Position numbers and translations under genes: made by a program | In this document: positions 1 to 64,000 of the stretch, one piece after another | How the letters are laid out: each line of letters begins with the position of its first letter | How positions within the stretch are numbered: the stretch's first letter is position 1 | Source: Lophium mytilinum | Taxonomy: Eukaryota | Length of the DNA: 64,000 bases | Direction: 5' to 3' | Assembly (NCBI GenBank): GCA_010093605.1 | Contig: MU004198.1 | Span: 1,056,726-1,120,725, forward strand | The notes under the pieces: model-generated | Told to the model about the DNA's origin: nothing | Seen by the model: only the letters and a program-made list of their open reading frames with translations | Database searches by the model: none

Positions 1-265
1 GAATGAAAACATATGGTTGAGTCGTTCAAGTATCGGTTGAGACGAGTCTTATTGAATAAATTCATAGTACTACGGATGTCCCATTTTCTGAATTATGTCC
101 CTCGAAAAGACCACCTCATAGAAAAGCCACAAAACCAGCGGTGTCATTTAAAGGAACGTGTATCAGTGTTCTCCAACCAACATTTCTCTGCTTGCAATTT
201 ACGTTCTAGCATAATCCGTCCATCACCGCTACTACTATGAACTGCCAGAGAGTGATGCATCCGTT

Positions 266-3200
266 TCAGCCATAGACTTCACGCGGGAACGTTGGCTCAG
301 TCACTGATTGTATCTCTGGCATGCGATGCGGCAGCGCTTGAGGCATTGGCAGATGTTCTGCCTCCGTGGGGGTCGAAGCAGATTCGTTGGTCGAAGGGCG
401 ACGTTGAATCTTGATCGGCACAAGCTGTTTCAATTTCTTGAACCCGTATCCGACCAAGGAAGAGTTGAACTTTTTACTCATCTCCTCAAGCGAGATCGCC
501 TGATATCCGCGAGGTTAGCCAAGGTCGAAGAAGCGCAAGATGAACGAGACGGAGATCAGGTAGCCTACATGATCTGTGGAGGGGACGAAGAAGTAGACAA
601 GAATTGCTCCAATAGCGCTCGTTCCGCTGCACGGACGGGTCAGTCGAATGCGGACTGTCTATCCTATAAAACAGAACTCACGTGAATACTCCAAAGAGCC
701 TAGAAGCTCCCCATTTGAAGCCTCGCGGTACAAAGAGGGCGAGAATACCGGAACCTGAGACGTTAAATTAGACAAGTGTGCGTGGCCACACGGCCTTGGT
801 TATTTCTAGATGGGGTATTGTCTTACCTACGAAATTCCAAAAGACGCCCCATGACATTCCGACCTCTGTCATCTGGTTAGTACTCTGTATGTGAACCAAC
901 GTTGTCCATAATTTCGACATACCTCGGCCTTCGTTCGGCCAAACTTCTGCCGTATATATGAAAGGCACGGCACCAGCTCCAGGAGCATAGAAGAGAGTGA
1001 AAAACATGATGAAGACAATGACCACCCCCACCTTGTGAGGGTTCTCGTTGTCCAAGCGCAGTAAAAGAGCAACGCAGAGTAAAGAGACTGTACCGCCAAT
1101 TAGTGACACAAGGAGCAATGCTCGTCGCCCATATAATGCCTTTAGCAAACGCCTCTTAAAAGTCTGTCGATTCTTATGAGGCGCAACGGGGTTCACCTCC
1201 GGGTCGACAGGAAGAGGTTCGATAAGGAAGAACGCTATGATGGAAAATATGGTGAGTCCAGCACTCCAGCCCATGGAGAAGCGTAGACCGTCTTTGTCCG
1301 CGTGATTGTCGCTATTAAAGCCCAGGTCTGATAATACGAAGAAGGTGCTAGCAAGAAACGCAAGAGTGCTGTTGGACATTAGAAATTCGTCAAAAGATTA
1401 TTCGAGCATGAAAGACGATTGCCTACTTGATTCCTGATAGCTGTCTAATGTAGATTATCAGCGATTAGAGTTAGGACCCAATTTGACGGTAGCACGACTT
1501 ACTGAGCAACCATCTATCGAATTTGGTTAGCATAATTAACACGTTGAGCTTGGTGAAATGCTATTACTGACTACAATCCACGATGCTATCGCGGCACGTC
1601 GGTTTCTTGACAGCGTCAGCCTCAATTCTTCTCCAGGACCTATGTGAGAAAGATTACCGAGCAATAGTGACTAGCTTAGGAAGCCGTTCGCTATATCCGA
1701 TCGGACGTTGATATATGTCCAAATCGACTTTCTCCCGATGAAACAAAGCCCGTTCGGTCTATGAGGACTTTGTCAGCCATCGGTGATCAAAGCTTGGAAA
1801 ACCTAAGATTGGTATTTACCTGAACTTGAAAATATATGTAACAGAACTCCTCTGCTGCTAGTACTCGCTCTTTCCGAAGCTTTACGAGAGTGTGGAATGC
1901 CTAAAAAGATCGATTTAGCAAAGAGACTAGTGTCGCCTTTCTTGTGCAGGCGATGAAGCGCGAGCTGACCTTTTCATATTTTTGCCGTGTTATCAACCAT
2001 CGTGGGCTCTCGCAACCAAGGTATGTCGACAAGAGCAGAAGCAAGGCCGGGATGGCACTAGTGAGGACTTGATTCCGCCAATTGTTGTGGCAGATATATG
2101 TCGCGCAGCTTCCCGCAAATATGCCCATGGCGTTGAAAAACTGCCACGAGACGAGCAAGCGTCCTATTCAAATCAGTCAGGATATCTTTACTGTCGAACA
2201 CTAACATAGGACAGTCACCTCTTTTGGCTGGAGGGAGAATCTCCGACTCCCATATTGGCACAATAGACGCTTTGGCTCCAATACCGACCTGTTCCATGCA
2301 TGTGTTAGTCATTCTCCACACTCAAACAAACGGACTAGAAAGAACAAACCCCAACCAGTAATCGAGAACCGAGAAATTCTTCCCTAAGTCGTATTTTAGA
2401 CGATGATCAACAAAATAGTAGTTGTGCGACGTACCAGGACTTCGCTCTGCCACCCCAAATAGAACCTCCAAGGCTGCGATCATGGTTAGGAATACCACGC
2501 GGAATGTCACATACGAGCTAGATTACGCACCCGAATGCTGCAGCAATAAAGACAGAGCCACGTCTAAGGGTAATTAGCCAGTATTACTAGAAAGGAACCC
2601 TTCATAGCTGCGGTTGAAACATACCTGCCAAAGAAACTTGAATAGCAGACTGGATCCACCAAAAATGGTCCACATATAGCCGCTCCGAACCACATGATTG
2701 CTAAGACATTGTCAGCTCTTTCCGATTTCGATACTGAAAGTATGATTCGATATACCATTCACGATGCCAAATATCCAAATGTCTCGTCCACGCCCTGTTT
2801 GCTGCGCCGTTACCGTAAGGCCGAACTCTTGAGGCCACCCTGAAATTCTGTCAATTATATATAGTCTCAGACCTCCTAGGATTACTAACCAAGGTTACCA
2901 TTGGCAACTTGATCCCATCCTACATTGTGTCAGTCCCTGGTCAAACTCTAGTAACAAATTTACGCTACGTGTTCTGTTCAACAAGAAGCGGCTGACCTTG
3001 AGCCATAGAGGCAATACAACATGCGACCTAATGTAAATAGAACGTTATTAGCAAAGCTATGACTAGAACGTAAGTAAATTCCAACATCTTACCATCGTGA
3101 CCAAGAGGTCTTTCGGTTCATCCCAAAAGATTTTAGACTGCTGGACCTTGATAGCAGACCACTCGTGCGGCTCCAATAGCGACTGATCAGACACCAGTGA

Positions 3201-3580
3201 TGATGCTAGGCTTCCTCGTCGTCGGTCATTGCTGCCTTGACTTTCAAGATCTTTCGGAGGATCGTGATAGCCGTAGTCTACGCAGATAACGACGGTCAGC
3301 TTGGTCTTGGGTAGTATACCGGGATAGGATTGAACCTACTTCGGGCGAGCCTCGCACCAACCTGCAGTTCGTTCTCCGTGACGATATGTTTACCTTCGAA
3401 ATGTTTTGCATAAAGCGTCTTCACATGTTGTTTCAAGGCGGGAAGATCAAGCTCCTCAAAGGGATTGTCCTTAAGCTTGTCTTCCTCCACAACAGACTGA
3501 GAGTTGCTTGGTTCCTCTTTGACGTTAGTCCGTGATAGGTCTCAGCCCGTATTTCGAAAGCGTACCTTTTCTTTCCCCAT
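266..3580 (-). CDS. MFS sugar-porter (sugar/inositol transporter-like) family protein, many introns; exon boundaries approximate
   Basis: Minus-strand exon fragments carry sugar-porter motifs in order: GIGAKASIVPIWESEILPPAKRG, LVSWQFFNAMGIFAG, CESPRWLI, YGRRALLL, FYAPGAGAVPFIYTAEVWP and EVGMSWGVFWNF. Probable ATG at 3580 (MGKEK then GTACGC donor). Fragments are separated by short GT..AG introns. Confidence 0.8.
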
Positions 3581-5384
3581 GGCAGTTATGGCGGTTTCAG
3601 AAGGCGATCAAAAGCGTGAACAACTCGATGCTGTAACGTTTATGGCACAACGCATTGATTTGTAGGTTCAAGATGTCAACTGAAGTCCGGATCCACCCCT
3701 ACGAAGCCCACGGAGCATTCGCCCTCTTACCAGGGTTATCGCAGTTCATGTTCCGTAATTAGAAATATGGTTGCCTCGTCTTGAACAGCTCATGCATTAG
3801 GACGCGGCATTAGTACGCGATGGCACTGCCCCTCAGGCTACATATTCAGCAGACGAAGTGGAGTGGCATATCACTTCCGGGTCTATTCAGGGGCCTGCCC
3901 TGTGAGGCTGTGACTGCCATTTGCTTTTTGAACTAGGATGGTGCGTATTCTATCTGAACCAGGTAGCCGTCTAAGGTGATTGAACACCCCAGTTTTTCTA
4001 GTTCAGATACAGCAGTCTTCCCGTGAGCCTAAGCTAATGAAAGAGACGGAGTCTATAGCGCCAATTCTATCACAGCATGACTGTCAGCGTTAGAACAGTC
4101 GAGAGCTAATAAGGTCTCGCTCATCTCCAAGAATAATGCGATAGATCGTCAACAACCGGTCTGGTCACACAAACGACAAGGAAACTTTACTCTTGAGACT
4201 GATGGAACAACATGCATGCAGCATGTGAATGCATGCAATGGTTTGCGTATCTCGTCAATGCTGCGCGAAAAAGGATTTTCAACCCTGCAAAGGTTATTCC
4301 GGCCAATGGAATCCCTTTAATCCGCTTCCAGAGTCTTAATATACCCTTGCAAGCACCTCCACACAAATCACTGCATGCGTCCATATGCTGTAGAAGGCCA
4401 AATGGGACATACTCGAAAATGTGATGATCAGCATCAGTCCTTCTTTGAAGACGTGTCACAGAGTCTACCCGCATGAATGCCTGTGACAGATGATCAGCAA
4501 GACTAAATATAACGCGACTGTGAGGCTCGGGGTCACAAAAGTGGCAGTCTTCCATACTATAATTAACTTAAGCGAACTGCCAGCTTCTGTGACCCCGAGC
4601 CTGACTGTTCACCGGTCTCACTTGCTGGTAGATTGGACGCCAAAGGAAACAGATGGGAAGCCGGGCGTAATGCTGAGTGTAGATTCGTTCTTAGCGGTCA
4701 AACCTATGAAATTTTGCACGGACTAGATCGCTGCGGTGCGGCCCGGGGAGTAAGCCGTGGTTGGACGATGTGGGGTAGCATGCATGTGGGTGTCTCAGCC
4801 TTGTACTTCGACTTTCTTGATATGCATGTCAGCGCCGGATTTGGGTATGATTATCGGACTGCGGTCTTTTTCGATTGTCAAGCGACTGGAGGAGCCCTCC
4901 TCAACACCACTTTTTGGATCCGGCCGAGGTCCTGTTGTACCCTGTCACCCACTATCAGGCGTAAACTTATGCAGACTTATCGTAAATTTGACGCTAAAAG
5001 GGCAAGACTTCGAAGATTGATAGCCTTCGGAGACCTTCGCGTGGCCAGATTCGTCAGATCCTGCACTAATCCACGGTTGATAAATGGAGATCGTTGGCAT
5101 GCGGCAATGTGCGCAAGGTGTACGCTGGAGCGGCATCGGATGACCATGCAATGGTGAATGATCGGCGGGCACCAAAATGTATGCGTCAAAACGAGGCAAA
5201 CGTACCAAGGTGGTAGACCATGTCCTTCAGATGTTCGCGCTCTTCTGCAGTCTCATCCTCTTGCCACAAGGCTGCATTGAGTCGTTAGCGCTGGCTAGGA
5301 AATGACATCACAATGAGCTCCCATGTCTCTCCCCGTTTCCTTATACCCAAGCTCGAGATGATATGAACATTCCGTTTGACAACG

Positions 5385-6845
5385 ATGGATATCACCGAGC
5401 TTTGTCACGGTTGTGCAGATGTCGAAGTCGTGAGGATGACAGGTGCGTAAGCCCAATCAACAGGCTATGATCTGGAGGCTGTGAACAATCTAACGAGTCT
5501 CCAGGTGATAAAGAATGGTCGTGTACTAAATTGAAACCAGGCGTTTTCCGATCACAGGGCGCGAGCGAGAATTCGGTAGAAATACTGTATGTGTTTGATC
5601 AGTCGCTCAATCCGGGAATTCAACTGAGAAACATGCAGTATCTTGAAAGCAGACGCCATTCGAAAGTGTGAGAAGTGTCGAGAGTACTTTACGTAAACTT
5701 TCAATATGCCCGAGCTGTGGTGGAGTTCTTGGTGTCGGAGATCGAATGGATATTTTGGCAGTGAAAGAGGAGATGGCAGAGGGAATTTCGATGCATACCG
5801 TAGCTACTCCCTAGCCCCAACGTCAAACTTATGGCTAATGTTTGCTGCAGAAACGTGGTTTCGATTCCAGATCAAGCCGACGTGGGTAGACAAATCCACA
5901 GGAAAAGCGCACTATGCCTGGCACAAGTTCAACATCTTTACCCAATGGATGGAGAGTACCAAGCAAACCGTCATTCTGCTATTTGATCCGCATCGAGATA
6001 TCAAAGTACCTCTCTTAAATCATTTATCCCACAAGCTGTACAGTAGCACTGTCGAAGTCCCGTACACGATGCACGTCTACTTTCTCGAAGAGCTTGTTCG
6101 TCTCCAGAACGACGCAGTGTGGTCAATTCGGGACCTCGTCCGAAATGCCGAGAAGATACGGGCAGAAGAGAACGGCATGGTAACGCAATCCGATTACGCC
6201 CGATTACACGACGTAGCGAGACACGCCATCCACGTTTCAGAAACTCTTGACGTTGCGATAGACACCGTAGAGGCTATGAGGAAAGCGTGCAGTCAGTTCC
6301 TATTTGACTATAGAGATGGCGTTGCAGGAATTCAGGCCTGTAGCAACTTTGAGTTCTTCCAGAACGTCCTTCGTGGCCTACGTTCACGTTCAGCCTCCAA
6401 CAAAGACCGACTGTTGAACGAGATCCAGTTTTCGTTTAATGTGATTGCGCTCAAAGACTCTGAACTTGCTCGCTATGATTCTGAAGTTAGCGTTCGGATT
6501 GGTCGAGAGGCGCAGACGGACGGCAGAGCCGTGAAAACATTGGCATTTCTTACTCTTGCGTTCCTGCCTGCTACTTTCATTTCCGCTGTCTTCAGCATGT
6601 CGTTCTTCAATTTCAACCCACAAAACGGAAAGTGGACGTTATCAAGCAAATTCTGGGTCTATTGGGCGGTCACTATTCCGGTCACTTTGCTGACGATACT
6701 GCTGTGGTCTCTTTGGTCTCGGTCTCCATTGCCTGACGTACAAGCCTCTAGTCAAAGCCAGAAGGGCGGGGTCCAAAGTAGTCAAAGACCCATGAGATTT
6801 GTCTCAACTTCAAGGGATGAGGAAAAAACCATTGAAGGTGTTTGA
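5385..6845 (+). CDS. Fungal CorA-like Mg2+ transporter-family membrane protein (possibly disrupted by an in-frame TAA at 5694-5696)
   Basis: ORF 5706-6845 has the fungal CorA-like C-terminus DGRAVKTLAFLTLAFLPATFISAVFSMSFF...FWVYWAVTIPVT (two TM helices) and the LHDVARHAIHVSETL segment. Upstream exons are inferred from ATG 5385 and GT-AG introns. A probable in-frame 51-nt intron lies at 5800-5850. Confidence 0.8.
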
Positions 6846-6933
6846 GTCCTTGCTGCGTCTAGTAATCCATATCTAAAGAGTTTTGACCAAATGCGATACT
6901 TCATGATCAGCGCTTACCAAGTTACCTGGTCCC

Positions 6934-9391
6934 TCAACTTTCTGTCCGATTGACCAATGCTCTTACCGTCACCTGATTTTCACTTGACCTGTGTGGCAGT
7001 GGAGATGGTCTTTCGCGGCCCAACTTTGCTCCTCCTCGAATGAGTAACTGTACGAAGCCATAGTCTGGATACTTGTCCACAGTAGTGTAGTATAGTGCAG
7101 TGCGGCCGTTCGAGTCCGTACCATTGATATCCACATGCCGACCAATGAGACGTATCGCAGCCTCTCTATTGACCGTTTTAGCACAGTAGTGGATAGCCCG
7201 GACACCGGAGTTGTCCGCTGCGTTCACATCGATGCCGTTATCACACAGAAGATCGATAATTTCTGCGATGATACCCATTTTAGAGATGTTGGAGATAACT
7301 CTGCCAGTACCGAGCGCAACGTGAAGCATATTGCGTCCTTTTGAATCGGTTGCTGCGATGTCGATAGTGGTGGGGTCCTGGAGGAGATGTTTGACAGTCT
7401 CCAGATTGCGTTCCTTACAAGCTTGTAGTAACTCATTTGTCTTCTCCGGGTTCGTCTAGGGTTCAAGTTAGTATGCCTATTTCAAAGGGCAAAATTAATT
7501 GCTCGACCTGGGAAGGGATTCTGACCTGGGGAATGCTGACTGTTGGTGTTGTAGGCTCGAGCAAAATTTCTGTGACGTTGACTTCAACTGTGACTAGTGG
7601 TTTATCTACATCTGGCAAGCAAATTTCCACTTCTCCTCTAATATTCACCACTTTTTCGATTACGCCGAATGGCCCATCATCAGCGACCACTTTTGAAGAC
7701 GGAATTTTAGATTCGCTTTTGCCGGCGATCGTGATCACTTCCGTACAAGTTGTAATTGGGACAACATCGTTGGGCCTAAGCGCTACGGCAAAGAGTTGCT
7801 GGATAGGTGAAGTGAAAGTGTTTCTTGATTGCACCGGCAACGGCCGTTCACCTTCTGTGTTCGAAGATGAAAGTAAAGTGGGGGAACAAATTTGAGGAGC
7901 GGATGATCCCGGATCAAATCTATAATTGACATCACGTCCCGAAACTTCCTCGGCATTTGAACCGTCTTCGATGGTATCAACGAGGGTATCGACGAGAGAG
8001 GGCTGAGACCCATAGCTGGAATCCTGTGAGCGCCCCACTGGTAATGATCTACTATAGGGTGATTCGAGCTGGCGATGGGCTGTAACTGTTTCCTCTGGGG
8101 GTTGAGATATCACAGTAGTCGCGCGTTTATCCTTTCGTGCGATGTCGTACTCCTGCGTGTCCCTTTCCGATTCCGAAGGCTCTGTCTCATAGCCATGGTG
8201 AAGGTCTTTTAGTCGCGAGGAAGGTTTCTTCGATGAAAAAATGCTTTTACTCCCTGTCTTTCTGGGATTCGAGCGCAAGCCCAAAGCAGCTCCCTAGACG
8301 TACGTTAGGGGAGCTCGACTAAGTACGTCGTGTCGTGGCTGACTCACTAGACGGTGTCGTTTGCGCGACGACCCTGATGCATCGTGCATCCTCCTCAAGA
8401 CTGCCTTCATACACGCTGCCGCAGTCGCCGACGCGTAAGGTTGCCATTCCTTCCGCTTATGGCTGTCTGCATAATCGCAAACGCCTTTGATAATGACCAC
8501 AGAGGAGAAGCTTTCAGGAACTCCGGCACCTTCCATCTCAAACCCGATCACACTGAACTCCTTCACCTTCAAGTCTCGATCCTCTCCAGACTTCATTACC
8601 GTGTCCCCAGATGCCACTGCGCCGAAGTGAATCAAGAGATTGGCATCTGCAGAGCTGGTCTTTACCATCTTCTTTAGTCTGTCGCGAGGCACTAGACGGG
8701 TCGGACAGCAATTCAGATCTTCGCAAGTCGCCTTTTCAGCGGCCGAGCAAACTTCACTTTGAGTCCCCCGACACTGGCAATATAGAGATTGATCGTGATG
8801 CTTATGGAGGAAGTTTGACTCGTAGAGCTTGTCTGCCTGCGGACCGGGACATTGCCAAGAAGAATGGTTGAAGCATTTTTTGAGGTTTCCGGAGCAAAGT
8901 TTTATCAGCCGCTCGCGGTCCTCTAGCTTCAACTTCCTCAGGAAGCCACCCATGTCTGGTGCTGGCACGCGACAACCTGTCGCGCGAAACCTGTCGGGAT
9001 ACTGCTTGCCTTCGTCGTACTTCTTCAGTTCCGTGCTGATTATGACATCTCCAAGAAGAACATCGTCCCCATCTGCTTTTGGCGCTCCGCCACAGACGCC
9101 GACGATGAAGAACTTCTTAATGTTTTTGAAGCTGAGCTTCAAATCTCGTCCTATGGCTGTTGTCGAGGTTTTGCCGTACGCGGAAGAATACACAAGGACC
9201 ACGTTGGTTTCTTCGATTCGGCCTGCAGTGTACGTATTTTCATCGAATTCGTGCTTTCCCACCCCATCCTCGCCATCCTCCCCGTCCGTCCATTTGTAAT
9301 CGAATATCTCGAGGACAGCTTTTGTCTCTACTTCCAAGGCGCATAGTATAGCGATCTCGAATTCCTCGCGATCCGGGACATTGTGAGACAT
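6934..9391 (-). CDS. PNP_UDP (nucleoside phosphorylase-like) domain + low-complexity linker + ankyrin repeats; 2 introns (8294-8347, 7456-7525)
   Basis: PNP_UDP motifs IAILCALEVE, DENTYTAGRI, VGVCGGAP, DVLLGDVIIS, HFGAVASGDTVMK and GFEMEGAG..IKGVCDYADSHK. Both introns are phase 0 with GT donor, CTAAC branch and TAG acceptor. They join the three ORFs into one frame ending in ankyrin repeats (DSKGRNMLHVAL, DVNAADNSGVRAIHY, DINGTDSNGRTALYY). Confidence 0.85.
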
Positions 9392-10792
9392 GGCGAGTCT
9401 GATGGGCCTGGGGCCCCTCACATCAGGCTCCGCGCAGTAATCATACAAGATTTCAAAGTTCAGCTAGAGCTAGAAATGGCTGAGGCAGCCATATCTCTGG
9501 GTTTTCTTGAAGCGAGCGAGTGGGTAGTTGATAATGGTGTTCTCAGCCTTCCTGCTTCTCAAATCCGGCCCCGCTCGGATAAGAATCATGTGGACAACGC
9601 CGATCTTTGATAAGGGCATCCAGCTGCATATGGATACTGTGGGGGTCAGCCGTCATGCAGCTAATGCGATTGCCTGATGCCTTTTACGCCCCGTTCCCAA
9701 AAACCACTCGCTTTTAGACCCCAGTCAGGCTGTAATGCAATGCATCGAAAGAGGCCCCAGCCTTGCATATTTCCAATTTTGGTGCCCTATCATCTGCCGG
9801 GTCAGGAAACTTAGTTTGTCAGTACCGCGGGGCGATGCAGAATTTGCGGAAGCACGGAATGCTCCACCCCAAATTGAACTTCACCATCGTACATAACCGG
9901 ACTCTCAGAGGGATGTTCTCGGGGAACATCCGGAAGAGCCTGGATGACCTTTCTATCGTAACATGAATCCTGATGTAGTTGTTTGAGAGGATTGGCGACC
10001 GCTCTAGGAGCTTCCATCCACCCCCTCTCTGCAACTTACCAACCAACTCAAATCCAACTCGGCCCTAAAATGCCACGTCACTAGAGGATGGCCAGAGCGG
10101 AGCCAATTCCAGCTCTTTGGTAGCGACTTCTTAGCAGGACAGGGGCTTGTGGTAACGAGGTGCCACCTAGGGTGAAGACGGAACACTGATACTGCGAAGG
10201 TAACATGGCCATTGACTACGAGAGCCATCCCCACACTGCACAAGCCTGACAAGCTATACTCGATCAACAGCGAAGCCGTTTACCAGTTGCCTTAGGAACA
10301 GTCAGAACCTTAGCCTTTCGCTACGTCTCGACCTCAGGACGATCCGAAATAGACCGTGTCAGCTCTCAATCCCTTAATGACTCGATCACCAAAATCTTGA
10401 CGTCCGTGGAGGGCAGCACCAAGCTCAGCATTAACAACGCCGATGAGGTCGGTCAGTATGTGTGTACTATCATCGGCCTGGGTGCTGGACTCATCCTGGC
10501 GCATTCTGTAACCTTTTGGGCACGGTGCTATTCTCTCCAACTCGATTTCATATCCATAAAAATTGTACAGTTTTACACTTCGTCCACCACACGATGGGCA
10601 GATAAGGCACATCGGCGTTCAATACGGTACGGCTAATATAACAGATGCGACAACAGCACCAATTCTAATCTCAATCATAATACTTTACTTCTTTAACAGT
10701 AAAATCACATATGCTTCTTATTCAGGTCACTGCTACGTATACACATATCAGTGAACTATCGCGGGCTTTAGACGTGACGTCTCCCGGCCTTG

Positions 10793-10926
10793 GCCTCACT
10801 TGCACTCACTCAAAGCCTTACTTGCACTCACTCACAGCCTTACTTGCACTTACTCACAGCCTTACTTACAGCCTCACTTACAGCCTCACTTGCACTCACT
10901 CACAGCCCTACTTGCACTTACCTACA
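10793..10926. repeat. 22-bp minisatellite (GCCT(C/T)ACTTGCACTCACTCACA), ~6 units including shortened 12-bp variants
   Basis: Directly visible tandem units cttgcactcactcacagc / cttacttacagcc. Confidence 0.9.
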
Positions 10927-11000
10927 AATACCAACTTCCTTGATATCCGCTCGTCGATTGACACCCAGCATCACCATTCTACCGACGCAGACTGTTCGCA

Positions 11001-12771
11001 ATGGCATCTCCGGCCGCAGCCAGACGTCGTCCGCCGTCCGAAAATACTTCCGCTGAATCCACCAAGTGATCCAAGGTCGCCAAAGTAGCAGGTGGCCCCG
11101 AGTACCGGCAACAAGCCACAGGCCGCACGATCCTGGAGCGGGCAGCTGAAACACCGCAGCATCGAAACCTCGTTCGCCTCGCTATCGCTCTTGCTACATC
11201 TATCCAGCGTTAGATTAAGGGTGGAGAGATTTTTCCACCTGCAGCAATCTTCGACGAGCTGGTCAAGCTGGACTCCACAACGACCCCAAGTCCGCAGGAC
11301 CCGCCTAAACAGGCAACCGAGACCTTATTGGAACGGTGTCTTTCCCCTTTAGGACTCGAACTAGCAATCCTCGGCCCGTCTGGAGCGATCGAGGAACATC
11401 AGACGCCGATCGAGACCTTCCAGCCAAAGCTTGTGTTGGAGCTCAATCGCACCTCTAACGCTTGGGCAGGCGTGGCCAATGCGAAATGGGTTGCAGATGC
11501 CGCTGATGCGCCCGAGCGTGAGAAGGACGTGTATCCCGTCAAGGCGGGCTTCCGACAGCTCCACTCCGACGCCGATATGACCACTCTCGGCCAGTGGTTT
11601 GACAAGTTTCTGGATAGTCAATCGGACGTTGCTGCGGAAAATGGAGTACCCGTGAGAGACCGTGTGATATACGCACCTGACGATCTGGCTTTGTATACGA
11701 ATTTCTGGAAGGGTCCCGAAGACCTTGTCACCTCCGCTACACGATTGCTGTAATTAGCGGTCGAATACGAAGACTTCGTTGAGGAGACAGGCTCGTATAT
11801 GTCCTTGCGAGCCTTGCATTTCATCACTGGGGATTTCTGGCCGTCTCCGACTCCCAGCTAATGTGGAATGATCTTGACAGAAATCAAGTCATCGAGAAGA
11901 GGGACGTTGCCAGGTTTCATTATCAAGTCAAGCTCCTACGAGACCAAGAGATCGCCCAGTTTCCGTTCCGCCACACTCATCCACCTCCGGAGTTGCTACC
12001 TTCCACCTACAGCAAGGACAACGTCTTCCTCTTGCTGAAGAGCCAGGATGGCAAGACCGCCACATGGCGTCGCGCCACTCTCCCGAGGTCGTCGAGGTCA
12101 AAACTTTGATGAAAGAAGATTTTCCACTGCAATTTCCACTCTTCTTCGATCAGTATACCGTCCTCGTTCAAACCTGGATGGCGGAGCGCCGGTCGGAATA
12201 CAAAACAGTCTGCGCCAGCAGGGTTGTCGGTGATGAACTATTGCTGAAGAACGTCAAGAAACCTTGCGCAAAGCCGCAAACAGATAACCCGGCCATCGCC
12301 AGGTTCACAGAGGAGCAGGGGCCGGGACCTCGCGTTGACTTGACACGACTAGTCACCGTAGCAACAATAGAGGATGACAAGAAGATCATCGGAGGAGTGG
12401 TGACTATATTCAGCTGGTCCGGCACGGCTTTTACCTCAATCAGAGTGGACGTCAACACGGAGGGTAAGATCGCCCAGACCCTGTATGCACGTCAGAGGAA
12501 TTTCACGGCTGAGGTAACCGGCAAGTTCGTCGAGTCGATTGCCGCCTCAGCGCAAACGATACTGGCGGTACCGGATACGCCCGCCGCCGCTGCTACCGTA
12601 CTCGCGTACACGATGAGATACGCCTTGGCTGGTGGAGATTTCGAGGATTTGAAGATCGTAACTAACCCTGCGATGGTTGAAGGGCAGATGGGTAGGTTCT
12701 CAGAGTTGGCGAAGGCGGAACTTCAGACGATGGTACTCAATCTCATGGCTGACGACAGTGTCAAAGAGTAG
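11001..12771 (+). pseudogene. Disrupted gene of unknown function
   Basis: Coding-like sequence from ATG 11001 is interrupted by in-frame TGA/TAG/TAA stops and by frame changes between ORFs 11328-11753, 11861-12109 and 12064-12771. No recognisable family motif. Confidence 0.5.
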
Positions 12772-12844
12772 TGTTGGCAGAAAAAGCACGCCCCGCCTAA
12801 GATCAGGGGGACCGGAAAATAAGCGATGTTATAATACTCCTACA
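12772..12844 (-). mobile_element. Solo LTR (73 bp) of the same family as the element at 27166-27690
   Basis: TGTTGG...CTCCTACA, near-identical core to the 72-bp LTRs at 27166 and 27619, flanked by a 5-bp direct repeat AGTAG (12767-12771 and 12845-12849). Confidence 0.9.
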
Positions 12845-13372
12845 AGTAGCACTCTTCAGCAAGCCGAGGGGACCCGTTTGCCTGAGGATCGCTCGCTATT
12901 GAGGGTACACTGATTCCATCATTGATCCCACCTTCGAAGATCCTGAGTTTTGCTTCCCTGCAATTTTCAACAGGTTTGAGAGGCGGAAGTCCCCTCCTGG
13001 CAGTTGAGTTCCCGTGGAACATAAATTCACCAAATGCAAGAGGGGCTCCATCACAAAGATCTGCTTCTATACTTGACTTCGCGTCATTGGTGCTATAAAG
13101 AATAGCTGCTACTCACTTCAGGAGCACTTCTTAATCGCCGATGCACGTGATATACCACAGGTATGTCCACAGCGTCACTCCTGGTCGATACTTGAATCTC
13201 TTGGGGCAAAAGACCTGACATCAGTGAATGATTCTCGACAAACTTTCGGCACTTTCCGCCTGACTACATCCGCCGCGACGTCACACCATAAAATGCCACC
13301 GCATCCACCGCACACAACTACTTCCTCCTTTTCCTTTCACGAGTGAACCACCAAGGCTGGCACACCACCACC

Positions 13373-15583
13373 ATGTCTCTTCACACACCCACCGATACTC
13401 ACGTCGCACGTATTGCCTCCTCGCAGCAACTAGGCCAATTCGAGAATCAATCTGCAAGAACAGCCGTGCTGCACACAATCGCAAACGCAAATACAGCCCT
13501 CCTCCGTGGGCTGCCCGTCTCCCTCAAGGCCTTCGACCTCTCGAAATTCGTCTGCCACTCTAGCTTCCAATGGCCTCAGGGCGCTGCTATGTTGGCAGCA
13601 AACAGGGCAGAACACCAACGGCCTATAGCGACCGGTAAGAACATTACATCGCGCTTCGCTAACTGAGACAACAAATAATCCCCAGCTCTTCTTGCTGACC
13701 TGTACATAGGCCAACCCCCAATGGGCAGCGACATGCTATGCGACCTGGACACTGGCAGTCAGATGTCCTGCATAAACGAATCCATTCACCTTCCCTCAGA
13801 CGACGCGGAAAGCAACGAAGATATACACCATGATTTTATAGCCGTGGAGGACGAGTCGTATTCAAGTAGTTCCAGCTCCAGCGGAAGTGGATCTACAGGA
13901 CGAACTTCTCCAGTCTCGGACCGGGATTCGACGAAGACGCAGGATGCCAATGTCGAAACTCCAGCCTCGAAGGTTGACGAGTGGCTCGGCGAGGTAGGAG
14001 ATGGGTATGAGTCTGATGTTACTGTCATTGGCCCCGGTGCTAGACGAGCTCATCATGAGAAGATGGAGGCTCTGCCTCGAAAGGACGACGAGAACGAAAT
14101 CGACGAGTACCATCAATCGAAGGAGCAACTTACAGTGTTTGGAGATGTCAATGCGTCGATCGAAGATGAGGATGAGGATGAGGATTCCGAGGATGAAGAA
14201 TATGCCTCTTTCACCATCACCGCCTTGCCGAATGCCCCCTTCCACACTGGAACCCAGATGCATACCTCACCTATGACTGCTTCATCTATGTCTGCTATGG
14301 ATGCAGCTCTCCTCTTTCCCAACGGATTTACGACGTATCCCATCGTTATGCCGCCCTATCACCACGCCTTGATCCACGAATATAGACCGGACCGTGTAGA
14401 CAGGATCATGAAGTACGCACAACCAGGCCGCATTCATAAAGGAGAAGTTCCCAAGCGCCCCAAATACGGTAGCATAAATGGTCGCACTCCATGGGTTTGC
14501 GAGTGGGAACCCAAAGCTGACCAGGAGGCGGAGCCTCCAAGAGCAGTTATGAAAGCTACTCTATCGCGGCCTAGGAGGAAAGCGACTGCTTCCACAACCG
14601 TACGGCCTGGGCCCGTAGTGCGTGTGAAACCACCCTCTGCCTCATCGGCCCGGCTAATGGCACGTCTAGACGCGATCGACAAGAAGCAGTCCGCGACGAG
14701 ACCGGACAGCCGCGCCCCTCGCGCCCCTACTGGGCCTGCTAAGGAAACGTTGGCCAAACCCCTGGAAAAGAATCAAGGCGCTGGTACGCCCATCAGACCG
14801 CTAGCAAAAGTCCGAGATCGCTCTGCTAGGGTGAATGCGACTTCTGTGCCGCCGAAAGTGGTGAATGCGACCTCTGTGCCGCCGAAGGTGGTTCAGCTTG
14901 CGAAGGCTATTGCTGAAATGAAACTTGGAAATACTGCGGAGACAAAGCTCGGCTTTCCTCTGCCGGCACCTATGCCAAAGAAGGCAAAATTTGTTAAAGC
15001 CTCTGCAAAAGATATTGAGGCTAGCAAGGTCCAAAAGGCCAAACTCCAAACGGCCAAACTCCAAAAAGTCAAACACCAAAAAGTGAAATCGGTCAGCAAG
15101 TCTGCTGTCAAACCTGTCGCGAAACCTACACCAAAACCTGTCACCAAACCTGCGTCTGTTCAAAGCGAGAATGTCCCACAGCCTGTCTTCCGATCCTTAG
15201 CCACGCCTAGTATCGACGATTCACCTGACTCCGAGAAAGAGCGTCTAGTAGAACAACCACCGCGACTACCCAAAACGACTACGGTACAGACCCAGCCCGC
15301 AGAACCGCCGGCTACGACAGACTTGTCTGAGCACGAGAAGTGGCTCCGACTGACTACCATCCCACTACAAGGCGCCAGCGATCCCCAGCTTACCGAATAT
15401 TTCGAGCAGGCTAGCCGTCAACGCCGCCAAGATATGGACCTTCGGGCCGGCCCACCCGATACCAACTACGATCGCACTATGACTGGGGGTGTGTTGTTGA
15501 AACACCCGTTGGAGACGTTCATTTTGCTACTGCTGGTGTTCTTTGTACTTTGGTTCCTGTTTTATTACTTCGAGCTTGTTTGA
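13373..15583 (+). CDS. Hypothetical low-complexity protein with acidic and Lys/Pro-rich tracts and a single C-terminal TM helix; probable intron from 13635 to 13685 or 13709
   Basis: 620-aa ORF ending in FILLLLVFFVLWFLFYYFELV. An upstream exon from ATG 13373 joins in frame through a GTAAGA donor and either AG acceptor. Internal duplication VNATSVPPKV x2. Confidence 0.7.
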
Positions 15584-16265
15584 GTGGCCTGGTATTAGTG
15601 TTAATGACTGAGAGCATTGACTGCAACAGGAAGCCGTGCCGTTCTTACGAAAGCCTTTGCTTGAGATGCTGTCTGGTGGAACCGTCAAAGATCTGGTATG
15701 AGGTTTTTACAGTATTTACTGCATTGTCCCCCTTGATTGAAGGAAATCGAATGACATCATTAGATAGACTCTTGGTTGAGATAGGGATCTCGGTATTGTA
15801 AATCCATGTCACGAAAATGAAAGCTTGATGTACATGGATGCCCGTGTGTTGTGTTCTGTGGCCGACTTTTTGATGTTGTTATCTCCACTCTTTCGGACAT
15901 CGTCCTATTGGGCTGATGCGTTCCATCGTACACCGTGCATCGCTTCCGACTATCCGACCCATGGATCGCTACCGATATCGGCGCCCGATAGCGTTGACCT
16001 AAAAGGCTTAATCTGACCGCAGCCTTCAGACCATAAGAAATTAGTGCCCTTTATGCCGTCACCATCCATAAACATATAAATACGAAGATGCCCACCAGAT
16101 CTTCTTTCCCTCTTCAACCCACGCGCATTTCAAAAAGTCGATCGTTCAGTTTTTCAAGGTCTCAAGACATTTAACCTCAAATTTACCACTCTCGACTAAC
16201 ATAGAACAGGACCGCCAACTCTTCACAAAACTTTTAATTCTCTCCACCTCTCTAAATTCTCTACT

Positions 16266-17486
16266 ATGTCTTCCATCCTAGAAAAACGCCGTACCCAACA
16301 GCTCCCAATCGACTGGAGCACTGGTCACGACGCCATCTTCAACTCCACCATCCTCACCGATATCCCCGCGGCTCTCGCCTCCTGGTCCTCCAAGCGCGTC
16401 ATCCTCGTCTACAGCAAGACCCTCGATGCGCAAACCTCTCACATCAAAAACCTCATCACCGCCCTCGGCCCCCTAGTCGCCGGCACCAAATCCGGCGTCG
16501 GCGCCCACTCCCCCTACGCCGACGTCATCGCCATCGCGCACCTGCTATCCTCCAAAAACGCCGACACCCTCATCTGCATCGGCTCCTCCTCCTACTCCGA
16601 CGCCTGCAAAAACGCCGCCTCGCTGCACGCCACGCTCCCCGCCGGCTTCACGGAAGACGACATGGAAGCGCTGGTCGATAAAGACGCGGGGATTACCGCA
16701 CCGATGCAGAACCCGACTGTGAAAGTAATTCTTGTGCCGACGAGTTTGAGCGCCAGCGAGTGGAACCCTATCTCCAGCGCTACGAACAAGGATCGCAAGA
16801 AGCAGCATTTCGGCACCTGGACTGGTGGCGCGGATCTCCTGTTGCTGGATCCTGAGGTCGCGAGTACGGCGCCCGAGGTGCTGTGGTTGAGTTCGGGGGT
16901 TAGGGCGGTGGATCATTGTGTTGAGACGATTTGTAATCCGGATTCGAATGATGAGGCGAACGGGCATGCGGAGAGGGGACTGAGGGAGTTGTTGAAGGGG
17001 TTGAGGGAGTATAAGGAGGGGAAGGATGGTAAGGATCGGGGGGAGTTGCTGAAGGGGATCTCGGAGTGTCAGGCGGGCGCGCGCGAGGCAATGATTGGGT
17101 TGTTGGTGTATCGGATTCCGATGGGGCCGAGTCATGCGATTGGGCATCAGTTGGGGAGCGTGGCGGGGGTGATGCATGGGGTTACGAGTTGTGTGATGCT
17201 GGCGCCGGTGCTGAGGTATACGAAAGGGAGGAATCCGAAGGGGCAGGGGAGGGTGTTGAGAGTGTTCAATGAGGTGTTGGGGTGGCAGGAAAAGGAGGCG
17301 GCGGATGCGGTGGCGAACTTTGTGAAGCTGGTTGGGCTACCTGGTAGTTTGAAGGATGTGGGAGTTACGGAGGAGAAGGATGTTAGATTGATTGCAGATA
17401 AGACGATGACGGATGCGTGGGGAGGGAAGAAGAGGCAGTTGGAGACCGTGGAAGAGGTGATGGCGATTTTGAACATGGCAAGATAA
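16266..17486 (+). CDS. Iron-containing alcohol dehydrogenase family (maleylacetate reductase / Fe-ADH-like)
   Basis: VPTSLSASE, LLLLDPEVA, SSGVRAVDHCVE, GPSHAIGHQLG..GVMHGVTSCVML (metal-binding Asp/His pattern) and VGLPGSLKDVGV. Intronless, 406 aa. Confidence 0.9.
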   Translation: MSSILEKRRTQQLPIDWSTGHDAIFNSTILTDIPAALASWSSKRVILVYSKTLDAQTSHIKNLITALGPLVAGTKSGVGAHSPYADVIAIAHLLSSKNADTLICIGSSSYSDACKNAASLHATLPAGFTEDDMEALVDKDAGITAPMQNPTVKVILVPTSLSASEWNPISSATNKDRKKQHFGTWTGGADLLLLDPEVASTAPEVLWLSSGVRAVDHCVETICNPDSNDEANGHAERGLRELLKGLREYKEGKDGKDRGELLKGISECQAGAREAMIGLLVYRIPMGPSHAIGHQLGSVAGVMHGVTSCVMLAPVLRYTKGRNPKGQGRVLRVFNEVLGWQEKEAADAVANFVKLVGLPGSLKDVGVTEEKDVRLIADKTMTDAWGGKKRQLETVEEVMAILNMAR

Positions 17487-17860
17487 GCGGGTTAAAAACT
17501 CGAAAGACCTGACAGTCTCCAAAGAGGCGGAATCGGTAGTAACTTTAATAATCTACCAGTCTTGTGCCCTTCTACGTCGAAGCTTTCCATTTCATACCTT
17601 TAAATTTGCACTGCATTACACATCTAATAGTCTCTTCAAATTGTCTTCGCTATTAGCTGTCGCTTCGCACTACCCAGGGTACTCCCCATGAGTTTCGAAA
17701 CTGTAGGGGCGGTGTCGAGTTTCATGCAGTGCGAATCAGACTGCAATTTGACCTGTTAGCTACTAAGTAGCTGGGCTACTCCTCGCAGTGGTGTCCAAAG
17801 AGCAAGAGTGGTGCCGAGCAGTGATAAGATTCATGTGCCTAGACATATAGCTGGCTTGTA

Positions 17861-19210
17861 TCATAAACTCTTGGGCATCTTTGTCTTCTTGCACACCGGT
17901 TCGTCTTCTCCGACTTCATCTTCTCCCTCCTTGACCTCATCCCGTTTGCGCCTGCTTGAATATTTGTGGGCTTCTGGAGTATATCCGCCGCTGGTCTGCC
18001 ACTCCCCGTCCAGACACTCCTCCCCCAGGCACCCCGGCTTCTGAGCCTCTCTCTGCTCATACTCTTCCTGCTCCGTCTCACTGCCTTGCTCTTGTTGTCG
18101 ATCACGTTGATGATGGTGCTCGCTTATCTGTCGTTTGTCCGGAGCGTCTGTAGCCAAGTCTTCGGGCTTCTGTGACGGAATACCCAAACCTCCTCTCGGT
18201 GATATCGTGGGCACTTGTTCGCGGGTTTGTAGATTTGGAGTCTTCGGGTTCGTGCCGGGACCCGTACTCAACTCTTCTCTGATAGCGCCCGTAGTGATAG
18301 ACAGCGCAGTTGCCCTTGATGCCCGCAAGGCTGTCCTCACCTTGTCCGTGACACGGCAAATGATCTCTCTGTCCTCTTCAAACTTATCTTTAGCCGTGTT
18401 GTTCCGCCTGCTCTGGTTCAGGAACGTCCTCAGAGTGGCATTAATCCGACGCCTGACAACGTCTGACTTGATAGAGCTTCCTAAGCCTTGCTCTGGTCTG
18501 ACGATCTCTTGAGGGGTGTAGAACATGCGAAGCAGGATGAGTGTGGTTCCCGAATGCAGATGGGGTGCGTGATTGAGGATCCGCTCCATTGCACTCTCGT
18601 ATTTCCGTAATCTAGTCATGTCTCCCGAAAAGAGGTCTTCGAGCAGCTCGTCAAGATCGGTTGGACTCTGAATCTGGTTGTATGGGTGTTGTTTGAGAGC
18701 TTCCATGAAACTCCAAGAATCGATATGTCCAGAAGGTGCTTCGGCTGTAGCTTGTTCGTGTGTATCTTTCTTAGGCTGCTCATCGGACTTCTTCTTGCCG
18801 CCTTTGGTGGGAACATAGATGATGCCAAGATTCTGGAGTTGGTCGCCCGCATCCAACGTTGCCTTGAAGAGAGCTCGGTCCATCGGAAAATTGTAATGAC
18901 CTGTGTGGCCACTGCGGTGCATTCCCTTCGCATGCCCAAACAAATGCTCCCCTTTGTCAATTCCGTATTGAAATATCTTGCGCAATAGCTCTTCCTCTTC
19001 CCATAGTAAGGTTGTTACGGAGGAAGGATTGCTTGCGGGAACTGGAGTATCTGAAGCGCCAATGATAGTACGAACAGAGGCGGTCTCGTGAACGGGACTC
19101 GCGCCTGTCGCAGAACTAGTTGCGTTTGCTTGGATAGGTACTTCCAGATCATGGGCACGCGGAGGAGTGTAGCTTTCCCCGCGGGCATGCGTCGATGAAG
19201 TGGCATCCAT
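17861..19210 (-). CDS. Uncharacterised 'APHL-domain' protein, paralogue A (449 aa)
   Basis: LLRKIFQYGIDKGEH..GHY..HPYN..EDLFSGD..ILNHAPHLHSGTTLILLRMFYTPQEI..GSSIKSDVVRRRI, shared with five other ORFs in the window. Confidence 0.8.
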   Translation of the reverse strand: MDATSSTHARGESYTPPRAHDLEVPIQANATSSATGASPVHETASVRTIIGASDTPVPASNPSSVTTLLWEEEELLRKIFQYGIDKGEHLFGHAKGMHRSGHTGHYNFPMDRALFKATLDAGDQLQNLGIIYVPTKGGKKKSDEQPKKDTHEQATAEAPSGHIDSWSFMEALKQHPYNQIQSPTDLDELLEDLFSGDMTRLRKYESAMERILNHAPHLHSGTTLILLRMFYTPQEIVRPEQGLGSSIKSDVVRRRINATLRTFLNQSRRNNTAKDKFEEDREIICRVTDKVRTALRASRATALSITTGAIREELSTGPGTNPKTPNLQTREQVPTISPRGGLGIPSQKPEDLATDAPDKRQISEHHHQRDRQQEQGSETEQEEYEQREAQKPGCLGEECLDGEWQTSGGYTPEAHKYSSRRKRDEVKEGEDEVGEDEPVCKKTKMPKSL

Positions 19211-19720
19211 GGTGGGTGGATAACTCAGAGTTGGTGTTGGTGTTGCGGCGCAGGAGGTGGTGACGGTGGCAAACGCTGTGGTGCTTGAAAGCTTGCGGCC
19301 TTTTGGCTATAGCGCGATGGCGATTCGATTCACACGTGACTGCGCACGGAGGTTGGCACCGTTACCGCTGTGAAAGTTTGTGTCCTCGAAGTAGAATTCT
19401 ACGTTTATGTTGCAATAAATTAACATCAGTGCTGGCAAGTACGTGTCTAGACTCTACCAAAAGCGCCATTGAAGAAGTCAGGGATAGGACTTAAAAGTGC
19501 AATAGCCTACTGAACGCAGATTTTGGAGACTCCAATCATGCTATCTAGAAACAACCCGACAATGATGTGAATGTCCTGCTATACTAACGATATTGAAGCA
19601 TCTGCTCCATGATCCTAGACAGACAGAAGAATGCATAGCTTCTTGGTGGGTCGAAGGTCATTAGTACGTTTTCGCCTTCTTATTCGCCAGCTTCTCACTC
19701 TTTATATACAATTCCCCCTG

Positions 19721-21151
19721 CTAAGCATGGTCCCGCTTACGCTTGGCTGGAGAACTGTAGGATCGCGCAGGAGATCCGGGGGTGGAGGTGGCGCCCTGCG
19801 TCGTAGGCACATTATTCCTTGGATGTTCAGGCTGCGAGGCAGCATAGCCCTCCCTAGGGTTAGGGCCCTGACTTTGCTCCTCCAGAAGAGTTCTCGGGAA
19901 CTCATCAGCCTCCTCATCCTCCGGAAACCCAGCATCCTCATCCTCACCATCAAGCTGGTCCAAGGACATTCTCTCGAGCTCATCAGGCTGCTCATCCTCC
20001 AGAAGCCCGGCCTCCTCCTCATCATCATAATCATGAGATTCATCATCCTCGGATTCATCCTCATCAGCAGCTATTGGCGGTGGAGGCAAGCTCTTCACAA
20101 ATTTCCTAACCCGATTTGCCTCATCCCGGACAAGAGTTCTTGTAACCTCTGTCACCGATGACTTATTGACCATCTTTACCGACTTGTAAAGCCGAAACGC
20201 CACCGAAGAGCAGACTACGCTGCTCCCCAGCTTACGCTCCGCATACGTGATTTTTTCAGGGGTGAAGAACATCAACAAGAGCACATATGTAGCGTTGCAA
20301 TGGAGATGCGGTGTGTACCGGAGGATATACCGCATTGCCTCCTTGTACGGCCTCAGAATCTTCGCGTCTTCTGAGAGAACGTCTTCCACAATTTTCTCGG
20401 CGCGTAAGTGTTTGAAAGGACGTTGACGGTATGCCTCCATGATATTCGAATACAAGATGGGCCGAAGACCTGGATCGCTGGGTGGTTGCCTAGTCGGGAC
20501 GAACACCCTAGGGCCCTCCTCATTAGGCGGGTTGGTCTGAATCGGCCCATTGATTATTTCACTTTGGATTATTGCGTGTCGATAGTATCCAAGTCCCACC
20601 CTTCCCTTCCTGCGTGGGAAGTTCGAACGTTCATGTTCTCCATTGTCGATGCCAGTCTGGAAGATGTCCCGAAGCACTTCTCTCACGTATCTCACTGAGG
20701 ACTGTTGGCCCGCGGATAACGTTTGCGGAAACAGCAGAACTGGGGTAAAAGCCACGTTTACGTTGGGAGCTGGAGGATTCAGAGGGCTCGTCGCACCAAA
20801 GATTTGCGGAAAAGACAATTCAGCGTTCCGATGAGACTGCGTGATGTTACTACGCATATTGAAGGCCTGTGAATCTGCGATCACATTTGTGACAGAGTGC
20901 TGTGAAAAGTCGTTTGCCCGGTATGGTGATGTATATTTTGCGAAAGTACGGCCATAGTGAGTCTGTGGTGCAGCAAGCCGGGCGACAGGCACCCATCCAA
21001 GATACTGAGAGCTATACGTGCGGCCATTTGGAGCTATCGGATACCAAGAAGGGGTCTCATGAAAGTGAGTTGCGGCTGTTGCGGAGCTGGGGGCGACCCT
21101 TTGGAGAAGTACAGGAAGAAAGAGCTCCCACCGCAGAGCCCTGGTGCCCAT
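19721..21151 (-). CDS. Uncharacterised 'APHL-domain' protein, paralogue B (476 aa, acidic tail, C-terminal PAKRKR NLS-like motif)
   Basis: VLRDIFQTGIDNGEH..GYY..RPFK..EDVLSED..ILRYTPHLHCNATYVLLLMFFTPEKI..LGSSV. Confidence 0.8.
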   Translation of the reverse strand: MGTRALRWELFLPVLLQRVAPSSATAATHFHETPSWYPIAPNGRTYSSQYLGWVPVARLAAPQTHYGRTFAKYTSPYRANDFSQHSVTNVIADSQAFNMRSNITQSHRNAELSFPQIFGATSPLNPPAPNVNVAFTPVLLFPQTLSAGQQSSVRYVREVLRDIFQTGIDNGEHERSNFPRRKGRVGLGYYRHAIIQSEIINGPIQTNPPNEEGPRVFVPTRQPPSDPGLRPILYSNIMEAYRQRPFKHLRAEKIVEDVLSEDAKILRPYKEAMRYILRYTPHLHCNATYVLLLMFFTPEKITYAERKLGSSVVCSSVAFRLYKSVKMVNKSSVTEVTRTLVRDEANRVRKFVKSLPPPPIAADEDESEDDESHDYDDEEEAGLLEDEQPDELERMSLDQLDGEDEDAGFPEDEEADEFPRTLLEEQSQGPNPREGYAASQPEHPRNNVPTTQGATSTPGSPARSYSSPAKRKRDHA

Positions 21152-21284
21152 CGTGACGGGACTAGATAGAGCTAGTGTCGAAGTGATAGTTGAGAACTGT
21201 GATGGTGGTAATGAATGTTGTGGTGTACTACGTGGGCGGCGGTGGTGCGCGGTGGGCAGCTCCTGTCTTTTGGCTCAAAGGTAT

Positions 21285-21880
21285 CATGTCACCTGGGCCG
21301 CTCTTGACAACGATGTCGACCTCCTTAAACTTGCACTGCAGCAGTACAGTACAGGCGACAACAGCATGACTTGAGCATGATTACAGGATGATGATTTTTT
21401 TATCTAGGCACGAGTTCAATCATCGGTCTTTGCGGTGTGTGTTTGCTGAGGTGTAATATGTCAACCGGGCCGCTCCTGACAGTGAAGTCGAGCTTCCAGA
21501 CCCAGCGCTCCAGCAGTAGCATATAGGTGCCCAGAGCTCTGACGTACCCCCATGAGCTTCTTTTAAAAAAGACGCGATTTCAAACATCGATCAGCGTCTT
21601 TCGAGATGTCCATTGACTAAAAGGCATTAACTCAACCGGGCCGCTCCTGGCAGTCTTGTCCAGCGTCTAAATCTAGCACTTTGGAAGTAGCGTATTGTTG
21701 CCCAGGGAAAGAATGACCAGAAAATGATATCCTTTCTACTATAAGCTGACTGTAAATTTCTAGTAGCATAATTTTAGGCTTTCTTTTGACTAGAAGACAG
21801 TCTGTCAATCGGGCCGCTCTCTGACGGTGACGTGTAGCTTCTAAAGCTATACTTTAGGTAAAATAGTATTAGTGTACCAA
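21285..21880. repeat. Degenerate ~172-bp tandem repeat (4 clear units, weaker units further right)
   Basis: Core TCAACCGGGCCGCTCCTGACAG-like motif, with GGGCCGCTC at 21295, 21467, 21638 and 21811 (spacings 172, 171, 173). Confidence 0.75.
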
Positions 21881-23279
21881 GATATATCCCGAAATTCATT
21901 TGTTTTCCCATGGCCTATCCACAGTCACTTGCCAACGTTTAAAGTGCCCCCTTGTGAGTCTCAGAATTTGAACACACGATGTCAAATTCTAGGTAATGGC
22001 AGTCGACTTACACTTTAACAAGCTAGCTACCTAAATACAGTAGCGCATAGCATCGAAAGATAGATCCCGGGCAGTATGATATGTATCTTAGATCCTGTTA
22101 CGTTGCGAAAGGCTAGCCTACATTCGTTCAACCACCGTTTTAGGATGCCCCCACGAGTTTTCAAGAGCCTAGACGCGGTGTTAAGATCACTGCGGTGGCA
22201 ATCGAGTAACGCACTTTAAGAGGCCGGCCACCTAGAGGTAAGGGGACTTCTAACAGTAGCATTAAGCCTCTGAGATCCTATAGAAGTAGCATACAGGTAC
22301 CTAGAGCATGACAAGAGGGTAATATAAGATGTTGCAGCCGCACGAACAAGAGGACACAAGCTTGTACATGCCATCTTTACATGTCGTCTCAATTGATCAT
22401 GACGAGCTGAAGCACTACTAACAGCGGTAAGCAGGCCTACTGCCAGCGCGTGAGAGTCTTCTGAAGTAAGGCGTTAAGAGCTTTACATGATCTTCCGACT
22501 ATTAAGATGCGCTGAAGCACCTCTATCCAAACAAGTCATATCGGAGCGGGCCTCTATAAGCCTAGAAAGCTGATCATATGACGGTTTGAAAGATACAAAA
22601 GTAGAGATTAGACTGCCCTTTGCCAGGCTGGCTATCTGCTAGTCAAATAACACCTAACGGTGGCATAGAGTTGGTCGAACAGAGCATGAAATATTGCGTA
22701 TCGAGGCACTCATTCTTGGGCTTCGAATGCTTAAGGTCACTGCGATGTTAAAGTTGAGGTAGCGGGGATTAAGATATGTTTTGGCTGGATAACTACCTGC
22801 TCACTGAGCGACCTCTTACAGCGGTGTTAAGCGAGTAGAAGGTAAGTTCAATCAGTGTAATTCTGGGGCGAGCACCTACGGTTGTCAAAACTCAGATCGC
22901 AACGTGTTGTCACGGTTAAGTCACTGGAGATTAAGCTACCTTTTAGCCAAGCGGAATTATTACGGTTGGGGTACTCTTGACAGCGGCATTGAACAAGCAA
23001 AAGCTAAGATATAAAGATCCTAGTTGGAGGCTAAGTACTAATACGTTTGAAATCAAGATGTGCAGTTTTAGGCTATCAAAATTGCCCTACATCCTAACTA
23101 ACCGATAACTTGTTGGTAGAGCCACTTCTTACGGCGTTGTCATTGAACTAAAAACGAGGTCCGAGCAGCAAAACATCCGTTTAGTAGGTTCTTCAAGCCT
23201 TTCATACCATGTGAAAGCTAGGGTGTTGGAGATTGAACTGCAAGAGACTGTGTCCATTCTTTCAACTCTCACTAGTTGG

Positions 23280-24000
23280 AGCTACCGCAAATGGTACCAA
23301 CCACATGTCGAACCCTTACTCGTAACAACCAGACACATACCTACTTGCCGGCTTCGCGGAGCTATTCGCACTCCCAATCGGCAGGTCAGTTCAGCGCCTG
23401 CAGGCCTTGAATCTTGTTTTTCTTTCTTAGATCTCTCTGAAGCCTCTCAAACGGTACCAACGACCTATCAAACCTTCGCTCAGGAGATGCCTACACGCCT
23501 CTTACTTGCCGGCTTCAACGAGCTACTAAGCCGCCGTTAGAGTAGGCCAATGTTGCACATGTCGCCTTTGATATCGTGTTTACTATTATTCGACCCATTA
23601 AGACACTTCAGACGGTATCATCTGCCTAGAAAAGAACCGTGATTCTAACAGATTCAATATACGCTTTCCAGAACGTGGCATTTTACTTAAAACTTGGTCG
23701 CTACCATAGGGCGCCCCTGACGATGCTGACATACTAGAGAAGCGCGGGTATTTCGCAGTCTCAAACTTACGCTTTCCGGAACGTTACATCGTGTTGACTT
23801 CGGTTGGACCGCTATGTACACCCCAGGCGCCGTCATCCACCTGGCACACCGTCACGTACACGCCCCCTAGTGCCGGCTTAGATGAGCTATTAGACCCCCA
23901 AACACAAAAGCCTATTGCAGTACGTGCAGCTTTTGACATTGTGCTTTCCCATTTTCCAGCCCACATGAGGCCTCTCAGATAGTATCATGCACCTACCAAA
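23280..24000. repeat. Degenerate ~160-bp tandem repeat
   Basis: CA(A/G)ACGGTA(C/T)CA-like motif at 23288, 23448, 23609 and 23976. TACTTGCCGGCTTC..GAGCTA at ~23341 and ~23501, weaker at ~23867. Confidence 0.55.
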
Positions 24001-24242
24001 CCATCCTAAAATGCAATCCGTTTAATACTCTTACCCTTATCCAAGTAAAAAGGTCCAAACCTGTAACATAGCGTGGTACCGTAAACATCATTTTCAGGCA
24101 CGCATAGTGATCAAGATGAGGGGCATTGTTTTATTCCACTACAGTAAAGAGGAGGGATCATAAGGACTAACATTGAACAGGAGACTCCACAGAACCAGTC
24201 AAACACGAAGCAAAGGGACTCATATTAACCCGGGCGCTCTAG

Positions 24243-25952
24243 CTAAGATAGAAGTAGCATTAGCTGAGCACGCACAGCCAGCAACCTGAAGGTCGCTTTC
24301 TTGGACGCGTCGACTCCTCCGAGGGCGTTACGCAATGCCTGATCAACACGACGCGTGACATCCTCAATGGTGATCGTGTTGCCAAGATGGTGGTTAGCGT
24401 CTATGATGTCCTGCTCGGAGTGGAAGAAGAGCAGAAGGAGCAACGTGGCGTCCTTATGGAGATGCGGCGCGTAACGAAGAATCGGTATTGTCTGATCCCT
24501 GTACCTCCTTATGGTGTATCGATTCAGAGATATAGCGCCCAAAGTGTCCGCTAGCTGTTCCTTCGGCATGTCAAAGGGATGATTCTTCCTGGCCTCCGCG
24601 AGGTGCGAGGCCAGGAATGGTATGGACACCTGCTCTGTCATCGCGTTGCTCTGAGCATGACCAGACGGGACGAAGGCAAGCATGGTCTCTCTAGGCTCTG
24701 CTCCGGCGCCGGTTGTTCTGCCAAGCATGATGTTCACGATGGCTCGCTGTGGGGATTCCGGCCCGTTCGTAGTTATATAGTGGCCAATGCCTCCGTCTGA
24801 GTACGCCTCTGGCACGCTCTCGGTCATATGTTCATGGATGGAGAGGCCGTATTCGATGATTTGGAGGATCAAACGTGCCTGGGGGATTCGTGGCGGTGGA
24901 GCCAGAGCCGCTCCCTGAATACCGGTGTTTTCGGTAGAGGGACCAGCATTGGGCGAAGTAGGTGCGTCCAGAATCTCCTCGGCGCTGCTATGAAGAACAA
25001 GGTCGAAGGGCGCCGGTGTGCCTGGAACCGAGATCCTAGTGCGGATGTTGTCGCTGAGCTTCAACAGAATATTCCACTGGGTCGGGAAATCTGCCCGCGG
25101 TGTGATGGAGGTAAGGTAGGTCCTGACCCTACCTTTGATCGCATTTATTGAGATGGGGGATCCGGCTTCCTTGATCCTCTCAACCATGTCATTTTGGCTG
25201 AAGAACATGAGGATTAGGCAAATAGTGGAGCGGCGCTGAAGATGTGGCGCGTATTCGATCACCTGCTGCAGGCGCGCTTTGTATCCCGTCAACACCGTAG
25301 CGTCTCCTGCCATCAAGTCTTGAAGAACCTGCTGCAGCGACTCCTTGTTGAATGGGTGTGCCAGCAATGCTTTCGCGACGTTGACAGCGTCCAAGTCAAG
25401 AGTAGTCACCAGCTCCCTCCTACTCTTTTTGTTTCCTGTGCCTTGCCGAATGAAAGCTAGCATGGTGGGTGTGGGAACTTCCTCCTCGGTAGAGGTGGAA
25501 GGAGCCTGCTGCTGTGCCGAGTTGGAAAGCTGTTGCAGAGCTGATTGGACCGCATCTCTCGGGTCATGAGAAATATGCTCGGGAGCATTAGGTATCACCT
25601 CCGCAGACGAACGTTGCGCATCCACAGTCGCAGGAAGAAGCTGCTGCACCTCTAAGCCAGGCCGCAGAATATATCGACCTACATCCAATCGTCCAGTGTT
25701 GAGAGGTATATTATTAACAGCGTGCTCCTCTGCTTTCATGCCGTCGGCGACGATGAGACCTATCACTTCCCTCCAGTTTTCCGGGTCACACACGAGTAGA
25801 TTTTGTTCTTTTGATAACTTGTTGTTCGGGTGCGCTCGAGTGTACTGCTCGCCAGACCTGACAAGCTCCCAGTCTGTCGCGTTGATGGCTTTCTGGTTGC
25901 CTTGCGCCTCGGACGTCTCGGCCATGGCATCTGCGGAAGTGTTGTCGTTCAT
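24243..25952 (-). CDS. Uncharacterised 'APHL-domain' protein, paralogue C, with two tandem copies of the domain
   Basis: Copy 1: GMKAEEH..GRY..HPFN..QDLMAGD..VIEYAPHLQRRSTICLILMFFSQNDM. Copy 2: IIEYGLSIHEH..GHY..HPFD..ILRYAPHLHKDATLLLLLFFHSEQDI. First ATG is at 25952; the ORF is open to 26129. Confidence 0.8.
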   Translation of the reverse strand: MNDNTSADAMAETSEAQGNQKAINATDWELVRSGEQYTRAHPNNKLSKEQNLLVCDPENWREVIGLIVADGMKAEEHAVNNIPLNTGRLDVGRYILRPGLEVQQLLPATVDAQRSSAEVIPNAPEHISHDPRDAVQSALQQLSNSAQQQAPSTSTEEEVPTPTMLAFIRQGTGNKKSRRELVTTLDLDAVNVAKALLAHPFNKESLQQVLQDLMAGDATVLTGYKARLQQVIEYAPHLQRRSTICLILMFFSQNDMVERIKEAGSPISINAIKGRVRTYLTSITPRADFPTQWNILLKLSDNIRTRISVPGTPAPFDLVLHSSAEEILDAPTSPNAGPSTENTGIQGAALAPPPRIPQARLILQIIEYGLSIHEHMTESVPEAYSDGGIGHYITTNGPESPQRAIVNIMLGRTTGAGAEPRETMLAFVPSGHAQSNAMTEQVSIPFLASHLAEARKNHPFDMPKEQLADTLGAISLNRYTIRRYRDQTIPILRYAPHLHKDATLLLLLFFHSEQDIIDANHHLGNTITIEDVTRRVDQALRNALGGVDASKKATFRLLAVRAQLMLLLS

Positions 25953-27165
25953 AGCGGATACGCGCTGTGGTCTGCCGTGAGAAGTTGTAGGGGAGGACTT
26001 CGAAGCAAGACGACCTTTTGTTCGCACGACGTTGAATGGGTGTATGGGGCTGTAGGTGTCGTGGATCAGGTAAGTCAAGGTTGAGAGTTTGGTGCGGAGA
26101 AGTTGTCTGAAGTTTAGCTGTTGTTCCACTCTAAGAAACGCTCAGAAGCGAAATAAGCCGCCGGTCATTATGTAAGCGCAGCGATACTTGAGCAGATAGC
26201 GCCACCATCATCACTCCCCAGGCCCGAATCTCGCGTATATGACAGCAACATACATCTCCGTATTTTCAAACTCACTAAATCTTGCTCCATCTCCAGCTGT
26301 CCTGAGTCGCGCACTCGATTAGCAGTGTGTTCGACCATGTAAGGGGCATTGGGCCCGCGACAGGCTACCCGCCGGCGCACGGCGTCAGGACTAGTTCGAA
26401 CGCCTATTGCTTGGATTAAACTGCGAATTGCCTCTTACAGATGACTAGAATGTTCTGTTAGAGCTGCTCCGGCAGACAGCCACGCCAACGGAGTGAACCT
26501 GATATAGTTCAGGTCCGACACTTCAAGGAGAACTCATGAAAGGAGGACTGTACGGCCAAGGAGCCTTTTCGCTGAGTACATAAACAATGTGGCGAGCTCA
26601 CAATCGAATGATGGCTTAAAGGTGAGGAAGTTAGGTTCTCGATGTACCATACATGAGCGCTGAGCGGCAATAGCAGGGAGAGTAATCATAACCAGACGTG
26701 GAGCCAAAAGCTGATGTATTGATGAAGGTGAGGCAGGTAGCTATTTGAACAGAAGGAGGAAAGATATACTGGGGTTTTGTAGAGCAAGAACTCATTCCCA
26801 ATACATACAAAGGAGAGGACAGTAAAAGATGAGTCGACCTATGCTATGCTCTTTTGACTTTGACTCCCCCTTCTTTTTTCCAACTTTCTTTGCTAGCTTC
26901 TCCGCCTCCTTCGCCTCTTTCTTACCCTCACCCTTCTTCTCTTCCTGCTTAAACTCCTTATAGGGCTTAAAACTTTGTGCGGCAGACTGGTCTTCTTTCG
27001 TCTCCAGGTCAGAGCCTACTTGGGCAGTTTCTGGCTCCTGAGTAAGCGGCTAGATAGGAAGGGGTCCGACACGGCGTACAGTACCAAGGTAGTCGAGGCG
27101 GTCGAGCTGTATAGGGCGAGCTGTAGTGTAAAGGTACCGGCGTTTGAGGTAATAGTGGGCGGGGG

Positions 27166-27690
27166 TGTTGGATGAAAAAGCACGCCCCGCCTAAGATTAG
27201 GGGGCCCGGAAAATAAGCGACGTTATATACTCCAACACGCCCCGTAATGGAGCTGTGAGAAGGTTTCAAGTGGCAAAAAGCGTTGTAGCTTGATAATTGG
27301 GGTTGATTAATTGGTGGAAAGATGCAAAAGCGCACCGAGAGATGTATAATATTATGATATTTATGCATAGAGTTATGCTTGTTCCTCCTAGGAGGGTAGG
27401 GAGTGTTTTTTCCCTTTTTTTTTAGAATATTAATTTTTGTGTAGGCGGGACGAGTTTCCATGCAGTTGCGGAAAATCGGAAATTAGTCCTGGTAAAAGAC
27501 TCCCAAGCTGCCTTGTGTGCGTGTCGAACCCGTAAGTTGGTGTTCGCGCTGGCTAGTCATGGGTGTAGTCTGGTGTGCTAACCAAGTGGACCATCCGGGG
27601 GCAACCGGGCTCATAACCTGTTGGATGAAAAAGCACGCCCCGCCTAAGATTAGGGGGACCGGAAAATAAGCGACGTTATATACTCCAACA
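27166..27690 (-). mobile_element. Complete miniature non-autonomous Copia-type LTR element (TRIM-like), 525 bp
   Basis: Two 72-bp LTRs (27166-27237, 27619-27690) differ at 1 position, each with TGTTGGA...TCCAACA termini. PBS GGTTATGAGCCC lies on the minus strand at 27607-27618, and a short purine-rich tract (ACGGGGCG) abuts the other LTR. 5-bp TSD GGGGG. The 381-bp interior has no gag/pol motifs. Confidence 0.9.
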
Positions 27691-28845
27691 GGGGGTCGGT
27701 TTGCGGTCGATCGGCGGAATTCAGTGATCGAGGCTGGGGAAAGGGGGTACATAAGTGCAGCGCATGGAATTGATAAGGGATGTCCGGTCATGGGGAATAA
27801 CTTGCGAATAGGGTCATAGTCGTGTATAATGTGAAGAAAGGCGGCGTAAGGATGGCGGGTGTAGACTATTAAGGTGATTGCGCGTAAGGGCGGCGTTACA
27901 GAGTACATATCTATCACTGCATGGTGTCTATGTTGCTCAATGAAAATGGCCGTAGGGGGTAGCCCCGCGGCTAAGAACCCACCCAGTCTGGAAGCATTTT
28001 ACTTTGCACTGCTTGAAACTCAACAGCCCGTGGTTCTTCAGAATCCCGTGGGGGTACCCCAAGCAATGGTGAACAGTGTGCAAGATACATATGGCCTGTC
28101 TCTGGAATGGGTATGGCAAACGCAGAGTTTTGAAGTGGGATGGTAGCAATTATCTCGGTTTACAGCACGAATATCATATAAATAAAAGTTTGTGTTCTCA
28201 GCAGTCTATGGCACTATGCACTGAAGCTCATGACAGTATCGAGCGATGACATTTTACAGGGCACAAGTTTGGGCCGATATCCTGTTATCTAGTCCTGTTT
28301 TACAAGAAGAATCTAAGGCACCACGAACAGCGGCAAGGGGGCTGATAGTCTACGCGTGAATATTTTCTAATTCAAGCTCTCACAGGTTAGACATCTTGCT
28401 GAAACCTTTTGACCGCGTTGAGACACCTCTAACGGTTGCGAGCAAGGATACCCGGACTTTCCTCAAGGCACTGCGATACAAATCAACCACCCGGACTATT
28501 TGAGTTGCTGCTTCTTGTACCTAAGTAGCCCCATCACTCGGTAAGCCTGTTCACGTTACTCTTATTGGACACCATCCAGATTCCCCCGTTAAGCCTGAGC
28601 CTTGAAAATTAGGTAACCCTTCACTCTATGTAAACTCCTCTTCAGCCCATGTGAATTGCCTGTTCATGAAGTTGGTGTGCAGCCCCTTTCCTTAACCTAG
28701 TACCAAGTCTTCTCATTCAGCATGTACCGTCTTTTCTCACCATCTGGCTTCGTTTCTCCCTCTTCCATGCTTCCCCTTGGCCCTCTTGTGTCCTGCTATA
28801 CATACCGCATAGATCCGCCCCAAGGCTTGAACCTCAAGAAGTCAT

Positions 28846-29805
28846 TCAAAAGAGCGTCGAACGGAACCACTTCTGGGGGATCCTCCCGCTCTGCGCCAAG
28901 TCCCGGAGCGCTTGGACAGCAAGCGGCGCCGGTATCGTATCGTCTTGCAGCCTTTTCCTCACCCGATACGCCCCCATGAACAGAATCCGCTTCTCTACGC
29001 GCACGTCGGGCTTTCCAAGTATCATCTTCAAGGCGCGCTCAATCCGGTTGTCTATACCAGGGCGTTCGATATAGTTCCCAAGCAAGCTCAAAGCTTGCGC
29101 AATGTCTTCAGTGTCTCGATAGAGGAGGATGAGACAAAGGGTAGCCCCCTTCAGCATCAGGTGTGGCGCGCTGCGCAGCATCTTCCGGACGCAGGTGTCG
29201 TGTTTCTTGAACGCCGCAGCGTCTCCGCACAACACGTCGGCGAGGAGCTTTACGGGAGACACGTCGTTGAATGGGTGTTTATCCACCGCACGCACGAGGT
29301 CTTTTGCCGCAATCGGGGCCAGATTGACGGACATCGGTGATTTGGCGAACTTCACTGTGATAGGCGGGGTAGAGTAGAGGACGATGCCGGCCACGATCCG
29401 TCGAGTGTCGTGTGTTCCGGCCGCCCAGTCCAGAATAGCCAGAGATGCACCTCTGGGGTCGCCGCCGGTCATGCGGTAGTATCCGGCGCGGCATGCACCG
29501 TGCTGCAGATGGAAGAGTTGGTGCTCGCTGTGCTCGAGACCCCACTCAATGATCTTTGCGAGTAGCACGGCTAGGTTCTCCGGATCGACGAACTCTTCAT
29601 TCTCCTCGGCCGTGTAGTGGGCCTTTCGGGTGCCTGGGGCGCGAGATCTCTTGATAGCCTTCTTGGCAGTAGCAGATTCTGAGACAGTTAGCGGATCATT
29701 GCGCCCATAGTGGGTAAGATTGTGCGTACTGTGTGTGGCTCTGCTGACCTGCATAGCCGGCACGTCGGGCTGCACGGGCAAGGAGGGGAGACCAGACGCA
29801 GACAT
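28846..29805 (-). CDS. Uncharacterised 'APHL-domain' protein, paralogue D
   Basis: LLAKIIEWGLEHSEH..GYY..HPFN..ADVLCGD..MLRSAPHLMLKGATLCLILLYRDTEDI..GNYI..NRIERAL..RLQDDTIPAPL. First ATG at 29805. Confidence 0.8.
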   Translation of the reverse strand: MSASGLPSLPVQPDVPAMQVSRATHSTHNLTHYGRNDPLTVSESATAKKAIKRSRAPGTRKAHYTAEENEEFVDPENLAVLLAKIIEWGLEHSEHQLFHLQHGACRAGYYRMTGGDPRGASLAILDWAAGTHDTRRIVAGIVLYSTPPITVKFAKSPMSVNLAPIAAKDLVRAVDKHPFNDVSPVKLLADVLCGDAAAFKKHDTCVRKMLRSAPHLMLKGATLCLILLYRDTEDIAQALSLLGNYIERPGIDNRIERALKMILGKPDVRVEKRILFMGAYRVRKRLQDDTIPAPLAVQALRDLAQSGRIPQKWFRSTLF

Positions 29806-30523
29806 TGTGGAAGCAGTTGGCGGAGTTGCAGACCTTGTAGACGAGGTCGTGTAGTAGTGACAAGGATGCAGGATGGTGAGTGTCGATGTTGGTTCGAGGT
29901 TGTGGGGACAGGACGTGCAAGCGGATGAAGATCTGGAACTGATGGTCAATTGTATCGTCAGCCACGCCACTTAAGCAAGCAGAATAGGACTAGCGATGAG
30001 GTTTTCTTGCAAGATTCCTTCACTCACCTATCAATTGGATCGAGCCTTGAAGACTGGAGAGGGCTTGCGTCGTGCGAAGTGTCAAGAAACGCAGGGGCCT
30101 TGATCGGGCGAGACTGTGTACTGTCAGTGACGCGCACTACAAGCATCTATAAGCAAGAGGCGTACCCAATGGCAAAATCTTGAAGTTAGGAGGGCTTTAA
30201 ATGGCCTCGCTAATTTAGATATCGGTGAGAAGAAGTCCGAGCGCCCAGTAGTCACGGTTTTGCTGTCGCTTTTCCGCAGGGTAAAGCCCATCGAGCTCCT
30301 CCATCCTACACCCCACCATCCAACATCACCAATATCCAGCTTCAAATTGACAGCATCATCTACAGTACGTGAGATCCCCACCCAAATTTAGACCTTGATT
30401 TAATGCGTTGGACGACCTGCTGACACTGCGCGAAGACCTTCAGATCCTTTCCCGCTCCTCCAAGCCCCACAACCTGCCGCCACAATTTCTGCTGCCTGTC
30501 TCCAAGATCCATTTCCTGGAGCC

Positions 30524-30873
30524 ATGTCTGAACCAAACACGTAAGCTCCTCCCTTTCCTCTTCATATCCAGGCAATTTCCCATTCCTCTGGATGAAAACT
30601 TGCCGGCGTCTGGGGGTCACCAACCCATCGCCGCCGACCCCGTCAAAACAACTCTACCATCTCCGCAAATCAAGCGCGCTGATAAACTACAGCCCTCCGC
30701 CCGCCAGCCCAGTCCCCCCTCCCTGCCACCACAAGTTCAAGATCGTAGTTTCGGAGATCGGTTCGGCGGTGGTGTTCGAGTGTGCGCTCTGCCACAGCGC
30801 GCCGCACTGGTTCATCTTCAAGTGCGAGCACTGCCAGATCAAGACGTGCCGCCCATGCACGTACAAAGCATAG
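30524..30873 (+). CDS. Small Cys-rich putative zinc-binding protein (~65 aa), intron 30541-30692
   Basis: Spliced product MSEPNTPPPASPVPPPCHHKFKIVVSEIGSAVVFECALCHSAPHWFIFKCEHCQIKTCRPCTYKA has three CxxC pairs plus CxH. The GTAAGC donor and GCTGAT..CTACAG acceptor keep the frame. Confidence 0.65.
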
Positions 30874-33260
30874 ATGATTTCAGTATGTACTTCCTAGATG
30901 TGAGTAGTTCAGGGTGGTCCTAATGTGTTATGCGTTCAGGCAAGAAGCTCGCGGGACCAGAGAGATTTGGGAGGGGAGATTCTTTAGGTTGGCTCTAGCC
31001 TTCAGTGCTGCTCAATGGAGGAACTGGTTTACTCTATAGGCGTGTTGCGTTGGCTAGCTTCGGGGGGCGAGATTATGTGGAAGCGGCAGACCTCATAGAT
31101 ATCAGAATGAAAGCACTGTTCTGATCACTACATACAATGTGCCATTAAAGCAAGCTTTTCGACGAGACCGGTGAAATTATAGCATATGACTGTGGTTTCA
31201 TCCCACAGCGTCCCCCATGTACGCACTGCTGCAGTTTCGTCTCCCTCTCCCTCTGTTCCATTGTCGTCTAACTGATCTTCTTCTTCCTCGTCTCCCTTCG
31301 CAAAATCAGCGCACGCATTCTGGACTTCTTGTGCTCAAACTTCCCTGCCGCCAGCCTCCTCCTGAAGTCGGCCCTATACCAGTGCGGGAGAGAGCGAGGC
31401 TTGCAGTCTCCGTGGCTGATAAGACAGTGTCCGAAGCCTGTGAGATGACAAAGCCTGTGGCCGCAGTCGCACTGATGAAGTATCAAAAGGGCAGAGAAAG
31501 GCGGAATGTTTCCATGCGAATGGAAGGGGAGGAAGTCGAGCTGACGGCCCGGAGTGGCATGGCGACCGCGCCTAAGAGTAGACCTACGGTTAGCTTTGGG
31601 AGATTAATTCAGTGGGGTAGGGGGTATACCTCTGCTCCCAGCTTACTTACCGGTGCCTCCGATGGTCGCCGTAGTCCCAGCGACAAGGATGAATCAGGAG
31701 TTGTGGTATCGGAAAGGCTCCCCGTGCGCATCCAATGTGCATGCTGTGCGGCGAAGAGGTCCTTCTACCGCAGCTGGATGGGGTAGCTGTTCCGCTCGTC
31801 GATGGCCGCAGATTGCTGCCCGCTGAAGAAGCCGGCGAGCTCGGGGTGTAGGGGGAGATCGGTTGCGGTGCGGGTGGATTGTGACTCCGCGAGCGAACGG
31901 GTAACGGAGCTGGTGAAGGAGGAGCATGCCGGCGAAGCGTCAAGCAGAGGGGACGCGGGATGCTCGAATGCTGGCTGGCGGGTGTAGTGGATGCCGTGAT
32001 GGGGAGGAGAGAGGCAGGCTGGTGCGCGGGGATGAACGGTTGGTGGGGAGCAGGGAGGAGAGGATACTTAAACATTCAGGAGTGGAGTGCACTGCGCAGA
32101 TCTGGAGGCATGGATAACCAGAAACGACATCTGTTCTTTGCAGTTTAGAACGAGCAGAATGGAGGTGGTGGGAGAGGACTTGGTTGGGAGGCGATGGTCG
32201 CCCAAAGCGGGACTGCGGGCTTCAAGTGACGCGAATGGGACAGGAAGCAAAGATGACGAGCATTGCTACTTGAGGTTCTACTTTCATAGTTGTGAACACA
32301 AATAAGAAAGAAAGTCTCTTCTTTCTAGCCGCTTTTCGGCAGAATGCATGGACACTGCTTTGCAACGCAAGACAGCTGTCGGGCAATCCCTTTCAGGCCC
32401 TTACCACCTGATAGAGGCCTTTTGAGGCCTCCTGAGACTGCACAGTTGACCAGGGCCGAATCCTTATAGAGCCAGCCTGATGGCGTCGTGGTGGGTTAGC
32501 AATGGTGCGAAGAGCCTGCGGTACGGGGGCACTGTTGCGAATCGCCTCACAACCGGAGGCGCCCAGCAATCTTTTTGCCCAAAAGCGCGTCTTTCGAGCC
32601 TCACCACCAACAACGCCATCAATTCCTTCATCTAAGAGCTCAAAAAAAGCTTCCTAGACGCAGAAAAAAGCTTATAGCCTAAAGTGACATCAAAAGTGCA
32701 AAACACCACCCCGAAGGGCGTAGCCACCATCTCAGAAATGACAGTTTCTCTAAGGATCGAACACTAGGCCTGGAGGGGGTTGTTAGCGCTATTCCGAATG
32801 GAAAGTGTGTGCACGTGTGATGACGGGGAGAAAGTAACTACAGCTACTATCTACCATCCAAGCCATCGAGGCAGCCTGGCAATGCCGTGCCTCCATTGGT
32901 GGGGATATTGGGGCTCCGAAAAATAAAAGCTTATAACGTATGAGTCCGCACTAAAAGGGTCAAGTGGGCTTACCGAGGGGAGCATAGCACTGCACAGCTA
33001 CACGTGCACCTGCACACGCAGCGTGCATATCTCGCATGCACGCCTTGCCTTCGCTCACTGAAGAACTGCTGCTGCCAGGCCGTCATCAGCACCCACCCTT
33101 CTCGCCCTGTATGAAGTCCTTCTCTTTCTTGGACCGAGCCCGCAACCTCATCACGCAGCTCCACGCCGACGCCGCCAACAAGCTCTGGTCGACGCCGCCA
33201 ACAGCTCTCATCACCGTCGTCAACAGCCACCGCCAACAGCTATCCGCCGACGCCACCACC

Positions 33261-33656
33261 ATGCGTCCCCGGCAACACCACCCCACCGCACTCCTCCTCT
33301 TCCTCCTCCTCTTCCACTTCTTCATGGCCGCCCTCGCCCACCCGCCAACCCTCACACCACCACTCCCTCACCACGTCGCCCACCACGCCTCCCGCGCCGC
33401 CCGCACCACCAGCGACGGCAGTAGCAGCAACAGCAGCTCCCACGCCCCCGCGCCAACAACACCAAAGCCTACAATAGGCCCCATCCCATCACCGCCGGCG
33501 ACAATGGCTCTGACCAAGCCGCCCCTCACCAAGCCCACCGCGTATGTCAACATGCGGCTGAACAAGCACCTGAGCGGCACGAAGCGGCAGGAGTACGTGC
33601 GGGAGAGGGCGGCGTTTTATAGGAAGGAGGGTTATGAGGTCGAGGTTGTGTGGTAG
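33261..33656 (+). CDS. Small putative secreted protein (131 aa)
   Basis: ATG in CACCACCATG context. Signal-peptide-like LLLFLLLFHFFMAALA, Pro/Thr/Ser-rich linker, short globular C-terminus. Confidence 0.55.
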   Translation: MRPRQHHPTALLLFLLLFHFFMAALAHPPTLTPPLPHHVAHHASRAARTTSDGSSSNSSSHAPAPTTPKPTIGPIPSPPATMALTKPPLTKPTAYVNMRLNKHLSGTKRQEYVRERAAFYRKEGYEVEVVW

Positions 33657-33744
33657 ACTGGGGAGCCGGGGGGGGAGGGGCTGCGGAAGGAGTAGGAAGT
33701 GTTTGGGCAAGGGGGGTTTTGCAGAAGAAAAGGGGGAGTTTCAG

Positions 33745-33835
33745 GCTTGGACAGCAAGTTCTGTTCAGGGGGGCTTTGTATCTCGAGGAGCGGCTGTGCG
33801 ACGACTCTATCCCTGCGCCGTTGAACCTCGGGGAA
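33745..33835 (+). pseudogene. Relic of the C-terminus of an APHL-domain paralogue, inverted relative to paralogue E
   Basis: Encodes LGQQVLFRGALYLEERLCDDSIPAPLNL versus LEQKILSKGALFLEKRLYDDTIRAPLEL in E. Nucleotide similarity to the reverse complement of ~34660-34745 is visible. Confidence 0.7.
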
Positions 33836-34616
33836 ATTGGAGGGAGTGTAGGATAGGGGTAGATGTTCAATGGATCTTGATGCGTGTGAAAATGGTTTGA
33901 GGGCGCTCTGGAGGTAGTGAAGTGATGGTGTGGTGGATGTCAAGCGCGTCGGGCTGTGAATTGACTGTGCCTTGGATTGATCTCTTTGTGTGATGGAGGC
34001 CGGCGTCAGGGGCGCTCTGTCGAGAATTTTGAGGTATGGAGTAGCTGCTCACTCCGAGAGGCTATAGATCAGGTATGCATCGAATAATGTAAGGATGGCA
34101 GGCGCCGCCGTGAGGGGCGCCCTGGGTATTGTTTATAAAGACGGAGCAGACGTGAAGGTTGCTGGATTTCAGAGTGAAGAGGCGCCGAGTCCGTAGAGCT
34201 ATATAGCAGCTACCGCCGTCAGGGGTTCCCCCTGACCAGCTTCCCAGATTAGAGTAGTCCCAAAACTGCACGGCCGTAGATCACCTTGGCGTTAACTCTT
34301 CAGATACTACCGGGACGCGAGAGGGTGACTTCAAACCGCAAAAGCTTAAACATCCGACAATACTCGACGAGCTTCACGGCTTTCTGATTACAGTTGGGGG
34401 GGGGAAGCTTAGAGCTGAGAATCTTGACCTCGCAAGATATGCATACCGAGAACCTTTCGCCAAATCCTTCGAAACTCACACCCGCAACCATTGTCTCTGC
34501 AAGCCCCTTTCTTCTTGATTATCTTTTGACTCTTCTCCACGGCATACCCTGACTCCCAAAGACTGACTCACCATTCCACCACGGTCCCGAGTGTTGGCCT
34601 ACCGGATTGCTTATGT

Positions 34617-35378
34617 TCAGCGGGGGATGTTGTAGGCTTGCATAGCAATTTGCAGAGATGCTAGTTCCAACGGCGCACGGATCGTATCATCATATAGTCG
34701 CTTCTCGAGAAACAGAGCCCCCTTGGACAGAATCTTCTGTTCAAGACTGACATCTGTTTCATCATAGATAGACCTTAGTGACATTCTGATTCGGTTACTG
34801 ATGGCACCAGCGCCTATTGAATTGCCTTGCTGCGTGACGGCGGTCGCAATTTCTTGCGTAGTATACAGCATCCGAAGAAGACAAAGGGTGCCGCTCTTGG
34901 CTTGAAGATGGGGCGCGTACTCGAGTATGGCCTTGAGGCGATATCTATATTCGTTGACGACCACGGTGTCCCCGCACAAGATGTCTTCGACAATCTTCTC
35001 GGCACTGTAGGTATTCAGAGGGTGGCGAGCTACGGCTTTGGCAATGTAGGCCACTGGGATCGCTCGTAGTGGAGGGTCGATGCCGTCCAACACGTCCGAG
35101 GGTGAGTATTCCACAAATACCGTGGGGTGGTTGCGATAGTCATGCACAACGTCGACCGGATCCCGCCCATTGTTGCCCCCAACAATCTTGTAGTACCCGG
35201 TATCCGCGCTCGCGTGCTGCATTATACTGACATCGTGCTCCCGGTTGTGTTTTGCGAACCGAAGTATTTTGTACAGCAAGTCAACTAGCTCCCCGGGGTT
35301 CTTCAATCTCCATTTTTGGGCAGCTGACAATCTGGCCTTGCGGCTCGTCTCGCCAGTCTGCTGTGTATTTGCTGACAT
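34617..35378 (-). CDS. Uncharacterised 'APHL-domain' protein, paralogue E (253 aa, essentially domain only)
   Basis: LLYKILRFAKHNREH..GYY..HPLN..EDILCGD..ILEYAPHLQAKSGTLCLLRMLYTTQEIATAVTQQGNSIGAGAISNRIRMSL. Confidence 0.8.
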   Translation of the reverse strand: MSANTQQTGETSRKARLSAAQKWRLKNPGELVDLLYKILRFAKHNREHDVSIMQHASADTGYYKIVGGNNGRDPVDVVHDYRNHPTVFVEYSPSDVLDGIDPPLRAIPVAYIAKAVARHPLNTYSAEKIVEDILCGDTVVVNEYRYRLKAILEYAPHLQAKSGTLCLLRMLYTTQEIATAVTQQGNSIGAGAISNRIRMSLRSIYDETDVSLEQKILSKGALFLEKRLYDDTIRAPLELASLQIAMQAYNIPR

Positions 35379-38300
35379 GGTCTTTGTAGTGTGTAGAGTT
35401 GGTTATTGGTCGTTCCCTTCTTAACACAGTGTAGACGGCTGAAGAATAACGGGGATGATGCCTGCTTTAGGCGCTGATTGGCAGGAGATCTCTATTTTTA
35501 ATACGTTAGCAATGCCTTCTAAGTCGTGAAGCTGGGACGCAGAGATTTAAGGGGCAGTGTTTAAAAAATAATCGTCAAGCAGATATCACTAACCTTGGGC
35601 TGGCGCAAAGAGTAGGAAGCGCGGATCTGGGGGCTCGAGGATGCGGTCGAGGATGTAGCTACTTTTCTCAAGGGCGAGTTAGAACGGGCCGAAGTTAAAA
35701 CGCTACCTAGTCACTGCAGAAGTCGCAGTACAAACGGGGCAGTCCACCACCGCCACATCACGAGACGAATGTGTCTTCCTCTCGTCAAAGCCACAATACG
35801 ACCCCGTGTTCGGTCTCAATATCAAGCTAGAAAGCGCCCCTCATTGCGGTAAAACTGTGCTTTCTAATCCATCAGATCCACGGCTTCGGATTTTAGTACT
35901 GAGGTGATTGTGTTTGGGTGTACCTTGATCACGCTTCCAAGGCACCCTAGTCATTTCGGATACCGCAAGAGGGGATATAAGCACCTTCAATTCGAGGAGT
36001 CCAAGTTTACGGCGTCCCTAGAGCATTGATATCTCTTGGGTCGTCTCTGACAGTCCATAGCTGCAGCGTGTCCTGAAGCTTTTGATAATGCAACAGTGAT
36101 GTCTGGAGGGCATGGCACGAATCATCAGTGGCCCGCCCAGTACAGCTGTACTTTAAGGCTAATTCATGCTCTAGTGGCGATGGCAGACGAGATAAGCCAT
36201 CCGTTCTGCCTCTGTTCCTCGCGCAGCTCCGCCATTATGGAGTTTGCAGGCGTGAGCCACGATTATTACACACCCCGACAAGATGCCAAAGGCCTTCGCA
36301 CAGTGGCAGGTGAAAAGGTGCAGGCATACTATAGCGATTGGGGTCGAAGAAGGAGAAGCTCCGCCTCAAGGGGCTCTTTGAGGTTCTTGCGTCGCCCGCT
36401 CTACCGTCACCACTCTCCCACAACACCAACCGCAGTCTCAGTATAATCGACCCGCTCCGAAGCGATGCCTATAGCGTGAGTATCGTTGAACTCTTGCAGC
36501 GCTCCATACAGTCCTCTGCCACTGCCTGGGTCCCTCCGGCAACCAGGAGGTGATGCCAGCGCCGCGAGACCGGAAAGGAAAGCCACGAGTCTACTCTCAA
36601 GACGAACTGTCCATGACCTCTACGCTGGCGATCTTCATGCTAGAGCGCGCGCGCTGCATAGTCGTCGCCGCCTTTTGAGCTCCTCCGGCAATAATCGACA
36701 ATCTGCAGATCATGTCAAAGCCGCCACTCTACAATTCGAGGCCCAGCGGACTTAGCTCAGATTCGGAGAGCTGCGGGGCTCGTAGCATGGCCAACAGTGG
36801 CATTGACGACTATTTGAGTCCTCGTTGCGGACATGCTAGGACGCTTACGACACCGCGACATCGTTTTCCCCAAGGCCTGACGGAGGGGGCCCAAAGCAAA
36901 ACACCGACGCCCTTCCGACTGCGACAAACCTCAACAACACACCATGTTTGCTCAAATACAATCAGCGGGCAATGCAAATTTTTCATCTTTGCTGGGACAT
37001 CGCCATTATCAGATCTGATACAAGGCAACATTAAGCTCTCTCCGCCGCATTTCGATAGCGGGGCGTCTTTGCGGACCAGCATCACCTCGCCAACACCTCA
37101 GCATCAGCCACTACCATAAAGTTGTATGCGCGAACGGCTTCGAAGAGCAAGATCGGACGCGTTTCCTCCCTAATGGCCACACATACTGGCGACGATCTCC
37201 CCGCGCGAAGGACCGCGAAGTTGCAAGAGCCACAAGAGAGGAAGCGCTGGATGCTTAGACTCCTCGCAAGCAAGACGACGACCACCTCTCGTCTGCGCGA
37301 GCGCAACACAATCGACAATCAACGCCATGGCGATAGGCCTCCCCGTTAGCTATCGGAAGTGGGCAACTCCTGCGTGGATGCGGCCCCGCGCATCACCTCA
37401 CCACCGCCGGGCAGCACTGGGGTCTCTCAAACAGCCACCCCAAAAGCGGACCTGTACGCGGCATCGAAGATAATTCGTCTGGCACGGCGCCGATGGGATG
37501 TCCAACTGAATCACTCGAAAATGAAAACGCCAGTGAGAACGCCAGCCGTCACAACGAGCCACGCACCAGGAGCTCTGAAGCGGCGCAGCGCCGTGACAAG
37601 CTCGCCACCTAGGCACGATCATGAGAAGTTCGGGACGAAGAGAAGATACCGGGCTTTGATCGCAAATATCGAGCAGTTTCTGTGAAGCGGCCGATATCGA
37701 GGGGGGCGTGGCTCCCACGCATTGGATTGAACATGGATGCAGCATTGTCCATACCAGTCGTTCGCGGGGCGGCGTTCCAGAGCCCATTCGGGTCCTGCAC
37801 GAAGGGAAGTTACCCGCCGTCTACGATATGCAGCTCTGGAGAGTCTGATCAGACAGGCATACCAGTTCGAGCGCCGACTTCAAGTTGGCAATATTGAAAA
37901 CGGAAACAACAATGGCGCACTCCGAGGCGACAACTGGGCCAGGCAATCCGGCGACAAAGTGGAAGACTCGCTGGCTTCAGTTGGCATGCCCGCCAACGAC
38001 AATGGCCCCAACCGACCTCGTCGTTCCAGAGCGACGCCGAAATCTTCTCGCAAGCGTAATCGAACCCGTAGCCCGCTTGATGGCGACGGCACCAACGCGT
38101 AAGTCCTTCCCCTGCTATTCCAAGCCAGCTCCCACTCTTATATGATGAAAAAATTGGTAAAACCGAGATGTTGCGCTGGTTTCAGAGTGAACCTCCTGCG
38201 AACCGCCAACTGTCGCTGATGATACCTGCAAGAAACCGTATTCATATGGTTATTTTCTGACCTTTTGGACTCTTCTTTTGGTTGCTCTTTAGCCTTTTGA

Positions 38301-41300
38301 ATGAACAGTGGCTAATACGCGCTTTACTTCCCAGGTCCCGAAAGCGGATTGCATACTCAACACGTCGTAACTACTCGCTGGCCAGCTCCTGTAACTTCCG
38401 AACTGTTCGAGACGATCTCGAAGATCCCCGGATCGTTGACAACAACAACAAAGTTCCCTCTTTAAACCGGAACCTTTGAGTCTTCCCTCATGGATATACC
38501 GCTTGTGCACTCCTGTTGGGAGTCTCCTGGCAAGTACTCGGATCTACCTCTTAGGCTTCGGAGTTCTGGACATACAAGCGTCGGCGAAAACACGCTTTCG
38601 GGATTGTGTTAAGTTTTCCTGCACCACGCAATACTCTCCGATCTCGTCTCGGACGGTGCCACCAAAAGTAGTTTAGGTGACACCGAGAACTCTCGCGGTC
38701 TCTAGTAGGTGAATGACGACACCACATCATCCATATCTGATCCGGACAACATTGGGTTTGAAAACCCTTCAACACTATCGGAGAGACTTTGGTCAATCTT
38801 TCCAATAGCTGGCAATAGTATCCTGGGTCTGGTTGACATAGCGAGAGTGGAACGTGTAACGATGTGAGTACACATTCCCCTTCTCTCCCACGTCCTTACT
38901 TTGTCATGATGGCCCCAAACTGCATGAAATTACTTAATCCGAGATCCTCAAGATTCGTTCAATCGATGGTGATTAGTGCAGTCTGAGACTTTGTAGTTTG
39001 TACCCAACGCGCTTGAATTTTCTTCGTTCATTTCGCCTACAACGACGACTGACGTTCATCTCTCAAATATCAGGGCTTCGATGGACCTCTGCGTAATCGG
39101 AGCAGGGCTTTGGGCACTCCTTATCGCCGTATCGCCGACGCTATCGACTCATACACACGACGATAAGTGCTGACTGTGGCTGCTTCTACCAACAACAACG
39201 ATAACAGCCGGCATTTGCCTGAGCCAAGTTCTCTTTCTGGACGAGGAATCTGGAATTTTGTCGGACAGGTGCGGCTGACCAGTATCTATATCTCCAGAGT
39301 CATATTGGTCGGGATGGCCCTTACGCAGCTCCAGTAAGCTTTTCCGGCTCGCAATATATGCGCTCTCTTACGAATGGTAGTCTAGTCGCGGCAACTAAGA
39401 CCCTTCGTGGGCCCTGACGCACATCCGACGACATTTGCCTTCTGGGTCTTCCCGGGTATTTTTCAACATAGTAGCTAAGCACATCAAACAGTGGCAGGCA
39501 TCCTGCGCGGCTGCGCATGACTCGATTGCCAGTACCCTGAGGGCTGACACATCTCTAGACGGCTCAACATCATACGACAGTTCGATGCAGCAATAACGAT
39601 TTAGGAAAGATTTGAGTTTCGAGGAAACAATCCTTGAGATGATATATGAGACGCAAGCCGTGCAGGGCGGTACCACTTTTGACAAAATAGGTGCGAATTG
39701 AGAAGAGCTGGACGATGAAGTGAATGAGATACAGAGCAAACCAAGAAGGGTTTGGAAGTCCAAGCAGAGATGCCACGAGAACGGATGCCAGCGTTACGTT
39801 AATGCAGCATAGGAAGCGAGCCGGCCGAAAGAAAAGCCAAGACGACAAAGCAAGGCATCTACCATTTGGAAGCAAACGAGATAGAGATCGTGATAAGAAA
39901 TTCGCATTGACTGATCGGACTCGAAATGAGACGAATGCCACATTAGGACACCGCAGCCTGGCCACGAAGGAAGAGCCAGCCGGCAAGACAGAAGACTAAG
40001 AACGATGAATGACATTAGCATGGAAGATTCCTGCCTGGTCTGAGCATAAGGAAGAACTATCATGGCCAAGGAAGATACCAAGCAGCCGAGGAGGAGACAG
40101 CGAAACCTAAAGTGGAAAGCGGAGTCTGTAGGAAGAGGACCGAGACTTGGAGAGACTACGGGGACCTGGAGAAACGACTGAGACTTTGAGAAACGACTCA
40201 GACAGAAAGAAAATTGAATCGACAAGCTCGAGTGAGAGGTCTACAAGCAGAGTATGAGACCACCCACCTACCTGGCGTTGTGCCTACGGATTATTGCGAA
40301 TTCTACCGAGCGAAGACCTCTCCGAGACCAGAAAGTGGCGATGATCTACAGTCCCTACATATTGTGATCCCCAATAGGGTCGTTGCTCATCATGCATGGA
40401 TTGGCATTGACGTATTCGGCATGACCTGCGATCGGGAACCACGATATCCGACCTCACCAGTCAGGCATCGCGACATCCAAGCCGGACAACCACCATCATC
40501 CTCCTAGCCCTGTCCGATTCGTATGTTCCTGTGCTCTTCTCTCTTCAGGTTTAGGCTATCTGAGTCGTGGTTTGCTGGTGCGAAGGATCCAGTGGATGCG
40601 GGGTTCGGCAAGATCGTGGGCACATACCACCACGACGAGAAGATGCTTTCTAAAGTCCGAATCGGCATAGCCGCAACAACGGTATGCGATCTCCTCTCGT
40701 AGGAGACTATGTGTTCTACGAGAGCTGTCTACTGCTGCTACTGCTTGGCGGCTGCGAATGGCTTGTCGATAGAGTTGACACTGGAGTGCCGACTGCAGCT
40801 CCAGCAGCATTCGATCGACCACCCCCAATGAGGATCTCGAGGCATAGGCCACCGAGGACTTCTCGGAGGTTTATGGGGCTAGGTGGGGGCGGGTGTAGTC
40901 GTTGCGTACAGGCACGAACGACGATGGCGAGTCGTCGTGGCTGTTTGAAGGCGCCGGACGAGTACCGACCCCTCTCGGCCATTGAAGAGCTTCGTCTTTG
41001 CCCACTGGCCGTCTAGGGGAGGTTTACGAGCAGGCTCGAGTATCGTCGAGGCCTAGAGGGAGTCTGATGATGTTGTTGTGGAGTATCGTCGTCCGTGGTA
41101 GTTGGAGGGGATCGGCGGCGAGTTTGGACCGCCCGTCGCCGGCATAGTAGCTGCTAAGCTTCCGAGAACTGGAGATGGGATTGCCCAACATGAGGAGAGG
41201 GAGAGGAGACGAGTGTCGAAGTGGATGGGTTGACCAGGAGGCGGTGGTGATGTCGAAGGAAGGTGTTCGGATGAGGTCGAAAGAAAGTTGTGATCGCCAA

Positions 41301-42334
41301 GGAGAAGTCGGGGTCGCCCTTCCCCCCTGTGGCGGCCATGTCAACATCAACACCATGGCCACGAATATGATACGCCGGAGGGCCAGCTACGACGACGAAG
41401 CAGTAGTAGAGTGAATATAAAGCTCTATCAGTCGTCTACTACCCGGTCTGCAGTGTATTCGGGTGCAAAAGGAAGCTCGACCGGCTGTTGTTACCTCCGC
41501 CTCACCTCCGCCCTCCGCGTTCAGGTAGGGATCCTTACTTGCACCATCAGGCCACGCACGACTATCCGGGCTGAATATCGGTCACTCGGAGCTCTAGAAT
41601 CAGGAATGTTCTCCCATGATAGTCTTACAAATAGGATGAATTAATTAGCTACTACCTCATCCATGTAGACTCCAAAATGGCCGGCCCAGTCACCCCTGCT
41701 ACACCCTCTGCCCATCAAGCCTCACAGCCCTACCACGATGCGCCTCTCTGCCGATCTCCCATCTCAGGTATACTCCTCACACTAGATTTAGATAATTAGA
41801 CACTCAAGCTCGCATTTCAAGGATTGATCCTATCATGACAATCAGCTGAAAATTAAAGAGCGCCTCAGAGAGACATACTCGAACGGCGGTTTGCACAACC
41901 GTTTTGGTGTATGCGAACATTAGCCTCGATTAGTAAAAGAACGCATCTCCGGCAGTGGTAAAGTGGTCTGTGGACCTTCTGACACTTATTCTGGCCTTTG
42001 GTACATCAGCAGATTGAGATGGTTATTTATAATAAAAGATTGACGACATTATGGATCGATAGAGGCCGAGGGGAATATAGTTGCATAATAGCAATTACTA
42101 GTTGTAGAACCTTTCCCCTACCGCCGATTTGTAATAAGATCGAAAGTCAGCAAGTACAGAAAGAGAGAGCTTATAGCCAAAACGGAGGACGGATTACGCA
42201 AAGCGATTAATTACCTTCGGGTTAATTTAAATCCTGCGGAAGATGCCGTTATTAAGGCTATTGCAATACTAACGGGCCGAACAGGGTACAATAAACCGCG
42301 GCACCAAACATTCAAGATTCCCAACAAGGAGAGG

Positions 42335-44340
42335 GTGAGGCTCCGGGAGAATCTAGTCGCCGATGCCCGCTATAATGTTTACTTGGGTTCACCGTCCCTT
42401 TACTATAGATACGAAGAGACCACCAACTGTTCCCTCTACGCCTGTCTTCCTATGTCGGAGGCCAACATATCTGCTTTTAGTAGTGCATATGTATATATAG
42501 TTAGGCAAGACGATTTAGGGTACAACAGTACCGCTGAGGCTCGCGCGGTGTTAAGGATACCGGAGAACAACATAAGACCAAAGATTCCGGGGATGCAGAG
42601 CGGCATGTATCTGATGGGTCACCAGATAGATAGCGTCGCCTAGCTCTTGGAGAGGCTATACCAGCTCGCAGGTTGTATCCTTGCTGATGGAATTGGGGCT
42701 AGGGAAGTCCATTCAGCTTCTGGCCATAATCGTGGAACCGGTGCTGCGCCGAGATAACCGAACAAAATCTGACAAGCTCGGAAGTCGTGCCGCCGGGGGC
42801 GGTAAAGATGTGGGTGGAACAGGCCAGCAAGATCTTGCCCGCGGATTGTGAGATCAAGGAGTACTCGAATACAGACGCCACTACCTGGACCCCTTCCGAT
42901 TCAATGTTCGACGGGTCGGAGGAGTCGTGTAAGATTGTCCTCATTTCTTCCTGGACCGTCCTTCAAACTCGGCATTCCTATATCGCCTGGAAAAACGATA
43001 TGTGTGGCAAGCTTTGGCCGCAATGGCGACACAATCTCACGGACTGTTACTTTTATATCAAATTCTTTGACGAAGCTCATCGGCTGAAGGACCCGAAAGG
43101 AATCACGAATGATGTCGTAGGGTTGGCAACCTAGGATCAGGGATTCCAGACAATCCAGGAGGAGTTTAATATACCTCCTCCAGACAAGGACCCCTTCGAC
43201 TATGCAGACGACGAGCCGGAGCCAGATGCCATATGCAATGAATCAGCGATCGTGAACTACCCCAGTGGTGGCAAGAAGGGAGCAGCTGCTGTCCAGGAGA
43301 AGTCGGACCGGCTGTTTCGCGTCTTCAAGAAGATGCTGCTGGCAAGGTCCTTTGCCAGCGTCGTCAATGGGCGGAAAATAGGAATCGGAATACCTGCGCT
43401 GTACGGGACAGGTTGTTGTCAAAGCAGAGGGCAATGCTGAGGCAAAGTTGCACGAATATATGGACCAGCCCAAAGAGGAGCTGTTTTCATTCAAAGTTTA
43501 CAAGAGACGTGGGCGAAATAGCGACTATGCTTCAGAGGAGCCCGCGCTGACTTTCTCTCCGCCTTCAATCCGATCCGTCAACCAGGGAAGTTTCTTCTTC
43601 CCGTTGTTTCATCTCCCGTCCGTCAATGGCACGAAAGCTATCGCTACACTCCGAGCTGAGATGCGGAAGTCCGGGATGCTTGGGACCCGCCGACTTCGAC
43701 ATGTTATGAAGTTCATATTTGACGCAATCAAAAAAGATGCTCCTCGTGGAAGACCGGCAACAGCCGTTGCACTAACTACTCTAGCCATGGGGTTCAATCC
43801 GAGGAATCTTTCCGACGCCGACCTGCTCAAAGAGGTCGTTGATCAATCACCTAAGCTGAAACAGTTGGCGTTTGAGCTAGGCATCAAGACGGTCGTCGAG
43901 AGATGAAATTGTTGTCTGGACTCACTGGTCTTGGGTCCAGTTGCTGACCGAAGTCTTCCTAAAGCAATCGGGATCATCGTGCTTTCTCTCCACGCAGGGA
44001 ACAAAGACCAGCAGGCGACCATCGAAGCGCGATTCACGACTGACAATGAGCACATGGTCCTAACGTCCCACATGGTCGCTGCCGAGGCAGGCAAATACCG
44101 TCTCTGTTGTGCTGATGTGATTTGTCTGGAATCAGCAGACAGTGATCCCAGGTTCTGGCAGGCCGTCTATCGCGTTCTTGGGATTAGATAAGAGCTCCGT
44201 CGGCATCTCAGTATTCACGTGCAGGCCAGCACTAACGACACTGCATTCATATCAAATATGCTCGTGAAAGACTTCCCTAGGGCGATCACCATCGTAGCAG
44301 ACGACGCAGTTGTCAAAGCGATGCTGAGGAAGCCCTGATG
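42335..44340 (+). pseudogene. Degraded SNF2-family (SWI2/SNF2) helicase/ATPase
   Basis: LMGHQIDSVA*L (Q-motif with TAG where TGG is expected), GCILADG/frameshift/GLGKSIQ (motif I), VVPP, FDEAHRLK (motif II), SPKLKQL and QAVYRV (motif VI-like). Multiple stops and frameshifts. Confidence 0.8.
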
Positions 44341-45749
44341 GAGTCACATGAATAGGAAGATTATGAGAACATTGCCGATATCAACGCCACTGTCACTGAC
44401 GAGCTCAGGGCTAGCATCCTGGCCAAGGTTCAGACTTACATGAGGCGCATCGTAATACCCAGCGTGGTTAGTAGACCGGCCAATCCTCAATCGGATTAAT
44501 GACCGGTTTGATAATATGACTTTATAGTTAGTCTAATTAGATTAATGCCAGAACCAAAATAAAAATTTAATTTTACATTATCCAATTAGTCTAATTAGCT
44601 ATACGAAATAGGAAGGATAACGTTAGGGGGAGTACTAAGGGGGGCGCATCCTTAAGGCCTAGAAGACTTAGTAGCTCGCCTTATACGCAATTTAACCTGT
44701 AGATATAGATTCCTGTTGTCCGTTAAGGCTCATATTGTCATGGTGTTGTGCTAGAGGGGTGCTGGACCTATGGTAAATGAGGCTGGCGATGTATACAACG
44801 CGATTCAAGCTCTTTGACAACCTACCCGTCCCGACATCCAATATTCGCCAAACAGTTGAAGTGGCTGGCAATCTTTCACGTCCAGAATGCGCAAATCCAG
44901 TGCGGGCGACCAGGAGGCTTGCCAATCTCTACTAAGACATGCGCGGCATCATATCCGACAATATCGACCGCACTACCCGCGCCGCTTGCGCGTCACTTAT
45001 CGATATTTGAAACACAAAAGGAGAGCCAGAGAGGATGAGGTGTGGGGATCCATGGCTTGAAGGTCCACTGTGGCATTCTTCGGTCTCGGTGTAAGCGAGG
45101 CTACATTTCCCAAAATCTCAGATTTTGGGAAATGTAGCCTGGCTTGAACCTTCTCTTCTCCCAGAGACCAACTCAGCCCCTCCATCAAAGCGCGCCAGGT
45201 TGCGGACAAGACAAGCAATGCTCACTCTCAACGACGATATTCAGTTGCAGCGTTTACAAGTCGCACAGATAAGTCTGCGCACACGGATCTGTTACCGTTC
45301 GGCTCTAACCTTGTTCACTTCACACCACTGAGAGGGGCACCCCAGCCAGTCACTACGCAGTGAGTTAAGTAGATGTCTGATTTCCACTGCCAGGAACTTA
45401 ACATCGCGCCTAGAGGTCCAGACTTTTATCGGGGTGCCCCAAGCAGTGCCAAATTGAGCTCATCTAGAGGAATGTACCCAAGTTTGCCAGCGTGAATGCT
45501 TGCTATAGTAATGATCATCATGATCCTACTACTTCAATATGAGGATGTTTTGTTGGGGAAAAAGTACTTAGATTCGATGATTGAACTCATACTTGAATCT
45601 ATCTACCGGTCAAGAGAGACCCGGGATATCCAAAATTTCTCGCCCAATCAGATTGAATAGCCCACGTAGCGCATCGATTCAATTACTAAAGTCACAATAT
45701 GATCATTAGAAGCCTGCAGTCTCGTAAAAGAGGTGATGTCGAGGCCATG

Positions 45750-46649
45750 TTCACGCTCCCCGAGCATGCTTCATACCATTCAACCATTGCACTCGTTTCG
45801 CCAGGCCTAAATCAATTTCTCAACTTCCTCAGTCCACGCCTTCAAAATTGCAAGAGCCTTCTCAATCTACTTCACTTGCTTGTCCAACTTTTCAGCAAGT
45901 TGCATAGCGGACGCTTCCTTTTCCTTGTATGTTTGTCCCGTTTCATCATGCGACTCGAAGCCAGCTGCATCGAGCTCATCGTACCACTCCGCCAAATAAC
46001 GTTGCCAAAGGACGGCATCTTTGGTACACCCCAACGCCACTTTCAGCTCACCAAGCCCACGCTCTCCTAGGCTAAGGGTATAGCGGTAAGCCTCGACGGT
46101 ATCATGAGCGTCTATGGCATTCCACCCTCCAATAGGATGGTCCTCGTCAGGATGGGCAGCCCGCTCTGGCCTAGCAAAGCTTGCGCGGATCAAGGTCTTC
46201 ACAGCCCTATGACGAGCTTTGCGGGACTTCCTGTGGGCATAGCGCGCCTGGCTTGCCGTGACCCAAGCCCAACTGTCCGGACCGCCCGGCATTCTCGTGG
46301 TAAAGCACCTCGGAGCGAGTAAGGGGTTGGACGGATCGCGTTCGGGCTGATGGGGTGGACGCTTAAAGGGGGGCCATTGTGTGACGGGGGTGCTGTAAGC
46401 TCGCTGGGAGTTCTCACGGGCGGTGTGCTGCGCGTGCTGTCTATCAAAGGCAGCGCGCTTCTCGTCATCGGAAAGGACTTCGTACGCATTCTGTAGGTTT
46501 TTGAATTTTTCTTGGCCGGCTGCCTACTTAGAGGGGTCACGGATCTTGTCCGGATGATAGACGCGGGCGAGATGATAGTAGGCTTTACGAATAGTAGCCA
46601 CATTTGCATCTTGTGGGACGCCCAGGATTTGGTATGGGTTTGGCTCCAT
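45750..46649 (-). pseudogene. J-domain (DnaJ) protein paralogue 1, disrupted by nonsense codons
   Basis: [60 protein letters not shown]. The TAG at 46524-46526 aligns with Gln in the neighbouring paralogue (DPTKQAAG). The same frame continues to further TAGs from 45869 downward. Confidence 0.8.
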
Positions 46650-47085
46650 CTGTAGTGATGGGCCGGCAAGGTTGCTTTTGAGAGTTGTGAAGGTTGTGCA
46701 GGATTCTGTAGGGTGGTCTTGTGATGTGCGACTCGACGTAGTGTGGCGAGTTGAGGCTCGAACGAGCTGTGACACTTGGTATCATTTTACGCTGGATTTT
46801 GTATGCATTGAGGGCGCAGATAGGCGGTGAAAGTGGAAGCTGATGATGCAATAGCAAAGGGGTGACGGCAACTCTTCAGCATTGTGTGAATTGGCACACC
46901 TGATTCCCTGGACAGGCATGGCCATCACGGGACTGCAGATCGCTGCTAAATGGTCATTCACCTAGATACTGAGGTAATGAGTGACAATCATGTATATAAG
47001 GAACTATTCCACGCCACCAAACCACTCCACTTCCAGGCTTATACACACCACACGCCACCATCACAACACACTTCTTGCTATCAAA

Positions 47086-47931
47086 ATGGCACCATCCCCA
47101 TACTCAGTCCTCGGTGTTTCTCATGACGCAAATGCTGCTGATATTCGGGCCGCCTATCACCGCATGGCGTTAAAATGCCACCCCGATAAGATCCAGGATC
47201 CCACCAAACAAGCTGCAGGGGCTGAGACATTTAAAGACGTCCAGGCTGCATACGAGGTTCTGAAAGATTCTACAATGCGTTCTGCCTTCGACCGCGAATA
47301 CGCAAGCAAACACCAACCCCGACAATCCCAGCCCTTCAAAACCAACAAAAAGCGCTCGGACAGCTACAAGGCCTACGGAGACAACCCGATCATGTACGCT
47401 ACTTACCAAAGCACCGCTATGTCCGCGCTACGAACTGCGGATGCGCTCGTGGCAGCCTCGCTCCTCAGCTATGCTCTCGCGAAAATGGCTTTCGAACGCG
47501 CCTTAGCAGTTGTCCCAATACATTCCGGCCGCCCTAGTGACTACAGGCACCTTTTCGATCAAATGCCAGTCAAGGACTTTCATGAAGCAACGCGCACGAC
47601 TGCTTCAGCGTGGATTAGGGCTATTGGATCGGGACGCGTGGCCGTTGAGAAAGCGGTCCTCACCTCGAGGCAGCAGAAGCAGGCGGTGATGGCACTCGAG
47701 CTAGCCTTGAAGAGCTTCAGATGGTGTGCAGAACATAGTCAGGGCTTGGAGCAGACGGAAATGATAGCAAAGAAGCTTAGTTGCACGGCGAAGATAGAGG
47801 AGATGAGAGCGAGCGCAAGGCAAAGCAAAAATCAGCGGAAGGCGTGGGAGGAGAGCGTGCGGGGTTGGGAGGCTGTGAGAAATGAGTGGTTGTGTGAGCG
47901 AGCTAAGTTCACGCCCTTGAGGCCTTTGTAA
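47086..47931 (+). CDS. J-domain (DnaJ, class C) protein paralogue 2 with helical C-terminal domain
   Basis: MAPSPYSVLGV..IRAAYHRMALKCHPDKIQDP..FKDVQAAYEVLKD..RSAFD, with intact HPD motif. Intronless; divergent from paralogue 1. Confidence 0.85.
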   Translation: MAPSPYSVLGVSHDANAADIRAAYHRMALKCHPDKIQDPTKQAAGAETFKDVQAAYEVLKDSTMRSAFDREYASKHQPRQSQPFKTNKKRSDSYKAYGDNPIMYATYQSTAMSALRTADALVAASLLSYALAKMAFERALAVVPIHSGRPSDYRHLFDQMPVKDFHEATRTTASAWIRAIGSGRVAVEKAVLTSRQQKQAVMALELALKSFRWCAEHSQGLEQTEMIAKKLSCTAKIEEMRASARQSKNQRKAWEESVRGWEAVRNEWLCERAKFTPLRPL

Positions 47932-48935
47932 GTACATGAAGGGGAGAAGATGTTCGGTGTTTCGAATTTCGATTAGGCTACAGTACTAAGCCACAAGTCT
48001 GGGCACATATATTCATTACAGCTTGGCCTCAACTTGCTCACTCGACACTACTGTTGGGGGTACCCTGGCTGTTGAGCAGGCAATTTGTCAAGAGGTAGTC
48101 CAATCTGCACTGCTTGAACCTCGACATCACCCTTGGATCTTCGAAATCCTGTGGGGGAACCCCATGCGGTGTCGAGCTAGTGTGCCCAGACTTGTGGCCT
48201 GTCACTGTATGTGGTCTTTGAGATTGATGGATGCATCATATATCGGCTGAGAGTAAGCCGATGACATACAAAGCTGGACAGGCCTATACAGCCAGCATTG
48301 ACGATACAGATCCGGCAAATAGTTTGCAGTCTGGGGCGGTTGCTTGAATTTCATAGCTTACAAGATACTCTATACTCAGCTCAACATGAGCTGTCTAGCT
48401 TCATTTTCCTCGTGTATCACATGAACTTACAGTCTTTCTCTAGTGGCTGAAGCTGAAGAAACTAACTTCGTCACTCTACACACGTGAAAACTCTACTAGA
48501 GGGCGGAAGAGAAGATGCTGAAGTGGCAGAGACCAATGGAGGATTTGGATAGACTAAGTGAATTTCGTCAGCTTAAATACTGTACGCTCGGCGATAAGGA
48601 GGAGGTGCTTCGACAAATGGGTTTCATATCAAAGGATGATTTGGGGAATCTGTGGGAGACGTAGAGGAATAATATGTTTTCGCCGCTTCTTGGGAGAAGC
48701 CACACGAACATCGTGGTTGGCCGATATCCACGACAAACATTATGCAAATCTTTGGAGCAAGATAGAAGAAGCATTGATATCAATTTCTATGAACTTTTTC
48801 TAAGTTTTGGGTGGATGGGATCACCTCTCGGGCCTGTCATTACGGCTGGTTTCTGTTTATTCCAGGTGTTGTATAGGACTAACTGCCTACAAGGCTTGCC
48901 AGAACTAGCTACCAATACTCTACACCTGCAGACTC

Positions 48936-50076
48936 CTATTTAGCCAACTCTTGATACCAAGCAGCAGAGAGATCACGCCACTTGTCACGATTGCTAGCCC
49001 ACTTAGTTTCCATCTCCTTAGTCTTATCTACTAAGTCTCGGACATGTGCCCGCTTTTCCCTGCAAATCGCTTCGTGCGTGTGGAACCCAGCTTTGTCGTG
49101 TCGGCGATCGAACACACTCTGGTTGTTCCAAAGCTTGTTGAACGCTTCTGCGGCTTTCTCTAAAGCTACGACGCATTCTGCTCTATCTTTGGCAGCAAGA
49201 CGGTGGTAATTGGAGGCAGTCATCGCATGAATTGCGGCTTTGCCATACGCATCAGCCGTCATCTTGGCCTTCTCGCGACGCCAGTCCGTTCCAGCTGCAT
49301 ACCTCGGCATTCCGTCTAGATACTCACGATGCCTCGAGGGATGATCCATCAGGAGCACCCCACGGCACTTCCTCTGCTTCAGTGCGGGCTTTGCGACCTT
49401 GCCGAGCCAAGTTCTCAGCACGTTCAAACGCTTGAGAAGCAGCGTCGCGGAGCGAGAAAGCGTGGAGGACTTCTAGCTCTGGGGGCATGGCTGACGCGCT
49501 GGGCTTTGGGTCACTGTTTGCAGAATCAGTGCTCGGCTTTGGGAAGCCGAAATTGACGTTGGCCCATTGCTTTTGAAACTTTGAACCAGCTTCTGAAGGG
49601 GTATTCGTTGAAGTACCTGTTTTAGGAGCACCTCCTTGGGAATGAAAGCTAGAGGACGCGAATCCGGAGGAAGCATTCCTAGAGACTTTCTCCTTAGGTG
49701 GTGCATGAGATTTGGTCCCAAAAGAAGCGAATCGTGAGGGGCGAGGGTCTGGGCTAGCTGGCCTGGGAACTCGTGGGCTACCCCCAGTCTGGGATTCGGA
49801 AGAATCGTGCTTAGAAGCTGTCTTTGCTGAAGCCGCTGATGTATGGGGTGCTGGGGTACGGTTGAGCTCAGCGCGTTCGGTGTCGTCCTTCAGCAAATCA
49901 TAAGCGGCCTGCACTTGCCGGAACCTTTCTTGTCCCTCTGCACGTTTAGCCGGATCTTGTTTCTTATCTGGGTGATTGAGGAGCACCAGTCGCTTATATG
50001 CTCTTCGAATGTCGTTTTGGTCGGCATTGCGCGGGATGCCTAGGACGGCCCAGGGGTCGGAAGAGTGAAAGGGCAT
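48936..50076 (-). pseudogene. J-domain (DnaJ) protein paralogue 3, apparently frameshifted near 49330-49400
   Basis: DPWAVLGI..IRRAYKRLVLLNHPDKKQDP..FRQVQAAYDLLKD in ORF 49324-50076. The C-terminal helical domain resembling paralogues 1 and 2 (VALE.., AGFHTHE, W-rich end) lies in the overlapping frame 48936-49427. Confidence 0.7.
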
Positions 50077-50659
50077 GGTGGTGTGGGGGCTGACGTTGCA
50101 CTTCCGCGGCGACGAGGCGATCAGGAATGATCGACTTGAAGGCGTCTATATACGTTGCTTGAGCATAGGTGAAAGTAGGAATATCTATATGATCATGTGA
50201 CTAAATCATGCGCATTGTGCAGAGATAGTGAGTGCTACAAGGTTGGGATGCATTTGGGATAACTTTCACTACGGCCAGAAGTGATGTATTGTTGACTATG
50301 TGGTTGAGGGTACGTCTCGCTATATTTTGTTCTATTCTAGAGCAGTATTATTCTATTCGAGACAGCAACGCCCTTTGCATCATGCTTATTTCGTAGTTAC
50401 CCTGATTAAACAAGCATTCATGGCTGCCCATTACAATGATTCAGCTAGCCATGCCGTAGAACAACTCTATGTATTGGCTGCTGTTGCGGATGCGCGAGGT
50501 GGATTCTTTCCTTCACTGGTGTCTACCACTGGCCCCACGTTACACGTGATTTTGGCGCTAGCGTGGGGCTAGCATAGCCGAATGCTGATGGGATGAAATG
50601 ACCTCGGCGCCAAGCCTATCAACCTCAAATCGTAACATGTAGTCGGTATATTTTGACTC

Positions 50660-51030
50660 TATCAACACACTTCAGACAGTACCAACTACATGTTAATGCC
50701 CAGTGAATCAAACTTGTCATAAATGAACCCTCACGCCTTGAACATGCTTTGCAAGGTTTTCAATCGCTTTCAAGACCCCTCAGACGGTACCATCACCCTG
50801 CCAACCCCTCACAAATCACCCCTATTAGATATGAACCCGCGCGGTTATGAGACCCTACGCTGGATTCCGTGACACCTTCGGGACAACTCAAACGGTGTTA
50901 CACAGCTGGTGAAGGCTTGGACGTGAATTTTGTAATATTTGAGTCCTCGTGCTTCTAACGTGGTGTTGTGCAGATTCTGCCTTCCAAGACCACTCCAGAC
51001 GGTACTGACTCCCTGCCAACCCGTCGTAGA
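50660..51030. repeat. Degenerate ~108-bp tandem repeat
   Basis: CA(G/A)AC(G/A)GT motif at 50673, 50781, 50889 and 50996. CCCTGCCAACCC follows two of the units. Confidence 0.6.
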
Positions 51031-52255
51031 TTATCCCTGTATATATCCACAAGCCCTCGTGCTCCTAACATTATTCACTCGTGGTTTCGGTTCTTAGTTC
51101 GCAGAAATAGATTTAGTTTTTTTGGCCCTCTTCCGAAGTATCAATCCTTCGCTCCCAGTAAATCTCCAATTCCACGTGACCACGTCTACGAAGGACCTCA
51201 ACTCGGTGCCATTCCGTCCGGATCCTGGCCTGGCAGCAAAGATATCAGAGCAAGTTTACTCGTGGTACGCCCATTTCACAAAGATAGTCTCGCTGTGAAT
51301 TCGTGATCTGAAAGGCACGACGGCATAAGTGAGCGGGGTCTGGTCAGGGCTCTACGACAACCCCTTTTCCCTCTCTTGAATCTAGATAGCCGCAATAATG
51401 TGCCAGCCGGGGTATCGGGGCAGCATGTGGTCGTCTAACGGGTGGCGCTGAAGTACTATTCAGGTAGTCAAGCCACCTCTGTCGGCCTGGTCAAGTTATG
51501 GCTGCATCTGCTCCGCTCCTCATACTGACAGCGTTGAAACTCGACTTGGTATCCAGAATCGTATCGATGAGCGCTAGAGAGCCATTTTGAATAGCGCTCC
51601 GTGCAGTCTTGAGCTTGTCTTTGCCACTTCATCAAGCCGGCGCTGACGGTGGCAACTAGCAGCCAAAATAAGTTGAAGTTAGGTCGACTTCGTAGCATGA
51701 TGCCTTGATGCTGACGATCGCGCCTCCAATTCATGTAACCGTGCGAGCGTGGCCTATATAAGGCCGCCTTTAATGCAGCCGTGAACAATTCCTTGCACAC
51801 TCAACCCAGCTCCAAAGCGGCAAGCAGGACCCATAGCAAGACCATACTTCGTCGGATTCACGCTCCCGTGGCTGCTGCCTTCAGACAGGTGGCCTCGATG
51901 AGAGCGTAGGACTGAAACGGCCCTCTTCTTGACCTATCTCCGAAGGGGGGTGAGTCGGACGTTCACGTGCGTGACTTTCACACTGCACGGACTCTCTCCC
52001 GACGTCCTCTTAACTCTTCATCCTCCTCGCCCTCGCAACCTCCTTCCTCCAACAACCACCACCGCCCGCACAGTAAGTCAACAACGATCCTCTTCGTCTT
52101 CACCAAGCCCTCGTCTTTGTGAAGCTGACCCCCCCTCGCAAGCAAGCTCTTCTTCGCCCAGCAGACTCTTCTGCGCACAAAAAGGTTCTTCCTCACCGAA
52201 CGAACACCACAACACCACAACACCACCCCATCTCACCGCCACACCATCACCAACA

Positions 52256-53131
52256 ATGCCTCCCAAGAAACAGAAGACCCAGCATACCCAGCATACCCAG
52301 CAGAGGGTAAGAACGGTCGTCGACAGAGCGAAGTTCCACCCCCTCCTCGTCGACATCGTCGCCCGCATCGTTCAGATCGACCAGCTCGGCGGCTCCTGTG
52401 TCCCCATGGACGCAGACAAGTGCCACTACGAGTTCTGTACACCGGCCGACCGCAACAAGGCCCGCGACGCCGGCTTCCCCACCGCCCGCCTCGCCATCAC
52501 CCATACCCTGTACCCGCACACCAAGCCGAGCAACGAGACCGAGGAGCCCCCCAAGCAGCCGCCGCCAGACGTGCGCGTCATCTACATCCCCGAGCGTCGA
52601 CGCGAGGACTACAAGAACCTCGACAGAAGCACCCTCGCCCCGCGCCAGATCGGCACCATCGGCATCGCTCTGCGTGCCTCCCCGTTCGTCCAGTTTCCAG
52701 CCGGCCTGTTCGCCGACGCGGTCTGCATGGGGCACAAAGTCGTCCGCACCATGTTCGAACCGTTCGCCCGCATGGTCCTCGAGGCCGCGCCGCACTTGCA
52801 CATTGATGCCATGTTGCTGTACATACCACTATTCGTCCCAACCACGGACGTCGCCAGCACGGCCGACAAGAATGGGTACGGGTTGGAGAAGGATGTGTGG
52901 GTGACGAGGCGGGACGATGCCCTCAAAGTAATCCGCGATACGGTCGCCGATGCAGGGAGCGAAAAGGCCAAGAAGGAGCTCTTGGAGAGGAAGGACACGC
53001 TGCAGGCGCTAAGGCGCTACATTGGGGAGATTCTTGCTGCGCCGGTGGAGGAAGAGGAGGACTCCGACGAGGAGAAGGAGAAGGCAGCGGAGAAGAATGA
53101 GGACGTGGCAATGAAGGACGTTGCCGAGTAG
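52256..53131 (+). CDS. Uncharacterised 'APHL-domain' protein, paralogue F (most divergent)
   Basis: MPPKKQK..LLVDIVARI..CHY..VIYIP..ALRASPF..ADAVCMG..VLEAAPHLHIDAMLLYIPLF..TTDV..RRDDALK, acidic tail. The ORF is open upstream to 51929, but that part contains splice-like signals. Confidence 0.7.
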   Translation: MPPKKQKTQHTQHTQQRVRTVVDRAKFHPLLVDIVARIVQIDQLGGSCVPMDADKCHYEFCTPADRNKARDAGFPTARLAITHTLYPHTKPSNETEEPPKQPPPDVRVIYIPERRREDYKNLDRSTLAPRQIGTIGIALRASPFVQFPAGLFADAVCMGHKVVRTMFEPFARMVLEAAPHLHIDAMLLYIPLFVPTTDVASTADKNGYGLEKDVWVTRRDDALKVIRDTVADAGSEKAKKELLERKDTLQALRRYIGEILAAPVEEEEDSDEEKEKAAEKNEDVAMKDVAE

Positions 53132-53814
53132 GTGGAGATACAGAGCCCAAATCGCGCCTGTTTCGCCTTCTCTTTGCCTGTTGGAAGGGAACGTGTGGGT
53201 GGCGTCGATGTGGTTTGCGGCATGGCAAATAGATCAAGAGCACGGTTTGATTTGGAGCGTCTGATAAATTCCTTCGGTTTTTGATTGCGATTCCGAGCCG
53301 ATTTCCGGGGTTTTTGGAGTGTCGATAAGGACGCCGGGGGCCTCGCGATTCGTAGACTAGCAAGCAGAACGACCGCAATCAAAATCTGATTCATGACCCG
53401 CCCGTCCGAGCGTGGTGTTTTGGTAGTGCATAAAGCTGTCGTTTGGATGCGGCATGCCGAACCCAGATAATCCGTATAATGTTTTTGGGTGCGTCCATCA
53501 CGTGTTGAGAGCCTCGATATGTTGCAAGGAGCTCCACGTTCATGCCTCTTGATGGTTGTTTTAGTCCTCTTTATTTTCTAAACGCTGAGCAATACGCGGC
53601 TATAGGCAATGATGTTTGTTGACAATAACGGTGCCTGCCAAATGTTAGCCTGGAACTTCTTAATTTCAATATGCCTGCCGGTGCCTGAGGTGCTCCTTTG
53701 AGTTAAACCAGAGCCGAACAAGATGTCATGTTCTACAGCATCAAGACTGGACCAATGGTGGATCCGATATGTTCTCTCCAGCTTTTAGGCTAATGCCCCA
53801 AGCTTGGTAGTACG

Positions 53815-54600
53815 GAAGATTTGTTCTTCGAAGTGCTTGCCAGTTTTTGGGGTACCCCCATGAATCGCAACGAAACTGGACAAAATGTAACATTCTGTAA
53901 CGTTGAGATTGAACCATTCGTTATTTTGACATGTTGTTTCTAGCATTTCAAGCTTACAGCCAAGATCGGTAGCAAGGAGGCTTCGTTCTTCGAAAAGTTT
54001 GCCAGCGTTTGGGGTGTTCCAACTGGCCGCCACAAAGTCGAACAAGACGTAAAACCTAAAACCTTCAAATTAGACCCGTGCTTAAATTGCCGGCCCCTGG
54101 CGGGTCTGTAGCATGAGTGTTCCGGGGCTCTATAAGTCATCGGATTGATATGTTCCTTTTGAATAAGGGATGCCACTGTGCGAGGTGTTCCGACGGGCTG
54201 CCGCAAAATCGAAGATAATGTAAAAATTTGGAACCTTTAAATTGGACCTGTGCATAGACTTTGGCTTCCACTCGATTTCTTGCATGGGAGCCCGAGACTA
54301 TAGATATTGACGGCCTCGGATGATACTTTTGAATGAGGGTTGCCAGCGTCTGGGGTGCTCTTCAAGGCCGCCGCAAATTGGAACAATTTGTAATAACCTA
54401 CAACCTGTAAACCGGACTTGTGCTAAGATTTTCGTTTATAGACGGCTGTTTTTTATCAGGAGAAGCCCGGTGCTATAGGTATCGTCGGGTTGGAATGTCT
54501 CTTTTGAATGGGGTCCGGCAGTGTTTGGGGTGTTGCTACAGGCCGCCGCGAAACGGAATAATATGTTGTACCCTAACTATGTAAATTAGACTGTTATTCA
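53815..54600. repeat. Degenerate ~170-bp tandem repeat (5 units, one more copy near 55135)
   Basis: (CTTTTGAAT)..TGCCAGCGTTTGGGGTG..GGCCGCCGCAAA..GAAC..TGTAA..AAATT(A/G)GAC consensus, with TGCC-like anchors at 53838, 54000, 54171, 54341 and 54516. Confidence 0.8.
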
Positions 54601-54634
54601 AGTTCTCGTCTTTGAGGTCTCCTACTTGACGATT

Positions 54635-54856
54635 ATGAAGAACATAGGGTGGCTCGCGGTGAGAGCCTTAAAGATCGCCAAGGCAGCCATCCGCCATAAT
54701 CTCTACGCGGAAAAAGAGATTGACACCGCCATCCGCACAATCCTCAACCAGATGTTGCGCGCCTATAAGCTCGACGAGGGTGAAGTGGCTGTCATTGGCG
54801 ACACTATTGCTAGTCAGCTCAATCATGTGGAGCGCGAGTATCGGAGTGTACGTTGA
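54635..54856 (+). CDS. Possible small helical hypothetical protein or gene fragment
   Basis: Amphipathic, coding-like 73-aa ORF directly after the 170-bp array. No family motif. Confidence 0.25.
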   Translation: MKNIGWLAVRALKIAKAAIRHNLYAEKEIDTAIRTILNQMLRAYKLDEGEVAVIGDTIASQLNHVEREYRSVR

Positions 54857-56884
54857 TACCCTCATTTGCGTAGGTCGCGCTAACCAAGGGTCATATAGCT
54901 ATCTGAAGAAGTCGAAGAAGTCTTGCGAGAGTTCACCTAGGGACGACACCACACATGTTATCCGGAACCACTCGTCGGCGCCACGATGACATCAGACCAA
55001 TGTCTGTCTGCCTGATCAAGAACTGAGAGAGGAGGATTCAGAGTCATAGCTAGTTGGGGACGGAATCGTATTTCGCAAGAGAGCTGACTAGCTGTAGACA
55101 CTGCCGCCTTGAATCGTGCCGTTTGGAGCAGGATGCCAGCGTTAGGGGTGCTCCGATGGATGACCTAGAAATTGGCCAAAACGTTACGGTCCACCTATAA
55201 GTCTAGTATGGAACTGGTGAGGCTCATTCTGGACACTTGAGGCGCTGAGTTGCTTGTGAGGATGACGGTATGAGGGCTCCAGGTACAAGGCTCTTGTCCA
55301 ATACTCATCTGTCAGTTTTGAAGGACAGTAGCGTGAGGTTTAGACACACCTATACTTAGCGCTCCGCTCAACCCTTGTATCTGGACCAACGAAGTTTGAG
55401 GCCGCTTTCTTGTGGGCATGGCGACGTTCGACAGATCACGGTTCCGTTTCTTAGTGGTCAGACCAGTCCCCCTTCTGTGGGATATGAGGCTGTGATGTGA
55501 CGTGTAGACGTACCTGCCCTCAGCTCCTCTCGGGGGAAGTCCTTGTTTATTATATCACCCAAATCAACGACCCTCAGCGGGGGGGTTTTCGGGAGTATAC
55601 CAGCTTACTGGAGTCGCATAGGCCGCCTAGCTGCTTGCCTGCAGTATTTCGCTTTCGATCAGGCTTGGGTTGTCGGTCTAGCGAGTCAATCTGGCTGTCC
55701 TCAGTCAGCCATAGTCTCGGCCAATCCAAGGACAGGCCATTGTTTGCCGGGGTTGCATTTGTCGGGGTCTTCTTGACTGTGAAAGTTCATGTGGGTTGTA
55801 TCGGGCGTTCCGGATCGTTCAGTGTTCGGCGGGCTAGAGGCGGAGAGGCGCACGATCAGGAGAATCGAAATCAATATCGCGTCCACTCGGAGGCGGCCAA
55901 GAAGCGCATAAGAAATAGGTCATGTAGAGGATCTCTAGGTATCAGTACTGGTCAGTGGGGTAAAACAATCGCCCTCGCTTTGGTGGTAGATCTACTTACT
56001 GGCCATACCCACGAGTCGCGACGTCGCGCTTATCGGCTTCAACTGCTCCTTTTCGTGATATCAGCAGCGTGGATGAACTCATTCATGAATGCGCTGCGTC
56101 TATGGAAGCCTTGTTGTCCTTCTGAGAGAGCCGCGAAGTTGTGCAGCCTCGTCGGAGCAAAGACGAGGCTTGACTCGAAAGCCGAGTAGAAGGCTTTGGA
56201 TGAGGGGGCAGCAATGGCAGAGAAGGGCCCGAGAGCGTGCGACGATGCTCGAAACTACTAGAGCAAGCACTCTGGCTATGCGATGCCGTGATCGCGTGAG
56301 GGAGTGTTGCTTTGTTGATGATCAAGCTTTACAATGCGCTTCAAGCGGGGCCCAAGTAGAAGGCGGTCGACGACAGATACGTCGCCGATTCTCTAGCTAT
56401 CGTCCGAATTTCCTAGAGTAATGAGTAGATCATAGGCATTGCCAGACCGAGACGAGGTGCCAGGCGGGAAGGAGTTTTTCTGAGCAGCTGTCGCGGGGAT
56501 GGGGAACTTTACGTTTTCTCGCAAGGACGATCTACAACCTTGAGTTGGTACGCCCAAAACTCCATCCCCGTCTTCCATCCCTGATCCAATCTCAATCGAT
56601 TTAAAGTCGAAGCTGCCTGCCATAGCAATTTAAAGCAATTCACGAAGACTTGACGATATCAGCTCACAGGAAAGACAACTTGCACACTTTTTGTGTATTT
56701 GAGGTTTGTTATTGTTACTATTATTCATTGGGACAATCTCGGAAAAATGACAACATTGCAAGCTATCGTATAACATCCTCAGATGCCGAAATAGAGTGCT
56801 CATGTGAACGCGACTAGCTGAATATCAGCAGATCACGGGACGCTATGAGCCACTGAACTGGAAGAGTCAGGAGAGAGAAGATAC

Positions 56885-58720
56885 TTACGGAAACAGTGAG
56901 TCTGAATCGCTATCAGCTTCATCGTCATCAACGGCATGTCTATTCCGCTTCGCCGGCGCAGCATCGAGAGGATCTTCGACGATATTAGCACCCGCTTTCT
57001 TTGCTTCGCATATTGCTAGCGCCCAAGCTCCTACATTCGCAACTGCATCCGTCATGTTCTTATGTTGGAGGAGAAAGTTCTGCAGTTCAGCAGGCGTAAT
57101 CTCATCTTCTGGAATGCTCTCGGCAAAGAGACGAGCGGCCTGTCGCAGCTTGACATTTTCGCCATCGTTATCAATGAGAATGAGTGGCCCGTCTTGCGCC
57201 CGGTGGAGGTCCTCTGCGGACTTAGCGAACATGCGTATGAAGATGCTAGAAGCCACTTTCCGATCGACATGGCCGAAGTAGACTTGGCGGTCGATACGAC
57301 CGGGGCGTATCAACGCGGCATCGAGGCTTTCGGGGGTATTGCTAGTCATGATCAGTAGCCTACCTTCTGGAGATGAGGCTCCGTCGATGGCATTAAGAAC
57401 ACCGCTTAATGTGAGGAAGGTGTTCTTTCGCTTAGTCGTCTTATTGTCCTTCATGTCTTCCCGCTGGATGCCTGCAGAGTCAATGTCCTCCAACAAGACG
57501 ATACACCGTTTTGGAAGCTGCTCAAAGGCACTCATGAGCGTCTCGTCGTCCATCATAGTGCCAAGAATCTGGATGACGTACATATCCAGCTTGAAGTTTG
57601 CTGCTAAGGCGTTGGCGAAAGACGTCTTGCCAGTTCCTGGAGGCCCGTAGAGTAGATAGCCACGGCGATGTGGTATACCCCGTTGTGCGTAGTACGGGGG
57701 GCTCCTATCTGAAAGATAGTCAGCGATCTCGGCTACGACAGACTCCTTAGCCTTTTCATTCAGATCAACTGTGGCTAGTGATCGAGCGGGCCGAACTATT
57801 GTCTTGCACCACGACATTTCGCCATTGAAGGTCCGCGGAGTTTTCTGCAAGAAGTGGATCCTGGTCGTTTTCGAGGTGTCCGGGCCGCTGAATTGCACGC
57901 ATTCGTCCAGAAATAGTCGCAAGTGCTCTGGATTCCTGCCGAAGCATGAAACTGTCAGTGTCTCTTCATTAAGGTGGGCACTCTGGGCGGACATCCCGGT
58001 CACCTCATTCTTGAACCGGAAGAGGCAACCTCGGTGCCAGAAGTATTGGCGGCCACCTTTGACAGGAAGGAAATGCACCTGACTGCGCGTTGTTTTTTCG
58101 GGTGTGGTGATATTTTCGGACTCATCTGAGTCAACGTCTTCCTCGCCATTCCTGCTATTTTCTCCGCGGCCATTGTAAGTGCGAGCGGAGAAGTGCTTTG
58201 TGGACTTGGTGCCTACATTCGTCGACACCCATTTAGACACATGGTCATACAGTGGATCCAGGTTGGTCACTGACACGGACGTCAAGAGATGTTTCTCCGC
58301 AAAAGGCCCCATCGTTTGCCATAGATGCTTACCCATCGTGTAGATCCCGCCAGCGAAAAGTGCTTTGATGACCCAAGGGGTGATGTCATGTTTGAAGTAT
58401 CGCATGGCTACAACTCGCATCGCTAGGAAGCCGGGTATCATTTGCTCTGCTAGACGAGCCGGATCAATCGAGTGAAGCACTTGCTCGGTTGCTCCTAAGG
58501 AGCTACTGCGCATTTTGTTATCTGCGAGCTTAGCGGCAAGCAATGCTGTTGTTCCCAGACCTACCTTAGGCATTAATCCAAGTCCTGCCGCCCGTATCAT
58601 AGGTTGTGACGCGAGGGAAGAACCATCTTGGCTCAACGTCGTCTCGCTTCGAGCGTCGGCCTCAAGAGCGGGGTTCGCAGAGTTCGCAGGAGCCATGCTT
58701 TCAGATGTTGTAGGAAACAT
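56885..58720 (-). CDS. BCS1-like AAA+ ATPase (BCS1_N + AAA domain)
   Basis: FLPVKGGRQYFWHRG (BCS1_N), YAQRGIPHRRGYLLYGPPGTGKTS (Walker A), VLLEDID (Walker B), LTLSGVLNAIDG and TSNTPESLDAALIRPGRID (SRH). Probably a paralogue rather than the canonical mitochondrial BCS1. Confidence 0.92.
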   Translation of the reverse strand: MFPTTSESMAPANSANPALEADARSETTLSQDGSSLASQPMIRAAGLGLMPKVGLGTTALLAAKLADNKMRSSSLGATEQVLHSIDPARLAEQMIPGFLAMRVVAMRYFKHDITPWVIKALFAGGIYTMGKHLWQTMGPFAEKHLLTSVSVTNLDPLYDHVSKWVSTNVGTKSTKHFSARTYNGRGENSRNGEEDVDSDESENITTPEKTTRSQVHFLPVKGGRQYFWHRGCLFRFKNEVTGMSAQSAHLNEETLTVSCFGRNPEHLRLFLDECVQFSGPDTSKTTRIHFLQKTPRTFNGEMSWCKTIVRPARSLATVDLNEKAKESVVAEIADYLSDRSPPYYAQRGIPHRRGYLLYGPPGTGKTSFANALAANFKLDMYVIQILGTMMDDETLMSAFEQLPKRCIVLLEDIDSAGIQREDMKDNKTTKRKNTFLTLSGVLNAIDGASSPEGRLLIMTSNTPESLDAALIRPGRIDRQVYFGHVDRKVASSIFIRMFAKSAEDLHRAQDGPLILIDNDGENVKLRQAARLFAESIPEDEITPAELQNFLLQHKNMTDAVANVGAWALAICEAKKAGANIVEDPLDAAPAKRNRHAVDDDEADSDSDSLFP

Positions 58721-60139
58721 AATCTGTGAGTGTGAGCTTGGATCCAGAGCAGCAGAAACGCGAAGCTAAGTGTCTGATATGGTGTTCCTGAGCTTGGGAA
58801 TCTGTATTCTGTAATCTGTGATGCATCAGGAGGTGCGAATTGTGCTTAAATACCTCTCTACGCTGGTGCACAATGCACAACAATGTAAGAGTAGTTAAGC
58901 TTACCTGATTGTGAAAATGGTTTCCAAAACGCCTATCATCACAATGACCTTGAAGTTGAATAGACACTGTTTAGTAGGTAGTGGGTGGTTCCCTAACGAC
59001 TAAGGTAATTCATTATTGTTTCGGCAATTTTCACAGGATTAATAAGAGCCACTTAGAGTTTATCACCATAAATCAGACTCCTTTATAGCCTCAGAAATTT
59101 GATGTATAATGTCAAAAGCCCGCTGAGCTTTTTTCCCCGTGACCGCCCCTCTCTCTTAGAGAAACGTCTCGCAATGTTCTCTTGAAAGCCTAGACTTATT
59201 TCTGGAATGTTCTCAAGTTCTCTGAAGTTGCTATTGAAGAAGTTCCGTACGTCCACGTAGGCGCCTGGATCTATTGACCCACTCTAAGCGTAGCTATTAT
59301 GTCTTCCTTCAGGGGAAGGCTTGCCTCCCCTCTCCCGAGCCATCCATGCTGCCAAGAGAAACCTGAGACCCCCGAATCACCACCTCCTCAAATAACAGAA
59401 GGTGGCGCCCGCAAAAGCGGATGTACTAGAGGGCTTTACACAGGCTGGCACTTAGTTGACTTCCAGGCGGCAGTCGAATAAACTTGGAAACGAAGACCTG
59501 CTATATCATGTATTTTTCGTTTAGGATTTCTCTGGCATGTGTTTTCGAGTTTTCTGATGCATTTATATCTTCTATTGGCCTCGCCAGCTCACGGAGAAAC
59601 GTACTTTCTTCTCAATCGATCCACTTCAGAACCTCTGAATGTATCGTTGAATCAATTAAGATATGCCTGACTGCTGTGCCTCGGTTTGATACATGTTCGA
59701 GCATTACCCAGCTATCACTTAAACTTCAAGAACTTTCCCGCAATCTTCCCAGGAACCGTAACATCGTATTTACATATCTAGCGGTACATCGTAAGTCTTC
59801 ACCACGCAGCATTTGAAGGGCCTCTGAAACGTCTTGCTTGGGCATTCGTATGGATTAGTGCACTTCACCAAGGTGTAATGCCAAGCAAGGTATATCACAT
59901 TATTTCGATTTGTTTCAATTCTTAGAATGCTAATGTAGCTAGTAAAACCTGTGCAAAATCACTGTCCCTTGCGCCAAAAATCCAACCATCAGAAGTCGAT
60001 CTATCATAATCCCGCAGTTAGACTTCCTCGGAGGGCTAACCAACATCGCCTAAACACTTACTATGCCGCAATGATAATAATACAAAAGAACAAAACAAGA
60101 GCAATGAAAGAAACTGGAAGGTGAAGATTTGCTAATCCA

Positions 60140-63100
60140 CTACGCGTTCTCTTGTTGGGGAGAACCCCCACCCTGCAGTGCTTCTCCAGATCCAAGGTCT
60201 CCACGATATCTCCCTTCACCATCAGCCGCTGTGAGATCAATAACCTTCATTCCTTTGTCGACTTCTCTTCGCGTGGCAGCCCTGGAAAAATAACGCGCAA
60301 AGAACACTAGGAGCAGGGCAATACCGATGTTGTGGATCTCCGGCCATGACACTGTAAGTGCAAGGCAGGTGAGGATCATGAGAAAGGCGAATGCATCCCA
60401 GACTGAGTCTTTTTCATTTGCTGACACGGAGCACGGCTCAATCTGGAATGTTGTCTCCGGGAAATAATCCGATAGAGTCTCAGAGGAGTTTTCCAGCACT
60501 GTGAGGACTTGAGATTCATGTTCGCCGTCGTCGTCGATCCCGGCTTGCTCCTCGTAACCGAAAGTGTCATCAGAGGCCTCATCCTCGCCCGGGTTCAGTG
60601 TTGCTTGGATGATACCACCATCTGCCAAGAGAGTATCACGAGCCGAAGCCTCGTTCCCCTTCTCGGCCTCCTGGGTCCCATTATAACCACGGTCCATCTC
60701 ATTCTCCAGTTGAATTAATGACATCTCTTTGGTGTCATTTCCGGCAGAACCATCGGCGGAGAGGTCGCTAGCACTAGGCGAAGCGACAGTCATGCTGCCC
60801 TGACCTTCGTCCGCAAGGCAGTCAAACTCGGCACTACCTGTCTCCGCGGCGTCACCGACCTGGAAGTCGGTTGGAAGAGCGCTGGCGTCCCATTCTTCTT
60901 CGTCGATGTCTTTGCCATTCTCTTCTTCCCAAATCTTGCAATTGTTTGTCTCGCCGTCTGTCGGTCCGATTTCTATCGCTTGTGGCTCCTCTTCTTCTCC
61001 ATGTAGAGAACCACCATCATGTGCATCTACTCGGAATACGCCATGAGACTTCTCATCGTCGCCGATAGATGAGTCTCCAATGTCTAAGTCGTAGTATTCG
61101 TACTCGAAACGGCCGAGATCGAAGGTAGTTGACTGAACCATCGAGACGCAGACTGAGAAAATAGAGTGGCCTAAGGGCGTAGGAGAATCCACAGAGTCTT
61201 GAGACCCTGGCATACCTTCTGATGGGTCGGACTCAATCCCACCATCTGCTAGCTTGATTACGTCCTGGGACAGATCCATAATTTTCCGAGCTTCGACAGT
61301 GTTCTCGCTAAGATCCGCGGAAGTGCTAGCCTCGCTAGTCGAGTTTGAGAGCGTCCCCGTAACCCCGTCGTTGATTTCAACGTCCGTGTCGGAGCTCGTG
61401 CTTGCAAGAGACTCTGATGTCTCACCCGGGATGCCTTCAGAGTTTGCCAATTCTCCGGTCGTATCGGGAGAGACTGCCCCTTTGGACTCTGTGGTGTGGT
61501 CACCGATATTGGTTTCAACCGTCTCAGTCGTGGACGTTGGCCTAGCAGCAGTCTCAACGACAGACATTGGGGAAGAAGTAGCCATGGTATGGTCATCGGA
61601 CTCAAACTGCTTGGAGTTAAATGAAGACTCCTCGTTAGCTTGATGCACGTCTTCGGACTTTTGGAACGTGCTAGGCGTGCTGCTAGATTCAACACCCTTT
61701 ACTTCTTGATCGAGGTCAGCACAGCTCTGGCCGGGCTCTTCGGAGTTTACACTCTCGTTCGTTTGCGACGATGCTGAAGATCCATGTTTCGGATAGTAAG
61801 CCTCAAAGTTTTGGCTGAAGCGACTGCGTTTCTGCGAACGAATGCTCGATTTCCGCGAGCTAGAGCTTGATGAGCTAGTGCTCGATGTACTGATACCAGC
61901 GGGAGTAGACGCTTGGCTTCCGGTTTGCGGCTCATCAAAAGATGAGGAAAACGAGTTTGCTTCGGTTGTCGTACGTTGATCCTGAGGATTCCTCTCGTTG
62001 TGGGTCTCGTTGGAGTTGCTGGATGCTTCTTGGGTTGACGAGGAGCCGAAGGTGCCACTCGGTTTGGTAGCTGCGAACGCCGCGGCCATGCCTTTCGCGA
62101 ATGCCTGGGGATCTGGGAGGCGAGGAGTAACTCGGTTCCTCGACCACGCTGTCATTCCTGCGCTGCTATCAGGGATGGAGCATGCATGAACCGAACCTGG
62201 CTTTAGTGGGTCAAATCCCGGAGGGTACGCATAACGTCCTGGTGGATTCCCCTGCAGGATAGGCCGCAGTAAATGATCATACATCGCATATCCCCTTCCG
62301 CAGCGCTTCCGGAAGCAGCCCGAGAACGTATCCCAATCCAGGACCCATATTGGCGAGACATCTCCCGGACCGAAGAAGAACAACGCTCCTTGCGACATAT
62401 CGGTGTAGACGTTGCTGCGCTGGGTCTTGTATAGATTGTACTTGAAATGTTGAGTGAATGAAACAGGGAGCTGATACGGATCCTGTGCGGGGCCCCAGGG
62501 GTTTTGTCCGAGGTCCATGAATACGCCATGATGGATATAAACGTGCCAAAACTCCTGGGTATTGACATTGATCAAGGACCCAGTGTTTAGATGCCAGCGG
62601 TGTACCGACATCTGCGCAAAGCCATTGGTGTCCTTTTCAGCACGAATATAGAAGCCTCCACGATTCGTCCAGAGGCCTCGTGCTCCTGCGACAGGGGTCA
62701 AGATGTCGGACTCTTGTCGAACCGGCCTGAATTCGAAGGGAAACTCGTATCTGTGCTGTTCGAGGAATCCAGGGGGCTCTCCATCGATAGCTTCTAGATC
62801 TAGTCCATAGAATCTCGGATCTTCTTGATTGCGGTTCCGGAAGCACCCGGCAGCTCTATCCCAGTCGAGTAACGTAGAAGGCCGGTCGAGCTCACGGCCG
62901 GAGAGGCATACAGATTCCTTCCCGTTGGTTGTGACTCCAGGGAATTGGGTGTATAGGAGATCGTCTTCTTCCTCGTCAGTCATCCGCGGTGGCAGCCGGG
63001 AAGGATCAGACTGGGGCCCAAAGTGAAACCCGTTTGGATCGAGTGTATAGTTCAGGTACCGGGAGTAGTACTCCTCCGTCTTGATGTTGTATAGACAACC

Positions 63101-63625
63101 CTTGGCAGTATCCCACCGTAACGCCAATTTGATGAAGTCGCCGGCCGATGCTTTGAGGTAGCAGTAAGAGCCGCAGCAGTCCGTATAGAGGCCAACGGTG
63201 CCACTGACTGGCTGGAGGTTGCCTACAAACTGTGCGAGCCTATGCTCTTCCTTAGTGAATGCCAAGTTGAGCTCCCATAGGAATGGATCAGGGTGGTATG
63301 CGGTGCTCTTCTCGGCTTCGTTGAAATCTGGGAACGTTTCTTTCCCTTCAATCGTGTGGAATACCGCCTTTGCCTCGCCATTGCCGGTTGTCGCACGGGA
63401 TACAAGCAATCCCAGTGTTGTGTCCCAATGATATTTGACCCCGAATCCCTGGCTTGACAGGCCGTAGATGCCATCGCCAGTTGTGTACACCCCCGGCTGG
63501 GGTGTTTTCAAAAGGCCATATCGCTTCGCCAACGCGTCATGCTCCTCGTCTAGTAGATCTTGCCGATGGACTATCTCAATTGGACCCGTGGGGATCGCTT
63601 TCGAAATCGGTGGTGCTGCAGACAT
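60140..63625 (-). CDS. 1161-aa hypothetical protein: five N-terminal ~85-95-aa repeats, long Ser/acidic disordered region, two C-terminal TM helices
   Basis: Single long ORF with repeats G[VL][YW]T...W[DH]...G[CSL][LF]. Hydrophobic AFAFLMILTCLALTV and IGIALLLVFFA near the C-terminus. Confidence 0.75.
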   Translation of the reverse strand: MSAAPPISKAIPTGPIEIVHRQDLLDEEHDALAKRYGLLKTPQPGVYTTGDGIYGLSSQGFGVKYHWDTTLGLLVSRATTGNGEAKAVFHTIEGKETFPDFNEAEKSTAYHPDPFLWELNLAFTKEEHRLAQFVGNLQPVSGTVGLYTDCCGSYCYLKASAGDFIKLALRWDTAKGCLYNIKTEEYYSRYLNYTLDPNGFHFGPQSDPSRLPPRMTDEEEDDLLYTQFPGVTTNGKESVCLSGRELDRPSTLLDWDRAAGCFRNRNQEDPRFYGLDLEAIDGEPPGFLEQHRYEFPFEFRPVRQESDILTPVAGARGLWTNRGGFYIRAEKDTNGFAQMSVHRWHLNTGSLINVNTQEFWHVYIHHGVFMDLGQNPWGPAQDPYQLPVSFTQHFKYNLYKTQRSNVYTDMSQGALFFFGPGDVSPIWVLDWDTFSGCFRKRCGRGYAMYDHLLRPILQGNPPGRYAYPPGFDPLKPGSVHACSIPDSSAGMTAWSRNRVTPRLPDPQAFAKGMAAAFAATKPSGTFGSSSTQEASSNSNETHNERNPQDQRTTTEANSFSSSFDEPQTGSQASTPAGISTSSTSSSSSSSRKSSIRSQKRSRFSQNFEAYYPKHGSSASSQTNESVNSEEPGQSCADLDQEVKGVESSSTPSTFQKSEDVHQANEESSFNSKQFESDDHTMATSSPMSVVETAARPTSTTETVETNIGDHTTESKGAVSPDTTGELANSEGIPGETSESLASTSSDTDVEINDGVTGTLSNSTSEASTSADLSENTVEARKIMDLSQDVIKLADGGIESDPSEGMPGSQDSVDSPTPLGHSIFSVCVSMVQSTTFDLGRFEYEYYDLDIGDSSIGDDEKSHGVFRVDAHDGGSLHGEEEEPQAIEIGPTDGETNNCKIWEEENGKDIDEEEWDASALPTDFQVGDAAETGSAEFDCLADEGQGSMTVASPSASDLSADGSAGNDTKEMSLIQLENEMDRGYNGTQEAEKGNEASARDTLLADGGIIQATLNPGEDEASDDTFGYEEQAGIDDDGEHESQVLTVLENSSETLSDYFPETTFQIEPCSVSANEKDSVWDAFAFLMILTCLALTVSWPEIHNIGIALLLVFFARYFSRAATRREVDKGMKVIDLTAADGEGRYRGDLGSGEALQGGGSPQQENA

Positions 63626-64000
63626 GTTGGCAGACTGCTAATGAACCAGTCAGCTTTATTTCTCAAACTACGCGCAATGACAAAGGTCTCTCCAACAGGA
63701 AGAATAATAGCTTACCAACACCGAATTCAAGTTAGGAAGGGTTGAGTTGTAGAGGAAAGGCAGGCTTGCTGTGGTGGAGAGTCGATTCAAGGTGTGGTGG
63801 TATGTGTTGGTGTGGGGGTTCGACGAGCAAGTTGGTGGAAAGTTTGAGTTGTTGTGATCGAGCTTAAATGGGCGACTGGAACAGTTTCACTGGTCTGTGC
63901 GTCAGTTGGTGCCTGTCTTCTTCCACTCGCCGCAAATGTTCAGACTGCGCTAGTGTAAAGATGGTGAATGTAGGGGATGACGATATCATGTCCACAATCC

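Follow-up and report, generated by a model that had tools for sequence, protein, structure and literature searches.

An unnamed domain family in Pleosporomycetidae and its local, fast-evolving gene cluster in Lophium mytilinum

The 64-kb stretch of Lophium mytilinum DNA analysed here, referred to as the window, contains six open reading frames that carry seven copies of an unnamed domain, and the locus raises the question of where such a group of divergent genes comes from and what its products might do. Below we consider in turn whether the copies are truly related, whether they are peculiar to this lineage, what fold they are likely to share, and which function is most compatible with the residues that they have kept and lost.

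The six genes and their surroundings

The coordinates and strands proposed for the six open reading frames in the initial annotation are all correct. Together with a relic of a further gene they are as follows.

17861..19210, minus strand: gene A, 449 aa; domain at about 18314-19003; C-terminal tail acidic and basic
19721..21151, minus strand: gene B, 476 aa; domain at about 20084-20710; acidic tail with a basic patch at its end; orthologue P0012 (37%)
24243..25952, minus strand: gene C, 569 aa; domains C1 at about 25020-25802 and C2 at about 24252-24902; orthologue P0009, also two-domain (48%)
28846..29805, minus strand: gene D, 319 aa; domain at about 28936-29601; orthologue P0011 (59%)
33741..33828, plus strand: relic, 88 nt from the 3′ terminus of an E-like gene, inverted
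34617..35378, minus strand: gene E, 253 aa; domain at about 34683-35315, almost the whole protein; D is its sister
52256..53131, plus strand: gene F, 291 aa; domain at about 52307-53026; divergent subfamily without the EH and HP motifs; orthologues P0003 (74%) and P0004 (56%)

The six minus-strand copies match one another with phmmer E-values of 1e-11 to 1e-40, and F matches the other copies at 1e-5 to 1e-7, all of these being single-pair E-values. Homology among the open reading frames, as originally asserted, is borne out by leave-one-out HMM searches in which a profile of the six remaining copies was run against 1619 six-frame segments of the window. Every left-out copy was recovered, with E-values between 1e-9 and 1e-35 (A 7e-32, B 6e-33, C1 6e-27, C2 3e-27, D 2e-35, E 2e-35, F 1e-9), and the top segment beyond the six open reading frames was the relic, at 0.006 or worse. 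The order of motifs along the copies matches the earlier description and the basic patches in the flanks are present; in B the histidine of HP is replaced by R. No named Pfam family accounts for the domain, just as had been supposed, since none of the six window proteins, 54 members of the core family described below or 14 trimmed segments scored above noise. Pfam matches among the neighbours in the window are to Fe-ADH, J-domains, a BCS1-type AAA, PNP_UDP_1 and a CorA-like family. In a sequencing run presumed to be RNA, one contig covers the Fe-ADH gene and none covers A-E, with F beyond the part compared; this has no bearing on whether the genes are expressed. The description of the coding regions as intronless holds for the domains and fails for the public gene models, in which a predicted intron joins B to A and extra upstream exons are placed on C. 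Because A, B and P0012 have an N-terminal stretch in common, we favour A and B as separate duplicated genes over the fused model.

The relic is genuine, with 76% nucleotide identity to the 3′ end of E over its 88 nt (E 1e-14 within 4.6 kb), and its mismatches fall at all codon positions (6/29, 6/30 and 9/29). A second in-register match to E at 33468-33569 is weaker and non-significant (E 0.56). As for the depiction of the region as rich in pseudogenes, the analysis covered part of it and found frames broken at 42-44 kb and again at 45.9-46.8 kb. The former (42092-44191) is a run of plus-strand frames with a DEAH-like motif and no Pfam match in five pieces, perhaps a decayed gene of the helicase/SNF2 type; the latter belongs to a second local expansion consisting of three J-domain genes, at 46990-47931 (plus), 49324-50076 (minus) and, split, at 45867-46786 (minus), whose C-terminal parts look unrelated.

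Several other features lie in or beside the cluster. Between C and D, at 27166-27690, about 380 bp lie between two 72-bp direct repeats that are 99% identical, have TG...CA ends and carry five G on either side, and a solo copy of the repeat (81%) lies at 12772-12843. Contig depth for this repeat element rises about tenfold with many loose ends, and it is therefore multicopy; the unit resembles a miniature LTR element of the TRIM-like kind. The flanks of the cluster include a stand-alone PNP_UDP_1 phosphorylase-domain frame (8294-9391) and a BCS1-type AAA ATPase (56885-58720). PNP_UDP domains are known effector parts in fungal NLR-like proteins. The N-terminal half of an 1161-aa open reading frame on the minus strand (60140-63625), which has no Pfam match, is aromatic-rich and seemingly internally repetitive; the other half is acidic and of low complexity, and there is a hydrophobic segment at the C-terminus. 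At 10783-10926 a unit of about 22 nt is repeated in a short tandem array, and Rfam gave no matches within the window.

A conserved core family and an old local expansion

The family had been proposed to be lineage-specific. With the seven copies as query, a word-based search retained 4 of 7912 candidates, namely E, F and two F-like proteins, and HMMER run in full against 1.84 billion representatives gave 17 proteins, five of them window genes or gene models containing them and three from Mytilinidion resinicola. In the weak tail of a cluster-only profile (E 1e-7 to 1e-3), members of a second group, here called the core, were first reached. An alignment of six weak-tail proteins recovered at least 52 core relatives among 7999 scored candidates, and a mixed alignment at least 55 relatives among 8000, so that a conserved core member is widespread and the family is not confined to this lineage. 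Core and cluster profiles align with an hhalign probability of 96.9 (E 1.6e-10, 153 columns). Named sources of the core include Parastagonospora and Corynespora, and all of them are genera that we take to belong to the Pleosporales, Mytilinidiales or Gloniales. Examples annotated as hypothetical proteins are OCK93342.1 of Cenococcum geophilum (P0022), HBI56_165190 of Parastagonospora nodorum (P0085), BU16DRAFT_175216 of L. mytilinum (P0080) and BDZ99DRAFT_574146 of M. resinicola (P0081). In both Lophium and Mytilinidion the core gene lies off the cluster contig, and the pair is 80% identical. Whereas the window copies stand in tandem and evolve 2-10 times faster, the core evolves slowly and has two additional N-terminal helices. 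We conclude that this is a real domain family, undescribed in the databases and literature that we searched, with a local fast-evolving expansion.

In none of 25 metagenome loci, spanning 2-21 kb each, does a paralogue lie beside the core gene, and the core domain there is without introns; because it is already intronless there, retroposition need not be invoked for the cluster. Its neighbours in these loci encode an M28 peptidase, a Na/Ca exchanger, ribosomal S17 and a BBC1-like protein, and with a family assigned to 4 of 16 open reading frames this neighbourhood gives no hint on function. Upstream of the core gene in locus L002 lies a transposase-like fragment (8183-8653), which we presume to be hAT dimerisation-like. 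Other divergent copies are present in Lepidopterella, at another place in Lophium and in two further samples. In Lepidopterella palustris a very divergent member (P0016) and the core gene (P0078) are apparently on the same contig, which suggests an independent local duplication adjoining the core gene.

The orthologues of the window genes in M. resinicola are as follows.

KAF2806355: P0009, orthologue of C, both domains
KAF2806356: P0012, orthologue of B
KAF2806358: P0011, orthologue of D
KAF2806365: P0003, orthologue of F

These accessions, the first three near-consecutive, apparently lie on one contig with the orthologue of the Fe-ADH neighbour, and the cluster is, judging by them, common to the two genera. 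Accession order suggests that C and B are swapped in M. resinicola, for which the searches recovered no separate counterpart of A or E. Identity between Lophium and Mytilinidion is 92% for Fe-ADH, 74% for F, 59% for D, 48% for C and 37% for B. F, the last copy, had been singled out for its absent EH and HP; that absence is real, and with 74% interspecies identity it is not decayed and is the best conserved cluster member between the species. In a tree of 42 rows drawn from 82 domains, in which long branches meet and the deeper order is unsure, the core forms one side of a branch (98/97), A/B and D/E are duplicate pairs, and B, C1, C2, D and F are each paired with their Mytilinidion orthologue with starred support. 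The expansion thus predates the split from Mytilinidion and is as old as had been thought. The path between orthologues is 0.15 long in the core and 0.32-1.47 long among the copies, and hence the copies evolve 2-10 times faster. A quick tree of 31 rows, from which three of the divergent rows were left out, places the cluster basally on the Mytilinidiales/Gloniales core; the AU test does not reject descent from the Mytilinidiaceae core (p 0.144), which is no proof of it.

Retention of open frames by selection was part of the initial annotation and is supported by simulation. When random point substitutions were applied up to the observed identity, the frame stayed open in 0 of 500 runs for B, 0 of 500 for C, 4 of 500 for D and 33 of 500 for F, in a simulation that ignores indels and takes the Mytilinidion sequences from gene models. 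Repeat-induced point mutation (RIP) was considered as a driver of divergence and set aside: no signature remains in the six open reading frames, where the composite index (−0.49 to −0.77, as defined in PMC12910237) is as in neighbouring housekeeping genes, though old RIP is erasable.

Two rival explanations bear on this history. The cluster could be a conflict system (meiotic drive/antidote, allorecognition or genome defence) derived from a conserved nuclear protein, in line with the acceleration relative to the core, the retained open frames, the birth and death of genes seen in the A/B and D/E duplicates and the E-like relic, and the divergent copies in other places and samples. However, orthology between the genera is stable rather than reshuffled, the six open reading frames are free of a RIP signature, and the six proteins match no HET, NACHT, kinase or nuclease family in Pfam, and we consider a conflict system improbable. 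Because five domain copies keep stable one-to-one orthology in two genera, the pattern looks more like old fixed specialisation than rapid turnover. Alternatively, the domain could be a protein-interaction or chromatin-adaptor module whose copies are lightly constrained and persist, in a duplication-prone region, for the sake of dosage or minor functions, for which the neighbouring J-domain expansion can be cited. The same one-to-one orthology argues against this, as does the finding that motif columns are better conserved than other columns in every orthologue pair (for D, 25/31 vs 122/189), with the columns having been picked from a family alignment that includes these rows.

Predicted fold and the residues kept and lost

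AlphaFold models of the cluster copy E (pLDDT 78.8, pTM 0.79) and of the core (pLDDT 88) have an identical order of helices and strands, although their input alignments do not overlap, and predict a domain of about 240 residues that is mostly helical. In both models DSSP assigns three C-terminal helices in succession with a Gly-containing turn ahead of the third, a layout that accords with the helix-turn-helix (HTH) look earlier ascribed to this end of the domain. We call the segment HTH-like on account of the predicted helices, their conservation and weak structural hits; the cut-off of a Pfam HTH family was reached by none of the six window proteins, 54 core members or 14 trimmed segments. 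Sequence searches of the PDB with three family profiles gave zero, one (E 0.13) and zero matches. The ESM Atlas gave no match at or above 0.9 for E and none usable for P0022, a blank there being uninformative, and PHROGs and NCBIfam gave single-member noise only for 24 members. A tblastn search of the HTH segments against plasmids gave two records at E 8 for one query and none for the other, and a rank test of HTH likeness on plasmids was negative, with low power and a sample without annotated IS630.

Residues were compared across 65 core and 14 cluster domain rows, excluding three other divergent rows and using Cenococcum numbering. P252, H253 and G282 are invariant in core and cluster, and R293 is nearly so. 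Among 35 polar sites that are at least 95% conserved in the core, four (H213, D233, H253 and R293) are kept by at least half of the cluster rows, and mean retention of the 35 is 17%. The copies retain structural residues, and the helix following G282, near-invariant in the core, is altered in every copy, with the segment neutral or acidic in several. From this comparison the cluster copies are homologues of the core and probably not its functional equivalents.

The conserved histidines invite the view that the fold binds metal or is catalytic. No core or cluster row (65 and 14) departs from H253; H213 does not vary within the core and is present in 10 of 14 cluster rows, D233 is likewise present in 10 of 14, and the core also has C215, D249, D256 and a D/N-rich loop. 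Yet C215, D249 and D256 are gone from nearly all copies, H213 is missing in F and its orthologues, and H253 sits in the context of a Pro-His helix cap. The histidine of the EH motif, once put forward as a ligand, is specific to the cluster and is not a family-wide one, because the core has P108 and W109 at that site. A histidine-centred active site or metal site accordingly seems quite improbable to us.

The protein-interaction reading introduced above also finds points in its favour here, as the conserved polar residues of the core extend over 114-127, 183-199, 252-259 and 282-296, exceeding what one recognition helix would need, and a profile of the HTH segment has protein-binding helical domains as its best matches. 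A Gly turn followed by a helix rich in S, T, H and R is, however, a typical feature of nucleic-acid contact, and with the orthology and column conservation noted above this leads us to regard an interaction module with lightly constrained copies as unlikely.

A transposase ancestry, in which the family would be the DNA-binding part of a transposase domesticated before the Pleosporomycetidae radiated, is very unlikely in our estimate. The pattern T-x2-E-I-x3-hydrophobic-x3-G-x2-I-x3-T-I-x-(H/R)-R presumably resembles the second HTH of Tc1/IS630/IS3 transposases, and the intronless core domain would fit such an origin. But no member matches a transposase family in Pfam, no terminal inverted repeats flank the genes, the family profile leaves the IS3 HTH in L026 unscored, and the core tree follows species groups.

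A putative DNA-binding role and comparison with known systems

The explanation we prefer, at a probability of about 0.5, is that the family is a nuclear protein with a C-terminal HTH-like DNA-binding module that was locally duplicated and re-specified as the cluster. The core protein of the Pleosporomycetidae would be nuclear and would bind DNA via this putative module, composed of two short helices, a turn with the invariant glycine and a helix whose exposed residues are near-invariant in the core. In an ancestor of the Mytilinidiales a copy of the core gene would have moved to the present locus and then been duplicated in tandem, and the six genes would be its old, fast-evolving duplicates. 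The copies would have retained the fold and replaced the surface, the putative recognition helix included, and each might now act as a re-specified regulator or as a modulator of the core protein. Copies with a neutral or acidic HTH segment may be modulators rather than binders. A bolder form, which we consider improbable, is that the core represents an undescribed class of sequence-specific DNA-binding protein in fungi with its own fold and the cluster a re-specified bank, in which every copy has acquired a new recognition helix, for genome defence or self/non-self control.

The comparison defines an unnamed, confidently modelled domain across the Pleosporomycetidae. Two of the species that have it, Parastagonospora nodorum and Corynespora cassiicola, are genetically tractable, so that its function is accessible to ordinary knockout. 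The core family is conserved in crop pathogens of the Pleosporales, and if DNA binding holds true it would add a new family to the catalogue of fungal transcription factors. The cluster itself amounts to a natural experiment: set against a single slow parent are at least five old copy lineages in which the scaffold was kept and the surface replaced.

Our literature search, which covered main texts, found nothing on this family, nothing on the fungal Clr5 domain together with a helix-turn-helix, and no publication mentioning any of six locus tags; supplementary expression tables could list the genes. Among known systems, the fungal het/NLR and Spok systems are built on HET, NACHT/NB-ARC and kinase or nuclease toxin domains, none of which is found in the six window proteins. 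For the J-DNA-binding domain of JBP1 and for MogR, "helical bouquet" variants of the HTH in which the recognition helix crosses a bundle of five helices as outlined in PMC3141245, the comparison gives 8% identity, a high rmsd and a score equal to that of unrelated rows. The family domain differs in having 150 more residues with a small beta sheet, and it comes without a dioxygenase domain. Transposases of the Tc1/mariner, IS630 and IS3 groups join their HTH to a DDE domain, whereas the six open reading frames and the 54 core members contain no DDE family. The fungal Clr5 domain and the second HTH of transposases have what we take to be a similar spacing of hydrophobic, Gly and Arg residues; unlike these, the window and core proteins give no match to the corresponding Pfam families, and the family is a stable host gene.
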